A stretch of DNA of 64,000 bases. Source: Bacillota bacterium (GTDB taxonomy: Bacteria; Bacillota; Clostridia; Acetivibrionales; DTU013). The position numbers and the translations under genes were made by a program. Where the stretch lies: contig JAEZLF010000310.1 of the NCBI GenBank assembly GCA_023435925.1, forward strand, positions 999 through 64,998, read 5' to 3'. Positions within the stretch are counted from its first letter, which is position 1. The number at the start of each line of letters is the position of its first letter. Of the stretch, positions 1-64,000 are shown one piece after another. The notes beneath the pieces are model-generated. The model was not told the DNA's origin, did no database searches, and saw nothing but the letters and a program-made list of their open reading frames with translations.

Positions 1-1031
1 ATGTCTATTTCTGCCCGATGGGGTTGATCCATTGGGCATCACCCATCGTAAATGACGGTATTATGAAAGGTGCATTGATAGGCGGTCCTGTTTTAATGGT
101 CAATCCTGACGAATTTTTACTGGAGGAATTGATTCGGGAAAATGGTATCAGTGAAGATGAAATGGAAGAGCTTCATCAATATATCAAAACCATTCCTGTG
201 ATTCAACCTGATGTTGTGAACAGTCTATCCGAATTACTGCTCATTATTGCCGGCGATATCAGTGCCAACCAAACCCTTCTTGAAGGCCAACGGAAGTATT
301 ATGAACAACAGGCGGGAATATCTGAAGCTGTGCAGCAAATCAAGCAGTCCGGTTATACCGAATCTTCTTTAGCTCCATATCCTCTGGAGAAGGAAAAGGA
401 GCTCCTTACAAAAATTGCACTGGGTGACAAATCCTCCTCACAGAAAATTCTGAATGAAATACTGGGACATATTTTCTTCTCTTCGGGTAAGGATTTCAGT
501 GTTATTAAGGCAAGAGTTCTGGAACTGGTTGTTTTACTTTCGAGAGCTGCCGTTGAAGGCGGTGCCGATATCGAAGAAGTGTTCGGTCTGAATTTCAGAT
601 ATCTTTCCGATATTCATGCCTTTAAAACCGTTGAAGAGTTATCATCCTGGCTTTCCAACATCATGGCCAGATTTACCGACTGTGTGTTCAACCTGGCAGA
701 TGTTCGTCACAAGGATACGATTTATAAAGCTCTTGATTATATTAAACGGAATTTTAATAAAAGAATAACACTTGAAGAAGTAGCCGGTCAGGTCTTTCTA
801 AACTCATCCTATTTCAGTAAAATATTTAAAAATGAAATGAATACCACCTTCGTTTCATACGTGAACAAGATTCGAATAAATGCTGCCAAGAATCTGCTTT
901 CGGATATCAGCATACCATTGACCGATGTATCATGTATGGTTGGCTTTGAGGACCAAAGCTATTTTACAAAGGTTTTCAAAAAAGCAACCGGTGTAACGCC
1001 TGGGAAATACAGAGAATCAAGAGGGCAATAA
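1..1031 (+). CDS. AraC-family transcriptional regulator with PocR-like sensory N-terminus; the 5' end runs off the window
   Basis: The frame stays open upstream of the ATG at 18 (VYFCPMGLIHWASPIV, PocR-like). The C-terminus has the double AraC HTH (SSYFSKIFK...FEDQSYFTKVFKKATGVTPGKYR). Confidence 0.8.
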   Translation, partial: VYFCPMGLIHWASPIVNDGIMKGALIGGPVLMVNPDEFLLEELIRENGISEDEMEELHQYIKTIPVIQPDVVNSLSELLLIIAGDISANQTLLEGQRKYYEQQAGISEAVQQIKQSGYTESSLAPYPLEKEKELLTKIALGDKSSSQKILNEILGHIFFSSGKDFSVIKARVLELVVLLSRAAVEGGADIEEVFGLNFRYLSDIHAFKTVEELSSWLSNIMARFTDCVFNLADVRHKDTIYKALDYIKRNFNKRITLEEVAGQVFLNSSYFSKIFKNEMNTTFVSYVNKIRINAAKNLLSDISIPLTDVSCMVGFEDQSYFTKVFKKATGVTPGKYRESRGQ

Positions 1032-1101
1032 TCAGAACTCTTCACACTTAAAGCTCAGTTATTGCCCCCATTTCAGATGATCAAGGTAATTAATTTTTGT
1101 T

Positions 1102-1638
1102 TTACAGAATCAGATCTGTAATATCGTTCCAGCTTTTTTTCAGCAAGTTCTGGTAGCTGGAATGGAACATTTCCGTGTGCTGGTTTTCCCATTGGGCCAG
1201 TTCCTGCAGGAACTTCTTTGCATCAGGTTCCTCTACTGCATCCACGGCCTTACTGTAAAAATAGGCGAAGTCATGTTCAATTAAATAAGCCATACGTATG
1301 ATGGACAGATCCGCATCCGCCCCCGGAATAACAGGTATCGTGTCAGAGTTGTCTGCCAGAATGTGAGGATCCTGCGCTTTAGAGCTATCATCCACCACCC
1401 ATGATATGGTTTGCGGCGGCTCAGAATACTTCAGTTCTTCAAATTTCTTGTTCAGTATATGGTAGTGTTGTTTCTCAATCTGAGCCAACTCGGAAAAAAG
1501 GGACTTTGTTTTCTCCGATTCCGCTTTTTCCGCATAATACTCATAGAAGTCAGCGGCATCCTTTTCCATTCTCATTGCAAATTTCAGTATACTTTTCATC
1601 TTATCCATTTGCTCATCCTCCGTTTTTTTTAAATGCAC
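1102..1638 (-). CDS. ferritin-like / rubrerythrin-family domain protein
   Basis: Two repeated helical halves carry the acidic motifs DAADFYEYYAEKA and EHDFAYFYSKAV. The start overlaps the stop of the upstream oxidoreductase gene. Confidence 0.55.
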   Translation of the reverse strand: MHLKKTEDEQMDKMKSILKFAMRMEKDAADFYEYYAEKAESEKTKSLFSELAQIEKQHYHILNKKFEELKYSEPPQTISWVVDDSSKAQDPHILADNSDTIPVIPGADADLSIIRMAYLIEHDFAYFYSKAVDAVEEPDAKKFLQELAQWENQHTEMFHSSYQNLLKKSWNDITDLIL

Positions 1639-2498
1639 TATATAAAATCATTCATATAGCTCTTAATTTTATTCAAATCAACAGTTCTGTCTACCAATGG
1701 AGGACCTTCTCTAAGGAAGTCCAGCTTATCCTGGAAGGTTTCCTTCTCCTGTTTAAATAAAATGCCTGTCGGTATCCTGTCTCCCCATTCCATGGCTTTC
1801 TCCATTGCGGCAAGCTTATTTGAAGGGTCATACTCCTCCGGCAGCTTATAAACTCTTTTATTGTACCATTGATATGTATTTATTTTATTAAAGGTCACAC
1901 AGGGCTGTAAAATATCAACAAGGGCATATCCCCTGTGATTAATGGCCTCCTTCATGATGGACACAAGCTGTTCACGGTTTCCCGTAAATGCTCTGGCAAC
2001 AAAACCGGCACCTAGTGTAATCGCCAACAGCACAGGATTCATTGGTTCATTCATGGAACCGGCCGGTTGAACGGTCGTAACCATGTTCAGATCGGTTGTC
2101 GGTGAAGCCTGACCTTTCGTTAGTCCATAGATCTGATTGTCGTGGACAAAGTGTGTAATATCTACATTTCTGCGTATATTATGTATAAAATGGTTTCCGC
2201 CTTCGCCATAGGAGTCCCCATCCCCCGTATCCACAATAACCGTTAAAGCACTGTTGACTATTTTGGCGGCAGCTGCAGGAGGAAGAGATCTTCCATGCAG
2301 ACCGCAGAAGCCGTTGGCATTCAGATACTGCGGTGTCTTGGCAGCTTGCCCGATACCGGCAGCCAGCAGCACCTCATGAGGCTTTTTCCCCAGCTCTTCG
2401 AGAGCACTTTTCAATGCCGCAATAATTTCAAAATTCCCACAACCCGGGCACCATGCCGTTTCAGAGATACTAAACAGACTATCACACATCGGTTTCAC
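1638..2498 (-). CDS. 2-oxoacid:ferredoxin oxidoreductase, beta (TPP-binding) subunit
   Basis: N-terminal CPGCGNF motif and the GDGD..YGEGGNH TPP-binding region. It overlaps the alpha subunit gene. Confidence 0.85.
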   Translation of the reverse strand: MKPMCDSLFSISETAWCPGCGNFEIIAALKSALEELGKKPHEVLLAAGIGQAAKTPQYLNANGFCGLHGRSLPPAAAAKIVNSALTVIVDTGDGDSYGEGGNHFIHNIRRNVDITHFVHDNQIYGLTKGQASPTTDLNMVTTVQPAGSMNEPMNPVLLAITLGAGFVARAFTGNREQLVSIMKEAINHRGYALVDILQPCVTFNKINTYQWYNKRVYKLPEEYDPSNKLAAMEKAMEWGDRIPTGILFKQEKETFQDKLDFLREGPPLVDRTVDLNKIKSYMNDFI

Positions 2499-4164
2499 GC
2501 TCCTTTACCTTTGAATAGATATCTCGGGCATTGATCGCACGTCCGTCATATTTTAAAACGCTTTCGGTGCAGAATAACCCTGTTACCTCGGAAATCAGTG
2601 AAGCCAGCTGTCCGGTGGCATTCTGTTCCACATTGATCAGTCTGGATGCCTTTTGCGCTTTTTCCTTCAGCAGCTTCACCGGCAACGGCCATATGTCCCC
2701 AAATACCAAAGCACCATATTTTTGCCCGCCGGTACGATTCAACATATCAACCGCTTCCTTCACCGGACCCCAGGTGGAACCCCAAGCCAGCAGCAGAACT
2801 TCACAAGCCTCACCACCAATATATTCAGGCTCCTGAAGCTCATTTTTCAGGAGCTCCAGCTTCCTCATACGCTTATCCGTTTGTTGTACCCGCACTTCAG
2901 CAGACTCTGTGATGTGTCCGTATTCATCATGCTCATCACTATCTGCTGTAAACACAACTCCCTCGTATTTTCCGGGGACGATTCTCGGTGATATTCCCGA
3001 TTCCGACAATTCGTACCTTTTATACTCCTTCAGCTGCTCATTCGATAGATGAACCATGAAACGGTTCTCCGCTTTGTCAAACTTAAATGGCTCTGTTGTC
3101 ACTGTTGTATCTGCCAGAAACTGGTCGCTGAGCAATATAACAGGCAGCTGATACCGATCCGCCAGATCAAAAGCTCTTATGGTCTGATTGAATGCATCCT
3201 CCGGATTTCTGAGCGCTATTACCATCCTTGGGAATTCTCCATGGGAAGCAGAGACAACAAATTTTAGGTCGCTTTGCTCCGTCCTCGTCGGCAAACCGGT
3301 CACCGGCCCAGGTCTTTGAACATCAGCAACCACCAGAGGAAGTTCCATCATTCCCGACAATCCAAGTGCCTCCACCATCAGGGAAAATCCACCTCCGGAG
3401 GTTCCTGTCATTGCCCGCACTCCGGCAAAGGATGCACCGATTGCCATATTGATCGCCGCTATTTCATCCTCCGCCTGCTCCACAACGATTTCAGCGTCAA
3501 ACATTTTCGATGCAAGATAATTCATAATGCTCGTAGAAGGTGTCATTGGATAAGCGGAGTAGAATTTGCATCCGGCCGCCAGTGCTCCGAGTGCAACAGC
3601 ATCATTACCGTTGATCAGCAAGCTCCCGTCACCATTCGGTGAAACAGTGTGGGTTCCTTTTTCTACGAGGCTGCTTCCCTTTTCTACAGCAGAAAGATTA
3701 ACTGCTGCCGCCTCTGTTGAAAAGCTTTCTTCAAATATCGCATGAATACCCTCGAAATCAATTCCAAGAAGGGCAAAGACTGCACCGAGAGCAATGCTTC
3801 CTGATACCCTTATGTTTCCCAATTCTTTGGCAGCCTTCTTTAACGGCAGTTTATGGAGTCTGTGATCGTCGTAAGCCACTTCCTCATCGGAAACGGCAAA
3901 CCCGCCGGATTTCAGCCTTCCCATATGCAGTTCCAGTGTTTCTTCATTTAGTGCGATGATACCGTCCAACTCGTCAGAGTGTGAATAAATTTTCCGGTTA
4001 CCAAATCTGATCTGCATAAAATTATGTCCACCACGTACTCTGGACATATAATCTCTGATTGTTAGTATATGGAACCCCTTCCTTTTTAGCAGCTTTTCGA
4101 ATACTGCGGCAAGGGTGTCCATTCCCTGTCCGGCTGCTCCGCCGATCAGTATATTGTAAATCAC
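2482..4164 (-). CDS. 2-oxoacid:ferredoxin oxidoreductase, fused gamma/alpha subunit
   Basis: N-terminal IGGAGGQG gamma-type domain followed by an alpha-subunit core (YPMTPST, GTSGGGF). It is operonic with the beta subunit. Confidence 0.85.
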   Translation of the reverse strand: MIYNILIGGAAGQGMDTLAAVFEKLLKRKGFHILTIRDYMSRVRGGHNFMQIRFGNRKIYSHSDELDGIIALNEETLELHMGRLKSGGFAVSDEEVAYDDHRLHKLPLKKAAKELGNIRVSGSIALGAVFALLGIDFEGIHAIFEESFSTEAAAVNLSAVEKGSSLVEKGTHTVSPNGDGSLLINGNDAVALGALAAGCKFYSAYPMTPSTSIMNYLASKMFDAEIVVEQAEDEIAAINMAIGASFAGVRAMTGTSGGGFSLMVEALGLSGMMELPLVVADVQRPGPVTGLPTRTEQSDLKFVVSASHGEFPRMVIALRNPEDAFNQTIRAFDLADRYQLPVILLSDQFLADTTVTTEPFKFDKAENRFMVHLSNEQLKEYKRYELSESGISPRIVPGKYEGVVFTADSDEHDEYGHITESAEVRVQQTDKRMRKLELLKNELQEPEYIGGEACEVLLLAWGSTWGPVKEAVDMLNRTGGQKYGALVFGDIWPLPVKLLKEKAQKASRLINVEQNATGQLASLISEVTGLFCTESVLKYDGRAINARDIYSKVKERETDV

Positions 4165-4338
4165 ATTTCCACCTCACATATCATATATATTTTGTGCAAG
4201 CTACCAGCAAAAACTCATATAAATAAATACCCTGCAAAATCCCTTTAAAACAAACAAGTGAGCTTTCTTGACATTTATTCAGCTTTATAGTAACTTCAAT
4301 ATTAGGAATTCATGTCACTGCAAATACCGAGGTAAAGC

Positions 4339-5388
4339 ATGTTTAATAAAGCGTTTATCAATGACCTGAAGAATCTGGGCATATTTGTCGGAATATACAC
4401 TGTCCTGTTTATCTTGCTCTATAGCACCAGGACATTTACATTCCCTTTTATTCTTGCCTTTGCAATCGCTTTTTTGATCCAACCTGTAACAAAATTTTTC
4501 AGAACCAGATTGAAGTTCAAACGGAATGTACCGGCGCTTCTTGCTTCCATTGCCGTATATATTATCCTGTTCGCTCTTCTGTCGCTGCTATTCTACAGTA
4601 TCATATTCGAAGCCAGGCAACTTCTCATAAACCTTTCCAGTGCCAATCTGGAAATTGTTTTGAACCCTGCCCGCAATTTAATCAAAGAAATCGGGCTCTA
4701 TTTTCAGCAAATCGACCCTGCTTTTATCGAAAAAAATAGCAGCCAACTATCCAGCCTTCTGAAAAACAGCGTGGACATCGTCGGTAAAAGCCTGAGTACG
4801 TTTCTGTCCATTGCGATGTCAGTTCCCATGTGGATTACCGTCATATTTATCGTTATCCTATCCACTTATTTCTTCTCTAGAGATATGACAAGTATCAAGA
4901 AAAGAACGGTTTCCATTTTTTCCGAAGATGGAAGGCAGAAGTTTGAAAAAGTATGGAATCAGGGCATCAAAATGCTGACACAATATGTAAAAGCATATTT
5001 CTTTATCTATTTTCTTACCTTTGTCCAAACGCTTATCGGTTTTTCCATATTAGGTGTGAAATACAATGTGATACTCAGTATCATCTGTGCTGTTGCAGAT
5101 GTCCTTCCTATACTCGGCATCGGTATTATATACTTACCTCTGGCGCTGATCTATATATTAGCAGGCAATTATTTTACCGGTATCGGCATTCTTGTTTTGT
5201 TTGTTCTGATCAGCATTGTACGTCAGATTGTAGAGCCGAAAATCGTATCTACATCACTTGGAATTCACCCGGTTGCAACACTTGTAGCAATATTCGTCGG
5301 TCTGAAGGCTTTTGGTTTCGTTGGAATGGTGTTTTTCACATTTATGATCGTGTTTTACAAGGTTCTAAGAGGTTCAAAAATATTGTAA
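4339..5388 (+). CDS. AI-2E family transporter / YtvI-like sporulation integral membrane protein
   Basis: 349 aa with multiple TM helices and a family-typical C-terminal EPKI..S.LG.HP motif (VEPKIVSTSLGIHPVATL). Confidence 0.65.
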   Translation: MFNKAFINDLKNLGIFVGIYTVLFILLYSTRTFTFPFILAFAIAFLIQPVTKFFRTRLKFKRNVPALLASIAVYIILFALLSLLFYSIIFEARQLLINLSSANLEIVLNPARNLIKEIGLYFQQIDPAFIEKNSSQLSSLLKNSVDIVGKSLSTFLSIAMSVPMWITVIFIVILSTYFFSRDMTSIKKRTVSIFSEDGRQKFEKVWNQGIKMLTQYVKAYFFIYFLTFVQTLIGFSILGVKYNVILSIICAVADVLPILGIGIIYLPLALIYILAGNYFTGIGILVLFVLISIVRQIVEPKIVSTSLGIHPVATLVAIFVGLKAFGFVGMVFFTFMIVFYKVLRGSKIL

Positions 5389-5434
5389 TCGAAGATGGAT
5401 AAAATACTGTTATTATAGAGAGAGCAAAGGAAGG

Positions 5435-6826
5435 GTGTTTCATATCGAAAATCGTTTTAACGGGTTTCAGGAAAAGAGAATGAAAATATTTGGAGAGCTT
5501 GTGAAAAGGTATTGGAACGGCGGTTTAAAAAACAATGACGATCTGAACCATCTTGCCTCCGAAATCAAAGAAAAGTTCAGCTTCAATGAGGAAGACATGT
5601 CCTTTATCAAAGATCACATACGGATCGCAATGGGTCAGAACCCCTCCGGAAATGCTGAATTCAAGGATGAGCTTGATATCGTCGGTAGATCCGAATCGAT
5701 AAGTGAGCCCATTGTCGCAAAAATACAAGGTGTATGCGAATATTGTGATAGTGAAAACTGTAAAGATATGTGCAAATACGAAGCGCAAATTTACCAGAGA
5801 AGTGAAGGTCCGGTTATCGTAAATGACAAATGCCTCAGCTGCGGGAATTGTGTCACCGGCTGTGATTTCGGTGCATTGGCCGATAAAATCGAATTCCTGC
5901 CTCTTGTCAACCTGCTGAAGGACAAAGGATCCACTGTATTTGCTGCCGTAGCTCCTGCTATAGTCGGGCAATTCGGCGATAATGTCTCCATGGGACAGCT
6001 CAGAACCGCTTTCAAGCTTATGGGCTTTTCAGACATGATTGAGGTTGCCATGTTTGCAGATATACTGACCATCCGGGAGGCTTTTGAGTTCAGTCACCTT
6101 GTTAAAACCGAAGAGGATTTCTACCTGACCAGCTGTTGCTGCCCGATCTGGTTCAACCTCACAAAGAAAGGCTATCCGGATATGTATAAGCACATGTCAC
6201 CTTCCGTCTCACCGATGATCGCATCCGGCCGGTTCCTTAAAAGCATGTATAAGGATGCAAAGGTAGTGTTCATAGCGCCATGTATAGCCAAGAAAACCGA
6301 AATCAATGAACCGGAGTTGAAGGGTGCCATTGATTTTGTCGTTAATTTCAGAGAGCTGTCAGAAGTATTTTCCGCCCTTGACATCCATTTGGAGGAACTG
6401 CCGGCTGATGAAAAAGACCAGGCCTCACTTGGTGGCCGCCTTTATGCCAGAACCGGCGGCGTAAGCTTCTCGGTAAAAACGGTCGTAAACAGACTGGAGC
6501 CCCGAAGACTGATTAAGCTAAAATCCCGAAAGGTTGACGGTGTTAAAAGCTGTAAGGAAGTACTAGACGATTTAACGAATAATAAGGACATCGGCGCCAA
6601 CTTTATAGAAGGAATGGGCTGTGTCGGCGGCTGTGTTGGTGGTCCAAGAACCAATATCAACGTTGATAAGGCTAGGAATATGGTAAACGATTTCGGAGAG
6701 GATTCTCTGATCATGACCCCTTTTGACAACCTGAATGTAATGAAAATACTCAAGCAATCCGGGATTAACTCCATTGAGGAAATCGTGGAGAACGAACACG
6801 TTTCAAAGCTGCTTTCAAGAGAATAG
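5435..6826 (+). CDS. [FeFe]-hydrogenase-like protein (H-cluster domain plus ferredoxin-type 4Fe-4S domain)
   Basis: H-cluster signatures TSCCCPIW, APCIAKKTE and EGMGCVGGCVGGP, plus CLSCGNCVTGCDFGAL. The start is uncertain: GTG at 5435 or the ATG 15 codons downstream. Confidence 0.8.
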   Translation: MFHIENRFNGFQEKRMKIFGELVKRYWNGGLKNNDDLNHLASEIKEKFSFNEEDMSFIKDHIRIAMGQNPSGNAEFKDELDIVGRSESISEPIVAKIQGVCEYCDSENCKDMCKYEAQIYQRSEGPVIVNDKCLSCGNCVTGCDFGALADKIEFLPLVNLLKDKGSTVFAAVAPAIVGQFGDNVSMGQLRTAFKLMGFSDMIEVAMFADILTIREAFEFSHLVKTEEDFYLTSCCCPIWFNLTKKGYPDMYKHMSPSVSPMIASGRFLKSMYKDAKVVFIAPCIAKKTEINEPELKGAIDFVVNFRELSEVFSALDIHLEELPADEKDQASLGGRLYARTGGVSFSVKTVVNRLEPRRLIKLKSRKVDGVKSCKEVLDDLTNNKDIGANFIEGMGCVGGCVGGPRTNINVDKARNMVNDFGEDSLIMTPFDNLNVMKILKQSGINSIEEIVENEHVSKLLSRE

Positions 6827-6875
6827 CCGGATTTTCTCAATCAATCCGGCCCTTTTGGACGATATATATCCTTTA

Positions 6876-8351
6876 TCAGTCATCCTGATGCGTTTTGTTC
6901 TTCTTGCCGCAGCAGTTTTTGTATTGTTTCCCGCTTCCGCAAGAGCATGTGCTTTTACTTTCAGCAATGTCCTCCTTTCGGATAAAAGGCCTTATATTAG
7001 ACATTTCCTCAGTGACACCATGCTTCTTCCCTGAAAGTTCTGCAGACCGTTTCTCCTTTGTGTCGGGTAAATTCTCAGGTTCTTCCCCGTCATACTCATC
7101 GGCATACTCATCCCCATAGTCTTCGTCCCACTGTTCCATCAATTCCTCGAAGGTATCCTGATATTTATAGACAAGTGCCTGATATCTGGTGGTCAATATC
7201 CTTCTCTTTTTTGAATTCTGCATATCATTAAGAAATTCTTCCTTTAAACGATATAAATTAGGGTACTTATTCTTCATATATCTTATTGGCATGAGGTATT
7301 CAGTATAATCGTGCAGAAGTTGATATTCATTCATCACTGTATATGCTTCCCTCTGCCGCTCTGTCATCCCTTCTGAGGTTTCCGGAAAGAGTTCATTGAC
7401 AATCAGCGCCACCAACCCGTCCGGAATCGTGTCATCCTCCTCAAATCTGCAAAACTCCGGTTCAAGCTCCAGAATCATTTCAATTTTCTTCTTCGCCTCT
7501 ACAATATCTTCACGGTCAGGTAATAGCTTCATAATGACACTCATGCATTTATTTGCCTCTAAATACATCTGATTTTCAAGATAGAAGTCCAGTGCATTGA
7601 ACAACATATCACCTGAATCCAGCTTCTCTTCATTATCTGTTTGAATATCAGGAAGCATTTCCATATATTGAATGCTTTCTGAAAATTTCTTCTCCAGCGA
7701 TAAAATAAACACCAATCGTGCGCAGATCCTATGCTTTTTTTCTTCAAATGCAGGATTTTGATATGCTTCCTTTAAAATCCCCTCAGCTTCAGCAAGCTTA
7801 CCGGTATGCAAGTAACCTTTTGCCAGAAACAACGCAAACATAACATGATCCTTATTCCGTTCATAGCCAGTTTTTGCAAAAGTAACTGCTTTTTTATAGT
7901 TTTCATTTGCAATACAGGCCTCTGTCAGATACAGCAGCAAGTCCGTATCATATGGATACCTGTTCAGCAACAGTTCAAATGCTTTAATAGCCTTGGTGTA
8001 TTTCTCCGTTCTCAGACATGCTATTCCTAGAAGGTAATACAGGTGTGTATTATGGTTTTCTGTCCTGATCGCTTTGTCCAGTATTTTGATTGCTTCTGAA
8101 TAAAAGCCGTCTTCCATTGACTGCTCCGCAAGCTTATAAACCTGCTTTGAAGCATGATTCATGCAGTGAAAATCCCGGCAAGCATCAAACAACGATGGAT
8201 TCATCAGTAATTGGTATGCTTTTTCAATTTGGTTGTTTTCTGCAGGATACTGCTCTGCAGGGTATTTCATCAGCATTTCCTGGTAAGCCTTCTCAATTTC
8301 AGAGGCATTTGCATTCTCATCTATCTGCAGTACTTCAAAATAGTCTCTCAT
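6876..8351 (-). CDS. TPR-repeat protein with J-domain-like N-terminus and C-terminal SEC-C zinc motif
   Basis: N-terminus DYFEVLQIDENANASEIEKAYQEMLMKY is J-like, but no HPD is visible. The body is TPR-like helical repeats and the C-terminus is CSCGSGKQYKNCCGKK. Confidence 0.6.
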   Translation of the reverse strand: MRDYFEVLQIDENANASEIEKAYQEMLMKYPAEQYPAENNQIEKAYQLLMNPSLFDACRDFHCMNHASKQVYKLAEQSMEDGFYSEAIKILDKAIRTENHNTHLYYLLGIACLRTEKYTKAIKAFELLLNRYPYDTDLLLYLTEACIANENYKKAVTFAKTGYERNKDHVMFALFLAKGYLHTGKLAEAEGILKEAYQNPAFEEKKHRICARLVFILSLEKKFSESIQYMEMLPDIQTDNEEKLDSGDMLFNALDFYLENQMYLEANKCMSVIMKLLPDREDIVEAKKKIEMILELEPEFCRFEEDDTIPDGLVALIVNELFPETSEGMTERQREAYTVMNEYQLLHDYTEYLMPIRYMKNKYPNLYRLKEEFLNDMQNSKKRRILTTRYQALVYKYQDTFEELMEQWDEDYGDEYADEYDGEEPENLPDTKEKRSAELSGKKHGVTEEMSNIRPFIRKEDIAESKSTCSCGSGKQYKNCCGKKNKTHQDD

Positions 8352-8484
8352 CTTATCCTCTCACATTACCCCGCTTCTTTTCCACTTGTCGTACAATATC
8401 ATTATACCATTATTGTTATGTTGTGACACTTCAAATGGCCTGTTTTCCCTATTCGCCTTTGAGCCCTATGCTTTCAGCAACAGT

Positions 8485-9027
8485 CTACATCCCCCGTATT
8501 GTTTCCTCTATAATGTAATCCAGTTCAAGCCCGAGCCTCTCTGCTCCCTGTGCGATAATGTCCCTGTCTACCCCCGCAGCAAAGCTTTTTTGCTTCCACT
8601 TTTTCTTTACAGACTTCAGTTCCAGATCAAGAACACTTTTGTTTGGCCGCATTAAAGCAGTTGCTGCAATCAGACCTGTAAGCTCATCAATAGTAAACAG
8701 AACCCATTCCATTCTTTCAGAAGGCTCTACATCACAGCATATTCCCCAGCCATGACTCTGTATTGCATGTATGTAATCCTCCGGCCACTTATTCTCCGAA
8801 AGTATTTCTTTTGCCTTTACACAATGCTGTTCCGGATACATTTCATAATCGACATCATGTATTAGTCCAACAATACCCCATTTTTCCTGATCCCGTTCAT
8901 TTAAAATAATTGCAAAATGCCTCATGACCGCTTCTACAGTCAGAGCATGCTTAATAAGACTGTCATTCTTATTGTATTTTTCCAACAGCCGGTACGCCTG
9001 TTCTCTGGTTGGTGCTATGGTACTCAA
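8485..9027 (-). CDS. HD/HDIG-domain phosphohydrolase
   Basis: H...HD signature (IKHALTVEAVMRHFA ... GLIHDVDYE) in a 180-aa protein. Confidence 0.7.
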   Translation of the reverse strand: MSTIAPTREQAYRLLEKYNKNDSLIKHALTVEAVMRHFAIILNERDQEKWGIVGLIHDVDYEMYPEQHCVKAKEILSENKWPEDYIHAIQSHGWGICCDVEPSERMEWVLFTIDELTGLIAATALMRPNKSVLDLELKSVKKKWKQKSFAAGVDRDIIAQGAERLGLELDYIIEETIRGM

Positions 9028-9199
9028 ATGAGTCCCCTCCTTCTTTTGTTTCTGGTATTCTATTTAGTATAGCAAACTTGCACCTTATTCTACAAGCGGT
9101 TCGAAAATTAGATAAAGTATGCAGAAAGCGGAAACAATCATTATCTTTCAATTTAAGCTACATGCTTATGCCGGAATGAATCCGGCACATGCTCATGCA

Positions 9200-9353
9200 G
9201 GCTACGCCTACGCGCCCCGCTTCACGTGGCGTTTGGACAACGTCAGTGGGAGATTGTAACCCGCCACTGACAGCTTTTTCAATCGGTTACCCCCACCAAG
9301 GCTTTTTGCATAAGCAAAAGAGCCATGAGGAGGGGGACTGTGACGTTGTTCAA
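9200..9353 (+). repeat. Structured intergenic repeat element, copy 1 (Y-shaped multi-hairpin; second copy at 15607-15738)
   Basis: It shares CGTGGCGTTTGRACAACGTCAGTGGG..TGTAACCCGCCACTGACAGCTTTTTCAATCGGT..GGAGGGGGACTGTGACGTTGTTCAA with copy 2. Terminal 13-14 nt inverted repeats enclose two internal hairpins. Copy 1 has an extra GGCTTTTTGC/GCAAAAGAGCC hairpin insertion. Confidence 0.7.
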
Positions 9354-9895
9354 TAAAAATGAACAGGGAGGAATTCCTGATGGAATCCTCCCTGCTGCTT
9401 CAGATGTTCGGTTTAACTACCTGTAACGCCAGCATTAATTCATTTAAGGTGAGCCATTGTCATTCAATTACTGCCCGAATCACCATTGGCCATCCCGTAG
9501 GATCAGCTCCAATTCTACAATTTCTTGTAAAACAAAAGCTGTAATCATCTGCGGGATTGAAGTTGAAGAAATTATCCAACTTAATCATCTCCCAGCCTTG
9601 GAATGAATACTATACCAACACCAAGCATACTGTAATAACCATAAATGGTTATCCATAGTACACGTGGTATAGCCTCCAGCTTAGATACTAAACCACACCC
9701 TTCAGCACTGCGGACACATAATCAATATATCACTTACTATATTGATCAACTACTGCATCCGATACTATTATGAGCTTTCTATCGATAAATATTCCAGGAG
9801 AGATGCTCAATCGTTATGGCAATATCTGATAGGTTTTATTAATCAGATTCTGTGAAATAATAAATAAAACTATATAGAAAAAGGAGAATGAAGCT

Positions 9896-10036
9896 ATGAG
9901 CCACAAAGGAAATAAAGATCATAAAGTATCGTCAAAAACAAAATCCAGGAATAAATCGGAGAAAAATATTAACCCAAACAATGCAGGATCTGATTTCAAT
10001 AATCAAAGTGAACCGAAAGAAAAAGCAAAGCAATAA
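9896..10036 (+). CDS. small (46 aa) highly basic/hydrophilic protein upstream of ku
   Basis: AAAGGAGA RBS 7 nt before the ATG. Translation: MSHKGNKDHKVSSKTKSRNKSEKNINPNNAGSDFNNQSEPKEKAKQ. It is below the ORF-track size cutoff. Confidence 0.4.
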   Translation: MSHKGNKDHKVSSKTKSRNKSEKNINPNNAGSDFNNQSEPKEKAKQ

Positions 10037-10081
10037 CGTCACACTGAGCGTATTCCTACAATCATTGGAGGCGATTTTATT

Positions 10082-10855
10082 ATGGTATCACGCAAATCGG
10101 TTATAACGTTCGGTATGGTTGCAATTCCAATAGCGATGTACACAGCCACTCAGGATAATGATATCCATTTCAATCAGCTGCATGAGGAAGACAATAGCCG
10201 CATCCGGTACAAAAAAACCTGTGCCCATTGTGGTAAGGAGATTTCTTCAAACGATATTGTTAAAGGATACGAGTATGACAAGGACAAGTACGTCGTTATC
10301 ACGGAAGAAGAAATTGAAAAGATTAAGACGGAAAAGGAGAAATCCATTCAGATTCTGCACTTCGCCCAATTGAACCAAATCTCTCCCGTTTTCTATGACA
10401 AGACCTATCAGGCCGCACCCGAGGCAGGAGGTGAAAAAGCCTTCGAGCTTCTCCGATCGGCATTGATGGATGAGCAGAAGATTGCGATTGGCAAGGCCGT
10501 TATGGGAACAAAGGACACATTGATGGCGATTATCCCCAGAGAAGAGGGTATCCTTATTTCCACGATGTTCTATGCTGATGACATCAGGGAGCTTCAAAAA
10601 CAGTACGCAAAGCCTGAGGTATCCGAACAAGAGCTGAATTTGGCAAAGGTGCTGATCAACTCCATGGATACGCCTTTTGATCCTGAAAAATATAAGGATG
10701 AATATCAAGCCAAACTTCACAACCTTATTGAATCAAAAATTTCCGGGAAAGAAATTGTTTCTGCTGAAACGGAAAATGTCAATAAAGTTGTTGATCTCAT
10801 GGAGGCCTTGAAAGCAAGCGTTAGTAAAGCCAAAAAAGACAAGGAAACTGCGTGA
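10082..10855 (+). CDS. ku: Ku protein (non-homologous end joining)
   Basis: N-terminus SVITFGMVAIPIAMYTAT is typical of bacterial Ku. GGAGG RBS present; the gene is immediately followed by ligD. Confidence 0.9.
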   Translation: MVSRKSVITFGMVAIPIAMYTATQDNDIHFNQLHEEDNSRIRYKKTCAHCGKEISSNDIVKGYEYDKDKYVVITEEEIEKIKTEKEKSIQILHFAQLNQISPVFYDKTYQAAPEAGGEKAFELLRSALMDEQKIAIGKAVMGTKDTLMAIIPREEGILISTMFYADDIRELQKQYAKPEVSEQELNLAKVLINSMDTPFDPEKYKDEYQAKLHNLIESKISGKEIVSAETENVNKVVDLMEALKASVSKAKKDKETA

Positions 10856-10858
10856 TGT

Positions 10859-13300
10859 ATGACATTGAAATTAAATGAGTACCACCAGAAAAGAGATTTT
10901 GAAAAAACTTTTGAACCCGAAGGTAAAGCAGAAGCTTCCGAAGGTGGTCTGAGCTTTGTTATCCAGCATCATATGGCCCGCAGAGAGCACTATGATTTGC
11001 GTCTGGAATGGGATGGAGTACTATTGAGCTGGGCGGTACCCAAGGGGCCCTCCTTTGATACTCACGATAAGAGATTAGCCGTACAGGTGGAGGACCATCC
11101 ATTAGAATACAAGAACTTTGAGGGTACTATTCCAAAGGGTGAGTATGGCGGAGGCATCGTCATGCTATGGGACGAAGGCTACTGGGAGCCTCACGGAGAT
11201 GTTGAAGAAGGACTTCGTAAAGGCGCTTTAAAGTTTATTCTGAGAGGAATACGACTTAAGGGAAAATGGGCTTTGATCCGTTTGAAAGCAAAATCAGGCG
11301 AGGAAAAGATTAATTGGATTTTACTAAAAGAAAAAGATGAGTATGTCAAAACCACCGATGGAATATCAGAATTTACGACCAGTATCCGAACCGGGCGCAC
11401 AATGATGGAAATCGAAGAAGGAGAAGATGAAAAAATAACAAGGAATCCATTTAGCACTGCCGAGGTTCAGCTCGCTAAACTAGTCAAAACAGTTCCTGAA
11501 GGTGAGGATTGGCTCTATGAGTTGAAATACGATGGCTACAGGATTATGGCATTTGTGGAAGGTAACAGTGCCCGGTTATTAACGAGAAACAATCATGATT
11601 ATACAAAACGTTTTCATGCTATTACTCCAATTCTTATTTCCTGGGCTGCGGGAAGGGCAATGGTTCTGGATGGAGAAATGGTAGTTACAGATGAGTCGGG
11701 CAAGTCCGATTTTAATGCTCTTCAGAACTATATGAAAAATCCCGGGGTAAAAAGCCTAACCTATATTGTCTTTGATCTCCTTGCACTGAACGGGGTGGAC
11801 ATCCGCGGATCCCGTTTGGTTGACCGAAAGGAAATGCTTGAAGACCTGATGAAGGATGCACCCGGAAATCTCCATTACAGCCGCCATATTATAGGAAACG
11901 GAAAGGATAGTTTTGACGTAAGCTGTGAGGCAAATATGGAGGGCATCGTAGGCAAAAAATTGGATTCCATATACAGCGGCACAAGGAATGGTGACTGGAT
12001 CAAATTGAAATGTGATAAGAGGCAGGAATTTGTCATTGGAGGATATTCCATTTCCGATAGAAAAACAAATGGGATCAGCTCACTTCTGCTTGGCTTGTAT
12101 GAGGGTGGGAAATTCGTGTATGCCGGTCGTGTCGGTTCCGGTATCAGTGAGTCGGATGAAAAGGATCTTGTAAAAAAATTCGAGATATTAAAAAGAATAG
12201 ATCCGCCTTTCGAATCCGAACCTAAATCGAAATCAAATGAAAAACTAATCTGGCTTGAACCCGAATTAGTTGCTGAAATCAGATTTGCTGAATGGACAAA
12301 AGAGCATCTGTTGAGACAGGCAAGCTTTAAAGGGATACGGACAGATAAATATCCCAGGGAAATCATTATGGAAAAAGCTGAAGAAGAGACAGAGCCTCCA
12401 TCATCCATTCAGAAAGTGGAAAAAACAATGAAAGCAGATGAAAACGGAATCATGATAGAAGGAGTAAAGATTACAAATCCGCAAAAGATCCTGTTTGATG
12501 ATCCCGAAATCACAAAAGAAGATGTGATCCGGTATTATGCAGGGATCTCTGAACGCATGCTGCCGTATGTAAGTCATAGAATCCTGAGCATTGTGCGTTG
12601 TCCCAAGGGAATATCACAAACATGTTTCTTTAAGAAACATCCTAACTCAAGTAATAAAGGAGTTAAAACAATACCCATTACTACCGGTGATGGAGAAACG
12701 GACGAGTACTTCTATATTGAGGACGCATCAGGACTGATATCGGAAGTGCAGATGGGAACACTGGAATTTCATACTTGGGGAAGCCGTGTGGAAGAGCTGG
12801 AGAAACCGGATATGATGGTATTTGACCTGGATCCGGACGAGGGAATGGATTTAAGCAGGATCCGTCAGGGGGTGCGAGATATCAAAAGCATTCTTGCTGA
12901 ATTGTCACTGAACTCCTACCTAAAGACCAGCGGCGGCAAGGGATTTCATGTGGTCGTTCCGCTAAAGCCGGTCGCGGACTGGAATACCGTTCACGATTTT
13001 TCAAGACGTGTTGTAGAAGTGATGGAGCAAAAGTGGCCTGATCAGTATACAAGTAATGTCAGAAAGACTAATCGAAAAGGAAAAATATTCATTGACTGGA
13101 TTCGGAATGGCAGAGGCGCAACAAGTGTAGCCCCTTATTCACTTAGAGCGAGAAAAGGAGCCAAGGTATCCATGCCGATTTCCTGGGATGAGCTAGACAC
13201 GGTTTCCCCAGATGGCATCAGCCTGTCAGAAGCACTCTCGAGGGCTATTGGCAATGATCCCTGGAAAGATTTTTTTCAGAATAATCAGATGCTTAAATAA
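10859..13300 (+). CDS. ligD: multidomain ATP-dependent DNA ligase LigD (phosphoesterase, ligase, polymerase/primase domains)
   Basis: The phosphoesterase domain has HHMARREHYDLRLE. The ligase adenylation motif is YELKYDGYR. The C-terminal polymerase domain contains FDLDP...GGKGFHV. Confidence 0.9.
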   Translation: MTLKLNEYHQKRDFEKTFEPEGKAEASEGGLSFVIQHHMARREHYDLRLEWDGVLLSWAVPKGPSFDTHDKRLAVQVEDHPLEYKNFEGTIPKGEYGGGIVMLWDEGYWEPHGDVEEGLRKGALKFILRGIRLKGKWALIRLKAKSGEEKINWILLKEKDEYVKTTDGISEFTTSIRTGRTMMEIEEGEDEKITRNPFSTAEVQLAKLVKTVPEGEDWLYELKYDGYRIMAFVEGNSARLLTRNNHDYTKRFHAITPILISWAAGRAMVLDGEMVVTDESGKSDFNALQNYMKNPGVKSLTYIVFDLLALNGVDIRGSRLVDRKEMLEDLMKDAPGNLHYSRHIIGNGKDSFDVSCEANMEGIVGKKLDSIYSGTRNGDWIKLKCDKRQEFVIGGYSISDRKTNGISSLLLGLYEGGKFVYAGRVGSGISESDEKDLVKKFEILKRIDPPFESEPKSKSNEKLIWLEPELVAEIRFAEWTKEHLLRQASFKGIRTDKYPREIIMEKAEEETEPPSSIQKVEKTMKADENGIMIEGVKITNPQKILFDDPEITKEDVIRYYAGISERMLPYVSHRILSIVRCPKGISQTCFFKKHPNSSNKGVKTIPITTGDGETDEYFYIEDASGLISEVQMGTLEFHTWGSRVEELEKPDMMVFDLDPDEGMDLSRIRQGVRDIKSILAELSLNSYLKTSGGKGFHVVVPLKPVADWNTVHDFSRRVVEVMEQKWPDQYTSNVRKTNRKGKIFIDWIRNGRGATSVAPYSLRARKGAKVSMPISWDELDTVSPDGISLSEALSRAIGNDPWKDFFQNNQMLK

Positions 13301-13371
13301 CAGTAAAATATCACAGCAACCTTTCAAATATTACATCCAGCCATTTTCGATATTGTAAACAGTGCCAAAAG

Positions 13372-13407
13372 AATAAATCGGTGTCATAAAATTGGCACCG
13401 ATTTATT
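13372..13407. terminator. bidirectional hairpin terminator between convergent ligD and nagB
   Basis: Perfect 12-bp stem AATAAATCGGTG / CACCGATTTATT with a 12-nt loop, A/T-rich on both flanks. Confidence 0.6.
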
Positions 13408-13486
13408 CTTGATAAATAGTGTAGCATATTCCTAAGTTATCTTTTCACGCTTACAAAACGATATACCGGATAAATTCAAAGCTCTG

Positions 13487-14230
13487 TTAGTCCGGCAAAA
13501 CGGTTATATACTGAGCAGACTGGCTGTCCAGGTATAAGTTCCAGTCGGGATGTGTCTTCATTATCGTGGCCGGTACCATGTTGTTCACCTGCTGCATCAG
13601 CGTATTTCTTACCGCATCAGCTTTCACCGCATGGGGCACCACACTGACGATGCATTTTGCCTTCAGGATCTGACTTACCGTCATGGATATGGCCTGACGC
13701 GGAACATCTCCAATGGTTGCAAACCAGCCTTCACCAACCTGCTGGTTTTTACATTTGTCATCAAGATTGACCACGATATAGCTTTCCTGTGTTTCAAAAT
13801 CAGCCGGAGGATCATTAAAGGCAATGTGACCGTTTTCACCGATTCCAATGGCCGCAACATCAATCGGTGCTTCGCAAAGGCGCTTTGTGATATAGGCTAT
13901 GTTTTGCGCAACATCCCCTTCACCGTTGACATAGATAGCCTCTTTGATGTTGACCTTGCTTGTAAAGCGCTCCTTCAGATATTTGCGGAAGGATGCGATG
14001 TGTGTTTCCGACAGTCCGACATATTCGTCCAAGTGAAACATGGTTACTTTGCTCCAATCCACATCCTGTGTGATCAGAGAGGAAATCATCTCGAACTGGG
14101 ACGCACCGGTGGACAGCAGCAACCGTGCATACCCCTGTGTCCCTATTGCACTTCTGAGTTTTTCAGCAATAAAATGTGCCGCATCAGCACCCATCTGTTC
14201 CACCGTTTTTAATATATGAATTCTCATCAT
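13487..14230 (-). CDS. nagB: glucosamine-6-phosphate deaminase
   Basis: 247 aa with family-typical LLSTGASQ, FHLDEYVGL and GIGENGHIAFNDPPA. Confidence 0.9.
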   Translation of the reverse strand: MMRIHILKTVEQMGADAAHFIAEKLRSAIGTQGYARLLLSTGASQFEMISSLITQDVDWSKVTMFHLDEYVGLSETHIASFRKYLKERFTSKVNIKEAIYVNGEGDVAQNIAYITKRLCEAPIDVAAIGIGENGHIAFNDPPADFETQESYIVVNLDDKCKNQQVGEGWFATIGDVPRQAISMTVSQILKAKCIVSVVPHAVKADAVRNTLMQQVNNMVPATIMKTHPDWNLYLDSQSAQYITVLPD

Positions 14231-14319
14231 CCATCATATCCTTTCATTTTTGTCTGTTTTAGTATTTGCCTTAGCAATCCGTTTTACAAAGGCTCTCACA
14301 TGTTTTTCCTGGATGGATA

Positions 14320-15504
14320 CTATAAGTTCACTCGTATTCCATCCACATATACCTGCAGGATTTCGACATTTTCGTCAAATACCAGCAGATCCGCGGCTTT
14401 TCCTGTACAGATGCTGCCGGTGATATGATCGATACGCAATAATTTTGCGGGATTTATTGTCATCATTTTCACTGCTTCATACATTTGTAAGCCCGCTTCC
14501 TGCACCATAACCCGTATCAGTCGGTCCGCCGTGGCAACGCTTCCTGCAAAGCTCTGCCGATCAGGTAATTTTGCTATGCCGTCTTCTACAATCACACGAA
14601 AATTATTCTGAAGGCTTCCCAGTACAGATGGTCCCTCAGGCATGCCAGCTGCACGCATACTGTCCGTTACCAATGAAATATGGTCATGAGCCTTGCATTT
14701 CAAGATCAGACGCAGCAAATCGGGAGGCAGATGAATGCCGTCCGCAATCAGCTCAATGAACAGATCGTCATATAGGTAACCGGCTTCTACAACCCCCAAA
14801 ACCCGATGACCATTCACCCTTTTCAACTGTGACATGCCAGAATAAAAATGAGTCAGATACCTGTACCCATGTTGCATTGCATGTTCCACCAAAGTCGAAT
14901 CAGCATCGGTGTGCGCAATGGAAGGCAGTATACCCTGTTCAGTTAATATATCGCCCAACTCCATGACACCAGGGACTTCAGGAGCGGACGACCATCGTAT
15001 GACGTTGCCGTGACTTCGCTCCAAAATGCGCTTATAGTGATCCGGAAAAGGCTGTTTCATACATTCGGGTTGTTGTGCTCCCGCCTGTGCGGGTGAAAAA
15101 TAAGGTCCCTCTAAATGGATACCCGCCAAATGAGGCATGTTTTGACGAATGTCTTTTGCTTTTTCGTAGCTGTCGAAGAATGGAAACAGTTCCTCATCTT
15201 TGCTGGCCACTGAGGTTGGACAAAGTGTAGTGGTACCGTGCCGCAAGTGCATACGCGAAGCTGTGACAACGGCTTCCACGGTTCCGTCCATAAAGTCACT
15301 ACCCCCGGCGCCATGGGTATGGGTATCGATAAACCCCGGGGACAGATAATTTCCGTTCAGTTCCACTACCTGGGATGCGTCCCTGTTGCCGGGTTCTCCC
15401 CTGCCCACTTCTGCAATGATACCGTTTGCTACCGCAACATAACCTCTTTCAATAACACCATCTGCAGTCAGTATTCTTCCATTCAAAAAAATAATATCGT
15501 ACAT
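14320..15504 (-). CDS. nagA: N-acetylglucosamine-6-phosphate deacetylase
   Basis: Amidohydrolase motifs GFIDTHTHGAGG and HLEGPY. The ATG at 15504 (MYDIIFLNGRI...) is preferred over the GTG at 15528, which lacks an RBS. Confidence 0.85.
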   Translation of the reverse strand: MYDIIFLNGRILTADGVIERGYVAVANGIIAEVGRGEPGNRDASQVVELNGNYLSPGFIDTHTHGAGGSDFMDGTVEAVVTASRMHLRHGTTTLCPTSVASKDEELFPFFDSYEKAKDIRQNMPHLAGIHLEGPYFSPAQAGAQQPECMKQPFPDHYKRILERSHGNVIRWSSAPEVPGVMELGDILTEQGILPSIAHTDADSTLVEHAMQHGYRYLTHFYSGMSQLKRVNGHRVLGVVEAGYLYDDLFIELIADGIHLPPDLLRLILKCKAHDHISLVTDSMRAAGMPEGPSVLGSLQNNFRVIVEDGIAKLPDRQSFAGSVATADRLIRVMVQEAGLQMYEAVKMMTINPAKLLRIDHITGSICTGKAADLLVFDENVEILQVYVDGIRVNL

Positions 15505-15606
15505 AAGCCCCCTATCTGGGACCTGCACAAGGAGATGATTCTCTGTTCAATTTCCAATGGGGGCAAGCCCCCATACCCCCCTCGCTGCGGGCAAAATAAA
15601 TTCGCC

Positions 15607-15738
15607 CTACGCTACACTTCGTGCGCCACGCCTAAACGTGGCGTTTGAACAACGTCAGTGGGGTTTGTAACCCGCCACTGACAGCTTTTTCAATCGGTAA
15701 CCCTCACCTTAGAGGAGGGGGACTGTGACGTTGTTCAA
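15607..15738 (+). repeat. Structured intergenic repeat element, copy 2 (between the ABC permease gene and nagA)
   Basis: Same conserved blocks and terminal inverted repeats as 9200-9353. It is preceded by additional GC hairpins (GGGGGCAAGCCCCC, CGCCACG..CGTGGCG). Confidence 0.7.
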
Positions 15739-15784
15739 ATCCTACACAGAAGACCTGCTACCTTGTGCGCCCGCTATATCTTCA

Positions 15785-17443
15785 TTATAAATCGATATCT
15801 TCTGCTTTAGTCAGCTTAAAGAAGAGAAGCAGCGATACGATCATCGTGACGGTCAATATCGTCGAAAGCGCTGCGGCTGCGCCATATCCTCCTCTGCTGA
15901 TTTCCTGAAAAATCGTAACAGTCATAGTTTGAGTCTTGCCGGTGTAAAGCATCAACGTGGAAGATAATTCGTTGATGATGGTTATCCAGGACAGAATTGC
16001 ACCTGATACAATACCAGGAACCATTACAGGCATCGTCACCCTGAAAAAGGTCTGGAATGAACCATAACCCAGACTTGCTGAAGCCTCTTCAATGCTTGGA
16101 CTGATCTGGCGAAGGATAGCCGCACTGGATCTCACCGTATAAGGCATCCTTCGGATAACAAAAGAAATAATGATAATCGCCGCAGTGCCGCTAAGCAACA
16201 AGGGTTTGCGGTTGAAGCTCATCAGCAGGATCAGACCGAAGATCGTTCCGGGTATAACATACGGGAACATGATAAATACATCCAGGATCTTGGAAAGAAA
16301 GTTCTTTCTACGTACCGTCAGATAGGCGAACAATGTCCCCATGATAACAATGATCACGATAGCAATAACTCCAAAGTTAACAGTATTTACAATCGAACTC
16401 ATGGACTTTTTGAAGACGTTGATATAGTTACCTATCCCGTACCCTTCGGCCCACATAACTCCTCTGGTGTTGCGGAAGGATACGATAATAATGTAAAGCT
16501 GCGGTAGTATGGCAAGCAGCACAACCAGATAGACATACCCATGGGCAAGAATATTTGAAATACCCTTGAGTTTTTTCGGCTTTGGGGGGTTGAGCATGCT
16601 CATGGTATAATTTTTTCTGCCGGAAATCCATTTTTGTACTAAAAATACAACCGTGGCGATCAGGATCATGATCATTGCCACCGCGGAGGCAAAATAAGCA
16701 TTATTCCCGGTTTCACTAACCCATTCCTGATAAATAATAACCGGGAGCGTTGCATACCCTTCACCGATCAACCTTGGCGTACCATAATCGGCAAATGCAC
16801 GAAGAAAAACGATTGTACCACCAGCCAGTATGGTGGGCAGTACCAGTGGCAAGCTTACATTCAATACCTTGCGTACACCATGATATCCCAGGCTCTCGGC
16901 GGCTTCACCCAGAGATGCATCGACCTTTTTCAGCGCACCCTTCGTATACATATAGATATATGGATACAATTTCAGCACGAACACAAGCAAAATTCCACCC
17001 GGTCCGTATATGCTCGGCATTTTTAAGCCTAATAGATTTTCCAAAAATTTAGTCACTACACCGTTTCTGCCCAACATCAGAATCCAGGAGTAAGCGCCAA
17101 GGAACGGTGGTGAAAGCATGGAAATGATGATAAAGATATCTACCAATCTCTTTCCACGGATTTGGAACGTAGTATTTATATAGGCAAGAGGCACTCCGAT
17201 GATGATAACCAGGATTGTCGAACAAAGCACAATCCAGACGCTGTTTTTCAATGCGGAGGTATAATAGGCGCGGCTAAAGAATTTTATGAAATTGTCAAAT
17301 GAAAATCCCGCTCCATCAATATTCTGGAAAGAATAAACCATCATGCGTCCAACCGGGATGATTAGAAACAGTCCGAAAACAACCAGGGAGACCAGTCCCA
17401 CAAAACTCCAGAAATCAAAGCGTGTGCCCTTCTTAAAGAACAT
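15785..17443 (-). CDS. ABC transporter permease (duplicated BPD-type transmembrane domain, iron(III)/polyamine-type architecture)
   Basis: 552 aa, about 12 TM segments, two EAA-like loops (GEAAESLGYHG, EEASASLGYGS). Confidence 0.8.
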   Translation of the reverse strand: MFFKKGTRFDFWSFVGLVSLVVFGLFLIIPVGRMMVYSFQNIDGAGFSFDNFIKFFSRAYYTSALKNSVWIVLCSTILVIIIGVPLAYINTTFQIRGKRLVDIFIIISMLSPPFLGAYSWILMLGRNGVVTKFLENLLGLKMPSIYGPGGILLVFVLKLYPYIYMYTKGALKKVDASLGEAAESLGYHGVRKVLNVSLPLVLPTILAGGTIVFLRAFADYGTPRLIGEGYATLPVIIYQEWVSETGNNAYFASAVAMIMILIATVVFLVQKWISGRKNYTMSMLNPPKPKKLKGISNILAHGYVYLVVLLAILPQLYIIIVSFRNTRGVMWAEGYGIGNYINVFKKSMSSIVNTVNFGVIAIVIIVIMGTLFAYLTVRRKNFLSKILDVFIMFPYVIPGTIFGLILLMSFNRKPLLLSGTAAIIIISFVIRRMPYTVRSSAAILRQISPSIEEASASLGYGSFQTFFRVTMPVMVPGIVSGAILSWITIINELSSTLMLYTGKTQTMTVTIFQEISRGGYGAAAALSTILTVTMIVSLLLFFKLTKAEDIDL

Positions 17444-18542
17444 TACTCTCTACCCCCTCTATCAGGGTTGTTTTCGCATCTTTTGCAAAAAGATTAATGC
17501 GCTTGACATTCACTGTCAGGTAAACAGTTTCGCCCGGTTCATAAATCTTTTCGGCACTGCTGGTGTCGGCAGTGACCTCTATCGGTTCACCAACTCCCAA
17601 GTCAATGAAGTAATTAATGTATTTGCCCAAGAACCGCTTGATAGTGACCTTTCCCTTCATGCCGCTGTCTTTCGAAGTAAATATGAACTCTTCCGGACGA
17701 ACGTATACCAGGATTTCCTTGTCACTCTGAAGTGGTTTGACATTGTCCACCTCTATGGTCAGACCGGGCTGCAGCCGAATGACAGCAGTTGAGCCTTTCC
17801 GGCCGGTTACGTTTCCGATGATATGGTTGGAGTGACCAATAAAGTCAGCGACAAATGTATTATATGGGCGCGAGTAAATGTTTTCAGGTATTTCAATCTG
17901 CTGAATATCACCGCGGTTCATCACCGCAATGCGATCGGATATAGCCAATGCCTCCTCTTGGTCATGGGTAACATAAACGGTAGTAATGCCTATCTGCTTC
18001 TGTATTTCACGGATCGCATCACGCATTTCCAGGCGCAGTTTTGCATCCAGGTTCGATAATGGCTCATCCATTAATAATACCTGTGGACGAACCACAATGG
18101 CACGCGCTAGCGCAACACGCTGCTGTTGCCCGCCGGAAAGCTTGTCTGGATAGCGATCACGGTACGCAGAAATCTGTACAACATCCATGATCTCTTCAAC
18201 ACGCTTTTTAATTTCGGCTTTATCCAGCTTTTTGTTCTTCAGACCATATTCAATGTTCCTGTATACCGTCATGTTCGGGAATATGGCATAATTCTGAAAT
18301 ACCATACCGAAATTGCGCTTATGCACCGGAATGTTGTTGATGACCTTATCGTCAAACGCAATCGTACCATGCTCTACAGAGTTGAAGCCTGCAATCATCC
18401 TCAGTAGTGTTGTCTTGCCGCAGCCTGAGGGTCCGAGCAGCGTAAACAGCTCACCGTTTTTTATATCCGCGGAAAGATCCGAAATGACTACAGTGTCATC
18501 ATACTTCTTCATGATGTTTTTAATATGAATCGATACTGCCAT
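17433..18542 (-). CDS. ABC transporter ATP-binding protein (PotA/FbpC-like, with C-terminal TOBE-like domain)
   Basis: Walker A GPSGCGKTT, signature LSGGQQQRVALARA, Walker B LLMDEPLS. Confidence 0.9.
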   Translation of the reverse strand: MAVSIHIKNIMKKYDDTVVISDLSADIKNGELFTLLGPSGCGKTTLLRMIAGFNSVEHGTIAFDDKVINNIPVHKRNFGMVFQNYAIFPNMTVYRNIEYGLKNKKLDKAEIKKRVEEIMDVVQISAYRDRYPDKLSGGQQQRVALARAIVVRPQVLLMDEPLSNLDAKLRLEMRDAIREIQKQIGITTVYVTHDQEEALAISDRIAVMNRGDIQQIEIPENIYSRPYNTFVADFIGHSNHIIGNVTGRKGSTAVIRLQPGLTIEVDNVKPLQSDKEILVYVRPEEFIFTSKDSGMKGKVTIKRFLGKYINYFIDLGVGEPIEVTADTSSAEKIYEPGETVYLTVNVKRINLFAKDAKTTLIEGVESNVL

Positions 18543-18560
18543 ATTCCTTCCCCCATTTAG

Positions 18561-18604
18561 ACCGGCACAGTTCCCGCATTATCACGTTCGGGCACTGTGC
18601 CGGT
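18561..18604 (-). promoter_or_regulatory. intercistronic stem-loop between the binding-protein and ATPase genes
   Basis: ACCGGCACAG ... CTGTGCCGGT 10-bp stem with an inner CCCG/CGGG extension and no U-tract. It looks like an mRNA-stabilising or attenuating hairpin. Confidence 0.4.
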
Positions 18605-18620
18605 TTAGTTATGTTATTTT

Positions 18621-19715
18621 TTATTGAATTCGAGTCCACATATCCTGGAATCCAGTTTTAATATCGGATGATTTTATATCCTTGGGATATGCAAGAGATA
18701 CAAGTTCAGAGGTCGCTACACGGCCTTCGGTAGTCATTGCAACATCGGAGCGAGCCGGGCGTACATTCAAATCTGATTCCATGGCTGTCTGGCATTCGCT
18801 GGATGTAACAAAGTCTACAAACAAGCGGGCGTTATTAGCATTCTTGCCACCCTTGATCACTGCGAGATTGGAGGTTCTCAGGGTAATACCCTCTTTAGCG
18901 TAAGCCACTGTAACATCAGCGCCTTCCTTCATATAGGAAATGGCTTTGTCTTCATTGGTCAGACCCACCGCATATTCACCTTCAACCACACTGAGGTATG
19001 CCGCAGAAGAGCTTGAAGCCAGTTTGCCATCCAGATTCTTCAGGAATTTTTCAGCAAAGTCCCATCCGTCATTCGGATTACCGGTAGCAGACATAGCAGT
19101 CATCATGTTGATGAGAGTTTCAAGTGCAGAAGAAGAATCAGCCGGGCTTGCAAAAGAAATTTTGCCCTTTAGTCTTTCATCGGTCAACGATTCCCATCCA
19201 TCTATTGTTACACCCAGTTCCTTGATGAGAGTCTTGTTGACAATAATACTGTTGACGTTAACATAAGCAGGGGTATAAAGCCCATTTTCGGATACAAATT
19301 CCGGAAACAGTTTAGATGTGTTCTCAGAAACGTAAGGCTCAAGCATATCAGCTATACCAATATACGAAGTAGCACCGCCGCCCATCAGCACGTCACCGTA
19401 CGGGTTTTCTTTTTCTGCGGTTATACGGCTTGCCAGCTCACCTGTTCCTGCGCTGACTATTTCTACATTGATGTCCGGATACTTTTGGTTGAACAGTCCG
19501 ACGATAAGCTCATACTCTGATGCTCCGGCAGATGTATACAGAACAAGGCTCTTGGTTGAAGCTGGTTCCTGTTGCGTCTCGGCGGGCGTCTGAGGATTTG
19601 CGGTCGTTTGAGAATCGGCGGTCGTCTGATTCTCAGGCGGCGAATTCTGTTGCTGGCAAGCCACAAGGCTTATGGCCAGGATTGCGACGAGTAGAATACT
19701 GAGTAACTTTTTCAT
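18621..19715 (-). CDS. ABC transporter substrate-binding lipoprotein (family 1 solute-binding protein)
   Basis: Lipoprotein signal peptide with lipobox LVAC, a low-complexity linker, then an SBP fold. Confidence 0.8.
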   Translation of the reverse strand: MKKLLSILLVAILAISLVACQQQNSPPENQTTADSQTTANPQTPAETQQEPASTKSLVLYTSAGASEYELIVGLFNQKYPDINVEIVSAGTGELASRITAEKENPYGDVLMGGGATSYIGIADMLEPYVSENTSKLFPEFVSENGLYTPAYVNVNSIIVNKTLIKELGVTIDGWESLTDERLKGKISFASPADSSSALETLINMMTAMSATGNPNDGWDFAEKFLKNLDGKLASSSSAAYLSVVEGEYAVGLTNEDKAISYMKEGADVTVAYAKEGITLRTSNLAVIKGGKNANNARLFVDFVTSSECQTAMESDLNVRPARSDVAMTTEGRVATSELVSLAYPKDIKSSDIKTGFQDMWTRIQ

Positions 19716-19805
19716 AATCTTTCCTCCTAATTTTTCTACTGAATGATATTCAGCAATTTATGCAAACGTGCTGTGGCATCGTTGCAGACGTTAGTAAACA
19801 CCTCT

Positions 19806-21533
19806 CTATTTCTTCTTCCAGGGCGGAATCTGTGGAAGGCAATCATTAAATCGTTCGCTCATAGATTGTTCATATGCGCCCTTGAACGTACCCTCCAGGA
19901 AGCGGTCCATACTTTCATCCGCAAATGTGCGCCATGAGGAAAGCTCATTTCCCGGAACAATGGGATAAAATGATACATTATTGGCGCGTGCGGCCTCTAA
20001 ATCACCCGGCGAGTCACCAATCATCAAAATATTATTCAAATCATAATGGCCGCGTAATGCACGGATACACTCATTTTTTGAGCCGTCCTCCTGAGCGCAG
20101 AGCATATGGACATGTTTCATTAAATCATGTTCCTCCCACTCTCTTAAAAGCGCCTCGCGGGGTGTAGCTGATACAATGATGATATCCGCCCGCTTCTGCA
20201 ATTTCTCAAGGCACTCCCTCACGGCAGGATACGGAGGAATTCCATGCACCATCTGCGCCGCTCGCCTGTTCATCTCCAGAGACCACTCCAGAGCGCGTTT
20301 CATTATAGGATCACCCGCATGTCTGGCAAGATCATCGTTATTGAGCACCGGTGCAGTTTGTACCCATTTACGTAACGAGGTGATGTCTGGCAGTTGGAAA
20401 CCAATCTGCTGGATTTCATCACGATCCTGCAACAGATCGAAAACAAGCAGAATTTCATGAAAACGAGAGCGTCCCCGATCTCTTGAATATAAATTAGAGT
20501 ATTCCCAGGCTTCGCGAATATATTTTGCAATGGGCTGCAAACCCCAAACTTGAATTGTGACAGGGCAGAAACATTCTTTATGCTTTATTTCCATGGTATC
20601 GAACACGCAGCCATCGGAATCAAAGCAAACCATATGTGCATGTTTAGGGGCATAACTCTCAAAAGTTGTCATCAGGCCAGAAGTTGAAGGTTGGCCTTCC
20701 TGATGTTTTAAAATGAACTTCTCAATCGCCTGTCCAACCCCGTCTTCATAATACGGCGCCGTCACATGGAAAGCTTTTTCCTTTACACTTTCAGGTGCAT
20801 TGGCTACCGCAACACCCATGGCAGCTTTCTCGATAATAGGGGCATCCAGATAGCTGTCCCCAAGTGCCATGACATGTTCGTAGCCGATTCCCAGTTTTTC
20901 AAATAGACACTCAAGAGCTTCCCTCCTGTTTAGCCGTTTGGGGAAAAGCTGGATGTCTCTTCCTGCTCCTTCAGTAATATGAAGAAAATTCGTTGTCTGC
21001 AAAGCTTCTATTATTGAGAGCTGCTTATCTTCAGGAACACCATAAATATTAATTTTTTCAATTCCGATGTTATTTTCGAGAAAATATTCCGACGGTTTAT
21101 CTACGGGTATTTGTCGGCCGTCTTCTACAAACCAGACATGATGAGGAGGAACAGGATAATCTTCCAGGTGGTCATTGACTTCCTTCTCCATATAAATCAA
21201 ACCATTGGCCGAAATTTCCGAATATATTTTCTGACCTTCAAATATGCGGCAGATCTCCGCAGATTCCTCAGGCGTAAAAAGAGATTGGTACAGGATTTCC
21301 CCTGTATGGCGATCCACCACGCGTGCTCCATTGGAAGTAAGCCAATAACGAAACCGCTTATCGTTTTCAATCTGAGGCGGAAACATATCCTCTACACGGC
21401 CGGTTGTCGGGATCACTTCAACTCCCATATCCATAGCTTTTTGAAGCGCCTTCATATTGCGCACTGAAAGATAAACCTGGTCGCGTTGCAATGCCGTACC
21501 GTCAAAGTCAAGCAGAATCGCCTTAATATCCAT
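19806..21533 (-). CDS. tandem HAD-superfamily hydrolase fusion (Cof-type HAD-IIB N-terminal half plus HAD-IA-like C-terminal half)
   Basis: LLDFDGTAL and GDSYLDAPI in the first half; CFDSDGCVFD and GDSPGDLEAA in the second. The ATG at 21533 has an AAGGAG RBS, so the longer track ORF is probably over-extended. Confidence 0.7.
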   Translation of the reverse strand: MDIKAILLDFDGTALQRDQVYLSVRNMKALQKAMDMGVEVIPTTGRVEDMFPPQIENDKRFRYWLTSNGARVVDRHTGEILYQSLFTPEESAEICRIFEGQKIYSEISANGLIYMEKEVNDHLEDYPVPPHHVWFVEDGRQIPVDKPSEYFLENNIGIEKINIYGVPEDKQLSIIEALQTTNFLHITEGAGRDIQLFPKRLNRREALECLFEKLGIGYEHVMALGDSYLDAPIIEKAAMGVAVANAPESVKEKAFHVTAPYYEDGVGQAIEKFILKHQEGQPSTSGLMTTFESYAPKHAHMVCFDSDGCVFDTMEIKHKECFCPVTIQVWGLQPIAKYIREAWEYSNLYSRDRGRSRFHEILLVFDLLQDRDEIQQIGFQLPDITSLRKWVQTAPVLNNDDLARHAGDPIMKRALEWSLEMNRRAAQMVHGIPPYPAVRECLEKLQKRADIIIVSATPREALLREWEEHDLMKHVHMLCAQEDGSKNECIRALRGHYDLNNILMIGDSPGDLEAARANNVSFYPIVPGNELSSWRTFADESMDRFLEGTFKGAYEQSMSERFNDCLPQIPPWKKK

Positions 21534-21643
21534 AATAATACTCCTTGCATGATGTATTGTGTTGCTTACTGTAGTGATTACAGAATGCTGTCTAATGTTG
21601 TCGAAAAATCTGCAATCGCTTACATATATCATAAATCTTTTTT

Positions 21644-21676
21644 TGGAACGTGTCAATTAATTTTTGGAACGTGTCA
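21644..21676. promoter_or_regulatory. two tandem TGGAACGTGTCA boxes (candidate operators) in the divergent promoter region
   Basis: TTTTTGGAACGTGTCA is repeated exactly, with starts at 21644 and 21665, 21 bp (two helical turns) apart. The ACGT-centred partial palindrome resembles a LacI-family operator half-symmetry. Confidence 0.45.
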
Positions 21677-21801
21677 CATTTTTAAGTAAGCCACTATTAT
21701 TTCTTGCCAACCCCGGACAAATAGTGTATATTTTATATACATAACTGTAAAAAACTCTCGAAGCAGTCTTGTCTATACCAAAAATTTTTTCGAGGTATGA
21801 T

Positions 21802-23964
21802 ATGCCAACCATAAAGGATATTGCAAAAGCCGCCGGCGTTTCCCACGGCACAGTTTCCAATGTGTTGAACAAGCGTCCCGGTGTCAGCTATGAGAAAATA
21901 CGGCTTGTAGAGCAAACTGCAATCGCAATGGGTTATGCCATCGATGAAAAGGCAAGTTTGCTTCGTAAGGGAACTACCCGTACACTGGCAGTAATGCTTC
22001 CCACCCTTGCAGAGAAGCACTATTGTGATTTATATACTGGTATTCTTCGTTATGCGCAAAGCCAGCAGTATTCCGTACGGTTATTTTTAACAAACGATCT
22101 TCCTTACGTGGAAAGGCGTAACATACTAGAAGCGCTTGCGCTGAAGGTTTGTAGCGTTCTGACTGTTTCATGTCTTGAAAACCACAAAAAAGAATATCAG
22201 CCTATTGTGTCACGGAAAATTCCGCTGCTTTTTATAGAAAGGCAGCCGGACAGCGCATCATTTTGTTCGTACGTCTTTGACATGGAACAGGCAGCCGGAC
22301 ATATCGCTGCGAAAGTAACTCTCGGCTCAGACGCTTGTATTCTTACAGGGGAAGCGTTTTATTCCGATCAGGCTGCACTTCGGAAAGCTTTACAAAAATA
22401 TTTATCACTTCAGGACACCGATTTCTATGAAAACCGCCGTGGTGAACAATCCCCTGCAGTACACATTTTATTGCAACGCGAGCGGAAACCGGATGTCATA
22501 GTTTGTTCCAATGAAACACTTGCAGATAAAGTGCAGCTTACATATGCCGAAAGCGGAGCACCCATACCAGCAATTGTGACGCTTTCTTCGCTGCGCCCTT
22601 CACATAATGCCCGATATCACAACATTACGCTGAATTATCGTATGCTTGGCCGGCAGGCAGCCATTTCGATCATCGAACAGGCTGGAAACAAGCTGATACC
22701 TTCCTCCCGCGTGTTCTCCGTCTCGGGCTGCACTGAGCCGTTTTCCTCACCGGCAGTTATCCAAAAAAAGCCACTGCGACTGCTGGCCCACGAAACACCG
22801 GCCATTACGGCGCTTAGCTATCTGTTGCCTCGCTTCACGCAGCGTTATGGTATCCCTGTTGAGGTGCATGCCGGTTCCATGGCGGAGGTTTTTGAACGGA
22901 TCCTTTCACCGGATGTAGCCAATTGGGATGTTGTAAGGCTTGATCCTTCAACCCTGTCTTATCTGGGGCCGCGCATCCTTTGTAATCTGAGTGAGATTGA
23001 ACCAGATGCCGTAAGCCTGATGAATCAGTATCTCCCCAATCTGCAAAACGATTTTTCGTTCATTGGAGGGAAGCTCTGCGCGTTGCCCTTTGACATCAGC
23101 GTTCAGATGCTGTTTTATCAGCGTTCACTATTTGATGACATCGGTCAAATCAGAGCGTTTTTTGAAGAAACCGGGAAGACCCTGACGGTACCGACTACTT
23201 ATCAGGAGTTTGACCGCATATGTCGTTTCTTTTGCAAAGCCCACCGTCCGGATTCTCCCATCCAGTACGGCGCAAGCCTTGCCCCCACAAACCCAACCTC
23301 TGTCGCTAATGATTATCTACCGCGCTTGCTATCAGCCGGCGGGCTGTCCTATACTGCAAATGGGTTCTTGAACCTCAGTACACCTATAGCACTAAAAGCG
23401 TTGAAGGAATATATTGCATACGCTTCTTTAGCCAGCCCGTCTCATGTGAAAAGCTGGAGTGAAATTGCAGAAAACTTTGTAAACGGTGAATCCGCAACCG
23501 CTGTTCTTTATGTCAACCACGCTTCCGGTTTTATGAAAGCCCAAAGCGCCAATGTTGGTATTGAAATTGGATATGCACCCATTCCCGGAGGTCACCCTCT
23601 GCTTGGCGGCGGTTCCATGGGGGTGTGTAAGCAAACCGTACAGCCTGAAGAGGCTTATGAATTTGTTCGTTGGGCTACCGGCGAAGCCATCGCACCTGAA
23701 ATGGTCATGCTCGGCGGCGTTTCAGCCTGTAAAAACGTATATGAGCAATGTGAAATTCTTGATACATATCCATGGCTGGAAGCCCTGCCGAATTATATTC
23801 AAATGGGAATCCGCAAGCCAATTCTCTCACCATTGGATATTGACTACAATCAGCGTGATTTTGAATATACTCTGGGCGAGCATTTAATGCGGGCAATCGC
23901 AGGAGAGGAAACACCAGAAGAAGCGCTTTTGAATACACAAAAAACATTAGATATGATCCGATGA
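21802..23964 (+). CDS. LacI-type HTH regulator fused to a C-terminal extracellular-solute-binding-protein-like domain
   Basis: N-terminus MPTIKDIAKAAGVSHGTVSNVLN is a LacI HTH. The middle is a PBP1-like sugar-binding core and the C-terminal roughly 350 aa are SBP family-1-like. The ATG at 21802 has a GAGG RBS. Confidence 0.65.
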   Translation: MPTIKDIAKAAGVSHGTVSNVLNKRPGVSYEKIRLVEQTAIAMGYAIDEKASLLRKGTTRTLAVMLPTLAEKHYCDLYTGILRYAQSQQYSVRLFLTNDLPYVERRNILEALALKVCSVLTVSCLENHKKEYQPIVSRKIPLLFIERQPDSASFCSYVFDMEQAAGHIAAKVTLGSDACILTGEAFYSDQAALRKALQKYLSLQDTDFYENRRGEQSPAVHILLQRERKPDVIVCSNETLADKVQLTYAESGAPIPAIVTLSSLRPSHNARYHNITLNYRMLGRQAAISIIEQAGNKLIPSSRVFSVSGCTEPFSSPAVIQKKPLRLLAHETPAITALSYLLPRFTQRYGIPVEVHAGSMAEVFERILSPDVANWDVVRLDPSTLSYLGPRILCNLSEIEPDAVSLMNQYLPNLQNDFSFIGGKLCALPFDISVQMLFYQRSLFDDIGQIRAFFEETGKTLTVPTTYQEFDRICRFFCKAHRPDSPIQYGASLAPTNPTSVANDYLPRLLSAGGLSYTANGFLNLSTPIALKALKEYIAYASLASPSHVKSWSEIAENFVNGESATAVLYVNHASGFMKAQSANVGIEIGYAPIPGGHPLLGGGSMGVCKQTVQPEEAYEFVRWATGEAIAPEMVMLGGVSACKNVYEQCEILDTYPWLEALPNYIQMGIRKPILSPLDIDYNQRDFEYTLGEHLMRAIAGEETPEEALLNTQKTLDMIR

Positions 23965-24237
23965 ATATGAAGTGCAGATGCCCGTTGGAGAGCGGTATGT
24001 CTGATCTACCATTGGACTTGTTTATTGCAGATGGATGTGTACTGGATGTAAGAAATCAATCTGTTGCCAGCTTTGAAGTTGTCGCTTTTCCATTAAAGAT
24101 AAAAGCCGATAGTTCCATGACAAGAGCTGTTCAAGGATTATTCATTAATGAAAACTATGCATTTAACCATCCAAGTGAGTAAGCTTTTTAAAATAATGTC
24201 AATAATAAATAAGAACACAATATTTATATCCTATTAA

Positions 24238-25233
24238 ATGGAGAGTTGCGTGAATTTAAAATATATAAAAGAACCTATATTGTATCAAGGAAGAAAGAAA
24301 AGCAGAAAGTATTTCGAAGGGTGGTATTTTAAGCAAGTAGCTCCGGATTTGAAATGTTCAATTTGCGTAATTCCTGGAATAGCTAAAGATCAGCACAATA
24401 CGCACGCCTTCATACAAACCATCATAAATGTATCTGCTGATCCGGAGGCAAGGCTTGAAACACACTATCATCAGTTTATAATTGATGATTTCAAATATGA
24501 CGATGATCCGTTTTGTTTAAGAATTGGCAAAAATACATTCAGAAGTAATGAAATGGAACTTAATCTGTCTGATGATAAGTATTCTCTTTATGGAAAAATT
24601 GTTTTTTCTGAACTAACTAAAATTAAAACAAGCATACTCTCCCCTAATATTATGGGATATTATGCCTATTTTCCGTTTATGGAATGTTATCACGGAATAA
24701 TTAGTATGGGGCACAATCTTCAAGGATTTTTGATTTTGAATAATAAAACAATGGATTTTAGTAATGGTAAAGGCTATATTGAAAAAGATTGGGGAACTTC
24801 CTTTCCAAAAGAGTATGCCTGGCTTCAATCGAATAATTTTATAGGCTCCGATGCAAGTATCATGTGTTCTATTGCCAACATCCCTTTTCTCGGAACTTCA
24901 TTTCAAGGGTTCATATGCAATCTTTCTCTTAACACCCAAGAATACAGATTTGCAAGTTACAATTATAGTAAGCTGATAAAGTTAAATTGTACGGATAATA
25001 GTGTTGATATTACAATGGTGAAAGGCAATCACAAGCTTGAAGTAAGTGCAAAAATGCAAGAGAGAGGAATATTGAAATCTCCAAAAAAAGGTGTTATGAA
25101 TACTACAGTCAAGGAAGGGCTGAGTGGAGTTGTAGATGTAAAGCTGACAAAAATCACAGGAGAAATACTATTTAAAGGAGTTGGTAATCCTTGCGGTATT
25201 GAGTTGGTTAAAAGCTTAGCTGATGTTAAATAA
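24238..25233 (+). CDS. tocopherol-cyclase-like family protein
   Basis: N-terminal YFEGWYFKQV resembles the FFEGWYFR signature I recall from tocopherol cyclases. Assigned from memory of the motif only. Confidence 0.4.
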   Translation: MESCVNLKYIKEPILYQGRKKSRKYFEGWYFKQVAPDLKCSICVIPGIAKDQHNTHAFIQTIINVSADPEARLETHYHQFIIDDFKYDDDPFCLRIGKNTFRSNEMELNLSDDKYSLYGKIVFSELTKIKTSILSPNIMGYYAYFPFMECYHGIISMGHNLQGFLILNNKTMDFSNGKGYIEKDWGTSFPKEYAWLQSNNFIGSDASIMCSIANIPFLGTSFQGFICNLSLNTQEYRFASYNYSKLIKLNCTDNSVDITMVKGNHKLEVSAKMQERGILKSPKKGVMNTTVKEGLSGVVDVKLTKITGEILFKGVGNPCGIELVKSLADVK

Positions 25234-25301
25234 TTACATGCATTTCTGTGCGAAGTGCCCTACGTATGGTTAATTCTATAAGGCACCTCGCATTTATTTT
25301 G

Positions 25302-26276
25302 TTATTTGCTGATGATCTCCACATATACTAATGTTTGGTTTAGTAATTGATATGCGATTTCTCCGAATGTCACCGGCCCTGCAAATGGCGGTGTTGCTTT
25401 ACCGTCAAGCTCACCGTAAAGGTAATTGAGAATACAGTTACATGAATAGATCGGTTGAATATCCGTAAACACATGTAACCGTTCTTCGAAACTCGCTGCA
25501 TAATTGCTGACAGAACGTGCAAAACGATATTCCTTTCCTGAAAATACAGGAGCATAAAAATCAACGGTCTTGTTTTCTTCAGAAATAGATTTTATGGAGA
25601 CGTTTACCAATACGCTATTGTAATCTGCCACTAATGGTAATCTCGTATCAATTTTATTTTCGGCTATATAATCCGATAACACCACTTCTCTTCCGTTGAC
25701 CAAGCATTTCACAACTGATAAAGCGTCTTCCAGAAATTCAATTTTCGTATCATTCTCATCCGTACTAAAAATATTCACTATACCGAGAGAAACCATCTTA
25801 TCATCGGGCAAGCAAATATGTAATGCAACTGCTTTGTCGCAATATGATATGCCGGTAACGCCGTCAAAAACCTTCGCACTTGAATTGGTTGAGAGATCAA
25901 AGCCAGAGATCCAACCAACTGTCGGATTCATAAATATATCACTTGAATTCGGTGCTTCTTTCGCGTAAAATACAGCAACATCACTTGCGAATGGCATAAT
26001 CAAAAATGATACTCCATTATGATACGCATCTTTTGTCATGTCAAATATGTTATTTCTATCGTAAACTTCAGTTTTAAAATCAACTGCGCATGCAATTTCA
26101 TTGACAAACAATTTGTCCTTACAAGTGACTCCTCCCTGCTCCGTAATAAAATAGGGTGTAGTTCCTGCAATCCACTTCCCTTTCGGTAATTCTCTCAGCA
26201 AAGACTCGTCCGCTGCAATATGTAGTATTCTACCTTCATTTATCAATTTAATTGCTTCATTAAGATTAACAAACAT
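25302..26276 (-). CDS. hypothetical protein
   Basis: Long clean ORF of 324 aa with no motif I can recognise. It is operonic with the 72-aa ORF upstream. Confidence 0.5.
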   Translation of the reverse strand: MFVNLNEAIKLINEGRILHIAADESLLRELPKGKWIAGTTPYFITEQGGVTCKDKLFVNEIACAVDFKTEVYDRNNIFDMTKDAYHNGVSFLIMPFASDVAVFYAKEAPNSSDIFMNPTVGWISGFDLSTNSSAKVFDGVTGISYCDKAVALHICLPDDKMVSLGIVNIFSTDENDTKIEFLEDALSVVKCLVNGREVVLSDYIAENKIDTRLPLVADYNSVLVNVSIKSISEENKTVDFYAPVFSGKEYRFARSVSNYAASFEERLHVFTDIQPIYSCNCILNYLYGELDGKATPPFAGPVTFGEIAYQLLNQTLVYVEIISK

Positions 26277-26288
26277 ACTTTATACCTC

Positions 26289-26507
26289 CTATAATACCTT
26301 CAGTTTTTCGATATCTTTTGCCATAATTCCAGAATACTTTTCAAAGAACACTTTCATTTCCTGTAAACAGTTGTTAAGCTCTTCCGGAGACTGATTAATC
26401 GAGTACTTTCTTTGTAATCTGGCAATTAAAAGATTCAGGCCAAGGTTAGTTGATTCATACTTCGCTTGATTTTTGATTAATTTCTCAAGATTTACATCTA
26501 GCTCCAT
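26289..26507 (-). CDS. hypothetical small helical protein
   Basis: 72-aa ORF located 12 nt upstream of 25302..26276. Confidence 0.4.
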   Translation of the reverse strand: MELDVNLEKLIKNQAKYESTNLGLNLLIARLQRKYSINQSPEELNNCLQEMKVFFEKYSGIMAKDIEKLKVL

Positions 26508-26718
26508 ACTTGTGATCTCCTCTCTTTTTTACTTAACAGATGCGGCATTGAAACAAAATACCTATTAAACCTAATAATATAAAATCTTTCATTTTTTCAA
26601 TAACATTATTTTACACTAAATAATAATACCCGACAAGATGTTTGTGATATGATAGCAAATGATCAGGATAACCTCATTATTTACGAATAGTATATTGGTG
26701 AACGGTGATACTATTAAT

Positions 26719-27738
26719 ATGTTTATACCTAAAAGAATTATTTTTGAGAAAGACTCATTAGAATATGATTTGGCTCAGGAGATTCTGGCTAAATTTAAAG
26801 ATAAGGATATTGAAATCATTAATTTGACTTCCAATAAACTCAAGCAGCACATTCCCGGCAATGATTTGTCCGCTCAATATAAAGAAGGTAAGAAGACTTT
26901 AGTGGTTGGAACAAAGAAGAGTTTAAAGTTTCAATCCTGCAAACCTTCGGCTCATTATCAGCTTCCTTTAGTATCAGGCTGCATGGGGCAATGTCAGTAC
27001 TGTTACTTAAATACTATGTTAGGTGATAAGCCTTTTGTAAAAATCCACGCTAATATAAACGAAATTCTTGATCAAGCCCGGAAATATATCGATGAAAGAG
27101 CACCCGATATAACGATATTTGAAGGAGCTGCTACATCTGACCCTGTACCTGTGGAGCCTTATACGCATTCATTACAAAAAGCAATCACATTCTTTGGCGA
27201 GCAAAAAAACGCAAGATTTCGGTTTGTAACAAAGTACAATGATATCGATACATTGCTCAAATTAGAGCACAATGGTCATACAGAAATAAGATTTAGTATC
27301 AATACTTCTGCTGTTATAGACCAATATGAACATTTAACAGCCAACGTGAACAAAAGGATCGAAGCAAGCATAAAGGTTGCGGAGGCGGGATATCCTATGG
27401 GCTATTTAATTGCTCCTGTATTTATATACGATAATTGGCAGGATGAGTATCATCATTTATTGCTGGATTTAAAGAGGAAACTTCCAAATGGTTTAAATTT
27501 TCCAGTGACTTTTGAGATTATTTCACACCGCTATACTACAACGGCCAAAAATAGAATACTTCAGGTATTTCCTGAAAGCGAATTACCTATGAATGATGAA
27601 GACCGCAAATATAAGTATGGACAATTTGGATATGGAAAGTATGTCTATCCTCAGGACAGCATGGATGAGATAAAGCAATTCTTTACAAAAGAGTTGGAAG
27701 AACTGTTTCCAAATGAGGAGGTTAAATATATTATTTGA
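26719..27738 (+). CDS. splB: spore photoproduct lyase (radical SAM)
   Basis: Alignable end to end with my memory of B. subtilis SplB: CMGQCQYCYL radical-SAM cluster, RFVTK, RFSIN, GYPMGYLIAPV. The start MFIPKRIIFE is at 26719. Confidence 0.9.
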   Translation: MFIPKRIIFEKDSLEYDLAQEILAKFKDKDIEIINLTSNKLKQHIPGNDLSAQYKEGKKTLVVGTKKSLKFQSCKPSAHYQLPLVSGCMGQCQYCYLNTMLGDKPFVKIHANINEILDQARKYIDERAPDITIFEGAATSDPVPVEPYTHSLQKAITFFGEQKNARFRFVTKYNDIDTLLKLEHNGHTEIRFSINTSAVIDQYEHLTANVNKRIEASIKVAEAGYPMGYLIAPVFIYDNWQDEYHHLLLDLKRKLPNGLNFPVTFEIISHRYTTTAKNRILQVFPESELPMNDEDRKYKYGQFGYGKYVYPQDSMDEIKQFFTKELEELFPNEEVKYII

Positions 27739-27827
27739 TGTAAATTACTCCAACAATAGTTAACCTATAATTGTAGTGATAGAAGATACCAATCTTGATA
27801 TCATAGAAAAGCCTATTTTAACTTCAG

Positions 27828-27974
27828 TCCCCCTATTTTCTGCAGCATGCCCACAATCCCGTTGACTGGTACCCCTGGGGGCCGGAAGCTTTTTCAAGAG
27901 CAGTTTCCGAAAACAAACCAATCTTTCTCAGCATCGGTTACTCCACATGTCATTGGTGCCATGTCCGCATATAA
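27828..27974 (+). pseudogene. relic 5' fragment of the DUF255/thioredoxin-domain gene (copy A), truncated at both ends
   Basis: It translates [48 protein letters not shown]. There is no start codon, since a stop lies upstream in frame. Homology ends at the same TGGTGCCA block (27954-27961) as the attL copy. Confidence 0.75.
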
Positions 27975-28282
27975 CAGCAATTCGGAAAGTATATTTTTGA
28001 GAATTAACAAATGCGCAATTGCATCAAAGAAATAAGATTTCACTGGTGCAGGTATTATGCAGGTTATTGTGTGGTGTTTATCCTAAAAAGAATCATATTT
28101 TATTTTATATTTTCATAAATAAATTTGCCCTTAACATGACACCATCTCCTTTCCTCAAGATTTAACCATTTTTATCCTACCATTCAGGGTTATTGTCGTC
28201 AATATAATTCATGATACTATTGTATGAATTCGGGAATAACTAAGAACAAATACATGCTATGCTAATAGAGAGGTTGATAAAT

Positions 28283-28477
28283 ATGAGTAAAAATAAAAAG
28301 CCAAACAGACTGATTAATGAAAAATCTCCATACTTACTCCAACACGCTCATAACCCCGTAGACTGGTACCCCTGGGGGCCGGATGCCTTTTCACGAGCTG
28401 TTTCCGAGGATAAACCCATATTCCTCTCCATCGGCTATTCCACTTGTCACTGGTGCCAGTTTCATCAAATACACTAA
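28283..28477 (+). pseudogene. host 5' portion of the DUF255/YyaL-type thioredoxin-domain gene, severed by prophage insertion (attL side)
   Basis: GAGAGG RBS. Translation [58 protein letters not shown] is followed by six phage-derived codons and a stop. Composition is host-like. Confidence 0.85.
28442..28458. repeat. attL core block ACTTGTCACTGGTGCCA (inferred crossover dinucleotide CA at 28457-28458)
   Basis: This is the last stretch shared with 62728-62744 and 27945-27961. The integrase stop codon lies only 16 bp to the right. Confidence 0.7.
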
Positions 28478-29988
28478 TTGTATTCAATTTCTATTTCTGC
28501 ATCTTCACTTACTCTAGTCCATGTTATAACCTTAATTAGTTTTTTATATATTGTATTCAAATTAATAACATTAATTATTTTTAATCTATTTAACATATCC
28601 TTATAATAAGTAATTCTATCCTCTGGATTTACGCTTTGTAAATTTAACATTTTTCTTTCCAGTATATCAATTTCTTTAGTAGTTGAATAAACTAAACTTT
28701 CCCATTTCTCTTTTCTTTGTAACCATTCGTCTCTTTTATAATCTCCCAATTCATAAGCTTCGTTGACCTTATCTAAAGCAGAAACGTATTTTTCATAATC
28801 TTTTTGCTTTTTGCTTATTTCTATTTTCAAGGTTTTGATATCATTGACATAATTCCCATCATCATTTTTCTCGAGCAATTCTATTGATTTTTTAATATGA
28901 ATCTCTGCTTTCTTTTTTACCGTTTCTAATACTTCTTTATAATTTCCCCCTCTATTCGCACACTTTTCCCCCACTTCGCTTATGTGCCAGCATGGTTTTA
29001 TAAGTATATAACCATTATTCTTTTTTTGAAATGTCATGCCATAACCACATATACCACATTTAATTAGTCCACTTAATTCATATGTTCCTGCTCTCGCCCT
29101 TTTAGGTGTTTTTTGTCGTTTATTAATTAACTCTATTATTATATCGTGTTCCAATTGTGTTTTAGTAGCTTCATGACAGTTATCAACGATATTCCATTCA
29201 CTTCTAGGTAGTTCTCTATATTCTTTAGCATTAGATTTCTTAATCTTATGCCCATCGCCCTTTGTTTTATTTGTGATAATTTTACCTAGGTGAGTTTCGT
29301 CTGTTAATAATCTATATATTGCTACATTTGACCAAGCTTTACCTTTAGAACTCAATATATTTTTCTTATTCAAATCAATTGATATATTTTGTGGAGTTAC
29401 ACCTTTTAAAGCTTGTTCAATAATATATCTGTAAATCTCTAATTTTTCATCATTTACAACTAAACCTTTTTCATTAAACTTACCATTCCACTCTTGATAT
29501 TCATAAGGGAATGGAGGAATCCCATTTGTCCAATTACCCATCTTTGCTCCGGCTTTTTTACCTTGTCTTAATCTTCGGGTTATGGTTTTATATTCGTGTC
29601 TTGCGAAGAAACTTTGAAAATCAGAATAATCTTCATCTGATTCATTATTTAAGTCATAAATTTTACTTGGAGTAATAATTAATGTGTTAGATTTTTTTAA
29701 TATATCTTCAATATAACCTTGCTCATTTTTGCTTCCTCTTGACAATCTATCATAATCCATTACAACTACCGCATCATATAACTCTGATTCAACTTCGCTT
29801 AGAAGTTTTTTAAATTGTGGTCTCATCTCAATACTGTCTGATGTTCCAATTTCTGCATATTCAACATATTTCCAATTATTTTTCTCGCATAATTCTACTA
29901 ATGCATTCCTATGCTTCTGGAGGTCTTTTTCTTCATCACCCCTTGACTTTCTTAAATATATCGCAACAAATCTAACATCATATGTCAT
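28474..29988 (-). CDS. large serine recombinase (phage integrase)
   Basis: The N-terminal resolvase domain ([16 protein letters not shown]) is followed by a recombinase domain, a zinc-ribbon (CGICGYGM...C) and a coiled-coil. The ATG at 29988 has an AAGGGG RBS; the track uses an upstream TTG at 30012. Confidence 0.9.
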
Positions 29989-30008
29989 AATTTTCAACCC
30001 CTTAATAG

Positions 30009-30140
30009 TCAATATTTGGCTATTTCGTTTCTATTATATTTAACAATGTCAATTTTGTCAAATACACTTCCAATTGCTTGTGCTGTTTTCTTAATTGCCT
30101 CATCAGATGGCTGATTTTTAATTATTACGTTTATTTTCAT
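30009..30140 (-). CDS. small 43-aa protein immediately upstream of the integrase (possible directionality factor; function unknown)
   Basis: GAGGGAG RBS directly upstream of the ATG (about 2-nt spacer). Translation: MKINVIIKNQPSDEAIKKTAQAIGSVFDKIDIVKYNRNEIAKY. The stop abuts the integrase start region. Confidence 0.35.
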   Translation of the reverse strand: MKINVIIKNQPSDEAIKKTAQAIGSVFDKIDIVKYNRNEIAKY

Positions 30141-30172
30141 ATCTCCCTCACATTCTTATCAATAAAAATTGC

Positions 30173-30208
30173 AAAAACAAAATAGGGACATACCATTTGG
30201 TACACCCC
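30173..30208 (-). terminator. rho-independent terminator after the holin gene (end of the late operon)
   Basis: Minus-strand hairpin GGGGUGUACCA..UGGUAUGUCCC (with G-U pairs) followed by UAUUUUGUUUUUG. Confidence 0.55.
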
Positions 30209-30235
30209 TCATTTATATATCTTGTATTTACTTTA

Positions 30236-30658
30236 TTACTCTACATCGTCTTTCTCTTCCATAATCTGATCTTTTGCTACCTTAAACCATTTCATAATAA
30301 CATTGGGCAATTTGATATCCATGCCTATTGAATTCTCAATAATTGAGGCCAATTCCTTGAAGCAGAATGCACCAATGAAAATAGTTCCCACTGGAACATT
30401 GATTCCATTTAGCATAGCAACCCTTTGACCAAGTATCAAAGCAAATAATAAGAAGAATTCTCCAACCTTTTTCAGCATTCCAACTTTCATTTCATGGCTG
30501 GAAAAGTTACCATTCTTAAAGCTTTTAATAACTCCTGTTATGATGTCTACACTCATGAGTATTACCCATATGATTATGATTTCCCAGTTTAAGCCAGCTA
30601 GGTAAGCACACAATCCTAGAAAAGAACCTAATATTATATCAATAAAACTATTTTTCAT
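30236..30658 (-). CDS. phage holin (holin_4 / toxin-secretion-lysis holin type)
   Basis: 140 aa with 3-4 TM helices and a charged C-terminal tail. The pattern WVILMSVDIITGVIKSF...GMLKKVGEFFLL is typical of this holin family. Confidence 0.7.
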   Translation of the reverse strand: MKNSFIDIILGSFLGLCAYLAGLNWEIIIIWVILMSVDIITGVIKSFKNGNFSSHEMKVGMLKKVGEFFLLFALILGQRVAMLNGINVPVGTIFIGAFCFKELASIIENSIGMDIKLPNVIMKWFKVAKDQIMEEKDDVE

Positions 30659-30693
30659 TTTAATCCTTCCTTATATCTTATAATTACTTTAAC

Positions 30694-32394
30694 TTAATAA
30701 TTACCTCCACCCCTACTTTGTACAAATATCTGCTTAGTTACTGTAGCAGCCATTCTTGCTAATCCTGAAGGGTTATTAGATGTCGTACTTGGATATATCT
30801 CTACCGTATGAAACGCTCCACGAGTAACTTTGCCGTTTGATTGAGACAAGTAAGGTATAATATCAATATCGCTACCGGAGAGGCTGGTTACCGGAATTGT
30901 AGTGCCATCTACTTTAATTATTACTGATGTTGGCAGATAATAAAACTCGTAGATACCATAGTTGATGTCATGTGTATGCGAAGGAATTGAAACTTCATGA
31001 TTATGCGCTGGTATATCAAGTTGCGGAGAGTATACCCAATGATAATGATTTCCGTTGTATGGTGTTGAAATTTCCGATGCAACTCCGAATGCAAATACAA
31101 GTGCTTCTGAAGATGATGAAGCTGTGCTACCTCCTCCAGATGCAGAACCTGTTTCATATGCCCTGAATTTATCCGTTTCAAATGTCAATAAGCATTTATT
31201 TACCGCCACACATTCATTGGGAATATAGAATTTAATAGTAGCAGGATGAGAATTATCGCAATTATCCTGATAATCATCACTATCAATACAAGTAGTCCCT
31301 TGGGCGTATACATCATTGATATGTTGCTTGCTCTGGATGCTGGTTGTAATATCTGCTATATCCAAAGCTTTATTGGATATCTCAATCTGTATATCTCCCG
31401 GATTGCCTGTTAAGTCAGATTTACTAACCCCCATAATTCTGGCAGTAAAATTGCCTATATCTACATCATAGACATCGACAAGTATACCCGGTTCCGTAAA
31501 TTTATCTAGGGTATCTCCTGAAATAGAATATATATCAGCTCCATCTATTGTATATGTAATTCTTGGATTTTTTACAGTCTCCAACCATGCTAATGCTTTA
31601 GCCTTTAATGTTGCAGCACTCTCTGTAGACTTGTCAATAAATGTTATTGCCTTAACTCCATATAAACTTAATGTATCTGCATCCAGATAAGGTACACCTA
31701 CATTTACATCTTTTATAGTTAGCTGGTTAATGCCCTCACCATATCCTAGTGGATATACCCTTGTTATAATATAGCTTGGATCTTCATCTTTTGTTATACC
31801 TACAAGATTTTTTTGATATATTATACGTGCTGTAGCTGTACTAGGAGGATTTATTAGATTTACTGTCCATGGATAACTTATAGTATCCCATGTCCACTGA
31901 TATGCTCCTGTATAGGCTTTGGGTAGACTAAATAATGCACTTAATAGATTTTCGTTTGACCATCCATAGTCAAATATGTTTACAAAGTCTACAGTACCTC
32001 TTACCCAATTTGTTGTTGTCTGCCTGCTTAAGATATAGTCAATATTGACAGATGGGACATAACCAACAGACTGATGATACTGGAACATGATATCATCCAG
32101 CAGAGTAGCTAGTACGTGCTCACATTGGTATGTTATAGTTTTACCATCAGCAGATTTTTGAAACTTACTCGGTACTATCCTAAAGAGTTCAACACGTTCT
32201 CCATTATCAAATATTTCGACATATCTAAAAGCTGTACATTCCGCATTTTTAGGATCATCTGCTGGTAAACTAAATTGTGCTGTCCATACTTCGTTAAATC
32301 TTTTTGTATATCCAATATCGTATGCATTTTGTAAAATAGCAACAGGGTTAGTGGTACTAACCCCGTAATCATAAATCTTTATCAAGTTTTTCAC
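30694..32394 (-). CDS. phage minor structural protein / tail-tip anti-receptor (Tal-like N-terminus, ReqiPepy6 gp37-like C-terminus)
   Basis: The N-terminus IYDYG....AILQNAYDIGYTKRFNEVWTAQFSL...VEIFDNGERVELFRI is typical of siphovirus anti-receptor N-terminal regions. The C-terminus is His-rich (HNHEVSIPSHTHD). The likely start is the TTG at 32385, 8 nt after an AGAGG RBS. Confidence 0.65.
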   Translation of the reverse strand: MKNLIKIYDYGVSTTNPVAILQNAYDIGYTKRFNEVWTAQFSLPADDPKNAECTAFRYVEIFDNGERVELFRIVPSKFQKSADGKTITYQCEHVLATLLDDIMFQYHQSVGYVPSVNIDYILSRQTTTNWVRGTVDFVNIFDYGWSNENLLSALFSLPKAYTGAYQWTWDTISYPWTVNLINPPSTATARIIYQKNLVGITKDEDPSYIITRVYPLGYGEGINQLTIKDVNVGVPYLDADTLSLYGVKAITFIDKSTESAATLKAKALAWLETVKNPRITYTIDGADIYSISGDTLDKFTEPGILVDVYDVDIGNFTARIMGVSKSDLTGNPGDIQIEISNKALDIADITTSIQSKQHINDVYAQGTTCIDSDDYQDNCDNSHPATIKFYIPNECVAVNKCLLTFETDKFRAYETGSASGGGSTASSSSEALVFAFGVASEISTPYNGNHYHWVYSPQLDIPAHNHEVSIPSHTHDINYGIYEFYYLPTSVIIKVDGTTIPVTSLSGSDIDIIPYLSQSNGKVTRGAFHTVEIYPSTTSNNPSGLARMAATVTKQIFVQSRGGGNY

Positions 32395-32402
32395 CTCTAA
32401 AA

Positions 32403-33395
32403 TTATATAACGTTCTTTTCATGTTCTTGCATCACAGTATCTACGTTCAGTTGCGCATATATCTGTGTTGTGACAGGGCTTTCGTGTCCTAAATATCTCT
32501 GAACCACTGCCAATGAAGCACCATTGTTAAGCATATTTGATGCTGTAGTATGTCTCATCAAGTGAGGGTAGACAGGCTTTGTAATACCCGCTTTTGCGCC
32601 AAGCTCCGAAAATGTTCTTTCGATAGCCCTCCTACCAAGTCTGGCATGAGGCTGCCTCTCGCTAACAAATAAAGCATCATCATTATCCGTCCTTGAGTTA
32701 AGGTATTTCCACAGTGATACTTTTGCTTTGGCATTGAGCCTTACTGGACGTTCTTTTCTGCCTTTGCCAAGAACAATAACCCTGCTGGTAGACCAATCTA
32801 TACTACTTTTGTTAAGAGGTTGAACTTCATCTAGGCGGCAACCTGTAGAATAAAAAAATTCCACCAACGCTCTATCCCTAAGATTTGTACTTGCTGCATC
32901 TCGTAACATCTCAAATTCTTCAGCTGTTAATGCCTTGCGCACATATTTATTTGTCTTAATGGCTTTTATTTTTCTTAATGGGCTTTTTAAGATATATTCT
33001 TCGTCCTCCAACCATGTAAAGAATGCTTTGAGTGCAGAAAGCATCGTTGACATTGTGCTGTTCTTTACTCCAGTCTTTGCGTACGATGTCATGTACATAC
33101 GAATATCCATTGTAGTGATGTTCTCAATATCTTTCTGTATAAAACGAGAGAAACGTGTCAGTTGAATCTTGTATGATTTCAGTGAATGCGGCGATAATCC
33201 ATCCAACCTTTTAGCGGCCAGATAAAGAAATATCTTTTCGTTAATGTTAGTAATAGGTACTAATGCTCTTGTGACCGGATGCAGTTCGTAATCGTACAGT
33301 TCTTCTTCCAAAATGATACGGAGCTTTGCTACTTGCTCACTGTTAAGAATGTCCCATGTCCTATCCAGAACCCTGATGATAAATTCCTCACGCAT
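32403..33395 (-). CDS. XerC/XerD-like tyrosine recombinase embedded in the tail module
   Basis: SAM-like N-domain plus a catalytic domain carrying R (STGCRLDE), HxxR (HLMRHT), LGH and the Tyr motif (TTQIYAQ). AGGAGG RBS. The stop lies 8 nt before the next gene. Confidence 0.85.
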   Translation of the reverse strand: MREEFIIRVLDRTWDILNSEQVAKLRIILEEELYDYELHPVTRALVPITNINEKIFLYLAAKRLDGLSPHSLKSYKIQLTRFSRFIQKDIENITTMDIRMYMTSYAKTGVKNSTMSTMLSALKAFFTWLEDEEYILKSPLRKIKAIKTNKYVRKALTAEEFEMLRDAASTNLRDRALVEFFYSTGCRLDEVQPLNKSSIDWSTSRVIVLGKGRKERPVRLNAKAKVSLWKYLNSRTDNDDALFVSERQPHARLGRRAIERTFSELGAKAGITKPVYPHLMRHTTASNMLNNGASLAVVQRYLGHESPVTTQIYAQLNVDTVMQEHEKNVI

Positions 33396-33402
33396 GATAA
33401 AT

Positions 33403-33470
33403 GCCTCCTATTGAATATCTAGGAGGCGTAATGTATAATTACATTGCAAACACATAGTACCCTCCTAGAT
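33403..33470 (-). promoter_or_regulatory. 5' leader of the recombinase gene with mutually exclusive SD / anti-SD / decoy-SD hairpins
   Basis: In the RNA, GCCUCCUAGAU (33427-33417) can pair with the true SD UAGGAGGC (33410-33403; 8 bp). It can alternatively pair with the upstream AUCUAGGAGG (33470-33461; 10 bp). The loop contains the palindrome GTAATGTA-TAAT-TACATTGC. Confidence 0.5.
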
Positions 33471-33553
33471 AGGGGCCTGTGTGAGGAAGCTTCTCGGTTG
33501 CCGCCGTGGAGCTTCCTTTGCTATATAAATATTTATAGCATGACCTTGCCTAT

Positions 33554-33582
33554 ATTATACCAAACATATGTTCGTGTATCAA
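33554..33582 (-). promoter_or_regulatory. sigma-A-type promoter for the recombinase gene
   Basis: Minus strand: TTGATA, 17-nt spacer, TATAAT. Confidence 0.55.
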
Positions 33583-33640
33583 GGATTACATGCTATTTCT
33601 TGAAAATTATTACTTCGCTTTCTACCCTTAGAAAATGAAT

Positions 33641-33664
33641 AAGGCCTCCGATTAAGGAGGTCTT
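33641..33664 (-). terminator. terminator after the MazF-like gene
   Basis: Minus strand GACCUCC-UUAAUC-GGAGGCC followed by UUAUUC. Nearly the same hairpin recurs at 50693-50720. Confidence 0.5.
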
Positions 33665-33746
33665 AAATCATATTTGCTCACCAAAGAGCTAATAATATTT
33701 AGTTATATGTGTCTTATTACTAAGACGAATAATATTTAATTATATT

Positions 33747-34322
33747 TTATGCTTCTTTCTTGATAATGTCAACATCTGAAAATAAAATTTTTGCAACGGA
33801 TAGTTCAATATCTTGTCTACTTGTAACTACATCATAATATCCTTTTGCTTGGTACAATCTTTGTAAATCTACACATCTTGCATTTCTAACTTGTAATTTG
33901 GTCAATCTGCCATTAATAAAATCTTTCACTTCAATTGAAAACTCCGAATCTTCTTCAACATCAATATTAGTATTATCATCTGAAGTTGAAGGAATTATTA
34001 AATATTTTGTCTTAAATTTTTTCAAGATATAGCACCAATGACCTCCAAACAATTCTTTTGGAAAACCATGCCCTAAATTAAAATATGCCATCTGATGGAT
34101 ATTTGGCTCTGTTTTTAATTTATAATATGTGTCATTTGGATTTTTATCTTTATTATTCTCAACATATTTTGTAAAAAATCTATCTAATTGTTCTATTTGC
34201 AATTTTAAATCATATAAAAATCCGTGCTTGTCATATTTTCTTCCATTCGTATTATCTTCAGGCATATTCTTTATATCATGAAAAATATGTGCTATTTCCC
34301 ACATTTCTTTATATATATTCAT
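33747..34322 (-). CDS. PemK/MazF-fold toxin-like protein with an N-terminal extension of about 85 aa (orphan, no adjacent antitoxin gene)
   Basis: The C-terminal half aligns by eye to MazF/EndoA blocks: AYFNLGHGFPKELFGGHWCYIL, YLIIPSTS, LQVRNARCVDLQRL. The ATG at 34322 has a GGAGG RBS, and the gene has its own promoter and flanking terminators. Confidence 0.5.
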   Translation of the reverse strand: MNIYKEMWEIAHIFHDIKNMPEDNTNGRKYDKHGFLYDLKLQIEQLDRFFTKYVENNKDKNPNDTYYKLKTEPNIHQMAYFNLGHGFPKELFGGHWCYILKKFKTKYLIIPSTSDDNTNIDVEEDSEFSIEVKDFINGRLTKLQVRNARCVDLQRLYQAKGYYDVVTSRQDIELSVAKILFSDVDIIKKEA

Positions 34323-34365
34323 ATAACTTCCTCCACACTCACAAATTTCTCTCACATTATACCAC

Positions 34366-34428
34366 TTATTGTATATATGTGAAAGATTTTGTAAGAAAGA
34401 TTAGAGGAATGAGGGGAGATGACTCCCC
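34366..34428 (-). promoter_or_regulatory. terminator of the tailspike gene (GGGGAG-UCAU-CUCCCC) followed by an extended -10 promoter (TGgTATAAT) for the MazF-like gene
   Basis: The hairpin is at 34413-34428 with a U-rich tail. The ATTATA (-10, minus strand) is at 34366-34371, preceded by TGG. Confidence 0.45.
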
Positions 34429-34453
34429 ATGAGTAGTGAACATAATGATCCTA

Positions 34454-35182
34454 CTATGCATTAGGTATTCTCAACACTCTATATCCTGCACCACCCGAAT
34501 CGTTCGTACCGATCGACACGTTAAGTCCTCCATATTTTAATCCCGCTACTGCAACCACGCCAGTTCCTGTTGCTCGTGTGAATCTCAAATCTCCTGTAGC
34601 TGTTTCGACGTTTACGTTCCATTTACTGAGAGCATCACCAGCTAATAACCCTATGTGCGAGTTAGAACCACATATCATCATGGGTTCGGTTGTTAGTGCG
34701 GCTAAAGCCAGATTGATAGCGTTATCGGTAGTACCTATACACATTTTTTTAAAATGTTCATTGTTGTGGTATCCATAACTAGTTGACCAATGCACCGTAG
34801 CACCAGTTTCGATTACAGGGTCTTTTGTGGCATTTCCCTTATCAATCTGTAAAATTGTCGTGTTCCGTGAAGGGTAAGTGTAGCTCTCTGTACCCCTTGC
34901 AACAATTGACAACGCATTAGTTTTCCATGAAATTCCCACATGCACAAAATAATTATCAGCCGCACCCGATACATTGGTATCATTACGACCTCGCAATTCA
35001 ATGCCTATACCTGTACTATCATTTGACAATACATGAACTCTCGTCTGAATAAATACGTTATTATCTGCATTATCAAGTACTAGTCCTATACCGTTATGTA
35101 TCGCACCCTGTATACCTTCAAAGTAGTTATAAGAAGTATTACCCCATTTTCCAGCTACGGATTGACCACCAGATAAAAACAA
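34454..35182 (-). CDS. C-terminal part of a beta-helix tailspike-like protein (same frame as 35219..36007, separated by one TAA)
   Basis: Gly/Asn/Thr-rich beta-helix-like repeats. There is no RBS and only a TTG start, and the frame is open back to the TAA at 35219-35221. Confidence 0.6.
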   Translation of the reverse strand: MFLSGGQSVAGKWGNTSYNYFEGIQGAIHNGIGLVLDNADNNVFIQTRVHVLSNDSTGIGIELRGRNDTNVSGAADNYFVHVGISWKTNALSIVARGTESYTYPSRNTTILQIDKGNATKDPVIETGATVHWSTSYGYHNNEHFKKMCIGTTDNAINLALAALTTEPMMICGSNSHIGLLAGDALSKWNVNVETATGDLRFTRATGTGVVAVAGLKYGGLNVSIGTNDSGGAGYRVLRIPNA

Positions 35183-35218
35183 GCCTGCACCGTTTTTAAC
35201 ACGCTGTTTGAATGTAAT

Positions 35219-36007
35219 TTATCTAAATGTATTTTTCTGTGAATCACATGCTTCTGCTATTGCTCCGGCTGTATCAACACCCACGAATAATCCAGATGTT
35301 TCAAATTCGTCAAAGTATAAAGATTCAAAACGAGAATTATTAACACTTTTTATAACTAATCCATACCCTGCAAGACTATTAGCAATAAAAGATATATTAG
35401 ATACTTCGCATGAGTCAATGCGAGTTAATGATGTTATATGAGGACATAATTCCATCATCGTACCACTTGCAGCACCGATCCAAGTAAAACGTGTGGCTGC
35501 TATATTACCGGAAGCATCATGTATATCGCCCATACCAAATCCAATAAGATGAATGTTTGAACCATCAATAACTATCTTGTTTCCTATGCCATAATTAGCA
35601 GGAGGAAAAATAATATATGCACCATTTACCGACTTTGCATATTGAATCATAGCATTAATAGCCGTTGAATCGTCTGTGCCATCACCTTTACATGCCACAA
35701 GTGGAGCAGGTGGAGCAAAAACATTAATATATATCTTTGCAGTTTCTGCCTTATGCGACAAAGCATCAGTCTCCATATCCTCAAGCCGATCGGTTAAAAC
35801 GGTATAATTTTTATCTTTTACTATGCTATGCCTAGCATCAACAATCTCTGTGTTACTGGCTCCTGCTCCTGCAATTATATTATCAACACGATCCTCCAAG
35901 GCATTATGACCTGTCATAGTATCATTAAAATTATCTTTAACAATTGTCCACCAGTCACGAAGCTTTGTAAGTCCTGTAAATGCTGTATTTAAATTTAATT
36001 TACTCAT
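35219..36007 (-). CDS. N-terminal part of a pectate-lyase-superfamily tailspike/depolymerase-like protein
   Basis: GDGTDDSTAINAMIQYAKSVNGAYIIFPPANYGIG is typical of the Pectate_lyase_3 N-terminus. The ATG at 36007 has a GAGGAGG RBS. The ORF ends at a TAA that is in frame with the following ORF. Confidence 0.65.
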   Translation of the reverse strand: MSKLNLNTAFTGLTKLRDWWTIVKDNFNDTMTGHNALEDRVDNIIAGAGASNTEIVDARHSIVKDKNYTVLTDRLEDMETDALSHKAETAKIYINVFAPPAPLVACKGDGTDDSTAINAMIQYAKSVNGAYIIFPPANYGIGNKIVIDGSNIHLIGFGMGDIHDASGNIAATRFTWIGAASGTMMELCPHITSLTRIDSCEVSNISFIANSLAGYGLVIKSVNNSRFESLYFDEFETSGLFVGVDTAGAIAEACDSQKNTFR

Positions 36008-36017
36008 TATTGCCTCC

Positions 36018-36848
36018 TCACAAATATTGTGGTCTAAAATCAAAAAGCACTGTGCAATTTAAGCCAGTGCCTGTAATACTTACTGTGTTATTTCCGGGTA
36101 CAAGTTTCAAAAATCGTATTAAATCTCCTGTGCAATTAAATAATGCATTATTGCCATTAGCCTTAATAGTTGCATCTACATTGTTAATAATAACTGTTTT
36201 CTCCGATACAGCAGTATTATAATTGATTGTTCTACCATTAATTGTAATACTCAAGGTTGAAAAGCTACCAGTTATAACTATGTCAAATTTACTACCATCT
36301 GGAGAACCTAAACCAACATCTTGAGTGCCTATATAGTTAATGTTAGCACTGGTATTGCTTGTTACAACCATAGTATAAGGATCTGTTGGATTAAGGGTAA
36401 TGTCACTATCTAATAATAAATCATTATCTATAATCACTTCTTCTCCAGATGACACTTGATAAAGAGCAAATGGTAAACATTCAAATTCAATTGTACATAC
36501 ACCCAACTTTGCAAATGTCCCTAGTTCAACGGCATCATAAATTCTTGCAAGATAGTATTTATCCGGTTCGTCATTAAAAGTAAGTGGTTCATAGGTGGTT
36601 CCGCTTAACCATGCTGCGATATCCCTTGCTTGTAACCTCATATTATTTTCATCCGTCCCTACAAACTGGAATAGGACAGATATGAATCTATTTTCATATT
36701 CATTTTCGTCAAAATCATAGCTGCCATGTTTACCCGGTATTCTCAATTGCTTTTTTGTGAGAGTTGGTATCATAGGACGATTAATAGATTTTGCAATAAT
36801 ATCAAAATCTTTAAAGCTGTGTTTACCTTTATATGTTATCTCTGTCAT
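36018..36848 (-). CDS. distal tail protein (Dit; siphovirus tail family protein)
   Basis: It sits directly after the tape measure gene. The N-terminus ITYKGKHSFKDFDIIAKSINRPMIPTLTKKQLRIPGKHGSYDF is typical of the Sipho_tail family. Confidence 0.75.
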   Translation of the reverse strand: MTEITYKGKHSFKDFDIIAKSINRPMIPTLTKKQLRIPGKHGSYDFDENEYENRFISVLFQFVGTDENNMRLQARDIAAWLSGTTYEPLTFNDEPDKYYLARIYDAVELGTFAKLGVCTIEFECLPFALYQVSSGEEVIIDNDLLLDSDITLNPTDPYTMVVTSNTSANINYIGTQDVGLGSPDGSKFDIVITGSFSTLSITINGRTINYNTAVSEKTVIINNVDATIKANGNNALFNCTGDLIRFLKLVPGNNTVSITGTGLNCTVLFDFRPQYL

Positions 36849-39136
36849 GCTGTTACCACCCCTATTCCTCTCGCTCTGAACCTACCGTTACTGTACTGTA
36901 TCTTTGATACAGTTTTAGTAATTTCCTTACCATCAAGATAAACCGGCTGTACCAGCGTTAATTCAGCCGCACCCGAACCCATATAAGAAGTCGATTTATT
37001 AACATCATTGCTCATATTGGTATCGTAATCTCTTTTTTGAGATGGTATGGATTTAGCCATATTGATAGATACTGTTTTCATTTCATCCTCAAAGCCTGTA
37101 CCAATACCCATAGCCATATACTTGCCAACTTCATCAGCCAACACCTGAGATGGAGATTTAATCTTCAGCTTATCCTTGATTCCATCAACTATATCACCAG
37201 CAAATCCTGTTATCTTGTCCCATAACCAGTTTGTTGTACTCTTTATTCCATCCCAAATACCAGCAACAATATTTTTACCTACTTTAACCATTTCAGGAAT
37301 AGCATTCATAAAACTGTTGATTACACCTGTGATTATTTCGGGTATTGTAGATACCAATTGAGGAATAGCCTTTATCATACCTTTTGAAAGCTCAACAATA
37401 AGCATAATACCCATTTCAATAAGTTTCGGAAGGTTTCTAATAATAGCATCTACCAATTTGATAATGATTGTTGGTACTTTTTCTATTAATCGTGGCAATG
37501 CTTCTATTAGTCCTTCTGCCAGTCCCATAATAATTGCAATAGATGCATCGATTAGCAAATCAATGTTATCAATTAGCGTTTCAACTATCATGATGATAGT
37601 GTCAACCAATGCCGGTATCAATTCAGGTAGTGATTCAGTTATCCCGGTAGCCAGTGCAAGTATTATTTCCATTGCACTTTTGATTATCATAGGGAGATTT
37701 TCAATAAGTGTTCGTACAAGTGCCATCATAAGTTGTAGTGCCCCATCTACAATTTGAGGCAACGCACCTACCAACCCTTGCACTAACGATGTAATAATTG
37801 TAACCGCTGCTACAATGATCACCGGTAGATTATCCACTATCGCCTGTATAAGTGTGTTGATTATTTTCATACCCATATCAATGAGACCTGGGAGGTATTC
37901 CATGATTTTATCTATAACTTTAGTTAATGTGTCGGATACAACATCAACTATTTTGCTTATATCGCCATTCGCTTCATTGACCCCGGATGTAAACTCTCCA
38001 AGAAGGTCAACCCCTTCTCCGGCAATAGTGGATAAGATGGGTAGTAATACACCACCAAGGGCATTTTTTGCACCTTCTGCACCGACTTTCAAAAATTGCA
38101 TCTGATCATCGAATTCGCCAAATGCATCCAGTGTATCACCCGACATTACATATCCGGCTTCCTCTGCCTTTTTTGCCAGCTCATTCATTTTTTCAGATCC
38201 AGCTTCAATCAATGGATTTAGCTCTTGTGCTGACTTGCCGAGTAGTTGCATTCCAAGCGCATCACGTTCAGTCTCATTTGTTATTTTGCCGAGAGCATCA
38301 ATGGTTTCCCAGTATACAGTTTGTCCATCTCGCAATGACCCATCAGCGTTCATTACTTCTACGCCAAGCTTTTTGTAAGCATCAACCGACAGCTTTGTAC
38401 CGTCTTGTGCCGCCTTCATGGATTTAATTTGTTTAGCCATGGATTTTGTGAGGGTTTCCAGAGGCACATCCACCAATTCGGCTGCATATTTGTATTTCTG
38501 CAACTCATCTGTTGCAATACCTGTTTGTGTAGAAGTTGTTAGTATATCATCGGCATATTGAGCCGCCGATGCACTCATCCCAACAAGTGCACTTCCCGCA
38601 GCCGCAGCCGCAGCTCCAAGTGCTGCCACAACTTTTACGGCAAGTTCCCCAGCTTTTTTGAGACCTGACCCAAGTTTACTCCAGCCGGATTCTCCATCTT
38701 TTGCTTTATCGCCTGATTTTTTAGCCTGATCTCCGGCATTTTCAGTCTGATTTCCAGCCTTCTCTACATTATCACCAGTACCTTTTGCCTGATCCTCAAG
38801 CCCTTTTAACTTAATCTCTGTTGCTGCTACTTCCCGCTGGAAAGAGCGATAATGTTCTTCAGATATTTTACCTTCTTTGAATTGTTGCTGAACTTGCTTT
38901 TCAGCTTCTTTAAGTTTATCAAGTTTCTCCCTTGCACTATCCACAGATTCAGCCAATAACTTTTGCCGTTGAGCCAATAAATCAGTGTTAGTAGGATCGA
39001 GTTTTAGCAGTTTCTCAACCTGTCTCAACTCAGTCTGCAAATCTCTGCTGGTTTTATTTACACCTTGTAATGCTTTATCTAGTGGAGCGGTATTACCGCC
39101 TATATCTACAATAATTCCCTTTATATTATCTGCCAA
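36845..39136 (-). CDS. tail tape measure protein
   Basis: About 760 aa with a coiled-coil N-terminus, a long hydrophobic repeat core (LPxLI..A..II repeats), and a position after the G/GT chaperone. The likely start is the TTG at 39136 after a GGAGG RBS; the track ORF extends to 39208. Confidence 0.85.
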   Translation of the reverse strand: MADNIKGIIVDIGGNTAPLDKALQGVNKTSRDLQTELRQVEKLLKLDPTNTDLLAQRQKLLAESVDSAREKLDKLKEAEKQVQQQFKEGKISEEHYRSFQREVAATEIKLKGLEDQAKGTGDNVEKAGNQTENAGDQAKKSGDKAKDGESGWSKLGSGLKKAGELAVKVVAALGAAAAAAGSALVGMSASAAQYADDILTTSTQTGIATDELQKYKYAAELVDVPLETLTKSMAKQIKSMKAAQDGTKLSVDAYKKLGVEVMNADGSLRDGQTVYWETIDALGKITNETERDALGMQLLGKSAQELNPLIEAGSEKMNELAKKAEEAGYVMSGDTLDAFGEFDDQMQFLKVGAEGAKNALGGVLLPILSTIAGEGVDLLGEFTSGVNEANGDISKIVDVVSDTLTKVIDKIMEYLPGLIDMGMKIINTLIQAIVDNLPVIIVAAVTIITSLVQGLVGALPQIVDGALQLMMALVRTLIENLPMIIKSAMEIILALATGITESLPELIPALVDTIIMIVETLIDNIDLLIDASIAIIMGLAEGLIEALPRLIEKVPTIIIKLVDAIIRNLPKLIEMGIMLIVELSKGMIKAIPQLVSTIPEIITGVINSFMNAIPEMVKVGKNIVAGIWDGIKSTTNWLWDKITGFAGDIVDGIKDKLKIKSPSQVLADEVGKYMAMGIGTGFEDEMKTVSINMAKSIPSQKRDYDTNMSNDVNKSTSYMGSGAAELTLVQPVYLDGKEITKTVSKIQYSNGRFRARGIGVVTA

Positions 39137-39704
39137 TGATATACCTCCCTTCCAAATTTCTCTCTTAATCTCTCTCGATCTGGTTTTGTCTGCTCTAATA
39201 TCCAACATCGTTCAAGATATTCTTGTCCTTCTTGAGTTTGCATGCATTTATAAATTACTGCATCCCTTAATAGTGCCTGATATTCAAATGCATCAAGATT
39301 CTCGATCTGAGCAAAATTAAAGCCGGTATATTCTGATACCAGCTTCTCTTCAAGGTAATTTAATTGATAATGTCCCTCATCGTCTTCTTCAGGGGCGTGA
39401 GGGACTTTTAGTTTGGGCTGTTCTTTACCTCATTTAACCATTTAAAATATTCAGTCAGTATTGTAAGATACTGATCCATATCAAGTTCGTCTATTACTTC
39501 ATCAGGCACTTTATATCCTGTTTTATTCTTTGATAAAATCATTTTTACTGCTTCGGATAATTCATCAATTGCATTGTTATTATGATTTTTTGATAAATCT
39601 ACTATTTTTCTTAAAACTTTTATTTTTGGTGGCTCTACTTCAAGTTCTACATCGTTTATTTTTATGTTGAAATATCGTCTATTTATAGTGCTTATGTCAA
39701 GCAT
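39121..39704 (-). CDS. tail assembly chaperone G and its -1 frameshift extension GT
   Basis: The G product is 39408..39704. The -1 frame is open from a UGA just upstream of the slip site to a stop at 39121, giving KEQPKLKVPHAPEEDD...TQEGQEYLERCWILEQTKPDRERLREKFG. Confidence 0.65.
39411..39417 (-). promoter_or_regulatory. programmed -1 ribosomal frameshift heptamer C_CCA_AAC
   Basis: A canonical X_XXY_YYZ motif lies immediately before the G stop codon. It sits inside the only window where the shift can occur. Confidence 0.6.
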
Positions 39705-39718
39705 AGTTATCTCTCCTC

Positions 39719-39745
39719 AAATAATAAAAGGGGCATTGCTGCCCC
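39719..39745 (-). terminator. terminator/attenuator after the major tail protein gene
   Basis: GGGGCA-GCAA-UGCCCC followed by UUUUAUUAUUU on the minus strand. Confidence 0.6.
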
Positions 39746-39751
39746 AGTATA

Positions 39752-40294
39752 TTAAACTGTTGGTATCTCTTCCGTATATTTAATAAGTGTACCTTCTGTA
39801 TCCTGCGGTTGTGCCTTAAACTGAGCATCAATTACAGTTTCCTTATTCTTTGCAAATGCAAGTGTAAATCCTGCCTGATTCTGACCAACTATTGTTACTC
39901 TTATATCTCCATCCTGTGCATCTTCATGCACAAAATGTATAACATATTTCTTTCCATCATCATTAGAAACTCCACCAATTTTAACAGTTCTCACTCCTGC
40001 CGCTTCCGAAACTCTAGCGGTAGAGCAAAGTTTTTTCAATGTATCGCCATTCCAAGTCATTATCCCTGATTTTAAAGTTGCTTCCTCTTTGGTCATAATA
40101 ACTTTTGTTACCATTCCCATATCATCAACAGCTTCATACCACTCGGGCTTATATTCAAGACTTGCACCGCCTTGTATATAACCTAAACGATTTGTATCAA
40201 CTTCTATAGCTGTATTTTCTGGTAATGTTCCGGTAAATTCCATGCAATATAACGTACCGCTTCCTAATACAATTTTTTCACCATCTGTAGCCAT
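39752..40294 (-). CDS. major tail protein
   Basis: Its position upstream of the chaperone and tape measure genes, a 180-aa beta-rich sequence, and LGYIQGGASLEYKPEWYE are typical of phi13/TP901-type tail tube proteins. Confidence 0.7.
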   Translation of the reverse strand: MATDGEKIVLGSGTLYCMEFTGTLPENTAIEVDTNRLGYIQGGASLEYKPEWYEAVDDMGMVTKVIMTKEEATLKSGIMTWNGDTLKKLCSTARVSEAAGVRTVKIGGVSNDDGKKYVIHFVHEDAQDGDIRVTIVGQNQAGFTLAFAKNKETVIDAQFKAQPQDTEGTLIKYTEEIPTV

Positions 40295-40310
40295 TTTATC
40301 TACCTCTTTT

Positions 40311-40649
40311 CTACAATTTTTCTACAAATTTTATTTGGTATATCACCTGATATAGATCCTCAGATTCTATAAATGTCTCTGAAGTCTCATAATCGGCGTC
40401 TATATTCTCTAATACCGCTTCCAATGTTTGTTCAGCGGTTAAATCCTTCTTGCCTGTATAAAGCTCTATCTGATAATTTTTATATTTTCCATGAACCTTT
40501 TTATCGGAGGAAATATTATTATCAAATGACCGTAAATAAACAATATAAGGTGGTACAGGTAGAGGATTTTTTTCATCCACCTTGAAATGATGATATGCTA
40601 CTGGATAACCAGTAGTTTTTAATTGTGTAAATAACTCAGCTTGTGTCAT
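40311..40649 (-). CDS. tail terminator / tail completion protein (by position)
   Basis: 112 aa, located between the gp10-like and major tail genes. Confidence 0.45.
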   Translation of the reverse strand: MTQAELFTQLKTTGYPVAYHHFKVDEKNPLPVPPYIVYLRSFDNNISSDKKVHGKYKNYQIELYTGKKDLTAEQTLEAVLENIDADYETSETFIESEDLYQVIYQIKFVEKL

Positions 40650-41026
40650 CTCTGCACCACCTTTTCTATACGTTCAATAAGTTCTTGTTTTGCTTTTTCT
40701 TCGTTGGGGGAAATATGAGGCTTACCTTCTACCCTACCACCATTTTGTTTAGCATGACCATGCTCAAGAAGATGGCTGAGTTGATAGTCCGTAGCATTAT
40801 ATGTCCTTAATCTGATATTGTTATCATCTTCATATTCCACTTTTGATTTCCAGCCTTTAGCGTATTTACCTTTATCTTTTGGACTATCACGCTTTATATT
40901 ATCCGTCATTTCTTTACTTACATCTCTGCATGATTGTTTAACATCCTGCGCTACTTCGGCGGTATATTTTTGTAATTCATCTGCAATTAATGTTGATAAA
41001 TCATCAATTGATGCCATACTATACAC
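40646..41026 (-). CDS. HK97 gp10-family head-tail joining protein
   Basis: Family-like motif YQLSHLLEHGHA, plus its position. Confidence 0.6.
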   Translation of the reverse strand: MYSMASIDDLSTLIADELQKYTAEVAQDVKQSCRDVSKEMTDNIKRDSPKDKGKYAKGWKSKVEYEDDNNIRLRTYNATDYQLSHLLEHGHAKQNGGRVEGKPHISPNEEKAKQELIERIEKVVQR

Positions 41027-41318
41027 CTGCCTTTGATGCTAGATATAATTCAATTCGTTCATCGTTTCTTAAATAAGTTCGGTAAACAGAATATCTTTTA
41101 GAATTATAATCAACAATTGTTGCACCGTTATAATCAAACTCAAAGATTGTGACTTTAAACTGTGACTTTAAACCTGATTGAGATGCTGAAAAATATTCTG
41201 CTTGAGATATACTTTCTATTGTACAAAAAACTTCTTTTGATACTTCCTGCTCAATTTGGTTTCCAATATCATCAGCGACTATGGATGTACTAATAAGACT
41301 AATTATTTCATCCCTCAT
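41019..41318 (-). CDS. head closure / head-tail adaptor protein
   Basis: 99 aa, with conserved gene order after the gp6-like connector. Confidence 0.5.
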   Translation of the reverse strand: MRDEIISLISTSIVADDIGNQIEQEVSKEVFCTIESISQAEYFSASQSGLKSQFKVTIFEFDYNGATIVDYNSKRYSVYRTYLRNDERIELYLASKAGV

Positions 41319-41612
41319 TTATATCACCGCCTCTGTATATTCAGCAGATAATGATAGATGTGTTCTTAATAAGCTGTATGATTTCTGATATTTATCTGAA
41401 TCAGGATTATTCCATCCAAAATTAGCTTTACAATAAATGGATATAGCCCTTTTTATGAGAGGGTCAGTTTCATCATTAACCTTTTCTGGCAAAATTCCAA
41501 TGAGAATCATATCAGCTTTAGCAGCTTTAATTAAATCATTTATCTCATTATCAAATGCAAGCGTAGAAGAACTTATCCTTAAAACTGTTTTTATATCATC
41601 AAAGAGAGCCAT
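41319..41612 (-). CDS. gp6-like head-tail connector protein
   Basis: The N-terminus LFDDIKTVLRISSSTLAFDNEINDLIKAAKADM is typical of this family. Confidence 0.6.
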   Translation of the reverse strand: MALFDDIKTVLRISSSTLAFDNEINDLIKAAKADMILIGILPEKVNDETDPLIKRAISIYCKANFGWNNPDSDKYQKSYSLLRTHLSLSAEYTEAVI

Positions 41613-41626
41613 ATTAAAGCCCTCCC

Positions 41627-42256
41627 TTATACCATCAAATAAGCATCTACGACTTTACCATTTAAGGCACTATTTAAGTCAATAGTATTACTTTCTAATA
41701 CGGTTGCCGATACCGTTACTGTTGGCTCTGTTGCTTCAACTACATTATCAAGGTATGTATTTTTGTAGCAAATGGTATTATGTGCCAGTTTATATGGTAT
41801 GCCTAATTTATCGCCCCATCCCACATCTACCATCACGCTTGCTCCATCCTGAACAGGTATTGTAATAGTATCAATACTTGCAAAGGCTTTTGATCCTGTT
41901 ATTGTTGCTGGAGTATCGGCGGTTACAGCGAATGTTTCCGATATAGCGTCACCGTTGAGATTCTTTCCAGTTATTATTATATCGTTGCCGGATACATCTC
42001 CTGCGGTTGTTGCTGCTATTGTCACAGTGAGATTCCTTGCGCATGGCGGCTGCTTAATCAAATCACCAGAATCCAAAATAAGGGCTTCGGCTTCTTCTCC
42101 GTTTGGTCCTTCCGCTCCGTCAATTATTCCGTCAGTATCGGCAGCTACCGCCTGAGTTGCCGACCATTTAAGATGTGCAAGAAAAGCACGATCAACAGAT
42201 ATTCCTTTTGCATCTGTTTTGATCTTTTGCCCCATGTCGAATTTATATGCTATCAT
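41627..42256 (-). CDS. hypothetical phage head-associated protein (possible decoration protein)
   Basis: 209-aa Thr/Ala/Gly-rich beta protein directly after the capsid gene. Confidence 0.35.
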   Translation of the reverse strand: MIAYKFDMGQKIKTDAKGISVDRAFLAHLKWSATQAVAADTDGIIDGAEGPNGEEAEALILDSGDLIKQPPCARNLTVTIAATTAGDVSGNDIIITGKNLNGDAISETFAVTADTPATITGSKAFASIDTITIPVQDGASVMVDVGWGDKLGIPYKLAHNTICYKNTYLDNVVEATEPTVTVSATVLESNTIDLNSALNGKVVDAYLMV

Positions 42257-42273
42257 AATATTTACTCCCTTCC

Positions 42274-42309
42274 AAAAATAAAAAGAGGAAGGTATTATTA
42301 CCTATCCTC
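42274..42309 (-). terminator. terminator/attenuator after the major capsid gene
   Basis: GAGGAUAGG..CCUUCCUC hairpin followed by UUUUUAUUUUU on the minus strand. Confidence 0.55.
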
Positions 42310-42334
42310 TCTATGGTCTTGTTTACCTCAATTA

Positions 42335-43537
42335 CTATTTTGTATAATATGCAAATGCTGTTTTGGCAAACATCGGCAAGCCACCGGCGTAAACCTTACC
42401 TCTCCAGACTGTACTGTCTGCGGAGAATCCTGCAGAAGAATCTGCCTCAATAACAATTTCTTGGGATTCATTTACTATATACTGTGCCAAATCTCCATAT
42501 GCAAACTCACCATCGGCCATTCTAGTTGTCAATTCCACAGGTCTTGCATCAATGTAGTACTGTGTAGGACTACCAGCCACAACCGGTGCAGTGGTAACCA
42601 GTGGATTGCCGTTTGCATCAGTAATAGATCTAAACTCATTGAAGAAGGTCTTTCTATTCATGATCCAAGTGCCATTATCACCATAAGGACTATCAACGAT
42701 TCCTTGCACTTCGTTCAGCAATTCCCAATCAATATCAGTATAGGTCTTTACTGCGGAAGGTGCAGCTGAAACTGCGGTTTTGATACCAGTAAATTTAGAT
42801 GTTGCAGGATTTCCAACTATAATGTAGTTTTCAAGCTGTAAACCAATGTATTTACCAATTTCCATAGCAAGATATCCTTCAAGTCCAGATATGCTATTTT
42901 TAAGCAGTAAATTCTTAACAGCTATAGTAGCAACAATAGCCTGCTGGTTAATTGTGGCTTCTGTAAATGTGAATGTAAGCGTATCAGTTCCGTCCTCGTT
43001 ATTCGTCGGAGCATCAGCAGTACCAATGGGAATTGTTACATCTCCATTAAAGCCATACTTAGTGATTTTGGAATATAATCTACCATACTTAGTAATAATA
43101 GACTGTATCTGATTCAATGTTGTCTGAGGTACAAGGTACTCAGCTCCGGCAGTAACGGACAATCCATTCATATCGATAATTGCTCTTTTACCCATTGCCA
43201 TTATATCTTTATCAACTTCGGAAATTTTTCCATTCATAAAGCTGCGGAAAAATGCGTCACGATATTGTGCACTCGCCCTATAATTTTCACTTGTTAATTC
43301 GTTTGTTTTCATATTAAATAAACCTCCCCTAGTCTCCTGTTCTGGAGCATCTTTCAATTTTTCGTTAATTTCATCTAAGCTATCTGATATCTTTCTAAGG
43401 TTTTCAGCTTCTGCTGACATTTCCTCAGTGGTCATTGTCGCTCTTGCATTTTCACACTTCTTCTTCAGCTCAAGTCTCTGCTGCTCAAGTTCTGCTTTTT
43501 GCCTTCTTAATTCTGCTGCTTCTTTTTGCGTTAACAT
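42335..43537 (-). CDS. major capsid protein (HK97 family)
   Basis: 400 aa with an N-terminal coiled-coil delta-like region, then the capsid fold. It follows the prohead protease gene. Confidence 0.8.
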   Translation of the reverse strand: MLTQKEAAELRRQKAELEQQRLELKKKCENARATMTTEEMSAEAENLRKISDSLDEINEKLKDAPEQETRGGLFNMKTNELTSENYRASAQYRDAFFRSFMNGKISEVDKDIMAMGKRAIIDMNGLSVTAGAEYLVPQTTLNQIQSIITKYGRLYSKITKYGFNGDVTIPIGTADAPTNNEDGTDTLTFTFTEATINQQAIVATIAVKNLLLKNSISGLEGYLAMEIGKYIGLQLENYIIVGNPATSKFTGIKTAVSAAPSAVKTYTDIDWELLNEVQGIVDSPYGDNGTWIMNRKTFFNEFRSITDANGNPLVTTAPVVAGSPTQYYIDARPVELTTRMADGEFAYGDLAQYIVNESQEIVIEADSSAGFSADSTVWRGKVYAGGLPMFAKTAFAYYTK

Positions 43538-43567
43538 TTATAAAACCCCCACATTATTTTTTATTTA

Positions 43568-44179
43568 TTAAATAAGAGACAATTCTAAATCAAATAATGC
43601 TTTTGCTCTTTTATCAGCATCAGCTTTGCCTTTTAATTCTTGTTCTCTTTTCGACACGGTTTCCTCGGTTGCAATTGCCACCGTTTGTTGATAAGCTGCC
43701 CACGTGACCAGCGAAACTTCCGGTAAATCTGTAATATGTAGAATTGTATCAATCTTCTTATCATAATCTGTCTGCCATAAATCAGCATAAAATCTAAAGC
43801 TCATACTGTCTAACAATCCACGGCTAACTCTATCGTACACATAATTATCCAATTCAGTATTACCTAAAGTCGCATCTATAAATAAACCAGTGCTATCAAT
43901 TTTGAAAGTCAGGTTAATGCCATTCCTCGCTAAAAGTTGGTTATCATCATGCCCAAGTAATAACATTAAATCAGATAAGTCTACATCACTTAAAGCATTA
44001 GAATCCACCACTTCTGACCAGTCACTGTATCTATAAGGATTTCCTTTAACGCCAAATACTACAGGATATCCTTTAACATGTCTTACTCCATCTACGGTTT
44101 CTGCACGAAATTCCCCACCTTTAAATAGTAACGTTCGCTTTTCCAGTTTTTTATCCATTCTCACCTTCACCTCCCTCAA
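43568..44179 (-). CDS. HK97-family prohead serine protease
   Basis: GYPVVFG...LLLGHD...SFRF blocks, located between the portal and capsid genes. Confidence 0.75.
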   Translation of the reverse strand: MREVKVRMDKKLEKRTLLFKGGEFRAETVDGVRHVKGYPVVFGVKGNPYRYSDWSEVVDSNALSDVDLSDLMLLLGHDDNQLLARNGINLTFKIDSTGLFIDATLGNTELDNYVYDRVSRGLLDSMSFRFYADLWQTDYDKKIDTILHITDLPEVSLVTWAAYQQTVAIATEETVSKREQELKGKADADKRAKALFDLELSLI

Positions 44180-45350
44180 CTACATAATTTCCAGGTTTAA
44201 GTGCCTGAAAGTTTTTGCTTTCCAAAAACTCATCCAGCCCTTTAGCTTTCTTAATTCCAAGACGTTTTCTGACTTCGTTTCTAGTCAGTACACCTCCAAA
44301 AATCATTTCTTTATAGAAAATGGTTTTAGCTGATAAAGTACTAATTTCAAGATCAATAATTTCGGCTTGAATCCTATTGAAGTGATATATTTCAGTTTTG
44401 GAAAAGATTTTATAGGTTGTCTCTTCTTCTGTTTGCCAAATTACAGGCTTTATCGTGTTATCAACAAATTGCTCGTATTCAAGTTCGCTAGCACTGTGGT
44501 TTAATAACTTATCACTTACACCAAAATAATTATAAATTAGCTTTATAATTGAATTTAACAATTCGGTATTGAGAGTATTGGTATTAAGTTTAAGCTCCTG
44601 AACATCATAATTGTTATCTATAAATCCAAAGCCAGTCGTATTCTCTGATGTTAAGTATAGCTCTTTAAATTCATTCAGCTTCTTTTGAGCATCTGTACCC
44701 TTTAATGGTATTACTGTCTTTATTAAAGCCATTATGCGGTTTGCATTAACACTATCTTTGACAGCCTGTGATTGTAAAGTATTGACTATTTCAATATAAT
44801 TACCAGTTGCTTGTGTTTTACTTCCACCTTTTATTACTGGAAAACGCTGTAAATGAATTATATCTTCGTAATAGAATGAATACTCAGTTGAATTAAAGAA
44901 GATTATAAGTTTACCGTTTTCATCTCTTGTGAATTCAAAACTGGTAAATGGCAAAGGATATAAAGCTTGTAATTGTCCTGATTCATCCCATTCAGGAGCG
45001 ATAAAAACATTATTGGCTATCAATAACCTTGTATACACATATGTCCAAAACACTTGAGGACATTGATATTGATTGCTTCTGACATTCAGGACATAGTTAA
45101 CCTTATCATTTATTACATCTAGATTACCATCAAGATCAATTCTGACATGTTGCAATTGAATACTTGCAAGTTTTTCGGCTACAAAATTTATTGCTGTTCT
45201 AATTTCTGGAATATTATATAGGTCTTTAGATATATTTAACAATGATGTTCCTTGGTTAAGCAAGTCTACTATTTTATTAATGGTTATAGCATTTTCTTTA
45301 CTTTGTCCAAACCCATATAAGAATTTTTTAATATTATTAAAAGTTCCCAT
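44151..45350 (-). CDS. portal protein (HK97 family)
   Basis: 399 aa, located directly after the large terminase gene. Confidence 0.8.
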   Translation of the reverse strand: MGTFNNIKKFLYGFGQSKENAITINKIVDLLNQGTSLLNISKDLYNIPEIRTAINFVAEKLASIQLQHVRIDLDGNLDVINDKVNYVLNVRSNQYQCPQVFWTYVYTRLLIANNVFIAPEWDESGQLQALYPLPFTSFEFTRDENGKLIIFFNSTEYSFYYEDIIHLQRFPVIKGGSKTQATGNYIEIVNTLQSQAVKDSVNANRIMALIKTVIPLKGTDAQKKLNEFKELYLTSENTTGFGFIDNNYDVQELKLNTNTLNTELLNSIIKLIYNYFGVSDKLLNHSASELEYEQFVDNTIKPVIWQTEEETTYKIFSKTEIYHFNRIQAEIIDLEISTLSAKTIFYKEMIFGGVLTRNEVRKRLGIKKAKGLDEFLESKNFQALKPGNYVVEGGEGENG

Positions 45351-45368
45351 CTACTCACCTGCCTTTCT

Positions 45369-47114
45369 TTAATTGATTTTGAAATCTTGATATTCCAAGA
45401 ATAAATCTTCACATTTTTTGAAGGCTATGTAAGCCATGAGATATGAAGAATAGCCGTCAATACGTCCCTTAGAATGTGCTTTATCGGGTCTAATATTTTT
45501 ATTAGGATCAATTGAAGCTGCTGTGTTAGTTGTACACCAGCGAAACAACCCATTATGTCTACTAAACTGCAATATTTTATCATCAAATAGAACTTTAGTT
45601 TCTTTCATTGGCTGCGATAAGGTTTTTGCTCCCCACGCAACTTCAAATAGAATTCCTCTACCTTCACTGTTTTCTCTCGGGAATCCGACTAAAGCCATAT
45701 CATCAGCAAAATCGCTAAAATGCCATCTGTCCGCACCTATCTTCCAGAAAGTTACATCATATTTGTCTCGTAAATCCACAAACCACTGAACAATATGCTT
45801 TCTAGATACCAAGCTACCATCACATATTTGTAAAAGTTCTCTGTTTAAAGGATCTGAAGCATTCGTATACTGGAAACTTTGATATGCCATCTTATCAGAT
45901 TTACTATTTAGTTCAATTCTCTGAGATGCTATAAAATATTTTTGAAATAAATATAGTTTTTTATATATCGGTAGTAAAGCACTCGCACAAACTAAATCAG
46001 TAGTTTCTGCCAAGTCTGCTGCTCCTGCTGCATATTTATTGACTAATATTTTATCATCCATTTCAATAGCACAAGCATCAACTTGCTTGAGGTTGAAATA
46101 AATAACACTGGAATTAGTAGCAATATTCATGTGTCTGTTAAGAAATGAAGGTAACTGTGCAGGGTCTTCAATGGCTTTTTGTAATTCACCTCTTATATAA
46201 CTGTAAGTTGGCCTTGCTTCATTTATCCCAGGATTTGCTTTAACCCATTTAGATTCATCCATGTAATCATCATCGATATCTAAACGGAAAATCATTGGAA
46301 ACAGTCGTTCATTCGATTTATTATTTAATCGCTTAATACACCGTTCCAGTATTGAATCAAATATACCTTCACGAACATTTCCAAAAGTAGATATAACAAC
46401 TCCTAACGGTTGTGTCCTAGCTCCACACGCACTACTAAATACGTCATAAGTATTGCGATCTGTAATTAAAGCCGCTTCATCGACTATATAGCAAGATGGA
46501 TTCAACCCTTCCTGCCCCTTGCTATTCTTGCTTCCAGCTTTCATATAACTATTAGTAGCTGGAAACAATAACATTTCTGCATTGTCCTTATCTCGTTTTG
46601 TTTTTACATATTTTCTTAATGTCTCGTTGTTTATTAAAAAATTCTTAGTATTTTCATAGACTAATCCTGCTTGGGTTTTTTGCGTTGCTAAACACCAAAC
46701 TTGTGCCCCTGCTTCACCGTCTAAAATTAGCATATAGGCTGCAACAGCGCCTAGGAAAAATGACTTACCCCACTTCCGGCAACAAAAGAGTACTAGTTCT
46801 CTGAAATATCTAACATTAAGTGTTAATTCTACATCGAAAGTTTTAAAACCGAAAATGCAAGCTGCTATATATTTCTGTTCAATCGTTAATTCAAATGATT
46901 CTCCAGCCCATCTACCTTCTTTATGCTTGTTCATTTTGCAGAAATCAATAAAGGTCTCAACGTCTGTATTATCATAAAAAATAGAATCATCTTTCATCAA
47001 TGATTCTATCATTTCTTTCAAAAGCTTAATGTCATTACAATGTTTTTGTGGCTCACGTTCTACATAATCATGCCAATCACTTATGTATTTAGGTATGTTA
47101 TTAATAATAGGCAT
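45369..47114 (-). CDS. terminase large subunit
   Basis: 581 aa with Walker-A-like CCRKWGKS, Walker B YIVDEA, and a C-terminal nuclease-like domain. Confidence 0.85.
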   Translation of the reverse strand: MPIINNIPKYISDWHDYVEREPQKHCNDIKLLKEMIESLMKDDSIFYDNTDVETFIDFCKMNKHKEGRWAGESFELTIEQKYIAACIFGFKTFDVELTLNVRYFRELVLFCCRKWGKSFFLGAVAAYMLILDGEAGAQVWCLATQKTQAGLVYENTKNFLINNETLRKYVKTKRDKDNAEMLLFPATNSYMKAGSKNSKGQEGLNPSCYIVDEAALITDRNTYDVFSSACGARTQPLGVVISTFGNVREGIFDSILERCIKRLNNKSNERLFPMIFRLDIDDDYMDESKWVKANPGINEARPTYSYIRGELQKAIEDPAQLPSFLNRHMNIATNSSVIYFNLKQVDACAIEMDDKILVNKYAAGAADLAETTDLVCASALLPIYKKLYLFQKYFIASQRIELNSKSDKMAYQSFQYTNASDPLNRELLQICDGSLVSRKHIVQWFVDLRDKYDVTFWKIGADRWHFSDFADDMALVGFPRENSEGRGILFEVAWGAKTLSQPMKETKVLFDDKILQFSRHNGLFRWCTTNTAASIDPNKNIRPDKAHSKGRIDGYSSYLMAYIAFKKCEDLFLEYQDFKIN

Positions 47115-47506
47115 TACATCACTTTCTTCCGTTTAAGGAGCTTTAATAATTCGTCTTCCTGTTGTTGTGGTTTAGAAGCATCCATTGGCATTAACTCTGA
47201 TAGCTGTTTGAATATAGAGATTTGATTTTTGACCATGACATTATAGATTTCAACCTCAACGGTTTTCTTGAATCCCTTCTGATTTGCACCGTTCTGGTAT
47301 TCTTCAACTACACCTTTTTGATTTATAGTTTTTTGCAGCTCATCAAGGGTAACCGTCATAAATGCTGCATTTTGTATTAAGGACTGGACTTTATCCATTG
47401 TTGACTTTGGCATGTTGTTAAATAATTCGTTTAATCTTTTTATCTCATTTTTAATTCTCTTTTCTTTATTTTTTATTTTTTTTAAATCATCTTCCATCTT
47501 TATCAC
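47114..47506 (-). CDS. terminase small subunit (P27 family-like)
   Basis: 130 aa with EEYQNGANQKGFKKTVEVEIYN typical of P27-type TerS. The stop overlaps the TerL start. Confidence 0.7.
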   Translation of the reverse strand: MIKMEDDLKKIKNKEKRIKNEIKRLNELFNNMPKSTMDKVQSLIQNAAFMTVTLDELQKTINQKGVVEEYQNGANQKGFKKTVEVEIYNVMVKNQISIFKQLSELMPMDASKPQQQEDELLKLLKRKKVM

Positions 47507-47519
47507 CTTTTTTCTTCGT

Positions 47520-47585
47520 ATTGGGAACTACACCGTCACATATGAGGCCTCGTGTAAAATGGAAACCCCACACTCGGTTCCCAAT
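47520..47585. other. candidate cos/packaging-recognition region (9-bp inverted repeat ATTGGGAAC ... GTTCCCAAT around a GC-richer core)
   Basis: It lies between the HNH and terS genes, where HNH-dependent cos phages usually carry cos. Confidence 0.3.
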
Positions 47586-47601
47586 TATTGTTAGTTTTAA
47601 A

Positions 47602-47874
47602 CTATACCCCAGGGGGATTAAGAAATATTTGAAGACTTACTTTTTCTCCACCATGAACATGGTTATGGCAGTCTTGACATAGTAATTCTAGGAGACTCCA
47701 ATTTAAAGAAATGTTTTCATCAAAGATATTCTTAGGAGTCAATTCAATTTTATGATGGACTATCTTCCCTGGACTTGAACATCTTTCACACAACCCAAAC
47801 TTTGCAGTAAAAAAAGCATCACGCAATTCATGCCATGCCTTTGACTTATAAAACTTCTTTGCAAATTCTTTCAT
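47602..47874 (-). CDS. HNH endonuclease (terminase-associated)
   Basis: CERC...HHKIEL...LCQDCHNHVH. Confidence 0.85.
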   Translation of the reverse strand: MKEFAKKFYKSKAWHELRDAFFTAKFGLCERCSSPGKIVHHKIELTPKNIFDENISLNWSLLELLCQDCHNHVHGGEKVSLQIFLNPPGV

Positions 47875-47967
47875 TGTACTACCTCACAAAAAAAAACATT
47901 TATTACGAATTTTAATAAAACGAAATTACAAATCATACAATTAACCAAACCAATAGGAGGTGTATAT

Positions 47968-48147
47968 ATGCCGACAGCAGGAAAGACATTTCTCATTATG
48001 CTTTTAGTTATTGGTATTCTATTAATAGCTGGTTATTATATCAGTGGACAAAGGTATTACAAACTAAAAAGTGCAGGATTTGGATTAGTTATGTTTTCAA
48101 TAGGTGTCTTTTTATTATTCGGCTTATTCCTAGATAGATTTATTTAA
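47968..48147 (+). CDS. small two-TM membrane protein (59 aa), opposite strand to the phage operons
   Basis: TAGGAGG RBS. Translation: MPTAGKTFLIMLLVIGILLIAGYYISGQRYYKLKSAGFGLVMFSIGVFLLFGLFLDRFI. It is followed by a GAGCC-TTCC-GGCTC hairpin. Confidence 0.55.
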   Translation: MPTAGKTFLIMLLVIGILLIAGYYISGQRYYKLKSAGFGLVMFSIGVFLLFGLFLDRFI

Positions 48148-48214
48148 TAAAAAAGAGCCTTCCGGCTCGATAGATATTTAACCAACTCCATTCCATAACT
48201 AATCCATTTCATAT

Positions 48215-48943
48215 TTATTCCTTATTCTGTTCATCTATTGACTTACCATCTTCTAAATTATTTGATTTGGCTATACTATTATCATGATTATCAGCACTTT
48301 GTAACCAATTAAATATTTGTCTTGGTGTAAAATTATCCTGATTTTCAGTGTATACTTTTAACGCGGAAGAATTTAATGTTTTAGAAAATATCTTAATTTT
48401 ACCATTATCATTTATTTTCACTAGCATTAAACTTCCAATACATATAAATGCATCATCTACATTTTGTAAAGATTGAACTAACTTTGCTACACCATCAGCT
48501 TGTAGGTTATTTACATCGGCTTGTGGTTTACTTATGTATGTTGCCACCAAACCATCATTTATTTTTTCAAAAGTATCTTGTGCTTCCTTTTTGTTCATTA
48601 ATTCACGTGTTTTGAAAATTAATTTTTGTCGCCATGATCCATTTTCTTCGGGTAATTCAATTAACAAAATCGAAAAATCTTTTACTGTTTCTTGTAAATA
48701 TGTTATTAACATTCTCTTGCTAATTGAGCTAATGTTAAAGTCTGAAACATAGATTGTTGTGGGAATGTATTTCAAATCTACTTCTAAATAAGTATACAAA
48801 CGAGAAATATAGTAGTAAAATTCTTTTATTACTTTATTTTGCCTACTAATTTTCTTGTTTAGAAAATCTATTTTTCTTTCATTAATATAAGATTCGCTCT
48901 CATCATTATCATGCTCAAATTCATAATCCCCCATTTTATTCAT
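48215..48943 (-). CDS. hypothetical protein (accessory region)
   Basis: 242-aa ORF with no recognisable motif. Confidence 0.5.
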   Translation of the reverse strand: MNKMGDYEFEHDNDESESYINERKIDFLNKKISRQNKVIKEFYYYISRLYTYLEVDLKYIPTTIYVSDFNISSISKRMLITYLQETVKDFSILLIELPEENGSWRQKLIFKTRELMNKKEAQDTFEKINDGLVATYISKPQADVNNLQADGVAKLVQSLQNVDDAFICIGSLMLVKINDNGKIKIFSKTLNSSALKVYTENQDNFTPRQIFNWLQSADNHDNSIAKSNNLEDGKSIDEQNKE

Positions 48944-49376
48944 TATTCCACGCTCCCTTCACTTACCATAATTCGCCACGAAAAGGAAAAATCCTGCTTT
49001 TCCCTTTAGAACTAAAACCTTTTAAGATAATACTTAGAAAACATTTGTTTCACAGCACTGCACTTAGTATTTTAACATTAGGAATGTTCAGATAAACCCC
49101 TATAACTACTGTAAACACTGCATTACAAGCCGTTCATGAGCGCAATTCGCTTACTTGTGGATAACTAGGTCTTTTTTCAATTGATTTCCAAATAATTATC
49201 TGTTATGCTTTTATTAATAGAGCGTTTGGTCTTTCAAAAATATTTTAAATGCAGTTATCTTTTAGGTAAAGTGTATATAATATGTTTAGTAGGACAAACA
49301 ATTAAAAATAAATACAAAATGTATTTTATATAGATAACAACAAATGTTAAATATTATGTGAAGGGAGGTCACCAAT

Positions 49377-49505
49377 ATGAATACCGCAGTTAATCCACTG
49401 CTTTTGAACACATTCTATATCATCAACATCGGCTGGACTATATTAATTATCGTTAGGGAATTTGGCAGAATAGTCAAAGAGAAAAGGACACCCAGAACCA
49501 TCTAG
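49377..49505 (+). CDS. small single-TM peptide (42 aa)
   Basis: GGGAGG RBS. Translation: MNTAVNPLLLNTFYIINIGWTILIIVREFGRIVKEKRTPRTI. A 10-bp perfect hairpin GGGATAACTA..TAGTTATCCC lies downstream. Confidence 0.45.
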   Translation: MNTAVNPLLLNTFYIINIGWTILIIVREFGRIVKEKRTPRTI

Positions 49506-49685
49506 ATATCCCCTCCATAGAAAATCACTATTCATGGGATAACTATTCGCAGTAGTTATCCCTAGTTCTTTTAGTTTATCACATTTAGAGATTAACATTC
49601 AATATATTTCTTGACAAATTTAATATTCTGTGCATAAAATAGATCCTTTTTGTGGTTCAGGTGGTTTAATAAGTGGCTTTCTTTG

Positions 49686-50177
49686 TCAAGTAGTACGCAT
49701 GGGTATTTTCAAGATAACTTTTTTTGGTGTACTAATCATCTCCTTTTCCAAATCATCTAAAGTCAGTAAACATAAATTATAGATGAGTTCTTTATAAGAT
49801 GACTTTGATCTTTTGAAATCAATAATAAGGTAAATAATTAAACCCAAAGACATTAAATATGTAATAGCATCTCCACCTTGCAATTGCATTATTGAACTGA
49901 TAAATTGCATAGTTGTTGATAAAAAAATAGTAACGACAATTACTGCAATATTGATATCAAAGTTTGTAAGAAATCCTCTGTGTTTTCCTGATAATTTGTT
50001 TAACGTTATTCTCTCAACATTTATATCAAAATTTACATCTGTCATCTTTGGTTTATAATGATTATAAATCATTTTGTATAAATCTTCATTCTGTTTTCGC
50101 AAATCTTTGTCATTAACAAATTCTTTAAAAAGTTTACTATACTGCTCAAATGGATATAATTTGTTATTTTTTGACAT
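49686..50177 (-). CDS. hypothetical membrane protein
   Basis: Two central TM helices. The ATG at 50177 is preceded by a GAGGTG RBS. Confidence 0.5.
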   Translation of the reverse strand: MSKNNKLYPFEQYSKLFKEFVNDKDLRKQNEDLYKMIYNHYKPKMTDVNFDINVERITLNKLSGKHRGFLTNFDINIAVIVVTIFLSTTMQFISSIMQLQGGDAITYLMSLGLIIYLIIDFKRSKSSYKELIYNLCLLTLDDLEKEMISTPKKVILKIPMRTT

Positions 50178-50395
50178 AATGAAAATCACCTCATATTATT
50201 ATACTGCAAATTCTGGTAATTTTCTTCATGTTTTAGCAAATCATTAGAAAAAATATTTCTATATTGAGTAATTGCAATAGGACTAAATTACTATATTTAT
50301 TTCCATTTTTCGTATTGACTTGTATATCAAAAGTGGTACAATATGCTGTGCAAGAACAAATGTTCATACAATATTTTGTAAAAGGGGGTGAGATA

Positions 50396-50545
50396 ATGCC
50401 AGCAAAGAAAAATAGTGTTAGAACTACAAAAAGTACTGCTACTAAAGCAGCGAAAGCGCTAAGTAATCCCAATTCACCAACACTTCTAAAAAAACTTGCA
50501 GCAAGTTCATTAAGCAACCGGCGGAAAAAGAATAAAGGCTCTTGA
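50396..50545 (+). CDS. small (49 aa) very basic protein
   Basis: AAGGGGGTGA RBS. Translation: MPAKKNSVRTTKSTATKAAKALSNPNSPTLLKKLAASSLSNRRKKNKGS. A GGGCAG..CTGCCC plus T-run terminator lies downstream. Confidence 0.5.
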   Translation: MPAKKNSVRTTKSTATKAAKALSNPNSPTLLKKLAASSLSNRRKKNKGS

Positions 50546-50692
50546 TACATATCTAAGCCTTTATCTAACTGTTTTATTTCATATGGGCAGGTCTCTCGCA
50601 AAGGCTGCCCTATTTTTCTGTAGATTATTTCTACATAGAATTAAAAAATCCTGCTAAATTAAATTATTTATTGTGTAAATTTTCACACAATG

Positions 50693-50720
50693 AAAAAGGC
50701 CTCCGATTAGGGAGGTCAAA
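50693..50720 (-). terminator. rho-independent terminator
   Basis: Minus strand GACCUCC-CUAAUC-GGAGGCC followed by UUUUUC. Confidence 0.55.
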
Positions 50721-50801
50721 TAGTTAATCTCTTCTCGGATCTACTTGTTTTTTAGTTTCAATGAAAGATAAATTTTCCCAAGGTAAGTAAGCATGATGCT
50801 T

Positions 50802-51026
50802 TTAATACACCCTAGTTACAGGAATAAAAACATTTGTACCAACTATCTCCATTTCATAAAATCCGTTATTAGTATAAATCCTAGCTTGAGGCATATAAAA
50901 ATAGAAATAATAATAATAATATTGAGACTGTTGCCATGTCTGCCTATTTGTTAATTTTACTATCGTTTCGCCTTCCCAACCATTGAATTCTCCATCAACT
51001 TGTCCAGTTAAATATAATTTTCTCAT
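50802..51026 (-). CDS. hypothetical small protein with an aromatic run (QYYYYYFYFY)
   Basis: The ATG at 51026 lies 6 nt after a GGAGG RBS. Confidence 0.5.
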   Translation of the reverse strand: MRKLYLTGQVDGEFNGWEGETIVKLTNRQTWQQSQYYYYYFYFYMPQARIYTNNGFYEMEIVGTNVFIPVTRVY

Positions 51027-51326
51027 AACAATCCTCCACACAAAATTCTTCACATATTATACCATATTATAGATATAAATGAAATGTTTTGGTGGTTGAG
51101 TTAGAGGTTACTAGGTCAGTAGTACAGTAGAAGGGTACTACTAAATTGCAGATACCCTTTACCAATTTGATTTATATGTATTCGCTATTGATCGGCGAAT
51201 GAAAAGCAATTTTACAAAGTTTTCCCTTTTATCAGGTAGCCCCTATACGGGGCATCTTCCATCAATCTTTTATATCCCAAATTAATAAAAGCATAGTTTG
51301 TGGCAATGTTCTCTAATTTCAATTCT

Positions 51327-51770
51327 CTATACTTTTTTATCTTCATTTATTCCCCTAAATCCTTTTGTAAGTTCCTTCAACTCTTCTAAAACTTCCTTCA
51401 TGCTCTTACCCTTATTAGCTAAATAATCGTCATAGCAGCCCTGATTAATAAGCATAACCTTTATATCATTATTTATCTTCCTTATACTCAATGAGTCTGG
51501 GAACCTATAACCTCTATCATCTATTAATAAAGCAATATTATCACCATCTAAACCGTCATAAAGCATAATCCTATCTTCAGTAATTTCAATGCCTGTACAT
51601 TCCGGCAGAAATAAAATATCTATAAAATAATTCTTAAACTTACCGCTAACTGGTTTACTAAATAGATAATGCTCTTTTGTGTTAATATAATACTCATGAC
51701 CAATTAATACTCCATTATTTTCAACCAAAATCGCATTCAATATTGCTTCAATATTAACCTGCATCTTCAT
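51327..51770 (-). CDS. hypothetical protein
   Basis: 147-aa ORF that overlaps the upstream GIY-YIG gene by 17 nt. Confidence 0.5.
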   Translation of the reverse strand: MKMQVNIEAILNAILVENNGVLIGHEYYINTKEHYLFSKPVSGKFKNYFIDILFLPECTGIEITEDRIMLYDGLDGDNIALLIDDRGYRFPDSLSIRKINNDIKVMLINQGCYDDYLANKGKSMKEVLEELKELTKGFRGINEDKKV

Positions 51771-52254
51771 TATCCTCCTCTAAACTTCCCCATCTTTTAC
51801 CATTGACTATTCTGCTGATATGTACTGTGCTAACCTTAAATCTTTCAGCTAGTTCCACCTGAGTATAATCCCCTTCTCTATAGAGCTGCCTTATTGCATA
51901 TACGTCTTGCTCCGACAATCTACAATTACCGTTATTACTACCTTGCTGGCATTGAGATTTTATTAATTTCGCTTCTTGGCTGTTAAAGGGTGTTCGACCT
52001 GGCTTTATTTTATTGAGGACGGTAAACAAACTTGACATATAACCAATCCAAAACTCTTCTCTTTCCTGCAATTCTTCAACAGTACACTCCTCTAGAATCT
52101 CATATTTTGTATTATCAAAATCCTTAAAATAAGGATGTATTCCCTTTTTGATCCTTGCAAGATGATTTGACCACCTACGTTTTATATCTATACTTGCCCC
52201 AATGTAAGCCTGATTTGTGTTTGTGATCATATAAATTCCTATGTACTTCTTCAT
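51754..52254 (-). CDS. GIY-YIG nuclease-domain protein with C-terminal HTH
   Basis: IGIYMITN...AYIGASIDIKRRWSNH is GIY-YIG-like. The C-terminus YTQVELAERFKVSTVHISRIVNGKRW is an HTH. Confidence 0.7.
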   Translation of the reverse strand: MKKYIGIYMITNTNQAYIGASIDIKRRWSNHLARIKKGIHPYFKDFDNTKYEILEECTVEELQEREEFWIGYMSSLFTVLNKIKPGRTPFNSQEAKLIKSQCQQGSNNGNCRLSEQDVYAIRQLYREGDYTQVELAERFKVSTVHISRIVNGKRWGSLEEDNEDAG

Positions 52255-52353
52255 TTTTAAATTCCTCCATTACTGCTGCTGTTATACCAATGTGCTTAAA
52301 TCTCACTGTTATTTCAAATTTGAATTCAACTATCTTTGATATTTGTAAATAAA

Positions 52354-52632
52354 CTATGCCAATGCTTCACTCATGAGCTGTCTTGTAATTTTATAATTTC
52401 TCAGAAAATTGTAGATTGCAAGATCAATACTATTATCCGGCATGTAAAAACTGTTAAGACACTGCTGCACCGAATCATCCATTTCAAACACCAAGTACGC
52501 CATTCCATCTTCATCTACCGCAGCATACAATGGTTGGTACCCTTTTGTTAAAAGCCATGCACATTTATTAGCAGACTTCAATTTGATTATAGATTCATTT
52601 TCATTCACTATTTTATTTGTCCTCCATTTCAT
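52354..52632 (-). CDS. hypothetical small phage protein
   Basis: 92-aa ORF. Confidence 0.45.
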   Translation of the reverse strand: MKWRTNKIVNENESIIKLKSANKCAWLLTKGYQPLYAAVDEDGMAYLVFEMDDSVQQCLNSFYMPDNSIDLAIYNFLRNYKITRQLMSEALA

Positions 52633-52932
52633 ATTTTTTTTGTTGACAATATACTATTGCAATGGTAGTATATATTTGAGATATTTTAGACATTTTCCAA
52701 AAAACGCATATAAGAAAGGTGTTGCAGTTAACAACACCCATCTATATCGTAGTCCAAACAAAATGCCTCTGCATTTCTCCTACTTATATTCCTTATACTC
52801 AACTTTACACAAACGCTATAGCACGCTTATATTAAGGCTTTGGAGCACAATTCAATTATTTATATGTTACCATAATCTCTGTATAACCTTGATAATATTG
52901 GACAAATTTACATTTTCTAAATGTGGAATATG

Positions 52933-55758
52933 TTATGATGCTTTTCTTTTTCTATCTCTTTCTTTAATCTTTTCTTCGGCACAGTTAGGGCACATCTTTT
53001 GTCGATTGCTTTTCTTCTCGAATTTTTCATTGCAACAGGTACAAACACTGAGTTTATCAATTCTTCTGACAACACCTGTGAGATCTGATTTAATATTATC
53101 ACAAAGATTATCATACACATATCCACCAAGTATATCAAACAGAAAGCTTTTTCCTGATTCCGATTTCTCCGTAAATACATATTTTATAATATTGTCTACA
53201 GCAAAATGTATATTAATATCCAGACTTATTATATCTTTGACAAAATCTATTAATAGGCTCTGGTTAGTAAGTCTTGCAACTTCTCTTTCATCCAATTCCT
53301 CAAAATTATTAGCATTATTGTATATATACGCTTGCTGCTGTAATCCCACATACTTTTGATAAATTTCAATGACTCTATTATCTATTTCAATTCTGGAATC
53401 GTTCATCATCTTACGGTAGTTAAATCGAGGAATATTTTCAAAATTAAAATTAGTATGGGGAATATCTTCAATTATTTGTGCAATCCTATCAACCGTACCT
53501 TCTCCTACACCAATATCTAAGCATTTGCTACTATCATAATCCTTTGCAAACTTAAAGAAGTAAGGCATTTCCCTATCACTTTTTAGAAATTGTCTCATTC
53601 TCTTATTGATTGTGACAAAATCTAATGACTTGGCACTATCTATCGAAAAGTTATTTAGTGCAGTCAATATTTTTGCTTTCTTTAGCAATACTTTCTTTTC
53701 ATCATCATTTGCCCCAGGATACATATTCCAGATTTGTGTCATTTTATTGGAATACTTTCCTACATTGCCTACCTTATAAGCGTAAGTCAAACTGTCATAT
53801 ATATGCTCATTATTAACTATCTGACAACCTGCAACACCCATTTCATAATACAACGGATTAATTCCTTCCATATTTCTTTTTGCTATTTTTATCAAGTCAT
53901 TTTGGTTTACAATAAGCAATTGATCCCCGTCACAGTCATACATAAGTACTTTACTAGCCAAATCATGAATGTTTACATATATAGCATTAGTGAGGAACCA
54001 ATCTTTATGCTCATTTCGCTTTCTATTGTTTGTTATCCAATGTTCTTTATATAGACTGGGTGACCTATTCAGCAATATTTCTTTTTGCGGAAACATTCTG
54101 CAATGTACTTCTTTTTCTTTCAATAAACCTTTTGGATTCTTATCACCTTTAAATATGTATTCACAGTAACTATACAGATCAGGTATAACAAAGGCATATG
54201 CAGCATCAATTTTTATCTTTCCTGCTTTAGCTGATTTTTTAATACTGGTTAGTTTATCTTCTATCCTATTTTTTACCCAAATATCACGTATAATTGATGG
54301 ATACTTATTAACACAGATAGCCAGATTAGATTGTTCATCATAGCCAAGTACTTTAAGCATAGCGTCAATCTTAGTATGTGCATTTATTATTAGCTCTACT
54401 GTTGGCTGAGTCAGTACCTTCAATTCTTCATCTGTAATATCTGTCAATGTCTGGAGCATCTGATAATTGTAAGTTGCTTTTTTATAGTAATATTTATCCT
54501 TATTCCTATTGGTCTTAATATCTTCCTCAATGTTACATTTACTTGCTTCACATCCATGTTCCTTGAACAATTGTTTATACATATCCCAACCAGAAAGTGT
54601 AGTCCCATTTTCGGCATTATATTTTTCCGCTAATGTCTTATAATACTTCCACATCTTAAACTGACTTTTACTGAAGATTATCTGAATATTTTCCTCAAAA
54701 ATATCGTGCTCAATGTTATATATATCTGTAACTTTATAATTGCCATTATTTTCACTTTGGCACCATCTTTTAATGTCCCATACTGCAAGCAGACCTTTCA
54801 TCCAAGGAAGTCTAATCATAAAGTTTTTGTCGGATAATTCTGGACTTATCATTCCAGCACCATCAATATGATTTATGGTTATATCCTTATCTACATCAGG
54901 AGTAACTTCCAAATTCCTACTGATGTAATCTACTTTACCAGTAACTATAGTTTCGAAATCATCACATACAATACATCTATCAATGCAAAAACCATCCCAT
55001 ACATCAGTAGCAGATAATTGTAATGCCAAATAACTAAGCATTTTATTAATATTGCAGCCTTGATATTCAGATTCATTCATATCTTGTATATCTAATCCGC
55101 ACTGTACTTTGTCTTTATGCTGATTCCAAAGAGACTCTTTGATAAAAAGTATCTTGTGTTTGCGAATTTGACCAGCACTAGCAGTCAAAGTAATATATTT
55201 CTCTTCTCTCCATCTGAAGCCATTATCAATAATAGACTTCATAATATTATTTTCATGCTCTGATACTATCCTAATCACAATAATATCATCGGTTATTTTG
55301 TTTTCTCCCAAGTCTAATATTCTACTAAGAGAACCTTCAAACACTGATATAGTATGATATTCAGATAATTCTTTGGTGATCTTCCTATTATTATTTTTGT
55401 TTCTATTTAATAATTCCGCTAAATATTTTTCAGCCTTTGTAATTTTATTATTAATCTCATTGTAAAAGACATTCTCTTTCAATGCATTTTTATAATCTGT
55501 TGATTGTCTCAAATATTTATGCTTCTTTACAAATTGATTGAACGACTTCTTTTTATGATACTTTAAATCTCTTACTTCCTGCCAATTTTTATACTTTAGT
55601 TTTTCAGTATCTTTATTGACAATTTGATATAATGTGAAATTCATAATAGCATACTTAATTGTATTAAGATTACTGATTGCTTTATTAATTTTATTTTCTT
55701 TTTTTGTGAAGAATACTCTAGTATCCACACTGTACATCTTAAATTGTCTATTCATCAT
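52933..55758 (-). CDS. YonO / RdRP-like two-barrel single-subunit RNA polymerase candidate with C-terminal zinc ribbon
   Basis: IRLPWMKGLLAVWD is like the first double-psi beta-barrel (R.P..KG.L). LLNRSPSLYKEH ... VLMYDCDGDQLLIV matches the R.P.L...H ... DxDGD catalytic loop of cellular RdRPs, YonO and the beta-prime NADFDGD motif. The C-terminus is CTCC...CPNC. Confidence 0.7.
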   Translation of the reverse strand: MMNRQFKMYSVDTRVFFTKKENKINKAISNLNTIKYAIMNFTLYQIVNKDTEKLKYKNWQEVRDLKYHKKKSFNQFVKKHKYLRQSTDYKNALKENVFYNEINNKITKAEKYLAELLNRNKNNNRKITKELSEYHTISVFEGSLSRILDLGENKITDDIIVIRIVSEHENNIMKSIIDNGFRWREEKYITLTASAGQIRKHKILFIKESLWNQHKDKVQCGLDIQDMNESEYQGCNINKMLSYLALQLSATDVWDGFCIDRCIVCDDFETIVTGKVDYISRNLEVTPDVDKDITINHIDGAGMISPELSDKNFMIRLPWMKGLLAVWDIKRWCQSENNGNYKVTDIYNIEHDIFEENIQIIFSKSQFKMWKYYKTLAEKYNAENGTTLSGWDMYKQLFKEHGCEASKCNIEEDIKTNRNKDKYYYKKATYNYQMLQTLTDITDEELKVLTQPTVELIINAHTKIDAMLKVLGYDEQSNLAICVNKYPSIIRDIWVKNRIEDKLTSIKKSAKAGKIKIDAAYAFVIPDLYSYCEYIFKGDKNPKGLLKEKEVHCRMFPQKEILLNRSPSLYKEHWITNNRKRNEHKDWFLTNAIYVNIHDLASKVLMYDCDGDQLLIVNQNDLIKIAKRNMEGINPLYYEMGVAGCQIVNNEHIYDSLTYAYKVGNVGKYSNKMTQIWNMYPGANDDEKKVLLKKAKILTALNNFSIDSAKSLDFVTINKRMRQFLKSDREMPYFFKFAKDYDSSKCLDIGVGEGTVDRIAQIIEDIPHTNFNFENIPRFNYRKMMNDSRIEIDNRVIEIYQKYVGLQQQAYIYNNANNFEELDEREVARLTNQSLLIDFVKDIISLDINIHFAVDNIIKYVFTEKSESGKSFLFDILGGYVYDNLCDNIKSDLTGVVRRIDKLSVCTCCNEKFEKKSNRQKMCPNCAEEKIKERDRKRKAS

Positions 55759-55805
55759 AACTTACAATTTCCTCCTATTCATACATTTTGTTTGTTTAGT
55801 TAATT

Positions 55806-57236
55806 CTAAAATGATATACATTCTTCATATTTCTCATTTTCATCAATCATGTCTTGGCATAGCTCACAATACTCTTGACCAGGCAGAGCATTTTCTTGTT
55901 TGCAGCAGGAACATAGTTTATTGATTTGATTAGTAAGAACAATACTTTCAGGTATTTTATCTTTCTTTTTATTTGGATCCCCAGTTTTATTACCTGATCT
56001 TTTAAATTCCAAAAAACCATCATAAGAAGCATGTGTACAACTGGTAAACTGCTTCAAGTACCATTCAACAGTCATTTTTCCATCAATGATTCTTTGAATA
56101 AGGTCTTCATCCTTTTCGGAATAATAACTACCTATATATTCCTTCATCAAATCTACTTCTGGATTTTTTGAATTATAGAAATCATTTAGTTCATCAGAAA
56201 AGCTTCTGTTACTTCCAGATTGTTTATTTTCGCACTCCTCAGAACAATATTCAACAAATGCTTCAACTGGTTTTCCGCATGTTTGGCATACAGAACTTAT
56301 CTCTATGCAGCAACGATTACATAACCCCTGTGTTACCTTATCAACTTCATTACCACAACCTGAACATATAACTTTTTTCTTTTTATTGCCTTGTAGCGAT
56401 TTAGATTCTGGTTTATCTTTCTTTTGTTTCTTCTTTCCTGCAATATTCCAACCTTCATCCTTCTTCACTTTTTTGTAACCAGAAAGAATACACTTAAATA
56501 ATTCATGATATTGTTCTTCTGTCATATTTGGATAATCTTTAACCAAGATATAATGATATGCACCTGTAATACACTTATCATTCTGGTACATATCTCCGAC
56601 ACTGTCATATCTGATAAGGTTCAACTTAACAAGAATATCTAAATATTCCTTAATAGTATCTTTCTTATAAATAACACCATCATTTATGAAAGTATCAAAT
56701 GTTGGATAGCAGAATTTATATTGTTCTGAAGATAATCTTCCATCATCTTCACTTGGTTGGAAAATTCTACTTACAATATCACAGTAAATATTAAATAACT
56801 TGATATTGTTGATTGGTGTTTCTTTATAAGATAGAATCGAAATAATTTCATCTTCATCAATTTTCGAATATCCATATTCTGTTTCTGATTCATTGTTATA
56901 GTTTAAGGAAATTAATTCATCTGATCTTATGTTATCCAAATCAATATTTTGACCTATTGTAAATATTCCTGTATAGATAATTTTAGATAGAAACGATTTA
57001 AAATATTGTCTCTGTCTTTTGATGTTACCAGATATATCTATATAGAACTTATTGATATAACTTAAAATAGAATTTATCGAAACAACACAATCTCCATGAA
57101 TTGTTAACATACGCTTTAAACATATGTAATAAATTATGCAGAAAGAATATAGTTCACCAAATGATAAAATTGATTGCCAGTTCTTTTTACTATTTGGCCT
57201 AACACAGATATTGCTAAAACTAATATTATTCTTCAT
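55806..57236 (-). CDS. multi-zinc-ribbon early protein (candidate DNA-binding / replication-initiation protein)
   Basis: 476 aa with three CxxC...CxxC clusters (CSGCG..CNRCC, CQTCG..CSEEC, CSCCK..CELC) and a basic linker. An iteron array lies upstream. Confidence 0.4.
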   Translation of the reverse strand: MKNNISFSNICVRPNSKKNWQSILSFGELYSFCIIYYICLKRMLTIHGDCVVSINSILSYINKFYIDISGNIKRQRQYFKSFLSKIIYTGIFTIGQNIDLDNIRSDELISLNYNNESETEYGYSKIDEDEIISILSYKETPINNIKLFNIYCDIVSRIFQPSEDDGRLSSEQYKFCYPTFDTFINDGVIYKKDTIKEYLDILVKLNLIRYDSVGDMYQNDKCITGAYHYILVKDYPNMTEEQYHELFKCILSGYKKVKKDEGWNIAGKKKQKKDKPESKSLQGNKKKKVICSGCGNEVDKVTQGLCNRCCIEISSVCQTCGKPVEAFVEYCSEECENKQSGSNRSFSDELNDFYNSKNPEVDLMKEYIGSYYSEKDEDLIQRIIDGKMTVEWYLKQFTSCTHASYDGFLEFKRSGNKTGDPNKKKDKIPESIVLTNQINKLCSCCKQENALPGQEYCELCQDMIDENEKYEECISF

Positions 57237-57372
57237 ATTTGTATATACACCTTCACCCTTTCGTATTTAAAAATTTATATTTATAAATAGTTGCATTTTT
57301 CGCAAGAAAAATAGAATAAGTTTATTATTGTTTGTTTTTCTTAATGATTATTTTTATTACTGATTGTTTGAT

Positions 57373-57420
57373 TAATAGTGGTTATCTCTTAGTAGTGATT
57401 ATTTATTAGTAGAGATTATT
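57373..57420. repeat. three tandem TAGTRGWKATTAT repeats
   Basis: aatAGTGGTTATctc, ttAGTAGTGATTATtt and ttAGTAGAGATTATt, with a period of about 16 bp. Confidence 0.5.
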
Positions 57421-57466
57421 ACGGTCACTTGGCGTACCCACTTTGGGACATATAATCATGTTCATT

Positions 57467-57622
57467 TGTACCAATCTGGTACAGATAAACTACATCGTCT
57501 GTAACCATTTGGTACAGATAAACCATTTTGTGTGTTTCTTTTGGTTACAGATAAATGCTTCGATGTGTAACCAATTGGTACAGTAAAATTATTTATGTGT
57601 CCCTATTTGGTACAGACAAAAT
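57467..57622. repeat. five-unit iteron array: TGT(A)ACCA-N3-TGGTACAGATAAA, period about 33 bp (candidate origin or operator array)
   Basis: GGTACAG cores start at 57478, 57511, 57543, 57577 and 57609. Unit 1 contains the perfect palindrome TGTACCA-ATC-TGGTACA. Confidence 0.7.
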
Positions 57623-57940
57623 ATTCTGTTCTCGTTATGTATTCACTTTTCAAGGTGCAATAAATCAGGCCAGCTCCTACAGACATAATTTCACACATCT
57701 GTAGTAGTTGGATTTTCGATATCTGGACATGCGGAAACAAACCTCATGTTAAATATCAAATATTTTGTTTTTTTGAATGCATTGGAATTGCAAAACTTAC
57801 AGGCGGGATTTTATTTTTTTGTAACCGTACAGTATAAAATAATATCTCTCTTGTAATTAATTAATTTCTACATTCAGTGCCTTGGTATGACTACGTTTGC
57901 GCTATTTTTCTGAGACTATAAAATAATGTTAAATTATTTG

Positions 57941-57969
57941 TTGACAACTACCCTCCCTCATGTTATTAT
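57941..57969 (+). promoter_or_regulatory. near-consensus sigma-A promoter, rightward
   Basis: TTGACA, 17-nt spacer, TATTAT, preceded by a TGt extended -10. Confidence 0.6.
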
Positions 57970-58029
57970 TAGTTTGTGGTTAAAAACCACGTTTTATTTG
58001 CGTTTTCAAAAAGTACAGTCTCGAACTTG

Positions 58030-58058
58030 ATTATAGCAGGTCTGATTGTTTTTGTCAA
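58030..58058 (-). promoter_or_regulatory. perfect-consensus sigma-A promoter, leftward (toward the iterons, the zinc-ribbon protein and the RNAP-like gene)
   Basis: Minus strand: TTGACA, 17-nt spacer, TATAAT. Confidence 0.65.
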
Positions 58059-58326
58059 CCTGTTTTTTGTTAATTTTATCAACAAACTCATCATATCCAT
58101 CATATTTTTCTTTCAATTTATTTGATACGCTGAGTAACCTATTCTCTCACTGGTTTAATGACGTAGAAGAGCAGAAGGAATGTATCCTTATATGGGAATG
58201 CATAGATTAGCCAATTTTGATGCTTACAAACGATAATGGTGAAGTCTCTCACGAGTATCTGGTTAACTTCTTAGCAACTTTACTGAAACGCTTATAATCA
58301 CTCATTGAATGATTCTTTATATGCTT

Positions 58327-58653
58327 TTACTTTTTATCCTTTAGTTTTCTTGGTACAACATATAACCAGTATGTACCATCTGTCTTCTTATTAATCCTAA
58401 TAGAAAATTCGCCATATTGCTTTGTTGCACTAATGCTGTAGTTACCATAAGTATCTTCTTCAAACATTATTGGAAAATTAGAACTGCTTGCATACCCCAT
58501 ACTATAAAATTCTGTAATGCAATTTTCTATTGTATGATAGCTAAGATTTTCAATTTTACAACTTAAATTTTCCATATCAGTATCATCCTTTCGATCTACT
58601 GAGAGATACTTTCTATTCATACAAAATACCTCTATTGCCTTTTGACTAACCAT
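58327..58653 (-). CDS. hypothetical protein
   Basis: 108-aa ORF that overlaps the upstream gene by 22 nt. Confidence 0.5.
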   Translation of the reverse strand: MVSQKAIEVFCMNRKYLSVDRKDDTDMENLSCKIENLSYHTIENCITEFYSMGYASSSNFPIMFEEDTYGNYSISATKQYGEFSIRINKKTDGTYWLYVVPRKLKDKK

Positions 58654-59183
58654 ACATAATGTTTATCAGGAACACCAGAAATAGAATATCTAATTAATGC
58701 TCTCATATAAGCAAGCCTCATATGTCCTTCAAGTAGATGTAATGGTCTAATCAATTTACCATATTTTAATTCTTTTTCTTCATCAATAATACTATTATTT
58801 ACATCAAAAACAATAACTGGTTTTAGCCAAGTTCTATTTTCATTCATAAAACCCCCTAACCAAGTTTGCTTAACACGAAATTCAGGATTGTTTATAAAAT
58901 CATCTCCCCAATAATCTTGGGTATCAAGAAATGCCGTTCCAATACTCATGATTTGCTCCCTAGAAAACAAGACTTTATTAAAAACCAAACGATCATATTG
59001 AATCCACCAATACTTGTTACAGAAATCATCAAAGTGCCTATACGTCCATTGTTCAAGGACGCACTCAGGAAAGTTTGGAAGCATTTTTTTATACTTCTCA
59101 GAAACATTCACAAATGGTTCTAATTGATATGTTACATAATCAAACTTTGGTTTCAATTCTCTAAATTCATCAATATCAATCAT
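58632..59183 (-). CDS. hypothetical protein (LLEGHMRLAY is faintly ParB/Srx-like)
   Basis: 183-aa ORF; the motif resemblance is weak. Confidence 0.45.
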   Translation of the reverse strand: MIDIDEFRELKPKFDYVTYQLEPFVNVSEKYKKMLPNFPECVLEQWTYRHFDDFCNKYWWIQYDRLVFNKVLFSREQIMSIGTAFLDTQDYWGDDFINNPEFRVKQTWLGGFMNENRTWLKPVIVFDVNNSIIDEEKELKYGKLIRPLHLLEGHMRLAYMRALIRYSISGVPDKHYVWLVKRQ

Positions 59184-59218
59184 ATATGATAACTCTCTAT
59201 AAGTTTTGCAATCATTGT

Positions 59219-59374
59219 CTAATCATTATCAATACTTATCTCATCACTGAAATATTCATATGTTCCTTCAACAGGTTTACTACAATCGTTGCACACATCC
59301 CAATGTCCCCACATATCCATTTCAGTATATACACTAGATGAATGTTCGCATTTGCAAAATTCAGTTTCTTCCAC
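59219..59374 (-). CDS. small Cys-rich (zinc-ribbon-like) protein, 51 aa
   Basis: GTG start after an AAGGGAG RBS. Translation: VEETEFCKCEHSSSVYTEMDMWGHWDVCNDCSKPVEGTYEYFSDEISIDND. Confidence 0.35.
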   Translation of the reverse strand: MEETEFCKCEHSSSVYTEMDMWGHWDVCNDCSKPVEGTYEYFSDEISIDND

Positions 59375-59539
59375 AGTTATTAACACTCCCTTTGCCAATA
59401 TAAGAAGTAAATAAACTTTCAGTAATAAATTATATCACATAACTTTACATATGTATCCTATTAAGAAAAATCTCAATATTAAATTATCAAAGTACAATCT
59501 ATAAGATCAAAGGGCTGCATTGTCCCTATTCAGGTGGTT

Positions 59540-59615
59540 CCCACGACCTCCCCGTCATATTTGACGGATCATTGGTTTCGGCCTGTTCCACCGACCCAGG
59601 CCATCATCAGGTGGA
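59540..59615 (-). ncRNA. candidate type I hammerhead self-cleaving ribozyme
   Basis: Minus-strand RNA: UCCAC-CUGAUGA-U-GGCCUG(loop GGUCGGUGGAA)CAGGCC-GAAA-CC..CCGUCA(AAUA)UGACGG..GGUC|GUGGG. All core blocks, a GUC cleavage triplet and three stems are in the right order. It is a GC-rich island in AT-rich phage DNA. Confidence 0.6.
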
Positions 59616-59864
59616 TTTATTAGCTAAAAGCAAAAGAAATATCATGTGTACCTGGACTCTCTTTTTGATGTAGTCAACTGCTTCCTTAAATTCCGTAAAA
59701 ATCAAATTGTTGTCGATACTGGAGTAGGATAATTGACTATCCTCAAATACCTGAAAGTAATATACCTGCATCACAATTAACTCAAATATGGCTATTTTGC
59801 TATTCCCTGCTGTCCATGTCCATAATGGATAGACTTTGCCTTCAGCCTTACAAAAGTTCAGCAT
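59607..59864 (-). CDS. hypothetical protein
   Basis: 85-aa ORF. Its stop is the UGA inside the CUGAUGA box, so the 3' end may be fortuitous. Confidence 0.4.
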   Translation of the reverse strand: MLNFCKAEGKVYPLWTWTAGNSKIAIFELIVMQVYYFQVFEDSQLSYSSIDNNLIFTEFKEAVDYIKKRVQVHMIFLLLLANKST

Positions 59865-59925
59865 ATCTATAGCACCTCACATTAGCATATAATAATTAAA
59901 TCTTATCTATATGTAATAGAACATA

Positions 59926-60393
59926 TCAAAAACACCTATCCCACTTGGAGTGATTAACTGCTCCAATATCCTTAAGGAACTGTCTGCATGTTCCAACCTG
60001 TCCACGTGGTATATCAATATGGATGTGTTTAGGATGACCAGTAAACTTGCCCAAATGTTCTCTTGCATTCCACTGTTTTTTCAGAGCATATGGATGATTG
60101 GGGTCTTTCAAATCATTATAATCTATGTAGTCAACTTTAAACGTCAGGTCAAATCCTACGTAATCAGCAATTGCTTGGAGTTTTTCTCTTATTCTGTTGG
60201 CTGCTTCTTCCGATGTAATTAATCCTAAGATGCAGTTTTGGCTCATACCACAGTGATAAGACCAATATGACGGTGTTTTATTAAAATGCTGATCTACGGT
60301 CATAATACTAAAAGTTCCAGTGCTACCAGACTGAATAAATCCATGATTGTCTACTACTACCCAATACTTTTCAATAGCGTTTTCCATAATCAT
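59926..60393 (-). CDS. hypothetical early protein (first gene of the leftward switch promoter)
   Basis: 155 aa with a GAGAGGGG RBS. Confidence 0.5.
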   Translation of the reverse strand: MIMENAIEKYWVVVDNHGFIQSGSTGTFSIMTVDQHFNKTPSYWSYHCGMSQNCILGLITSEEAANRIREKLQAIADYVGFDLTFKVDYIDYNDLKDPNHPYALKKQWNAREHLGKFTGHPKHIHIDIPRGQVGTCRQFLKDIGAVNHSKWDRCF

Positions 60394-60444
60394 GATCCCC
60401 TCTCGTTTTCGGCTGTGCCGTATTTTGTTTTCGACTATGGTTTG

Positions 60445-60535
60445 ATTATACTACGCAAATCGTAATTAGTCAATACGATTATCGTAATTTTTATTTTATT
60501 TTCGTATTGACTCGTTACGCAAATCGTATTATAAT
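60445..60535. promoter_or_regulatory. genetic-switch region: mirrored back-to-back promoters with three TACG-N5-CGTA operators
   Basis: Leftward promoter: TTGACT (60473-60468), 17 nt, TATAAT (60450-60445). Rightward promoter: TTGACT (60507-60512), 17 nt, TATAAT (60530-60535). Operators: TACGCAAATCGTA at 60452-60464 and 60516-60528, and TACGATTATCGTA at 60474-60486. Confidence 0.65.
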
Positions 60536-60560
60536 AGACAGGAAAGAGAGGTGAAACAAA

Positions 60561-60782
60561 TTGCCAGTAAAATTTAAACTAAAAATGCTTCTTGCCATTA
60601 ATGAAATGACACAAAAGGAATTGGCTGAAAAAACAGGTATAAGGCCACCAACTATTTCAGCAATATGCAATAATTCAATTAAGCAAATACCCGTATCAGT
60701 AATAGAAAAGATATGTAAATGTCTAAATTGTAAGCCTGTAGATTGGATTGACTACATAGACGAAAATCAAGAAAACACCTGA
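60561..60782 (+). CDS. XRE/Cro-CI-type HTH regulator (73 aa), the only clear plus-strand regulator in the prophage
   Basis: MTQKELAEKTGIRPPTISAICNN is an HTH. TTG start 8 nt after a GAGAGGTG RBS. Confidence 0.75.
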   Translation: MPVKFKLKMLLAINEMTQKELAEKTGIRPPTISAICNNSIKQIPVSVIEKICKCLNCKPVDWIDYIDENQENT

Positions 60783-60797
60783 TGAAGGTGTTTTTTT
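60774..60797. terminator. bidirectional terminator
   Basis: AACACCT-GATGA-AGGTGTT followed by TTTTT on the plus strand. The minus-strand reading is also followed by UUUUCUUG. Confidence 0.6.
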
Positions 60798-60995
60798 GAT
60801 TTAGACTCATCAATTTTCTTTTTGGCCTTCAAGTGTACTTCTGGAGATATAAGCCCTTCTTTATGAATTTGATCATTAAGCGTATACAAGATATCCTTCT
60901 CCAGCATATCATGTATTCTTTCAATATAGTCTTTTATTAAAATATCTTTTATGTTTTCGGTAATTCTGTTGGATTAGCTTACCACCTTTTTATCT

Positions 60996-61274
60996 TCAAA
61001 CAGCAGCCATCACTCTATCATTGTACTTAACATAAAACATATCATCAGTCCTGAATAGCAATACAGAATTCTTGCCGTCATCAAATAACACAATATACTG
61101 TTCATCATTTAGGATTTTGCGCAAAAATCTCTTGTCTATTTTACTTGCAAAGATCTGAGCTTCTTTGACGTTAGTGATAGCTCGATAACCATAGATGTAA
61201 TTTGCATAGTACTCTTTTTTAATATAACGCAGGAAGTTCTTGGTTCTATCTTCCACATATATCACACCTATCAA
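60996..61274 (-). CDS. hypothetical protein
   Basis: 92-aa ORF. Confidence 0.45.
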   Translation of the reverse strand: MIGVIYVEDRTKNFLRYIKKEYYANYIYGYRAITNVKEAQIFASKIDKRFLRKILNDEQYIVLFDDGKNSVLLFRTDDMFYVKYNDRVMAAV

Positions 61275-61470
61275 ACTTGATAGGTAAATTGTATCATAAA
61301 GTAAGTTTATTGTAAATTATTTCCATTATTTTGAGGAAATATAGTTGTATTTATCATTTCTTGTAATATAATATTTTATAATTGTTTTATTTAAATACTG
61401 AATCCGACAGATGTAGTTTATACATAAATTACAGATTTCAGAGATACAATATAATCGGAGGTGTTTTGAA

Positions 61471-61542
61471 TGGTATTACTATTCGTATGTTCCTGTTTAT
61501 ATGTTGGTATTGAACTTGCGTATTTAATAGCTACAAAATAAA
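61471..61542 (+). CDS. 23-aa hydrophobic peptide (type I toxin-like)
   Basis: GGAGGTG RBS 6 nt upstream. Translation: MVLLFVCSCLYVGIELAYLIATK. A TATAAT lies at 61451-61456. Confidence 0.35.
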
Positions 61543-61725
61543 TCAACGTCTCTACTATCGTTAATTTAATAGAGCACTTAATAGATTTCAACTATATTGA
61601 GCCTTTTTTAAAGTTATTATTTTATAGTTTTTCACTTACGAAATCATTTTTTATTACTAAGTAAAGATAGCAAGAAAAATGCAAAAAAAAAAAAAAATAG
61701 CCTTCACCGGCTATTCATTATTAAT

Positions 61726-61992
61726 TTACTCATCTTTGATTCTTACATATGTAAGATCAATATCTTCCGGATATTCAATTTGCAATTCTCTATTTGATAC
61801 TATACTGTCAATATGTGCACCCTTGTATATTATACAAAACATACCTTGATTTAAATTATTATATATATCAACATGATTTCCATCATTATCATAATGATAT
61901 GCTATATGGAAATATTGCCCTGTTTTTTTGATAAAAGATATGTTGTGTTTTACCTCTGTCCTTTTAACCTCATAGAGCTTAATATTATCCAT
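61726..61992 (-). CDS. hypothetical protein
   Basis: The ATG at 61992 lies 6 nt after an AGGGGG RBS; the track ORF starts at 62034. Confidence 0.45.
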   Translation of the reverse strand: MDNIKLYEVKRTEVKHNISFIKKTGQYFHIAYHYDNDGNHVDIYNNLNQGMFCIIYKGAHIDSIVSNRELQIEYPEDIDLTYVRIKDE

Positions 61993-62046
61993 TATATACC
62001 CCCTGAAATGCATATTAGCAAAATCTACCTTCATTTTGTAAAGATA

Positions 62047-62286
62047 TTATTTCTTCAGTTCTTGCATACAATTTGGGCAAATGTTTTTACCTTTGTATAC
62101 GGAAATATCCTTTGCATCTCCGCAAAATATACAAGCCGGCTCGTATTTCTTTAAAATAATAGTTGATTGGTCAACATAAATCTCAAGAGAGTCCTTCTCC
62201 GAAATATCCAAAGTCCTTCTGAGTTCGATCGGGAGAACAACTCTTCCCAGTTCATCAACTTTTCTAACAATTCCTGTAGCTTTCAT
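62047..62286 (-). CDS. AbrB/SpoVT-type DNA-binding protein fused to a C-terminal zinc ribbon
   Basis: MKATGIVRKVDELGRVVLPIELRRTLDI is an AbrB swapped-hairpin domain. The C-terminus is CIFCG...CPNC. GTGAGG RBS. Confidence 0.75.
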   Translation of the reverse strand: MKATGIVRKVDELGRVVLPIELRRTLDISEKDSLEIYVDQSTIILKKYEPACIFCGDAKDISVYKGKNICPNCMQELKK

Positions 62287-62330
62287 ATTATACCTCACAT
62301 TTTATTTTATTTTTGTAACTTATGTAAGAT

Positions 62331-62359
62331 ATTGTAATATAATAGTAAATTATTGTCAA
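62331..62359 (-). promoter_or_regulatory. strong sigma-A-type promoter for the AbrB-like gene at the prophage right end
   Basis: Minus strand: TTGACA, 17-nt spacer, TACAAT. Confidence 0.6.
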
Positions 62360-62532
62360 TAGTGGGTGAAAAAAAATAAAAAGTACTTTTGTAGAATACA
62401 TTTTTGTTTAATAATAAAAGATGAGCATACAAATCTATATATAACTGCTTCACAGTTGAGTTTTCAAATTTAAATATAAAAGATAATTAATTGGGGTAAA
62501 TTAATAATAGCTTATCATGAAAGGACGCTACT

Positions 62533-62709
62533 ATGAAAGAATTTATTGATAATAAATACAAAAATGCAAACCGTTTAATTAACGAAAAATCACCTTACCT
62601 ATTACAACATGCTTACAATCCAGTAGATTGGTATCCTTGGAGTGATGAGGCTTTTCAGAAAGCTGCAAGAGAAAGCAAGCCTGTATTCTTGTCCATAGGC
62701 TATTCATAG
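62533..62709 (+). pseudogene. phage-borne, AT-rich homologue of the target gene's 5' end (copy C), ending at an in-frame TAG
   Basis: [59 protein letters not shown] 21-nt insertion (TAGTTGCGGCGTATTATATTT, 62707-62727) sits relative to copies A and B, and the frame then continues TCHWCHV. Confidence 0.75.
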
Positions 62710-62727
62710 TTGCGGCGTATTATATTT

Positions 62728-62744
62728 ACATGCCATTGGTGTCA
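62728..62744. repeat. attR core block ACATGCCATTGGTGTCA (inferred crossover CA at 62743-62744)
   Basis: It matches 28442-28458 and 27945-27961. Composition changes from phage-like to host-like at this point. Confidence 0.7.
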
Positions 62745-64000
62745 CGTCATGGAGCAGGAAAGCTTTGAGGATGCTGAAGTTGCTCAGCTACTGAATAAAA
62801 ACTTTGTAGCAATAAAGGTGGACCGGGAAGAACGTCCGGACATTGACAGCATCTATATGTCGGTATGCCAGGCTCTCACCGGCCATGGCGGATGGCCAAT
62901 GACCATCATTATGACTCCGGACAAAAAACCTTTTTTCGCAGGCACATACTTTCCAAAGCATGATCGGATGGGACTACCGGGTATTATGACCATTCTTGAA
63001 AGAGCGTCACTCTCCTGGAGGGAAAACAAGGAAGCTGTTTTGGAAACCGGCAATCACATTGTCAACGCTATATCGGCACCTGTGAAAGAGGAAGGCGACA
63101 TAGATTATTCCGAGCTCGTTCAGAAAGCCTTCAGTCAGTATAAATCCGCTTTTGACAGTATGCACGGTGGCTTTGGAAATGCCCCCAAATTCCCCACTCC
63201 CCACACATTATTTTTTCTTTTACGTTACTGGAAGCTTACAGGTGACGATTCAGCACTCAAAATGACGGAGAAAACCCTTGATTCCATGAGGCGCGGCGGG
63301 ATATTCGACCATATCGGATATGGTTTTTGCCGATACTCCACTGACCGAATCTGGCTGGTGCCGCATTTCGAGAAGATGCTCTATGACAATGCCTTGCTCG
63401 CCATAGCTTATCTGGAAACGTACCAGGCAACCGGAAACGGTCAATATGCAAAGACCGCAGAAGAAATATTTACCTATATCCTCCGAGATATGACGTCACC
63501 GGAGGGTGCTTTCTATTCTGCCGAGGATGCAGATTCAGAAGCTGAGGACGGAAAGAACGAAGAGGGGTTTTTTTATACATGGACACCCGATGAGATCACA
63601 CAGGTTCTTGGCGTAACCGATGCTCAGCGTTTTATGCTGCTTTTTAACATTACATCAAAGGGTAATTTTGAAGGACGCAGCATTCTCAATACTATAAAGG
63701 GCAATATACCAGGCAGTGACCTTGAATTTGTAGAAGCCTGCCGGCAAAAGCTCTTTGAGAACCGCGAGAAGAGGCCGCACCCATTCAAGGATGACAAGGT
63801 GCTGACCTCCTGGAACGGATTGATGATTGCAGCTTTGGCAATAGGCGGTAGAGTTCTTGGAAAAGACCAATACACCTTGGCAGCAGAAAAAGCAGCCAAA
63901 TTTATTCTTTCCAATCTGATTGACAAAGATGGCCGCCTGCTTGCCGTATACCGCGACAGTGCTTCCCCTGTCAAAGGTTACGCCGATGATTATACCTTCA
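62745..64000 (+). CDS. remainder of the DUF255/YyaL-type thioredoxin-domain protein (six-hairpin/epimerase-like C-domain); the 3' end runs off the window
   Basis: Open frame to the window end: HVMEQESFEDAEVAQLLNKNFVAIKVDREERPDIDSIYM...GGWPMT...HGGFGNAPKFPTPH...DRIWLVPHFEKMLYDNALL. The ORF track lacks it because there is no in-window start or stop pair. Confidence 0.85.

Follow-up and report, generated by a model that had tools for sequence, protein, structure and literature searches.

The Listeria phages A118 and phi10403S in comK, and mycobacteriophage Bxb1 in groEL1, are serine-integrase prophages inside genes, where integration alters the function of the host gene and excision restores it ('active lysogeny'). 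Phage 21 and e14, both in icd, exemplify elements carrying an attP fragment that restores the gene they enter. The same gene-restoring strategy has been described for integrative elements that target tRNA genes as well as coding sequences (Mageeney et al., 2020; PMC7192596). In Bacillus, SPbeta is found in spsM (integrase SprA, directionality factor SprB) and skin in sigK (SpoIVCA), and elements in sigK and yabG are found in Clostridia (PMC4191935; PMC5499854).

The locus described here lies in a stretch of 64,000 nucleotides from a Bacillota bacterium, hereafter the window, whose host is a spore-forming Clostridium relative. As with SPbeta and skin, a large serine recombinase element occupies a coding gene of a spore former, with precise excision predicted to rebuild the open reading frame (ORF), and, like SPbeta, the element is apparently a complete phage (PMC4191935; PMC5499854). 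However, the targets of SPbeta and skin are sporulation genes and their excision is driven by sporulation sigma factors, whereas the gene interrupted here, a conserved thioredoxin-like gene of the DUF255 (YyaL) family, has no known role in sporulation. Their integrases share only about 29-32% identity with the one in the window. To our knowledge, elements of the SPbeta and skin type carry no selected surrogate of the displaced gene end. As in the attP-fragment elements, the displaced part of the target is copied beside attP and conserved at the protein level, but theirs fuses seamlessly and restores one gene, usually at its 3' end, by means of a tyrosine integrase. Here the integrase is of the serine type, and the 5' end is replaced by a copy with its own translation start, always terminated by a stop codon, after which comes a non-coding attP arm, giving at best a two-piece protein rather than one intact gene. 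With the comK and groEL1 prophages the element shares a serine integrase and a short att site in coding sequence, but the target and the integrase clade are different, and we know of no phage-borne surrogate fragment described for A118, phi10403S or Bxb1. Taking all observations together, we consider it probable that a clade-specific serine-integrase prophage has entered the CHWC core of the DUF255 gene carrying a selected N-terminal surrogate, which probably yields a two-piece enzyme.

The element was delimited by its composition, with a GC content of 0.33 inside, 0.43 in the left flank and 0.47 in the right, and by its annotation. It measures 34,286 bp from TG to TG, and the entire stretch is missing from L246, a prophage-free close relative (ENA ERZ27269264 k141_111825) whose flanks are 95.7-96.3% identical to those in the window. 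The main features are as follows.

28453..62736, minus strand for nearly all genes: prophage (composition, Pfam and PHROG annotation)
28474..29988, minus strand: large serine recombinase (integrase), 504 aa from ATG (Pfam PF00239, PF07508, PF13408)
30009..30140, minus strand: 43-aa ORF (MKINVIIKNQPSDEAIKK...) directly upstream of the integrase
30236..47114, minus strand: late genes (Pfam and PHROG annotation), given individually in the next ten lines
30236-30658, minus strand: holin
30694-32394, minus strand: tail endopeptidase-like protein
32403-33395, minus strand: tyrosine recombinase, inside the late-gene block
36018-36848, minus strand: Dit
36845-39208, minus strand: tape measure
Between tape measure and major capsid, minus strand: tail terminator
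42335-43537, minus strand: major capsid
Between major capsid and portal, minus strand: protease
44151-45350, minus strand: portal
45369-47114, minus strand: large terminase
60445-60535: inverted repeat I1, 34 nt, just 5' of the XRE-type gene
60561..60782, plus strand: XRE-type helix-turn-helix protein, 73 aa, a probable phage repressor (ORF translation; Pfam HTH_3 on the identical gene of L248)
62047..62298, minus strand: AbrB/MazE-fold protein, 83 aa, at the right end of the prophage (PHROG 4681, E=7e-35)
62533..62709, plus strand: surrogate N-terminal ORF, termed C, 58 aa, with Shine-Dalgarno aaagga, then ATG, and TAG stop (supported by homologs)

Because terminase, portal, protease, capsid, tape measure, Dit, tail and holin genes were found, the element appears to be a complete, temperate siphovirus prophage. 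At its right end, the AbrB/MazE-fold gene and ORF C (62533-62709) are divergently transcribed; a sigma-70-like promoter with an 11/12 match precedes the former (62359-62331), and the stretch upstream of the latter revealed no clear promoter of the sigma-70 type within the window.

An earlier, sequence-only reading had placed the insertion within the C-H-W-C (CxxC) codons of the DUF255/YyaL gene, and this was borne out at both junctions, whose sequences were found as quoted: TCC ACT TGT CAC TGG TGC CA/G TTT CAT at attL and ACA TGC CAT TGG TGT CA/C GTC ATG GAG at attR, the slash marking the crossover then proposed. The site is made up of the following parts.

28283..28477, plus strand: attL ORF, 64 aa, starting MSKNKK; fragment B, then 6 codons into the phage P' arm
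28445..28461, plus strand: attL core TGTCAC-TG-GTGCCAGTT, with candidate central dinucleotide TG at 28451-28452
62707..62730, plus strand: stop codon and 21-nt outer P arm of attP (TAG TTGCGGCGTATTATATTT ACA), from an alignment of three gene copies and dyad analysis
62731..62747, plus strand: attR core TGCCAT-TG-GTGTCACGT, with candidate central TG at 62737-62738
62710..64000, plus strand: DUF255 gene body, readable from TTG as MRRIIFTCHWCHVMEQ... (Pfam Thioredox_DsbH; 96.3% identical to L246)

The core is a near-palindrome of 17 bp, TGYCAY-TG-GTGYCAYGT, encoding the active-site motif C-H-W-C-H-V; it reads TGTCACTGGTGC at 28445-28456 in attL, with the matching attR core at 62731-62742. Since attL and attR have TGGTG-N-CA in common, a crossover in either TGGTG or CA would be compatible with the junctions. 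In 17 of 18 unique related attP sites, with the one reconstructed for this phage among them, the dyad is centred on TG, within the TGG (Trp) codon and 6 nt left of the CA favoured previously. This symmetry of attP makes the invariant TG of the Trp codon the most likely crossover, and the second Cys codon, which is TGT in L246 and likewise on the host side of attR, fits what a TG crossover would leave. The proposal of a crossover at CA thus gives way, although the restored protein is the same either way, and the integrase stop codon, said to lie 16 bp from the crossover, was counted at 15 nt from CA and 21 nt from TG. Relative to the host gene, the stop codon and outer P arm are an insertion between the Ser and Thr codons; at the same place the closest phage, L247, has TAG CGGTGTATTATATTTACC, forming a dyad with its own P' arm. 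Integration cuts the resident promoter and codons 1-56 off from the remaining gene. The uninterrupted counterpart was found in L246, whose intact DUF255 gene (680 aa) is collinear with left plus right flank across the junction, without indels. In agreement with the earlier excision in silico, the joined flanks form a continuous ORF starting MSKNKK, the right part of which matches Pfam Thioredox_DsbH/DUF255 (E=1e-50); clean excision would rebuild a single DUF255 ORF.

As first proposed, the integrase is a large serine recombinase; it matches the Resolvase, Recombinase and Zn_ribbon_recom domains, and the 3' end of its gene points at the att core. A search found 557 homologs, and the catalytic-region motif YxRKSR is invariant in integrase alignment A1. 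Among the 47 loci with an integrase identity of at least 40%, 38 have a CHWC core no farther than 700 nt from the integrase, but of the 25 loci below 35% only 1 does. Judged by these positions, the integrase clade targets the DUF255 CHWC core across many genomes and metagenomes. The phage group using this site is previously undescribed; most of its members carry a conserved copy of roughly the first 55 codons of the gene, and relatives also occur as ordinary free phage contigs, human gut samples included. The surrogate is absent from the gut phages L107-L120 and from L123, L140, L148 and L192, and is therefore accessory and not needed for integration. Small ORFs resembling the 43-aa ORF adjoin the integrase in 29 related loci, mostly directly upstream, and we would guess that this ORF is a candidate recombination directionality factor.

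The earlier view of a plain gene split holds in that the gene is interrupted, but it overlooked two further copies of the N-terminal region, a relic (27826-27965) and the phage-borne ORF C; unlike a simple on/off interruption, the phage brings a translatable and apparently selected surrogate. ORF C has a phage-typical GC content (0.335) and ends in GYS and a stop codon, followed by the 21-nt attP arm. Homologs occur at 26 related attP/attR sites. Each of the 26 unique copies carried by phages ends in GYS with an immediate stop, and 25 keep start codon, Shine-Dalgarno and unbroken frame, one copy (L102) having an early in-frame stop. The median dN/dS of the copies is about 0.07, closely related phages in very different hosts differ by 9-11 synonymous versus 1-3 nonsynonymous codons, and, site by site, their entropy is correlated with that in host N-termini (r=0.79). 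We infer from these substitution patterns that the copies evolve under purifying selection. Repeated re-capture from hosts, or gene conversion, could in principle mimic this signal, but is disfavoured because L093, L095 and L096 have near-identical surrogates despite very different adjacent host bodies.

In most clade members the copy belongs to a cassette tied to the P arm of attP, with the order Shine-Dalgarno, N-terminal copy of 51-59 codons ending in GYS, stop, P arm of 15-50 nt, and core. The P-arm DNA makes up a dyad together with the P' arm; since the integrase must distinguish attP from attB, this DNA cannot be host-like. Cassette orientation flips as a unit: the order is N-fragment then attP, facing the integrase, in the window, and integrase, N-fragment, attP in L247 and L083. 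In an AlphaFold model, strand 46-51 immediately precedes the CxxC helix (56-66), from which the surrogate would hold the central beta-strand of the thioredoxin fold.

The region upstream of attL holds traces of earlier events.

27826..27965, plus strand: relic N-terminal fragment A of a DUF255 gene, 5'-truncated, without start codon (translation)
27965..27990, plus strand: relic P'-type attachment arm catgtccgcatataacagcaatt after fragment A, resembling the P' arms of related phages
28041..28049, plus strand: isolated core-like fragment CACTGGTGC, in the 195-nt filler between relic A and segment U
28161..28210, plus strand: segment U, upstream of fragment B, 94% identical to L246 5528-5578

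Relic A, with its core TGTCATTGGTGCCATGT at 27948-27964, forms a 134-nt direct repeat (D1) with 28325-28458 at 80% identity, and shares 90% identity with the N-terminal part of the intact L246 gene. The match is uneven, with 72 of 75 positions in the 5' part but only 46 of 57 in the 3' part, whereas the reverse holds for fragment B (codons 1-58, STCHWC among them), where 54 of 57 positions agree with L246 in the 3' part and only 57 of 75 in the 5' part. The L246 N-terminus thus corresponds to relic A in its 5' part and to fragment B in its 3' part, and both breakpoints fall in one 8-nt interval; by this pattern of matches, the reciprocal chimeric N-termini are the footprint of a reciprocal recombination. 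The relic arm resembles the P' arms of L140 (catgtccgcaaaagtagcaatt) and of L141 and L144 (caagtttgtaattaacagcaatt), and the blastn alignment to the attL of the latter two passes through it, so that fragment A, core and arm (27826-27990) read as the fossil attL of an earlier phage of the same clade. Segment U is homologous to a relic upstream of the intact L246 gene, where it is fused to the decayed 3' end of an N-fragment copy; for the core-like fragment no homolog was found in the fetched loci. As in specialised transducing phages such as lambda gal/bio, the relic joins a host-type N-terminus, core and P' arm, and it would have entered or left by homologous crossover, as expected for phage DNA capturing the adjacent host 5' region. 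In lambda gal/bio, however, the captured piece is a rare defective by-product, whereas here it is fixed and apparently selected in the att cassette of the clade.

These traces bear on the possibility that the N-terminal copy has no protein function, being host DNA captured by aberrant excision of the specialised-transduction type and kept as a homology arm or neutral baggage, with lysogeny inactivating the gene. N-fragment copies do cross over with the host gene, as seen in the reciprocal chimeras and a 497-bp repeat unit, the junction of relic A is seamless and of attL type, as captured host DNA would give, several clade members have no fragment, and more than half of the junctions have no start for a CxxC-containing body. 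Yet a homology arm acting only as DNA would tolerate frameshifts and need no translation signals, at odds with the retained starts, frames and stops and with the low dN/dS and predominantly synonymous changes between close phages; moreover, some 170 bp at 70-80% identity would serve RecA poorly as a substrate. We therefore regard this explanation as unlikely.

Quite unlikely, in our view, is a developmentally regulated element like skin or SPbeta, with the gene switched off during vegetative lysogeny and reassembled in the mother cell through excision specific to sporulation, a resemblance to which the sequence-only reading had pointed. The presence of splB marks the host as a spore former, the integrase is distantly related (28-32% identity) to SPbeta-type integrases and to that of Clostridium perfringens phage PhiS63, the ORF would be whole again after excision, and an AbrB-fold regulator is encoded at the right end of the phage. 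Nevertheless, full-text literature searches found no link of DUF255/YyaL to sporulation or prophages, one paper calling the role of the protein 'unclear', and the family is found across bacteria and archaea, well beyond spore formers. The locus does adjoin splB in the window, as had been remarked, but in L246 splB and the DUF255 gene are separated by an AraC-type gene and a GNAT gene, so the adjacency is an accident of a 2.5-kb deletion. Furthermore, the phage looks fully lytic-competent, its relatives include the free gut contigs mentioned above, and a pure off-switch would make a selected surrogate and a restart codon superfluous.

We also hold it to be very unlikely that the surrogate is an autonomous phage effector, for instance a dominant-negative mimic that would bind and disable host DUF255 or its partner during infection, or an integrase cofactor or directionality factor, leaving the host enzyme unrestored. 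Conservation like that of genuine N-termini would fit any role that involves docking like one, the surrogate is invariably linked to attP, in many cases with the integrase immediately upstream of it, and its 51-59 aa fall within the size range of small directionality factors. However, the conserved small ORF usually directly upstream of the integrase is the more conventional directionality candidate, and a mimic lacking CxxC and the remaining fold would probably be unfolded alone.

How the body is translated is suggested by the junctions. In the window, a TTG start lies immediately 3' of the TAG of ORF C, and public gene callers give a 58-aa ORF abutting one of 633 aa, the full body ORF, which extends beyond the window end (public call P0121/P0242 is 100% identical to the body). 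Shine-Dalgarno sequences with ATG restarts are explicit in L087, L113 and L128, and in about 40% of junctions the spacer itself contains a start codon. By length, the spacers divide among all three frames (9, 6 and 11 of 26), so that N-fragment and body would be separate polypeptides. That spread rules out read-through. A fused full-length product, by read-through or by ribosomal hopping over stop and spacer as in phage T4 gene 60, is scarcely credible in our view: in three long-spacer lineages the stop does lie inside a UUCG/UGCG tetraloop hairpin right after the Ser codon (TGACCC-TTCG-GGGTCA in L128/L129, TAGC-TTCG-GCTA in L130, and L121), and L128 and L130 have a Ser codon just 5' of ACN-TGY with gaps of 42-47 nt, but the window, with TTT before ACA, and most members have no hairpin or matching landing codon, and a Ser codon before Thr in some P arms is more simply leftover host homology.

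Our preferred reading, that of a selected surrogate and a two-piece enzyme, would then run as follows. A temperate siphovirus would insert through its large serine recombinase into the 17-bp DUF255 core, separating the resident promoter and codons 1-56 and leaving the 64-aa ORF on the attL side. Its cassette probably originated by capture of host 5' DNA and may still recombine homologously with the host gene, which would account for both the relic attL and the reciprocally chimeric N-termini seen here. The surrogate would be a working protein piece under the same site-by-site constraints as genuine N-termini. In the window, the TTG adjoining the stop could serve as a restart for the body; elsewhere in the clade, the body may restart within the spacer, or start only at the Met after CxxC, giving a CxxC-less form. 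Indeed, 14 of 26 junctions have no canonical start upstream of CxxC in the body frame, so a CxxC-containing two-piece enzyme is not the general outcome. Precise excision would rebuild the single ORF, and until then surrogate and body fragment probably associate, which would give the lysogen a two-piece enzyme rather than none.

Both prophage boundaries read from the sequence alone were recovered as described, the left junction at 28431-28465 (...GGC TAT TCC ACT TGT CAC TGG TGC CAG TTT CAT...) and the right junction at 62725-62757 (...TTT ACA TGC CAT TGG TGT CAC GTC ATG GAG CAG...). When 28283-28458 is joined in silico to position 62745 onward, the frame is open, as had been proposed, and its right part matches the Pfam family Thioredox_DsbH/DUF255 (E=1e-50). 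Composition is host-like on both sides, the GC content being 0.43 in the left flank and 0.47 in the right one versus 0.33 in the 34.3-kb interior. The latter encodes, nearly all on the minus strand, a large terminase, portal, head protease, major capsid, tail terminator, tape measure, Dit, a tail endopeptidase-like protein and a holin. The last gene specifies the expected large serine recombinase, recognisable by its Resolvase, Recombinase and Zn_ribbon_recom domains.

Features of the interrupted DUF255 locus (window positions)
27826-27965: relic A, 90 nt after splB; a 5'-truncated N-terminal copy, seamless through STCHWCHV, then catgtccgcatataacagcaatt
28474-29988, minus strand: integrase, last gene of the prophage; catalytic domain PF00239 (E=2.6e-21, residues 16-161); C-terminal part PF07508 (E=2.6e-12) and PF13408 (E=1.4e-7)
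62533-62709: surrogate ORF, immediately left of attR; Shine-Dalgarno sequence and ATG, DUF255 N-terminus, phage-like GC content of 0.335

Integrase residues Y19, R21, K22, S23 and R24 are invariant in 25 homologs, and its stop codon lies 15 nt from the CA at which the sequence-only reading had placed the crossover. The hallmarks of serine integrases are present, namely, a resolvase-type catalytic domain, a recombinase and zinc-ribbon part, and short dyad-symmetric att sites with a small common core. The event is a real, well-delimited prophage insertion by a serine integrase, and as such of a known kind. New here are the target, that is, the CHWCH active-site codons of DUF255, together with the integrase clade, the att cassette and the recombination fossils at the locus.

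In a search of one genome per species (GTDB), the closest uninterrupted DUF255 gene showed only 62% identity. An intact allele was reached through the protein cluster (at 90% identity) to which the truncated product belongs; the cluster includes a 680-aa member, P0241, whose contig (L246; ENA ERZ27269264) is syntenic with the window and free of the prophage. L246 is 95.7% identical to the window at the nucleotide level on the left side (LigD, a tocopherol-cyclase-like gene, DUF6976 and splB), and 96.3% identical over the DUF255 body on the other. Across the junction it reads GGCTACTCCACTTGTCAT-TG-GTGTCATGTCATGGAGCAA, collinear with the left and right flanks and with zero indels. The intact gene therefore equals left flank plus right flank, which confirms the central observation that the prophage splits this gene. 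A near-identical second lysogen (L248) was found in another assembly (ERZ27268868), Logan contig L081 has the same sequence as the window, and the run with a contig matching the window is SRR13358386.

Since attL and attR share TGGTG, one mismatch (C/T) and CA, exchange would be possible anywhere within TGGTG or at CA. Loci around integrase relatives, 160 in number, were fetched and scanned for the CHWC-coding motif, an attP-like site being a core with phage DNA on both flanks. The best dyad centre is the TG opening the TGG (Trp) codon in 17 of the 18 unique attP-like sites, with 12-19 of 24 flanking positions complementary, and the reconstructed attP of the window phage is centred on the same TG. 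The core common to attP and attB is TGYCAYTGGTGYCAYGT, and the coding sequence ACN-TGY-CAY-TG-GTG-YCA-YGT is near-palindromic about TG. Moreover, the second Cys codon is TGT in the L246 empty site and on the host side of attR, as a TG crossover predicts. On the basis of the dyad symmetry and this TGT codon we prefer TG as the central dinucleotide, 6 nt left of the proposed CA; the exact point is thereby revised, whereas the restored protein is the same. The central dinucleotide would then lie at 28451-52 and 62737-38, with ACTTGTCAC-TG-GTGTCACGTCATGG as the predicted attB and ACATGCCAT-TG-GTGCCAGTTTCATC as the predicted attP of the window phage. An exact-match search of IMG/VR for the predicted attP, TG versus CA, gave zero matches.

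Site use was counted where the integrase was complete and the 3' flank long enough, a CHWC core being scored when it lay at most 700 nt from the integrase.

CHWC core near the integrase, by integrase identity, and junction types among the fetched loci (L-numbers)
At least 45% identity: 17/24 loci
40-45% identity: 21/23 loci
35-40% identity: 4/7 loci
30-35% identity: 1/12 loci
Below 30% identity: 0/13 loci
attL-type junctions (host N-terminus, core, P' arm): window, L098, L141, L144
attR-type junctions: L083, L087, L092-096, L113, L121, L127-129, L137, L139, L143, L148, L192
Free attP: L088, L100, L102-108, L123, L130, L140, L186, L247

Some apparent exceptions carry variant cores, and further lysogens are indicated by the many DUF255 entries of the protein database that are truncated to 620-633 aa. 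Among deposited phage genomes integrase identity nowhere exceeds 32%, the nearest being SPbeta-like staphylococcal phages, Clostridium perfringens PhiS63 and Clostridium tetani phages, and in this search for a cultured relative an N-terminal fragment turned up in a single unannotated faecal contig only. Full-text literature searching returned no paper joining DUF255/YyaL to prophages or att sites. Neither the clade nor its target appears to have been described so far.

Two loci have unusual arrangements. First, the integrase of L082 (Ga0395530_009208) is 70% identical to that of the window, and the DUF255 core is absent from the whole 4.9-kb contig, with unrelated DNA downstream, which could reflect either a change of specificity or a rearranged contig. 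Second, L113 (Ga0134104_1000339) has at 1534-6805 one integrase between two DUF255 bodies in opposite orientations, one with N-fragment, stop and spacer and the other directly adjoining the 3' end of the integrase; either an inversion between att sites or a pair of interrupted paralogs could account for it. Excision by serine integrases needs a separate directionality factor, and a candidate is the 43-aa ORF at 30009-30140 on the minus strand, directly upstream of the integrase and with the motif IKVxxKNxPSxxAI. Similar small ORFs adjoin the integrase in 29 related loci, mostly directly upstream.

The phage carries its own copy of the DUF255 N-terminus, here called the surrogate, which ends in TAG and is followed by 21 nt missing from the host gene and then by ACA TGC CAT TGG.... 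The same design was found at 26 unique clade sites, namely, the window and 25 others. The copies span 51-59 codons and always end in ...GYS plus a stop (26/26), one codon ahead of the Thr-Cys-His-Trp-Cys motif, all three stop codons being used, and the spacer between stop and core measures 18-27 nt, or 46-53 nt in three lineages. This spacer is the outer P arm and pairs in inverted orientation with the P' arm, as seen in L088 (TTGCTTATTTTTAC / GTAAATAAAAGCAA), L104 (TGGTTCTATT / AATAGAACCA) and the closest phage, L247 (GGTGTATTATATTTAC / GTAAAATACACC). Serine integrases discriminate attP from attB through the arms, and for this reason the surrogate copy cannot continue into the core without a break. 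Together, fragment and attP make up a single cassette, whose orientation with respect to the integrase varies: L083 and L247 (74% identity) have the order integrase, fragment, attP, and in the window fragment and attP face a convergent integrase. Since clade members such as the gut phages L107-L120, plus L123, L140, L148 and L192, do without the fragment, it is accessory.

A target-gene fragment beside attP, as in the window phage and the 25 others, recalls systems in which such a fragment restores the gene. In contrast with these, there is no in-frame fusion here, the stop following GYS in 26/26 copies and the spacers occupying all frames. Elements with tyrosine integrases usually restore their target seamlessly; in this clade, the need for an attP unlike attB seems to force a stop and a spacer, and still the phage retains an apparently translated surrogate. 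Where the spacer is long (46-53 nt; L121, L128/L129 and L130), the stop codon lies within a hairpin with a TTCG or TGCG tetraloop. The L121 spacer also contains, just ahead of the core, a mini-ORF of a start and a stop only: an ATG behind a perfect Shine-Dalgarno sequence, with TAG as the very next codon.

Several lines of evidence bear on whether the surrogate is a protein-coding unit. An in-frame start and a Shine-Dalgarno-like sequence, often AAAGGAGGTG, are present in 25/26 copies; one copy (L102) has an early stop, and 46 conserved codons are intact in 24/24 usable copies. Median pairwise dN/dS is 0.07 for the surrogates versus 0.145 across the corresponding codons in 62 intact host genes. 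The close phages L093, L095, L096, L092 and L094, which sit beside very different host bodies, differ in their surrogates by 9-11 synonymous versus 1-3 nonsynonymous codons, and the nearest relatives of these surrogates are other phage copies, not host genes. Per-site variability correlates with that of genuine N-termini (r=0.79, p=1e-10). When an intact homolog is modelled by AlphaFold (pTM 0.79), residues 46-51 (PIFLSI) form a beta-strand and the CxxC motif stands at the start of helix 56-66, the standard thioredoxin-fold arrangement, so that the fragment ends just past the core strand, one turn before the active site. From the start signals, intact codons, dN/dS, site variability and structural model, we argue that the surrogate peptide is made and that it is under constraint to fit with the remainder of the domain.

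The fate of the remaining body, which in the window is a 633-aa ORF at attR, differs among junctions. Spacers fall in the three frames 9, 6 and 11 times out of 26, and a canonical body-frame start upstream of CxxC exists in about 11/26 junctions, so a conserved restart codon for a CxxC-containing body was discarded as a general feature. Textbook Shine-Dalgarno restarts are seen in L087 (TGAGGATATAAATG) and in L113 and L128, and in the window a TTG abuts the TAG, where public annotation places back-to-back 58-aa and 633-aa ORFs. At the remaining junctions the only possible body start is a Met or Val after CHWCH, giving a form without CxxC. In the reading that we prefer, the enzyme of the lysogen would consist of two pieces, or be CxxC-less in some members. 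That the fragment acts together with the body is a real possibility, although we hold it to be somewhat less than probable.

Of the rival readings of the surrogate, all held to be improbable, the foremost takes it as a DNA-only homology arm or a neutral relic; set against this reading are the intact codons and the low dN/dS. No sigma-70 promoter above background was found for the surrogate ORF. An autonomous effector, less probable still, would fit a variability profile like that of genuine N-termini if it had to dock as they do. Ribosomal bypass of stop and spacer, as in T4 gene 60, needs take-off and landing codons that match, a hairpin past the take-off site with the stop codon inside it, and a gap of roughly 50 nt. 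In the window, by contrast, take-off would be at TCA, there is no Ser landing codon (TTT ACA) and no hairpin, and the gap is 21 nt. Partial resemblance is confined to L128/L129 and L130, and this candidate was rejected, since a hairpin or Ser landing codon occurs only in two or three long-spacer lineages. Read-through of the stop codon to a fused protein is excluded by spacer lengths in all three frames.

The locus also records earlier events. Relic A, the truncated copy next to splB, is seamless through STCHWCHV and continues into a sequence resembling the P' arms of L140, L141 and L144, and is therefore a relic attL. Together with fragment B, the resident N-terminus at attL, it forms a 134-nt direct repeat with 497-nt spacing. 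Relic A matches the intact L246 gene at 72/75 positions left of GTTTCCGA and 46/57 right of it (Fisher p=0.008), and fragment B shows the reverse pattern, with 57/75 left and 54/57 right (Fisher p=0.004); the switch points fall in the same 8-nt interval. The L246 N-terminus is thus A in its 5' part and B in its 3' part, the trace that a single reciprocal homologous crossover leaves when N-fragment copies recombine. Two histories are compatible with this. In the first, a circle with U (the 28161-28210 segment upstream of fragment B), a foreign N-fragment, core and P' arm, of attL type and resembling a specialised transducer, inserted into the gene; in the second, L246, the sister strain, descends from a tandem like that of the window through a deletion between A and B. 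No traces of an integrase gene were found in the 27966-28282 filler. L246 has a relic of its own at 5528-5631, where U is fused to a decayed N-fragment 3' end. In a Thermacetogeniaceae MAG (L006), a relic promoter with N-terminal codons (to SIG) lies at 1577-1740, 1.1 kb upstream of an intact DUF255 gene, and resembles the relics of the window and L246. The fossils show repeated use of the site and that N-terminal copies recombine with the host gene, a plausible origin of the phage-borne cassette.

The original reason for interest was an analogy with sporulation-regulated intervening elements of the skin/SPbeta type. The host is a spore former (splB), the layout resembles SPbeta in spsM, and the interrupted coding sequence is restored by precise excision, as the in-silico joining and the intact L246 allele indicate; this part of the likeness stands, and nothing further supports the analogy. 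Full-text searches found no documented sporulation role for DUF255/YyaL, whose role is called 'unclear' in one paper, and the family occurs in many non-sporulating phyla and in archaea. The neighbouring splB, also invoked, is indeed adjacent in the window, but only through loss of 2.5 kb present in L246 (an AraC-type and a GNAT gene); in the window, 93 nt of unrelated sequence (27735-27827) stand in place of L246 3551-6043. A functional link to splB was rejected, there being no conserved synteny in 80 host loci and two extra genes between in L246. A selected surrogate and a restart codon are, moreover, unexpected for a pure off-switch. We thus consider a sporulation switch quite improbable, and the idea is not supported.

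Other features of the window deserve mention. At the extreme right end of the prophage, 62047-62298 (minus strand) encodes an AbrB/MazE-fold protein of 83 aa, divergent from the surrogate ORF, with a strong sigma-70-like promoter (TTGACA-17-TACAAT, 62359-62331); a phage AbrB-like regulator could affect transition-state or sporulation genes of a spore former. A 941-aa phage protein (52933-55758, minus strand) matches PF05183, the eukaryotic-type RNA-dependent RNA polymerase family (E=3.5e-10, 39.7 bits, cutoff 23.8 bits), and PHROG 8308, of function not known; presumably it may be a YonO-like single-subunit RNA polymerase, a kind known from SPbeta. Among the tail genes lies a tyrosine recombinase (32403-33395, minus strand) with Phage_integrase and SAM-like domains and its own promoter-like TTGATA-17-TATAAT. 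Upstream of it, a 29-nt hairpin-containing element (33634-33662) recurs at 50689-50717 with 93% identity, and no convincing inverted repeats of an invertible tail-fibre segment were found around the recombinase. Four direct repeats of about 32 nt (TGTAACCATTTGGTACAGATAAAC...) at 57467-57629 occupy part of a 1.1-kb non-coding stretch that separates early genes, and probably represent iterons of the origin from which the phage replicates. Finally, a 10.9-kb block at 13310-24235 with higher GC content (0.44-0.49), including a HAD-family phosphatase and a LacI-solute-binding fusion protein, is missing in L246, where LigD and the tocopherol-cyclase-like gene are immediate neighbours; the block is a genomic island in the window or else was deleted in L246.

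Taken as a whole, our proposal is a tentative one, which we rate as rather unlikely to hold in every part: that phages of this widespread clade convert a one-chain thioredoxin-fold enzyme to a two-chain or CxxC-less form through a selected surrogate half-domain ending one residue before the active site, the attP arm forbidding seamless fusion, and that, as these cassettes recombine with host genes, the phages exchange horizontally the promoter and the first ~55 codons of this universally conserved gene, leaving att fossils. What emerges is a new and well-populated clade of large serine integrases whose attB/attP pair has been mapped computationally, and natural serine integrases with known sites are sought as genome-engineering tools. 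Its 17-bp core lies in the active-site codons of a protein family present in bacteria and archaea, with SPATA20 as the eukaryotic homolog. Should the two pieces assemble, the thioredoxin fold, itself well studied, would offer a natural example of a protein split imposed by a phage. The relic att sites, together with the reciprocal chimeric N-termini, further suggest an ability of phages to drive the evolution of the 5' end of a host gene.

Follow-up and report, generated by a model that had tools for sequence, protein, structure and literature searches.

In the 64,000-nucleotide stretch of DNA analysed in this work (the window), a prophage carries a gene coding for a Xer-like tyrosine recombinase preceded by a complex regulatory region. 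We suggest, with moderate confidence, that the two belong to a self-contained accessory module of temperate Clostridia phages, in which three layers of control act on a "simple" tyrosine recombinase that is Xer-like and catalytically competent. The gene, the sequence motifs, the alternative pairings conserved in its leader and its conserved genomic slot are directly observed; the regulatory architecture of the module is new, and the sequences compared support it well.

The Recombinase and Its Prophage Context

The gene and its neighbours are the following:
28474-30012: large serine recombinase, sited at the prophage end and abutting a split host gene
30694-32385, minus strand: Tal-like tail protein (Prophage_tail), probably starting at the TTG at 32385, which follows the recombinase stop by 17 nt
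32342-32366, minus strand: hairpin resembling a terminator, inside the opening 20 codons of the Tal-like gene (scan only)
32403-33395, minus strand: Xer-like (XerA/XerD-type) tyrosine recombinase of 330 aa, with Pfam, NCBIfam and PDB matches
33641-33664, minus strand: terminator hairpin of the upstream cassette (orf202), from the terminator scan

The product of 32403-33395(-) is a genuine Xer-like recombinase and, judging from its residues, a catalytically complete one. It matches the Pfam Phage_integrase domain (PF00589, 5.7e-37) and the SAM-like N-domain (PF02899, 2.9e-15), and reaches 223.4 bits with the NCBIfam XerA model (cutoff 220), the scores with the XerC and XerD models being 211 and 194, both under their own cutoffs; the top PDB matches are XerA (5hxy, 8.4e-33) and XerD (1.3e-24). 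The catalytic R, K, HxxR, H and Y all align to those of XerA and XerD, within the motifs GCRLDE, GKGRKER, HLMRH, LGHES and TQIY, and the protein lies nearer to the Xer models than to the arm-type phage integrases. An N-terminal extension of about 57 aa is specific to its clade. The identity as an integron integrase was rejected (84.5 bits with TIGR02249, cutoff 265; 47.5 with NF011946, cutoff 435), and no repeated site, as in an attC-bounded cassette array, occurs at the cassette boundaries.

The gene is located about 4 kb inside the prophage, whose end is held by the serine recombinase. A role in integration and excision was rejected, given that the gene is not at the prophage end and that this is not the sole integrase; the Xer-like recombinase is not the phage integrase. 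Serine integrases co-occur with a Xer-like recombinase in the window and in two other loci (L001 and L007). The domains, the residues and the promoter described below all agree with the preliminary description of a complete Xer-like recombinase, expressed from its own promoter, in the late region of a serine-integrating phage.

The junction between the recombinase and the Tal-like gene is also present in the relatives L135 and L136. As regards the possible coupling of Tal-like and holin expression to the recombinase leader, proposed previously, in most relatives a terminator directly follows the recombinase gene, and it is absent at that spot in the window; the hairpin at 32342-32366 could represent a candidate end point for the transcripts of the recombinase promoter. 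The separation of Dit and Tal pointed out previously is real, since Dit ends at 36018 and the Tal-like TTG is at 32385 (3.6 kb), but the recombinase is not its cause, the gap being 1.1-3.4 kb in recombinase-less relatives. As for the two terminators previously placed upstream, the sequence at 33641-33664 is terminator-like, whereas the hairpin at 34413-34428 is present but was not flagged by the scan. A 29-nt near-copy of the former hairpin is found at 50689-50717. The prophage may be in decay, because its tailspike gene has an in-frame stop and an endolysin was not found. Its SPbeta-like traits comprise an RNA polymerase similar to YonO, a serine integrase and a small gene with a LexA box.

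Recurrence of the Module in Clostridia Phages

The gene had been regarded as an oddity of one phage; the comparison with its homologues does not agree with this idea, as these are found, in many phages, in the same slot between tail and lysis genes; two of the phages, TPELB_ph1 and phiCp-D, are isolates and share the order tail genes, recombinase, holin. The recombinase is a recurrent cassette that closes the tail module; it usually lies immediately 5' of holin or lysin genes and usually has its own terminator. The 49 downstream neighbours include 13 Phage_holin_4_1, one Holin_LLH, one XhlA and about nine lysin matches. A survey of related phages for the same insertion had been suggested, and the insertion does recur in many Clostridia phages.

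The Promoter and the LexA Box

Two features lie upstream of the leader:
33554-33582, minus strand: promoter of the recombinase gene (P_rec), sigma-70 type, with -35 TTGATA at 33582-33577 and extended -10 TGgTATAAT at 33562-33554
33561-33574, minus strand: LexA (Cheo/SOS) box CGAACATATGTTTG, occupying the spacer between -35 and -10

The TTGATA-17-TATAAT promoter previously assigned to the gene is thus found at 33582-33554, scores 11/12 with the extended TG present, and has a predicted transcription start near 33547; its layout is conserved in the relatives. The LexA box in its spacer had been overlooked. The sequence CGAACATATGTTTG corresponds to the clostridial LexA operator consensus GAACN4GTT(C/T) (PMC4234289) and overlaps the promoter, as expected for a member of the LexA regulon. 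Among 60 distinct upstream regions, 12 carry GAACN4GTTY at this same point of the promoter (background 2.7%), and all 12 carriers fall within the clade at ≥49% identity. On this sequence basis, the recombinase gene is apparently switched on by DNA damage through LexA.

The Leader RNA and Its Alternative Pairings

The leader, previously estimated at about 150 nt, is computed to be about 152 nt long. In the 5' to 3' direction of the transcript, it contains:
33520-33539, minus strand: hairpin P1 (GCUAUAAAU..AUAUAGC), with compensatory C-G to U-A changes
33485-33516, minus strand: hairpin P2, supported by covariation
33471-33484, minus strand: near-invariant UCACACAGGCCCCU, from the leader alignment
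33461-33470, minus strand: P3 5' arm AUCUAGGAGG, the decoy SD, from alignment and covariation
33408-33455, minus strand: 15-codon uORF (ATG at 33455-33453, TAG at 33410-33408)
33417-33427, minus strand: P3 3' arm, the anti-SD GCCUCCUAGAU, from alignment and covariation
33404-33409, minus strand: true SD of the recombinase gene, AGGAGG

The sequence GCCUCCUAGAU has two alternative pairing partners, the true SD (33409-33404) and AUCUAGGAGG (33470-33461), and the CCCCU within UCACACAGGCCCCU is able to pair with the true SD once P3 is formed. A leader model, R1, has a single match in the window and is found directly 5' of the recombinase gene in 25 further loci, the full-length matches amounting to 29 and representing 24 distinct sequences; it is absent from the 62 other Xer-like loci of the genome scan, which are mostly from Bacillaceae and cover 1.0 Mb in total. 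The leader folds better than shuffled sequences (z -3.8 and -3.95). Both alternative pairings are found in 24/24 distinct homologous leaders, the decoy-SD:anti-SD hairpin ranging from -13 to -25 kcal/mol and the anti-SD:true-SD one from -7 to -17 kcal/mol, vs. -3 to -6 for shuffles.

In an alignment fitted to the leader model, 94% of the cells are paired and 21 of 23 pairs display compensatory changes, the slid controls giving 44-52%; such covariation is compatible both with RNA pairing and with DNA symmetry, and with either strand being the one that matters. The counts of G-U and A-C are equal (14 vs. 18), as expected if both strands fold. The covariation test does not apply to UCACACAGGCCCCU, because its bases are invariant, and the length of the P1 loop differs between relatives. 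The three-way, mutually exclusive SD pairings previously proposed are therefore strongly supported, being kept in the 24 distinct leaders with co-variation of the variable bases, and this retention with compensatory changes supports the existence of a translational switch. Nevertheless, the minimum-energy structure computed for the sense leader keeps the true SD paired with CCCCU even with P3 formed, so that the OFF/ON direction adopted below is a model rather than a result. The window has no Rfam match at the gathering score, and an E-value scan gave only sub-threshold similarity, to the terminator hairpin.

The uORF behind the decoy SD escaped the earlier reading. Its TAG ends 2 nt 5' of the GGAGG core of the true SD, and AUCUAGGAGG probably doubles as a working SD for it. 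Comparable uORFs are present in 11/11 type-A leaders, nine ending at the same TAG and two at or over the recombinase start codon, and their peptide is not conserved; our own inspection of the leaders beyond type A did not make a uORF evident.

A Convergent Promoter and a Predicted Antisense RNA

Two features are located on the opposite strand:
33411-33439, plus strand: convergent antisense promoter TTGAAT-17-TATAAT, from the promoter scan, with its -10 in the P3 loop
33446-33525, plus strand: putative antisense RNA of about 80 nt, from promoter and terminator prediction

What is conserved in the P3 loop is ATTATA, i.e., TATAAT on the opposite strand, with TTGnnn 17 nt away. An antisense promoter scoring at least 10/13 is present in 18 of 20 leader variants (background 3%), and its -10 falls within the P3 loop in the variants inspected by eye. 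On the plus strand, P2 followed by the U-tract 33517-33525 would constitute the intrinsic terminator; in the 9-nt flanks of P2 in the 24 leaders, a mean of 6.0 A precede it and 1.1 T follow. The conserved loop and the A-run before P2 fit the promoter and terminator of a putative antisense RNA of about 80 nt, which would span the uORF start, the decoy SD, CCCCU and P2, and whose predicted fold (-38.5 kcal/mol, z -5.5) consists of a 5' stem-loop plus the terminator hairpin. Two features expected of a cis-antisense RNA are therefore present in the sequence, namely a convergent promoter in the leader and a terminator bounding a short RNA. Neither had been noticed in the preliminary description.

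Proposed Mechanism and Substrate

Four elements of the model that we propose are predictions: that LexA binds, that an antisense RNA exists, which way the switch works and which DNA serves as the substrate. In the first layer, the LexA operator in the sigma-70 spacer would keep the gene silent in the lysogen and let it fire upon DNA damage. In the second layer, the strong convergent leader promoter would produce the antisense RNA of about 80 nt, ending at P2 and complementary to the P3 5' arm, the uORF start and CCCCU. In the third layer, the leader would alternate between two folds, one with the decoy SD:anti-SD helix (P3) formed and the true SD weakly held by CCCCU, the other with the anti-SD paired with the true SD. 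The antisense RNA, by occupying the P3 5' arm, would release the anti-SD and lock the true SD (OFF), while an SOS-driven burst of sense transcription would outpace the antisense promoter, or occlude it, so that P3 could form (ON). In this sub-family, translational coupling would be provided in addition by a uORF of 13-15 codons whose end lies in the true SD.

As to the DNA on which the enzyme might act, in the relatives the upstream edge of the module is marked by a dif-like palindrome with a 6-bp spacer, TCGCAATA-GGAwww-TATTGCGA (site S), at which synteny breaks; a dif-type site consists of two inverted arms around a spacer of 6-8 bp. This boundary palindrome was likewise missed by the earlier reading. 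Site S is strong in about seven lineages only, and the inner bases of its arms are variable. Its counterpart in the window is the following:
33609-33622, minus strand: degenerate right half of S, GAAAGCGAAGTAAT, with the left arm missing; a weak assignment, made by comparison with the relatives

As only this degenerate half is present in the window, the enzyme may be without a cis substrate here. Even so, among the sequences compared, an S-type site at the upstream edge of the module is most likely the substrate, rather than the palindrome of the leader loop, and would be used after the manner of Cre/loxP or XerS/difSL. We consider it most likely that, upon induction, the enzyme would act on phage DNA at a single site, either monomerising replicating genomes or bringing about exchange with a similar site of another phage. 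It is doubtful, even if conceivable, that this reaction extends to an SOS-triggered phage mosaicism, in which co-induced prophages would recombine S-type sites at the tail/lysis junction, swapping receptor-binding and moron cassettes, so that host range would be altered by site-specific rather than homologous recombination. In a still more exotic variant, the conserved RNA of about 80 nt would be a cofactor of the recombinase as well as a regulator.

If the regulatory model is true, the leader would represent a compact phage RNA control motif (decoy SD/anti-SD/SD plus a countertranscript) absent from Rfam, and a second recombinase would be under direct control of the host SOS response, with no dependence on the switch of the phage itself. 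Should the enzyme work at the boundary between tail and lysis genes, this would bear on the exchange of host-range modules in gut and environmental Clostridia phages.

Alternative Explanations

A possible, albeit rather unlikely, alternative is that the module is a cassette-exchange platform or a selfish mobile cassette, whose SOS-induced recombinase swaps receptor-binding and moron cassettes, or itself, at S. Self-movement might take place between co-induced phages, the integron integrase acting at attI providing the model. This idea is in agreement with the hypervariability of the region just 5' of the module in otherwise near-identical phages, where homology resumes at a sharp boundary; in L005 and L006, for instance, the modules are 99.75% identical, while the unrelated DNA that separates S from the conserved N-terminus of the tail fibre measures 3.2 kb and 0.75 kb, respectively. 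Moreover, the module is present in the window and L135 and absent from L136-138, L134 harbors a remnant of it in a different slot, and the putative LexA control in 12 of 60 upstream regions recalls the integron integrases. LexA control with very tight repression is typical of integron integrases and transposases. However, each locus has a single S-like site, and a partner is found neither 3' of the gene nor at the distal end of the cassettes; the left cassette boundary is in-frame within the tail-fibre gene, as in ordinary homologous module exchange; and the variable inner bases in the right arm of S would be odd for a crossover site. The score of 84.5 bits with the integron-integrase model (cutoff 265) also argues against it, and known defence genes are not enriched in the upstream cassettes.

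It is very unlikely that the enzyme is a DNA invertase of the Fim, Rci or RecV kind, flipping a tail-fibre or promoter segment in a phase-variable manner. This possibility derives from the Anaerostipes branch of the family (35% identical), in which a 191-bp segment directly 5' of the gene, flanked by AAATAATGATTTAT / ATAAATCATTATTT, is inverted between genomes, with larger inversions around it. In the 28-40 kb part of the window, though, inverted repeats are short and do not exceed chance level, and the window has no oppositely oriented alternative tail-fibre cassettes; an independent assembly with the exact protein has the same arrangement, and no inversions were seen among the phage-borne relatives.

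The palindrome of the P3 loop is located as follows:
33425-33447, minus strand: imperfect palindrome of the P3 loop, with no other copy in the window

It had been suggested that this palindrome (33428-33447) is a dif-like core, the recombinase inverting or deleting DNA that ends there and the SD switch alone setting its level, a reading that we regard as highly improbable. The palindrome itself is real, with a roughly 8-6-8 geometry, and two phages of a related sub-family (L022 and L031) lose homology within the equivalent loop/3'-arm region, at the S-like TCACAATA-CCCTCC-CTTTGTGA. On the other hand, the search for second copies as recombination partners found none in the window at ≤3 mismatches; the frequency of the 13-mer core is not above chance there; the arms are not conserved among type-A leaders, which keep only ATTATA and the flanking bases; and no inversions near the gene were seen in close phage relatives. 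In addition, the spacer of the anti-SD/SD inverted repeat measures between 3 and 9 nt depending on the sub-family, as suits a hairpin but not a recombinase core of fixed length. The conserved loop bases are better explained as the -10 of the antisense promoter than as a dif-like site.

Finally, it is extremely improbable that the protein has an integrase fold but only binds DNA as a regulator, without recombining it, as does the SPbeta/phi3T repressor SroF (YopR): such repressors are known and SroF is reported to have lost catalysis (bioRxiv 10.1101/2025.11.27.690993), and the prophage has the SPbeta-like traits mentioned above, but the recombinase, unlike SroF, keeps all the catalytic residues, and its promoter carries a LexA box, a LexA-repressed gene being unable to act as the lysogenic repressor.

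Comparison with Known Systems

With respect to the FimB/E, Rci and RecV invertases, the distant Anaerostipes branch has an inverton directly 5' of the gene, whereas the phage-borne clade has neither flanking inverted repeats nor flipped variants. The IntI/attI system shares with the module a tyrosine recombinase, the (here predicted) direct LexA control and an adjoining variable gene-cassette region; nonetheless, this enzyme fails the integron-integrase model, attC-like partners and cassette arrays are lacking, and the cassettes are co-oriented with the gene.

In IS10 (RNA-OUT/RNA-IN) and in plasmid R1 (CopA-tap-repA), antisense control is exerted on the translation of a recombinase and of a replication protein, respectively. 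The features in common are a convergent leader promoter, a short, structured and self-terminated antisense RNA (predicted here), a target including the ribosome-binding site and a leader-peptide stop in the SD of the main gene. There is no sequence or Rfam relationship with these systems, and the three-part decoy-SD/anti-SD/SD design deduced here sets the module apart from them.

As to the enzyme, XerA/dif, XerS/difSL and Cre/loxP of phage P1 rely, like this module, on simple tyrosine recombinases without an arm-binding domain. In the XerS/difSL and Cre/loxP layouts the recombination site adjoins the gene, and in the relatives of the module a palindrome with a 6-bp spacer lies just upstream. 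The module differs from the Xer single-site systems in the N-terminal extension of about 57 aa, the location in a phage late region, the degenerate site in the window and the predicted SOS, antisense and SD-switch control.

Tyrosine recombinases are also found in the structural modules of phages such as Tyrovirus (gp50), the Lactococcus 949 group and Perkons, and their role is described as curious and unexplained (PMC9703825). These too are Xer-like recombinases co-oriented with the late genes, in phages with other lysogeny functions. Their slot extends from neck to tape measure, while here it lies between tail end and lysis; their putative site (11-6-11) is 3' of the gene, and an SOS box or antisense leader is not described for them (PMC9703825). 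For such late-region recombinases, the module might offer several handles, that is, a predicted inducer, a predicted antisense RNA, a covariation-backed switch and a candidate DNA site.

The Recombinase and Its Place in the Prophage

The recombinase gene and its leader belong to a recurrent, tightly regulated cassette, for which the Shine-Dalgarno (SD) switch proposed in the preliminary description is supported and the dif-like site is not. The gene does encode a complete tyrosine recombinase, as had been stated: its product contains a Phage_integrase catalytic domain and a SAM-like N-domain, its best solved-structure relatives are XerA (8.4e-33) and XerD, and in alignment with XerA/XerD every catalytic residue is in place (R, K, HxxR, H, and Y, in GCRLDE, GKGRKER, HLMRH, LGHES, and TQIY). 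The protein scores 223.4 against the XerA model (curated cutoff 220) and falls below the cutoffs of the XerC and XerD models. Judged from its sequence, it is a Xer-like simple tyrosine recombinase. Model scoring rules out an integron integrase, the gene position and the co-resident serine integrase rule out the integrase of this phage, and a SroF-type dead integrase-fold repressor was also ruled out.

At either end of the prophage (~34 kb, - strand, about 28.5 to 62.7 kb) stands a copy of the 5' portion of a thioredoxin-like host gene. These similar 5' ends, of the DUF255 type, lie at 28259-28477 and 62533-62709, and the phage apparently supplies a new start to the gene that it interrupts. No close DNA relative or near-identical phage was found among GenBank phages; the single independent assembly returned by an exact-protein look-up has the same arrangement as the window, whose late genes are ordered as follows.

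Late gene order of the prophage
36845-39208, - strand, tape measure
36018-36848, - strand, Dit
35219-36043 and 34454-35182, - strand, pectate-lyase-like tailspike, two ORFs
33747-34355, - strand, orf202
32403-33395, - strand, recombinase
30694-32385, - strand, Tal-like Prophage_tail protein
30236-30658, - strand, holin
28474-30012, - strand, large serine recombinase

Some neighbouring features deserve mention in their own right. The tailspike is one frame interrupted by a single in-frame stop at 35219-35221 (..QKNTFR*ITFKQRVKNGAGLFLSGG..), which is either a pseudogene mutation or a read-through site; the split is also present in an independent assembly (L139). No endolysin is recognisable after the holin (30009-30236), where only a 43-aa ORF precedes the serine recombinase, and the other prophage proteins scanned gave no lysin-family match. 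The orf202 gene, which looks like a moron, has a promoter of its own (TTCACA-16-TGtTATAAT, 34383-34356) and a hairpin on either side; searches of Pfam, PHROGs, NCBIfam, and PADLOC gave no match for it, the fetched loci contain no homologue, and a pdif-like module around it was ruled out, the two flanking hairpins being unrelated. A 941-aa protein (52933-55758, - strand) matches PF05183 (RdRP, 3.5e-10), the family to which the single-subunit RNA polymerase YonO of SPbeta belongs; should a YonO-type enzyme read the late genes, host-type promoters and terminators there may mean something else. Lastly, a perfect palindromic LexA box, GAACAAATGTTC, at 50354-50365 is followed after ~30 nt by a strong SD and an ORF of 49 aa (about 50396-50545, + strand). 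This ORF, which is very basic and is encoded on the strand opposite to all other phage genes, has the look of a Sar/Tum-type small antirepressor controlled by LexA.

Recurrence of the Module

Earlier work (PMC9703825) reported tyrosine recombinases within the structural modules of phages and left them unexplained. Pattern scans retrieved relatives of the recombinase encoded in 50 viral and 80 genomic loci. Their 49 non-redundant downstream neighbours include 13 Phage_holin_4_1 proteins, one Holin_LLH, one XhlA, and about nine cell-wall hydrolase matches, and in the isolated phages Terrisporobacter TPELB_ph1 (which also carries a serine integrase) and C. perfringens phiCp-D, tail genes are followed by the recombinase and then by holin and endolysin. 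The upstream neighbours are diverse (esterases, deacetylases, a methylase, nucleases, and unknowns), with no enrichment of known defence genes. Thus, the slot is a classic variable region between tail fibres and lysis genes. The separation of Dit and Tal is not due to the recombinase, since in relatives of the window's Tal-like gene the two genes always lie 1.1-3.4 kb apart, also where a recombinase is absent. At exactly the same junction, locus L135 carries a 43%-identical recombinase with a different regulatory region that includes a divergent HTH gene.

The loci L007 and L016 both derive from one 58.6-kb IMG/VR contig, on which the module thus occurs twice, in copies that have diverged to 75% DNA identity and that each occupy a tail-to-holin slot; the contig may contain two tandem prophages. 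In L134 (1640-2014), the recombinase is truncated to its last 97 aa (61% identical); the boundary motif TTCGCATAAGGAAT precedes this remnant, which lies upstream of head-tail connector genes, in a slot unlike all others.

A Conserved Leader with Two Alternative SD Pairings

The leader (~152 nt) folds better than its shuffles (z about -3.9), and its 3' arm GCCUCCUAGAU, the anti-SD, has two possible partners: the true SD and the upstream AUCUAGGAGG, the decoy SD, with which it forms the hairpin P3. Both alternatives are found in 24/24 distinct leaders: the decoy-SD:anti-SD hairpin at -13 to -25 kcal/mol and the anti-SD:true-SD hairpin at -7 to -17 kcal/mol (shuffles, -3 to -6). Since the two pairings vary in step across these leaders, the mutually exclusive switch that had been proposed is supported by comparison.

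The same upstream architecture is kept among recombinases merely 49-65% identical in protein. A covariance model built from 11 leaders has a single match in the window; 25 further loci, comprising several diverged sub-families, also have matches, and these lie directly upstream of their recombinase genes. Over 1.0 Mb of other Xer-like loci (a genome scan, mostly Bacillaceae), its only matches were a window duplicate and a single close relative. In the model-fitted alignment, 94% of cells are paired (slid controls, 44-52%) and 21 of 23 pairs show compensatory changes, while the unfitted MAFFT alignment reveals near-perfect covariation of the four variable bases in P3. An independent 14-mer scan of viral contigs returned mostly noise, and the true leaders among its matches (8/118) all adjoin a recombinase. 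No Rfam family matches the leader, and a literature search found nothing on the motif or on RNA-guided tyrosine recombinases. The counts of G-U and A-C in the helices are equal (14 vs. 18), which fits helices used on both strands and equally fits DNA-level symmetry; strand assignment by these counts was dropped as uninformative.

In the window, an ATG located 5 nt after the decoy SD opens a 15-codon uORF, whose TAG overlaps the A of the true SD (AGGAGG). A comparable uORF is present in all 11 leaders of type A, the sub-family that includes that of the window; in nine it stops at that TAG, and in the other two it extends to or over the recombinase start. Because the peptide shows no conservation and the other sub-families have no convincing uORF, translational coupling through the uORF is suggestive only. 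Many loci from diverged sub-families (e.g., L018, L058, L024, and L044) share a CCGACCAAAG motif in the loop of a further leader hairpin, P2, and this conservation exceeds the need of a mere terminator loop.

Sense and Proposed Antisense Transcription of the Leader

The recombinase has the promoter of its own that had been assigned to it (P_rec, TTGATA-17-TGgTATAAT, an 11/12 match). A candidate LexA box, CGAACATATGTTTG, lies in the P_rec spacer (33574-33561). The clostridial LexA operator is GAACN4GTT(C/T), with lexA AGGAACAAATGTTTGC and recA GAGAACAAATGTTTGT as C. difficile operators (PMC4234289). A box at the same promoter position occurs in 12 of 60 distinct upstream regions, all from the close clade (background, 2.7%).

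Both hairpins described as terminators of the upstream genes exist, but the terminator scan picks up just one of them, at 33641-33664. The hairpin GACCTCC-N6-GGAGGCC plus its T-tail forms a 29-nt direct repeat (93% identical, 33634-33662 and 50689-50717, 17 kb apart); LexA-boxed promoters come after both copies, and we read it as a shared terminator rather than a recombination site. In most relatives, an intrinsic terminator directly follows the recombinase, which normally makes the module a separate transcription unit; this does not apply to the window or L135. The Tal-like gene of the window contains a terminator-like hairpin within its first 20 codons.

On the opposite strand, the ATTATA conserved in the P3 loop reads TATAAT, and 17 nt away a TTGnnn is supplied by the conserved CAA that immediately precedes the true SD. 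This putative antisense promoter scores at least 10/13 in 18 of 20 leader variants (random windows, 3%), and in the variants read by eye its -10 stays within the P3 loop, also in those whose neighbouring bases have diverged. An A-run (mean 6.0 of 9) stands before P2, with few Ts after it (mean 1.1 of 9); P2 together with the A-run looks, from its sequence, like an opposite-strand intrinsic terminator. The fold computed for the predicted antisense RNA (+ strand, about 33446-33525; -38.5 kcal/mol, z -5.5) consists of a 5' stem-loop and a terminator hairpin. On the sense strand, the region complementary to this RNA includes the decoy SD, the uORF start, P2, and CCCCU, the conserved leader bases able to pair with the true SD.

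On this basis, we propose how the module would be controlled. In a lysogen, LexA would shut P_rec, leaving the antisense promoter free; the 5' arm of any sense transcript would be bound by the antisense RNA, so that the anti-SD would be released and the true SD locked. After DNA damage, strong convergent sense transcription would outnumber or occlude the antisense RNA. P3 would then form co-transcriptionally, the true SD would be held just by the weak CCCCU pairing, and the recombinase would be made, with the uORF helping. Since the true SD is still paired in the minimum-energy fold when P3 forms, the polarity of the switch remains a model.

Candidate Substrates of the Recombinase

The loop palindrome suggested as a dif-like site is present, but its arms are not conserved (ATTATA is) and the window contains no second copy that could serve as its partner, nor a second copy of any part of the leader; the only significant repeat is the 29-nt terminator hairpin at 50689-50717. 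Spacers varying from 8 to 12 nt rule out the leader hairpin P1 as a core site, and spacers varying from 3 to 9 nt rule out the anti-SD/SD palindrome.

Among the possible reactions, we rank first a single-site Cre/Xer-like reaction on phage DNA. In several lineages, an imperfect palindrome with Xer/dif-like geometry, S (TCGCAATA-GGAwww-TATTGCGA), is found at the left edge of the module. S scores 13-15/16 in L063, L060, L007, L010, L056, and L067 (random windows, 0.2%), and a separate arms-plus-spacer scan added L035; with stricter arms-plus-spacer scoring over 4.2 Mb, almost all matches lie just upstream of a recombinase, a loose regex for the boundary motif having given mostly noise. In the window, S is reduced to a degenerate right half (GAAAGCGAAGTAAT, 33622-33609). 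Arguing against a crossover at S are the variable bases of its inner arms, the finding of a single site per locus, and a left cassette boundary that resembles ordinary homologous exchange. A second S-like site in L060, 4.9 kb upstream, lies inside a baseplate gene and is probably due to chance. Another S-like sequence in the window, TTGCAATA-GGACTA-AATTACTA (50251-50272, + strand), near the second LexA box, was set aside as borderline (~0.08 expected by chance), its spacer differing from that of the remnant beside the recombinase.

Integron-like cassette exchange is ranked second. Homology between modules begins ~235 nt upstream of the start codon and, between L005 and both L007 and L016, stops exactly at the stop codon. 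The L005 and L006 modules are 99.75% identical, but the stretch that separates S from the conserved N-terminal region of a tail-fibre gene is unrelated in the two loci. The leaders of the L018-L032 family contain an S-like sequence, and L022 and L031 lose homology at precisely that position. These two phages (about 7897-7905) are without promoter and 5' leader; in both, unrelated DNA abuts the P3 loop/3'-arm region at an identical point, immediately before AATACCCTCCC. Partner half-sites downstream of the recombinase gene are at background level.

Inversion is ranked third: no inverted repeats beyond chance flank the neighbouring genes, and no inversions were seen among the phage relatives. 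A more distant Anaerostipes branch (35% identity) has a 191-bp inverton directly upstream of its own recombinase gene, and thus the wider family includes invertases acting beside their own genes. In L124, L126, and L129 (about 9793-9983), this segment, flanked by AAATAATGATTTAT / ATAAATCATTATTT, is inverted between genomes, and the locus shows further shufflon-like inversions of 0.9 kb and 4.6 kb around the recombinase gene.

As for known systems, the control logic of the module resembles that of the LexA-regulated integron integrases and that of the antisense systems of IS10 and plasmid R1, although it has no sequence relationship with any of them.

Follow-up and report, generated by a model that had tools for sequence, protein, structure and literature searches.

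Hammerhead ribozymes cut their own RNA by a reaction in which the 2'-OH of C17 attacks its own 3' phosphate. In bacteria, pseudoknotted hammerheads of all three types have been described between prophage genes (Perreault et al. 2011; PMC3088659). Tandem hammerheads from three bacteria cleaved during in vitro transcription in that study, and one of these arrangements was shown to cleave in vivo, in E. coli, as well; the pseudoknot between stems I and II, predicted in ~40% of hammerheads, was needed for fast cleavage in the type II example that was tested. The role proposed there is the processing of long phage transcripts into gene-length RNAs. A second point of reference is the viroid hammerhead CChMVd(+), which has a natural extra residue, A10, between A9 and G10.1. 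This residue lowers trans-cleavage only moderately, and its replacement by U, the best residue at this position, raises trans-cleavage 3-4 fold (De la Pena & Flores 2001, summarised in PMC3705267). A third is the pseudoknot hammerhead whose structure was published in 2024 (Nat Commun; PMC11300833); it uses the same catalytic mechanism as extended hammerheads, and its secondary structure is described in the abstract as essentially identical to that of pistol.

The locus described here lies in a 64-kb stretch of DNA, the whole of which was analysed and is referred to below as the window. By sequence comparison, a GC-rich island on its minus strand qualifies, on every testable criterion other than the adjacency of A9 and G10.1, as a prophage-associated type I hammerhead with a pseudoknot, and it is predicted, with good confidence, to be a hammerhead that self-cleaves an early transcript at 59545/59544. 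It shares with the hammerheads of Perreault et al. (PMC3088659) the core, the three-way junction and the coding-strand position between prophage genes. In that set, however, the core fits the consensus ‘almost without exception’ and type II is emphasised, whereas the island is of type I and belongs to a lineage with a systematic extra U; a conserved 3' module found in a subset of this lineage, the window included, is unmentioned there. The sequence CUGAUGAUGG was not found in the text supplements of the same paper.

The CChMVd(+) viroid ribozyme resembles the island in having one extra nucleotide at the same core position and differs in its natural A, its loop-loop contact and its plant host, where the island has a U, a pseudoknot and a DNA phage. 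By analogy with the tolerance reported for the viroid, an extra U at this position is therefore compatible with catalysis. The CUGAUGA ... GAAA ... UH core is that of the Rfam families RF00163, RF02276 and RF03152. As in the pseudoknot hammerhead of PMC11300833, the loop of stem II is predicted to take part in a pseudoknot helix; in contrast to that structure, where stem II is one G10.1-C11.1 pair with a sheared A9-G12, the island has a stem II of 6 bp, an 11-nt loop and the extra U.

Layout of the island

Read directly, the minus strand from 59615 to 59540 contains the hammerhead core boxes, three stems and a GUC site, and the 76-nt sequence quoted in the original prediction matches letter for letter on re-reading. 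The elements are as follows (all on the minus strand; numbering of core residues follows the hammerhead convention used above).

59611-59615, minus: stem I, 5' strand UCCAC; pairs with GUGGG 59544-59540 (5 bp, including a terminal U-G wobble)
59604-59610, minus: core box C3-U4-G5-A6-U7-G8-A9 (CUGAUGA) by sequence; C3 is 59610 by the descriptor
59603, minus: extra U between A9 and G10.1, by sequence
59580-59602, minus: stem II, GGCCUG 59602-59597 with CAGGCC 59585-59580 (6 bp), by sequence
59596-59586, minus: loop II, 11 nt, with the pseudoknot strand GGUGG at 59592-59588, by sequence
59576-59579, minus: core G12-A13-A14 and A15.1 (GAAA), by sequence
59546-59576, minus: stem III, made up of A15.1-U16.1 and CC/GG (3 bp), a 6x3 internal loop AAUGAU/GGA and the distal hairpin CCGUCA-AAUA-UGACGG
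59544-59545, minus: predicted cleavage site between C17 (59545) and G1.1 (59544), in a G-U-C triplet; descriptor coordinates
59540-59544, minus: stem I, 3' strand GUGGG; could re-pair with CCAC 59537-59534 after cleavage
59533-59539, minus: AA linker and CCACC tail, which pairs with loop II in the predicted pseudoknot; re-pairing and covariation in relatives

The layout originally proposed was borne out apart from one pair in the pseudoknot, and comparative evidence supports each of its structural points. Both core boxes, CUGAUGA and GAAA, are present (59610-59604 and 59579-59576), as is the 6-bp stem II, and stem III, given as ACC/GGU plus a distal hairpin, is found as 3 bp followed by the hairpin. 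A descriptor set up independently (CUGANGA, an optional extra nucleotide, stem II, GAAA, a stem III closed by A-U, UH and stem I) places C17 at the same position, 59545, within the GUC triplet, and returns the same 5-bp stem I, UCCAC/GUGGG. A15.1 (59576) pairs with U16.1 (59546), and H17 is a C that lies directly 3' of U16.1 and 5' of stem I. The G10.1-C11.1 pair is formed by 59602 and 59580, but U59603 intervenes after A9, and in this the island departs from the strict hammerhead consensus. Stem I is open and stems II and III are capped by loops, both in the sequence and in the fold of the 76 nt, which makes the topology type I.

GC content peaks at the island, with 0.52 in the 100 nt at 59500-59599 against ~0.2-0.4 nearby, and the island is single-copy within the window. 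Matches to the descriptor with at least 5 bp in stem I, 6 in stem II and 3 in stem III did not occur in any of 300 dinucleotide-preserving shuffles of the window; a looser setting gave matches in 6 of the 300. A second loose match in the window, on the plus strand at ~56726-56800, was set aside as chance: it is AT-rich, with U-G at 10.1-11.1, runs antisense to the ORF that contains it, and is absent from the matches of both family models described below.

Relatives and the extra U

Viral contigs were searched for relatives with a degenerate DNA pattern modelled on the island's core and stem II (CTGATGA-N-GGCC ... GGCC-GAAA). At least 120 stretches of viral contigs match, against a rough chance expectation of ~15, and a structural parser recognised complete type I hammerheads in 99 of the 127 matches listed. 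The parser asked for a stem I of 4-8 bp flanking the core, for A15.1-U16.1 as the closing pair of stem III, and for GUC or GUA ahead of the 3' strand of stem I. The parsed set of listed matches comprises 76 distinct sequences, the window and 75 relatives, and the equivalent of the cleavage site is GUC or GUA in the listed parsed relatives. CUGAUGA is invariant in the relatives found in this way by construction of the search pattern.

The position N that follows the CUGAUGA-equivalent box is T in 118 of 126 listed pattern matches. A second scan was unbiased with respect to this part of the core, since only the 3' half of the ribozyme was specified (GAAA, the common stem III, GUC and the 3' strand of stem I). 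Its 74 distinct matches include 54 with an extra U, one with an extra G, two with no extra residue and 17 that were not parsed. Inspected by eye, five of the 17 have G10.1-C11.1 with 1-2 residues bulged out ahead of the remaining stem II pairs, another four have stems II whose complexity exceeds what the simple rule can handle, and in several no core is visible within the 50 nt shown. Judged from these sequences, the extra U after A9 is the rule of the lineage.

Further relatives came to light through a conserved box downstream of the ribozyme (see section on the 3' module), so that their cores were unselected. Apart from L057 there are six, of which five read CUGAUGAU and one, L215, reads CUGAUGA. 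GAAA is also kept in relatives whose cores were unselected. The stems II of the box-derived relatives (GGCAG/CUGCC, GAUCUA/UAGAUC, GGCUG/CAGUC and GGCUG/CAGCC) vary in the first four pairs.

The “two pairs, internal loop, hairpin” form of stem III seen in the window recurs in 14 of the 75 listed relatives; interrupted stems III occur, for example, in L015, L018, L030, L034, L036, L055, L060, L065, L068, L084 and L115. The original prediction had listed the extra U and the interrupted stem III as two deviations from the textbook core. Both are indeed present, and both recur among the relatives and are normal for the lineage.

In most listed relatives a ribosome-binding site and start codon follow on the same strand within a few tens of nucleotides. 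Together with strand-specific G-U pairs in the helices, these same-strand downstream genes argue for an element that acts as RNA.

A BLAST search of the region against GenBank phages gave nothing, and exact-protein look-ups returned only identical copies of the window locus in the collections, so that the locus itself offers no covariation.

Covariation and family models

The 75 listed relatives, with the window excluded, were aligned (alignment A2). In A2, 89.9% of the cells of the helices are paired, a share that drops to 28-48% once the 3' partners are shifted by 1-3 columns, and the covariation score was reached by none of 500 shuffles. Changes on both sides of a pair are seen in stem I, the distal part of stem II, stem III and the pseudoknot. 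Stem I (helix 1) has 92% of its cells paired, and each of its 5 pairs shows changes on both sides; covariation extends to the base of stem III (helix 4).

The pseudoknot (helix 3) is paired in 78.6% of cells, with both-side changes at 4 of 4 positions. A measure that needs no alignment, the best helix between loop II and the tail, averages 3.99 bp over the 76 members against 3.40 +/- 0.07 with permuted partners, and a helix of at least 4 bp is available in 54 of the 76 (permuted maximum 43). In the window this contact is formed by GGUGG 59592-59588 with CCACC 59537-59533, five perfect pairs and thus above the family mean. The original prediction had suggested such a pseudoknot of loop II with the sequence 3' of stem I. 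The complementarity is real and covaries in relatives; the helix has 5 bp and not 6, because the C and U that had been added are unpaired. In the lineage, a loop II/3'-tail pseudoknot is predicted to join stems I and II.

A covariance model built from A2, hence without the window (R1), scores the island at 52.8 bits (E ~2e-14, model positions 1-74 of 74), the next best match in the window reaching 9.9. Part of this score, from the core and GGCC, is obtained by construction, since the search pattern came from the island. A second model, R2, was therefore built from box-found relatives, namely five hammerheads found only through the conserved box ~45 nt downstream. R2 gives the island 32.4 bits (E ~2e-5, model positions 1-69 of 69), with the next best match in the window at 9.

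Copies in the genomes of cultured phages were also recognised: one in Flavonifractor phage Castelnaud (74.6 bits with R1), one in Faecalibacterium phage FP_Brigit (67.5 bits with R1) and one in Salisaeta icosahedral phage 1, the last by BLAST match only. None of the three carries an RNA annotation. In FP_Brigit the ribozyme occupies the gap between two same-strand genes.

Two features of the window copy stand apart from its family. In the R1 alignment its loop II exceeds the family consensus by 4 nt, and the 6x3 internal loop of stem III is larger than in any listed relative. For these reasons the window copy could be slow.

Comparison with Rfam

At gathering score, nothing in Rfam 15 matched anywhere in the window, and on a 281-nt slice containing the island the Rfam 15 hammerhead models gave no match even at E<=10. 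The island does not reach the gathering threshold of RF00163, RF00008, RF02275-RF02277 or RF03152. The comparison with Rfam hammerhead models that had been proposed as a check on the original prediction thus came out negative, which at face value fits the refuting condition stated with that prediction, though it is insensitive for this lineage: 14 loci with textbook-looking relatives likewise gave no Rfam hammerhead at gathering score. Since these 14 clean relatives are missed too, the negative is uninformative. A permissive scan of one of the 14, the consensus relative L005, gave the following scores.

RAGATH-1-hammerhead (RF03152): 18.3 bits, gathering score 56.3
Hammerhead_II (RF02276): 16.5 bits, gathering score 37
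Hammerhead_1 (RF00163): 12.3 bits, gathering score 34

The RF03152 match on L005 takes in stem I, stem III and the two core boxes. The 5' hairpin of RAGATH-1 is absent. The Rfam 15 hammerhead models are insensitive to the extra-U phage lineage.

Other RNA families were considered for the island and rejected. A RAGATH-1 hammerhead has no match in the window at E<=10, and what lies upstream is the closing part of an ORF, with no 5' hairpin. A C/D-box k-turn RNA (UGAUGA ... CUGA) would have an adjoining terminal stem, which the island lacks; the setting is a bacterial prophage and no C/D-box model matches the island, a weak match to sR51 (C/D-box) being found only on the relative L005. A tRNA or attP remnant was likewise dismissed, as ARAGORN finds nothing.

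Folding

The minimum-energy fold of the 76-nt RNA that ends at stem I is the hammerhead, at -27.3 kcal/mol. When the tail is included, a competing fold at -28.7 kcal/mol is 1.1 better than the hammerhead at -27.6, a comparison in which the pseudoknot is uncredited because nearest-neighbour folding cannot score it. With the tail, the pair probability of stem I is only ~0.1; pair probabilities in the distal hairpin of stem III are 0.75-1.0. The stability of the 111-nt region is ordinary for its composition (MFE z-score ~0), and the case for the ribozyme therefore rests on comparative evidence and not on thermodynamics.

A conserved 3' module

In the window and in 16 phage relatives the hammerhead is followed by a common module.

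59484-59533, minus: 3' module, consisting of helix A (CUG 59533-31 with CAG 59517-15), helix B (GGG 59526-24 with CCC 59514-12), a U-run (59511-09) and the box UAGAUUGUACUUUGAUAA (59501-59484)

The box region of the window is identical to that of L057 at 20 of 21 positions, and the module of L215 is nearly the same as that of the window. Helix B is 97% paired, with G-C, U-A, A-U and U-G types at one position; helix A hardly varies, and its pairing accordingly draws little support from the comparison. What comes after the box is varied: a start codon, another hammerhead, a strong hairpin without a gene, or an AT-rich spacer. The proteins encoded downstream of it are unrelated among the relatives. 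The module has no Rfam family at gathering score, and nothing similar was found in the literature. A composite scan of viral contigs returned only L215; scans for the window-type tail and module gave 15 matches in genome contigs, all chance and none with a hammerhead, and 4 chance matches in metagenome contigs.

Two other identities were tried for the module. The box could be read as a sigma-70 promoter, with TTGAnA as the -35, a reading rejected for lack of a conserved -10 and because an ORF starts 13-18 nt further on in L092, L097 and L202. A TnpB guide RNA, by analogy with RAGATH-18, was rejected since no TnpB-sized gene lies nearby.

The window also contains a direct repeat, CCACCUGA, at 59614-59607 and 59537-59530. 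In many relatives the tail holds a second copy of the 5' strand of stem I, and the repeat tracks the sequence of stem I. A MITE or a target-site duplication was considered as the origin of the CCACCUGA repeat and rejected, terminal inverted repeats being absent. The repeat is explained by the tail, which complements both loop II and stem I.

With a copy of the stem I 5' strand in the tail, the 3' product of cleavage can fold a hairpin at its 5' end. In 50 of the 76 members the sequence allows such a hairpin with 4 bp or more, compared with ~22 (maximum 32) when tails are shuffled. It may be, and we put this forward only tentatively, that the hammerhead is the 5' part of a composite phage element of ~135 nt (59615-59484) with a refolding tail, two interleaved helices and the 18-nt box UAGAUUGUACUUUGAUAA, in which the job of the ribozyme would be to give a functional leader or small RNA an exact 5' end.

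Prophage context and proposed action

The right half of the window is a confirmed prophage, with genes for integrase, tail, tape measure, major head, portal and large terminase on the minus strand. The features that bear on transcription of the island are listed here.

28474-30012, minus: large serine integrase, a prophage gene
60561-60782, plus: small HTH repressor gene (HTH repressor families)
60445-60473, minus: promoter-like TTGACT-17-TATAAT (11/12), from a consensus scan only; would drive the early operon with the ribozyme
60507-60535, plus: matching promoter-like site before the HTH repressor gene, from a consensus scan only; faces away from the minus-strand site
59607-59864, minus: orphan 85-aa ORF, called as a gene in the source assembly

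The island lies ~830-930 nt downstream of the minus-strand early promoter, a strong, near-consensus site, and no terminator-like sites were found on the minus strand from the promoter to the island. The placement of the island in a prophage early operon, as originally proposed, is thus upheld by the promoter at 60473-60445, by the lack of a terminator-like site before the island and by the confirmed prophage. In minus-strand order, ORFs of 155 and 85 aa are followed by the island and then by ORFs of 51/59, 183, 476 and 941 aa. Among 5.8 billion proteins the 85-aa ORF matches only itself, and no relatives of the 183-aa ORF were found in viral contigs. The stop codon UGA of the 85-aa ORF is U4-G5-A6 of the ribozyme core (59609-59607), with a second in-frame UGA next to it; an ORF stop codon lies inside the ribozyme core likewise in phage Castelnaud.

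From this arrangement we infer a sequence of cleavage, refolding and effect on expression. The minus-strand early operon, island included, would be transcribed from the promoter at ~60445-60473. Once the 3' strand of stem I has been made, the RNA would fold as a hammerhead and cut between C17 (59545) and G1.1 (59544). The upstream RNA, with the ORFs of 155 and 85 aa, would end in a 2',3'-cyclic phosphate at 59545, and the downstream RNA would begin with a 5'-OH at 59544. In the downstream product the first 11 nt may next rearrange into a small GUGG/CCAC hairpin, and this product would carry the conserved leader with helices A and B and the 18-nt box. The net effect would be that the two halves of the polycistronic transcript are uncoupled in stability and probably in translation.

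Alternative explanations

A chance resemblance, in which GC-rich hairpins (of a terminator or attenuator, a DNA-level site or a tRNA/attP remnant) happen to carry CUGAUGA and GAAA, would accord with the lack of an Rfam match, with the MFE z-score of ~0 and with the use of CUGAUGA by the upstream ORF as a tandem stop. It is nevertheless extremely improbable, for none of 300 shuffles match as well, the two family models pick out the island alone in the window, and the helices covary, including strand-specific G-U pairs. There is, moreover, no hairpin-plus-U-run terminator over the island on the minus strand and there are no tRNA-like features, and the CCACCUGA repeat is without terminal inverted repeats and is accounted for by tail complementarity. 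Chance resemblance appears effectively refuted by the comparative data. An island that is a hammerhead by descent, now slow or inactive and kept as a structured spacer or for its attached 3' module, is an unlikely but more serious proposition. The 4-nt insertion in loop II and the large internal loop of stem III are family outliers, and alternative folds built on the repeated CCACC have much the same stability. Two wobbles weaken stem I of L215, the relative closest to the window in its 3' module, and no loop II pseudoknot is possible there, which suggests that the sub-branch may be drifting. Decay is harder to reconcile with catalytic residues that are all intact, with a pseudoknot of five perfect pairs that is longer than the family mean, and with the intact first three pairs of stem III, which are those that matter for the core; active natural hammerheads, too, often have weak stems III (PMC3088659).

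A further alternative concerns what an active ribozyme would be for. Its main role may be to release or shape the RNA that follows, giving a defined 5' end to a leader or small RNA that acts alone or controls downstream genes, in place of separating cistrons; we regard this as possible, though doubtful. It would fit with a module that 16 relatives, in phages otherwise unrelated, have kept along with the ribozyme, with the strong hairpin that follows the module, without a gene, in Flavonifractor phage Castelnaud and in L033, with the unrelated downstream proteins and with the enrichment of a possible 5'-terminal hairpin on the 3' product (50/76 vs ~22). Downstream of the module, and ahead of the next gene, the window has a perfect extended -10 (TGATATAAT, 59437-59429), so that this gene may not depend on read-through. 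However, ~60 of the 76 listed members lack the module and run straight to a ribosome-binding site and start codon, what comes after the box ranges from a gene to another hammerhead or a hairpin, helix A barely varies, and no target or partner has been identified.

Significance

Hammerheads have been known in prophages since 2011, and the window locus leaves that picture unchanged. Rfam 15, however, misses a lineage with more than 100 members in viral contigs, including unannotated copies in cultured Faecalibacterium, Flavonifractor and Salisaeta phages, and annotation pipelines will under-count phage ribozymes as a result of this blindness. A U inserted between A9 and G10.1 used to be a curiosity of viroids and a trick for engineering; in this lineage as a whole it looks like the natural default. 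If the composite-element reading is true, the extra-U lineage and its 3' module would together constitute an undescribed hammerhead-associated RNA motif, absent from Rfam 15. A conserved RNA module on the 3' cleavage product would offer a concrete handle on the role of bacterial and phage hammerheads.

A conserved module 3' of the ribozyme

The hammerhead is adjoined on its 3' side by a conserved module and flanked by a direct repeat, and promoter-like sites are found in the same early region.

59484-59533, minus strand: conserved 3' module
59607-59614 and 59530-59537, minus strand: direct repeat CCACCUGA, one copy either side of the ribozyme
59429-59437, minus strand: perfect extended -10 (TGATATAAT), between the module and the following gene, which starts at 59374 or 59398
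60445-60535, both strands: two divergent near-consensus promoter-like sites (11/12 each) from a consensus scan
60561-60782: 73-aa HTH repressor gene, adjoining these two sites

Comparison of the window with its relatives indicates that the module consists of two interleaved small helices, A and B, a U-run, and an 18-nt box (UAGAUUGUACUUUGAUAA). Helix A is CUG/CAG in the window and CGGC/GCCG in most relatives; helix B, GGG/CCC in the window, covaries in other members as GUGG/CCAC, GAGG/CCUC and AGGG/CCCU. The module is present in 16 relatives, at viral loci L009, L026, L033, L052, L057, L082, L087, L092, L097, L113, L144, L155, L173, L202, L203 and L215. At gathering score it matched no Rfam family, and the genes downstream of it show no kinship to one another among its carriers.

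The direct repeat has a counterpart in the hammerhead family, where the 5' strand of stem I often recurs in the tail, the sequence just 3' of stem I (76 members among the matches listed). This tail copy would let the predicted 3' cleavage product fold back into a hairpin at the 5' end created by the cut. Of these 76 listed members, 50 could form such a hairpin with 4 bp or more, compared with about 22 when tails are shuffled.

The extended -10 is missing from the list produced by the consensus scan because a good -35 is absent. Judged from this motif, genes downstream of the module may have their own promoter. Further upstream, the divergent promoter-like sites and the HTH repressor gene form a layout like that of the lysis/lysogeny switch of lambda.

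Paired copies and neighbouring elements

Two hammerheads per contig are frequent in relatives among the matches listed, some pairs lying within ~100 nt of each other. Paired copies occur on the contigs of L052 (~2300-2350), L113, L043, L067, L072, L091, L105 and L121; in L113 the second core lies ~20 nt past the box. Instead of the extra U, the second hammerhead sometimes shows a bulge after G10.1-C11.1, its core being canonical. The window contains a single hammerhead only. One loose descriptor match was considered and rejected.

56726-56800, plus strand: CUGAAGA ... GAAA, antisense within a 476-aa ORF

This match is AT-rich, has a wobble-rich stem II, was missed by the family covariance models and is probably due to chance.

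Elsewhere in the prophage, a 166-aa ORF (51754-52254, minus strand) matches homing-endonuclease/HNH families (phrog_314, E 3e-11). The L026 contig, which carries a family member, also encodes an RT-14 RNA (Rfam RF02921, 80.3 bits; 7743-7884, minus strand).

Annotation and the upstream stop codon

The hammerhead models of Rfam 15 do not report the extra-U lineage at gathering score, consensus-like members included (L005-L124 and the cultured phages L263 and L264). The GenBank records of Flavonifractor phage Castelnaud (L263), phage FP_Brigit and Salisaeta icosahedral phage 1 contain family members without RNA annotation. In Castelnaud, a protein is annotated on the opposite strand.

L263 901-1374 (ON453903.1), opposite strand to the hammerhead: WAK79682.1, 157-aa 'hypothetical protein'

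This reading frame spans the hammerhead plus two small plus-strand ORFs with ribosome-binding sites, and looks like an overcall by the gene caller.

In the window, the upstream ORF has U4-G5-A6 of the ribozyme core as its UGA stop codon, and a second, in-frame UGA comes after it; the two stops together occupy 59604-59609 (minus strand). Castelnaud shows the same pair of stops at the end of its upstream ORF (L263 1222-1227). From this arrangement, the catalytic core would be occupied by the ribosome terminating the upstream ORF.
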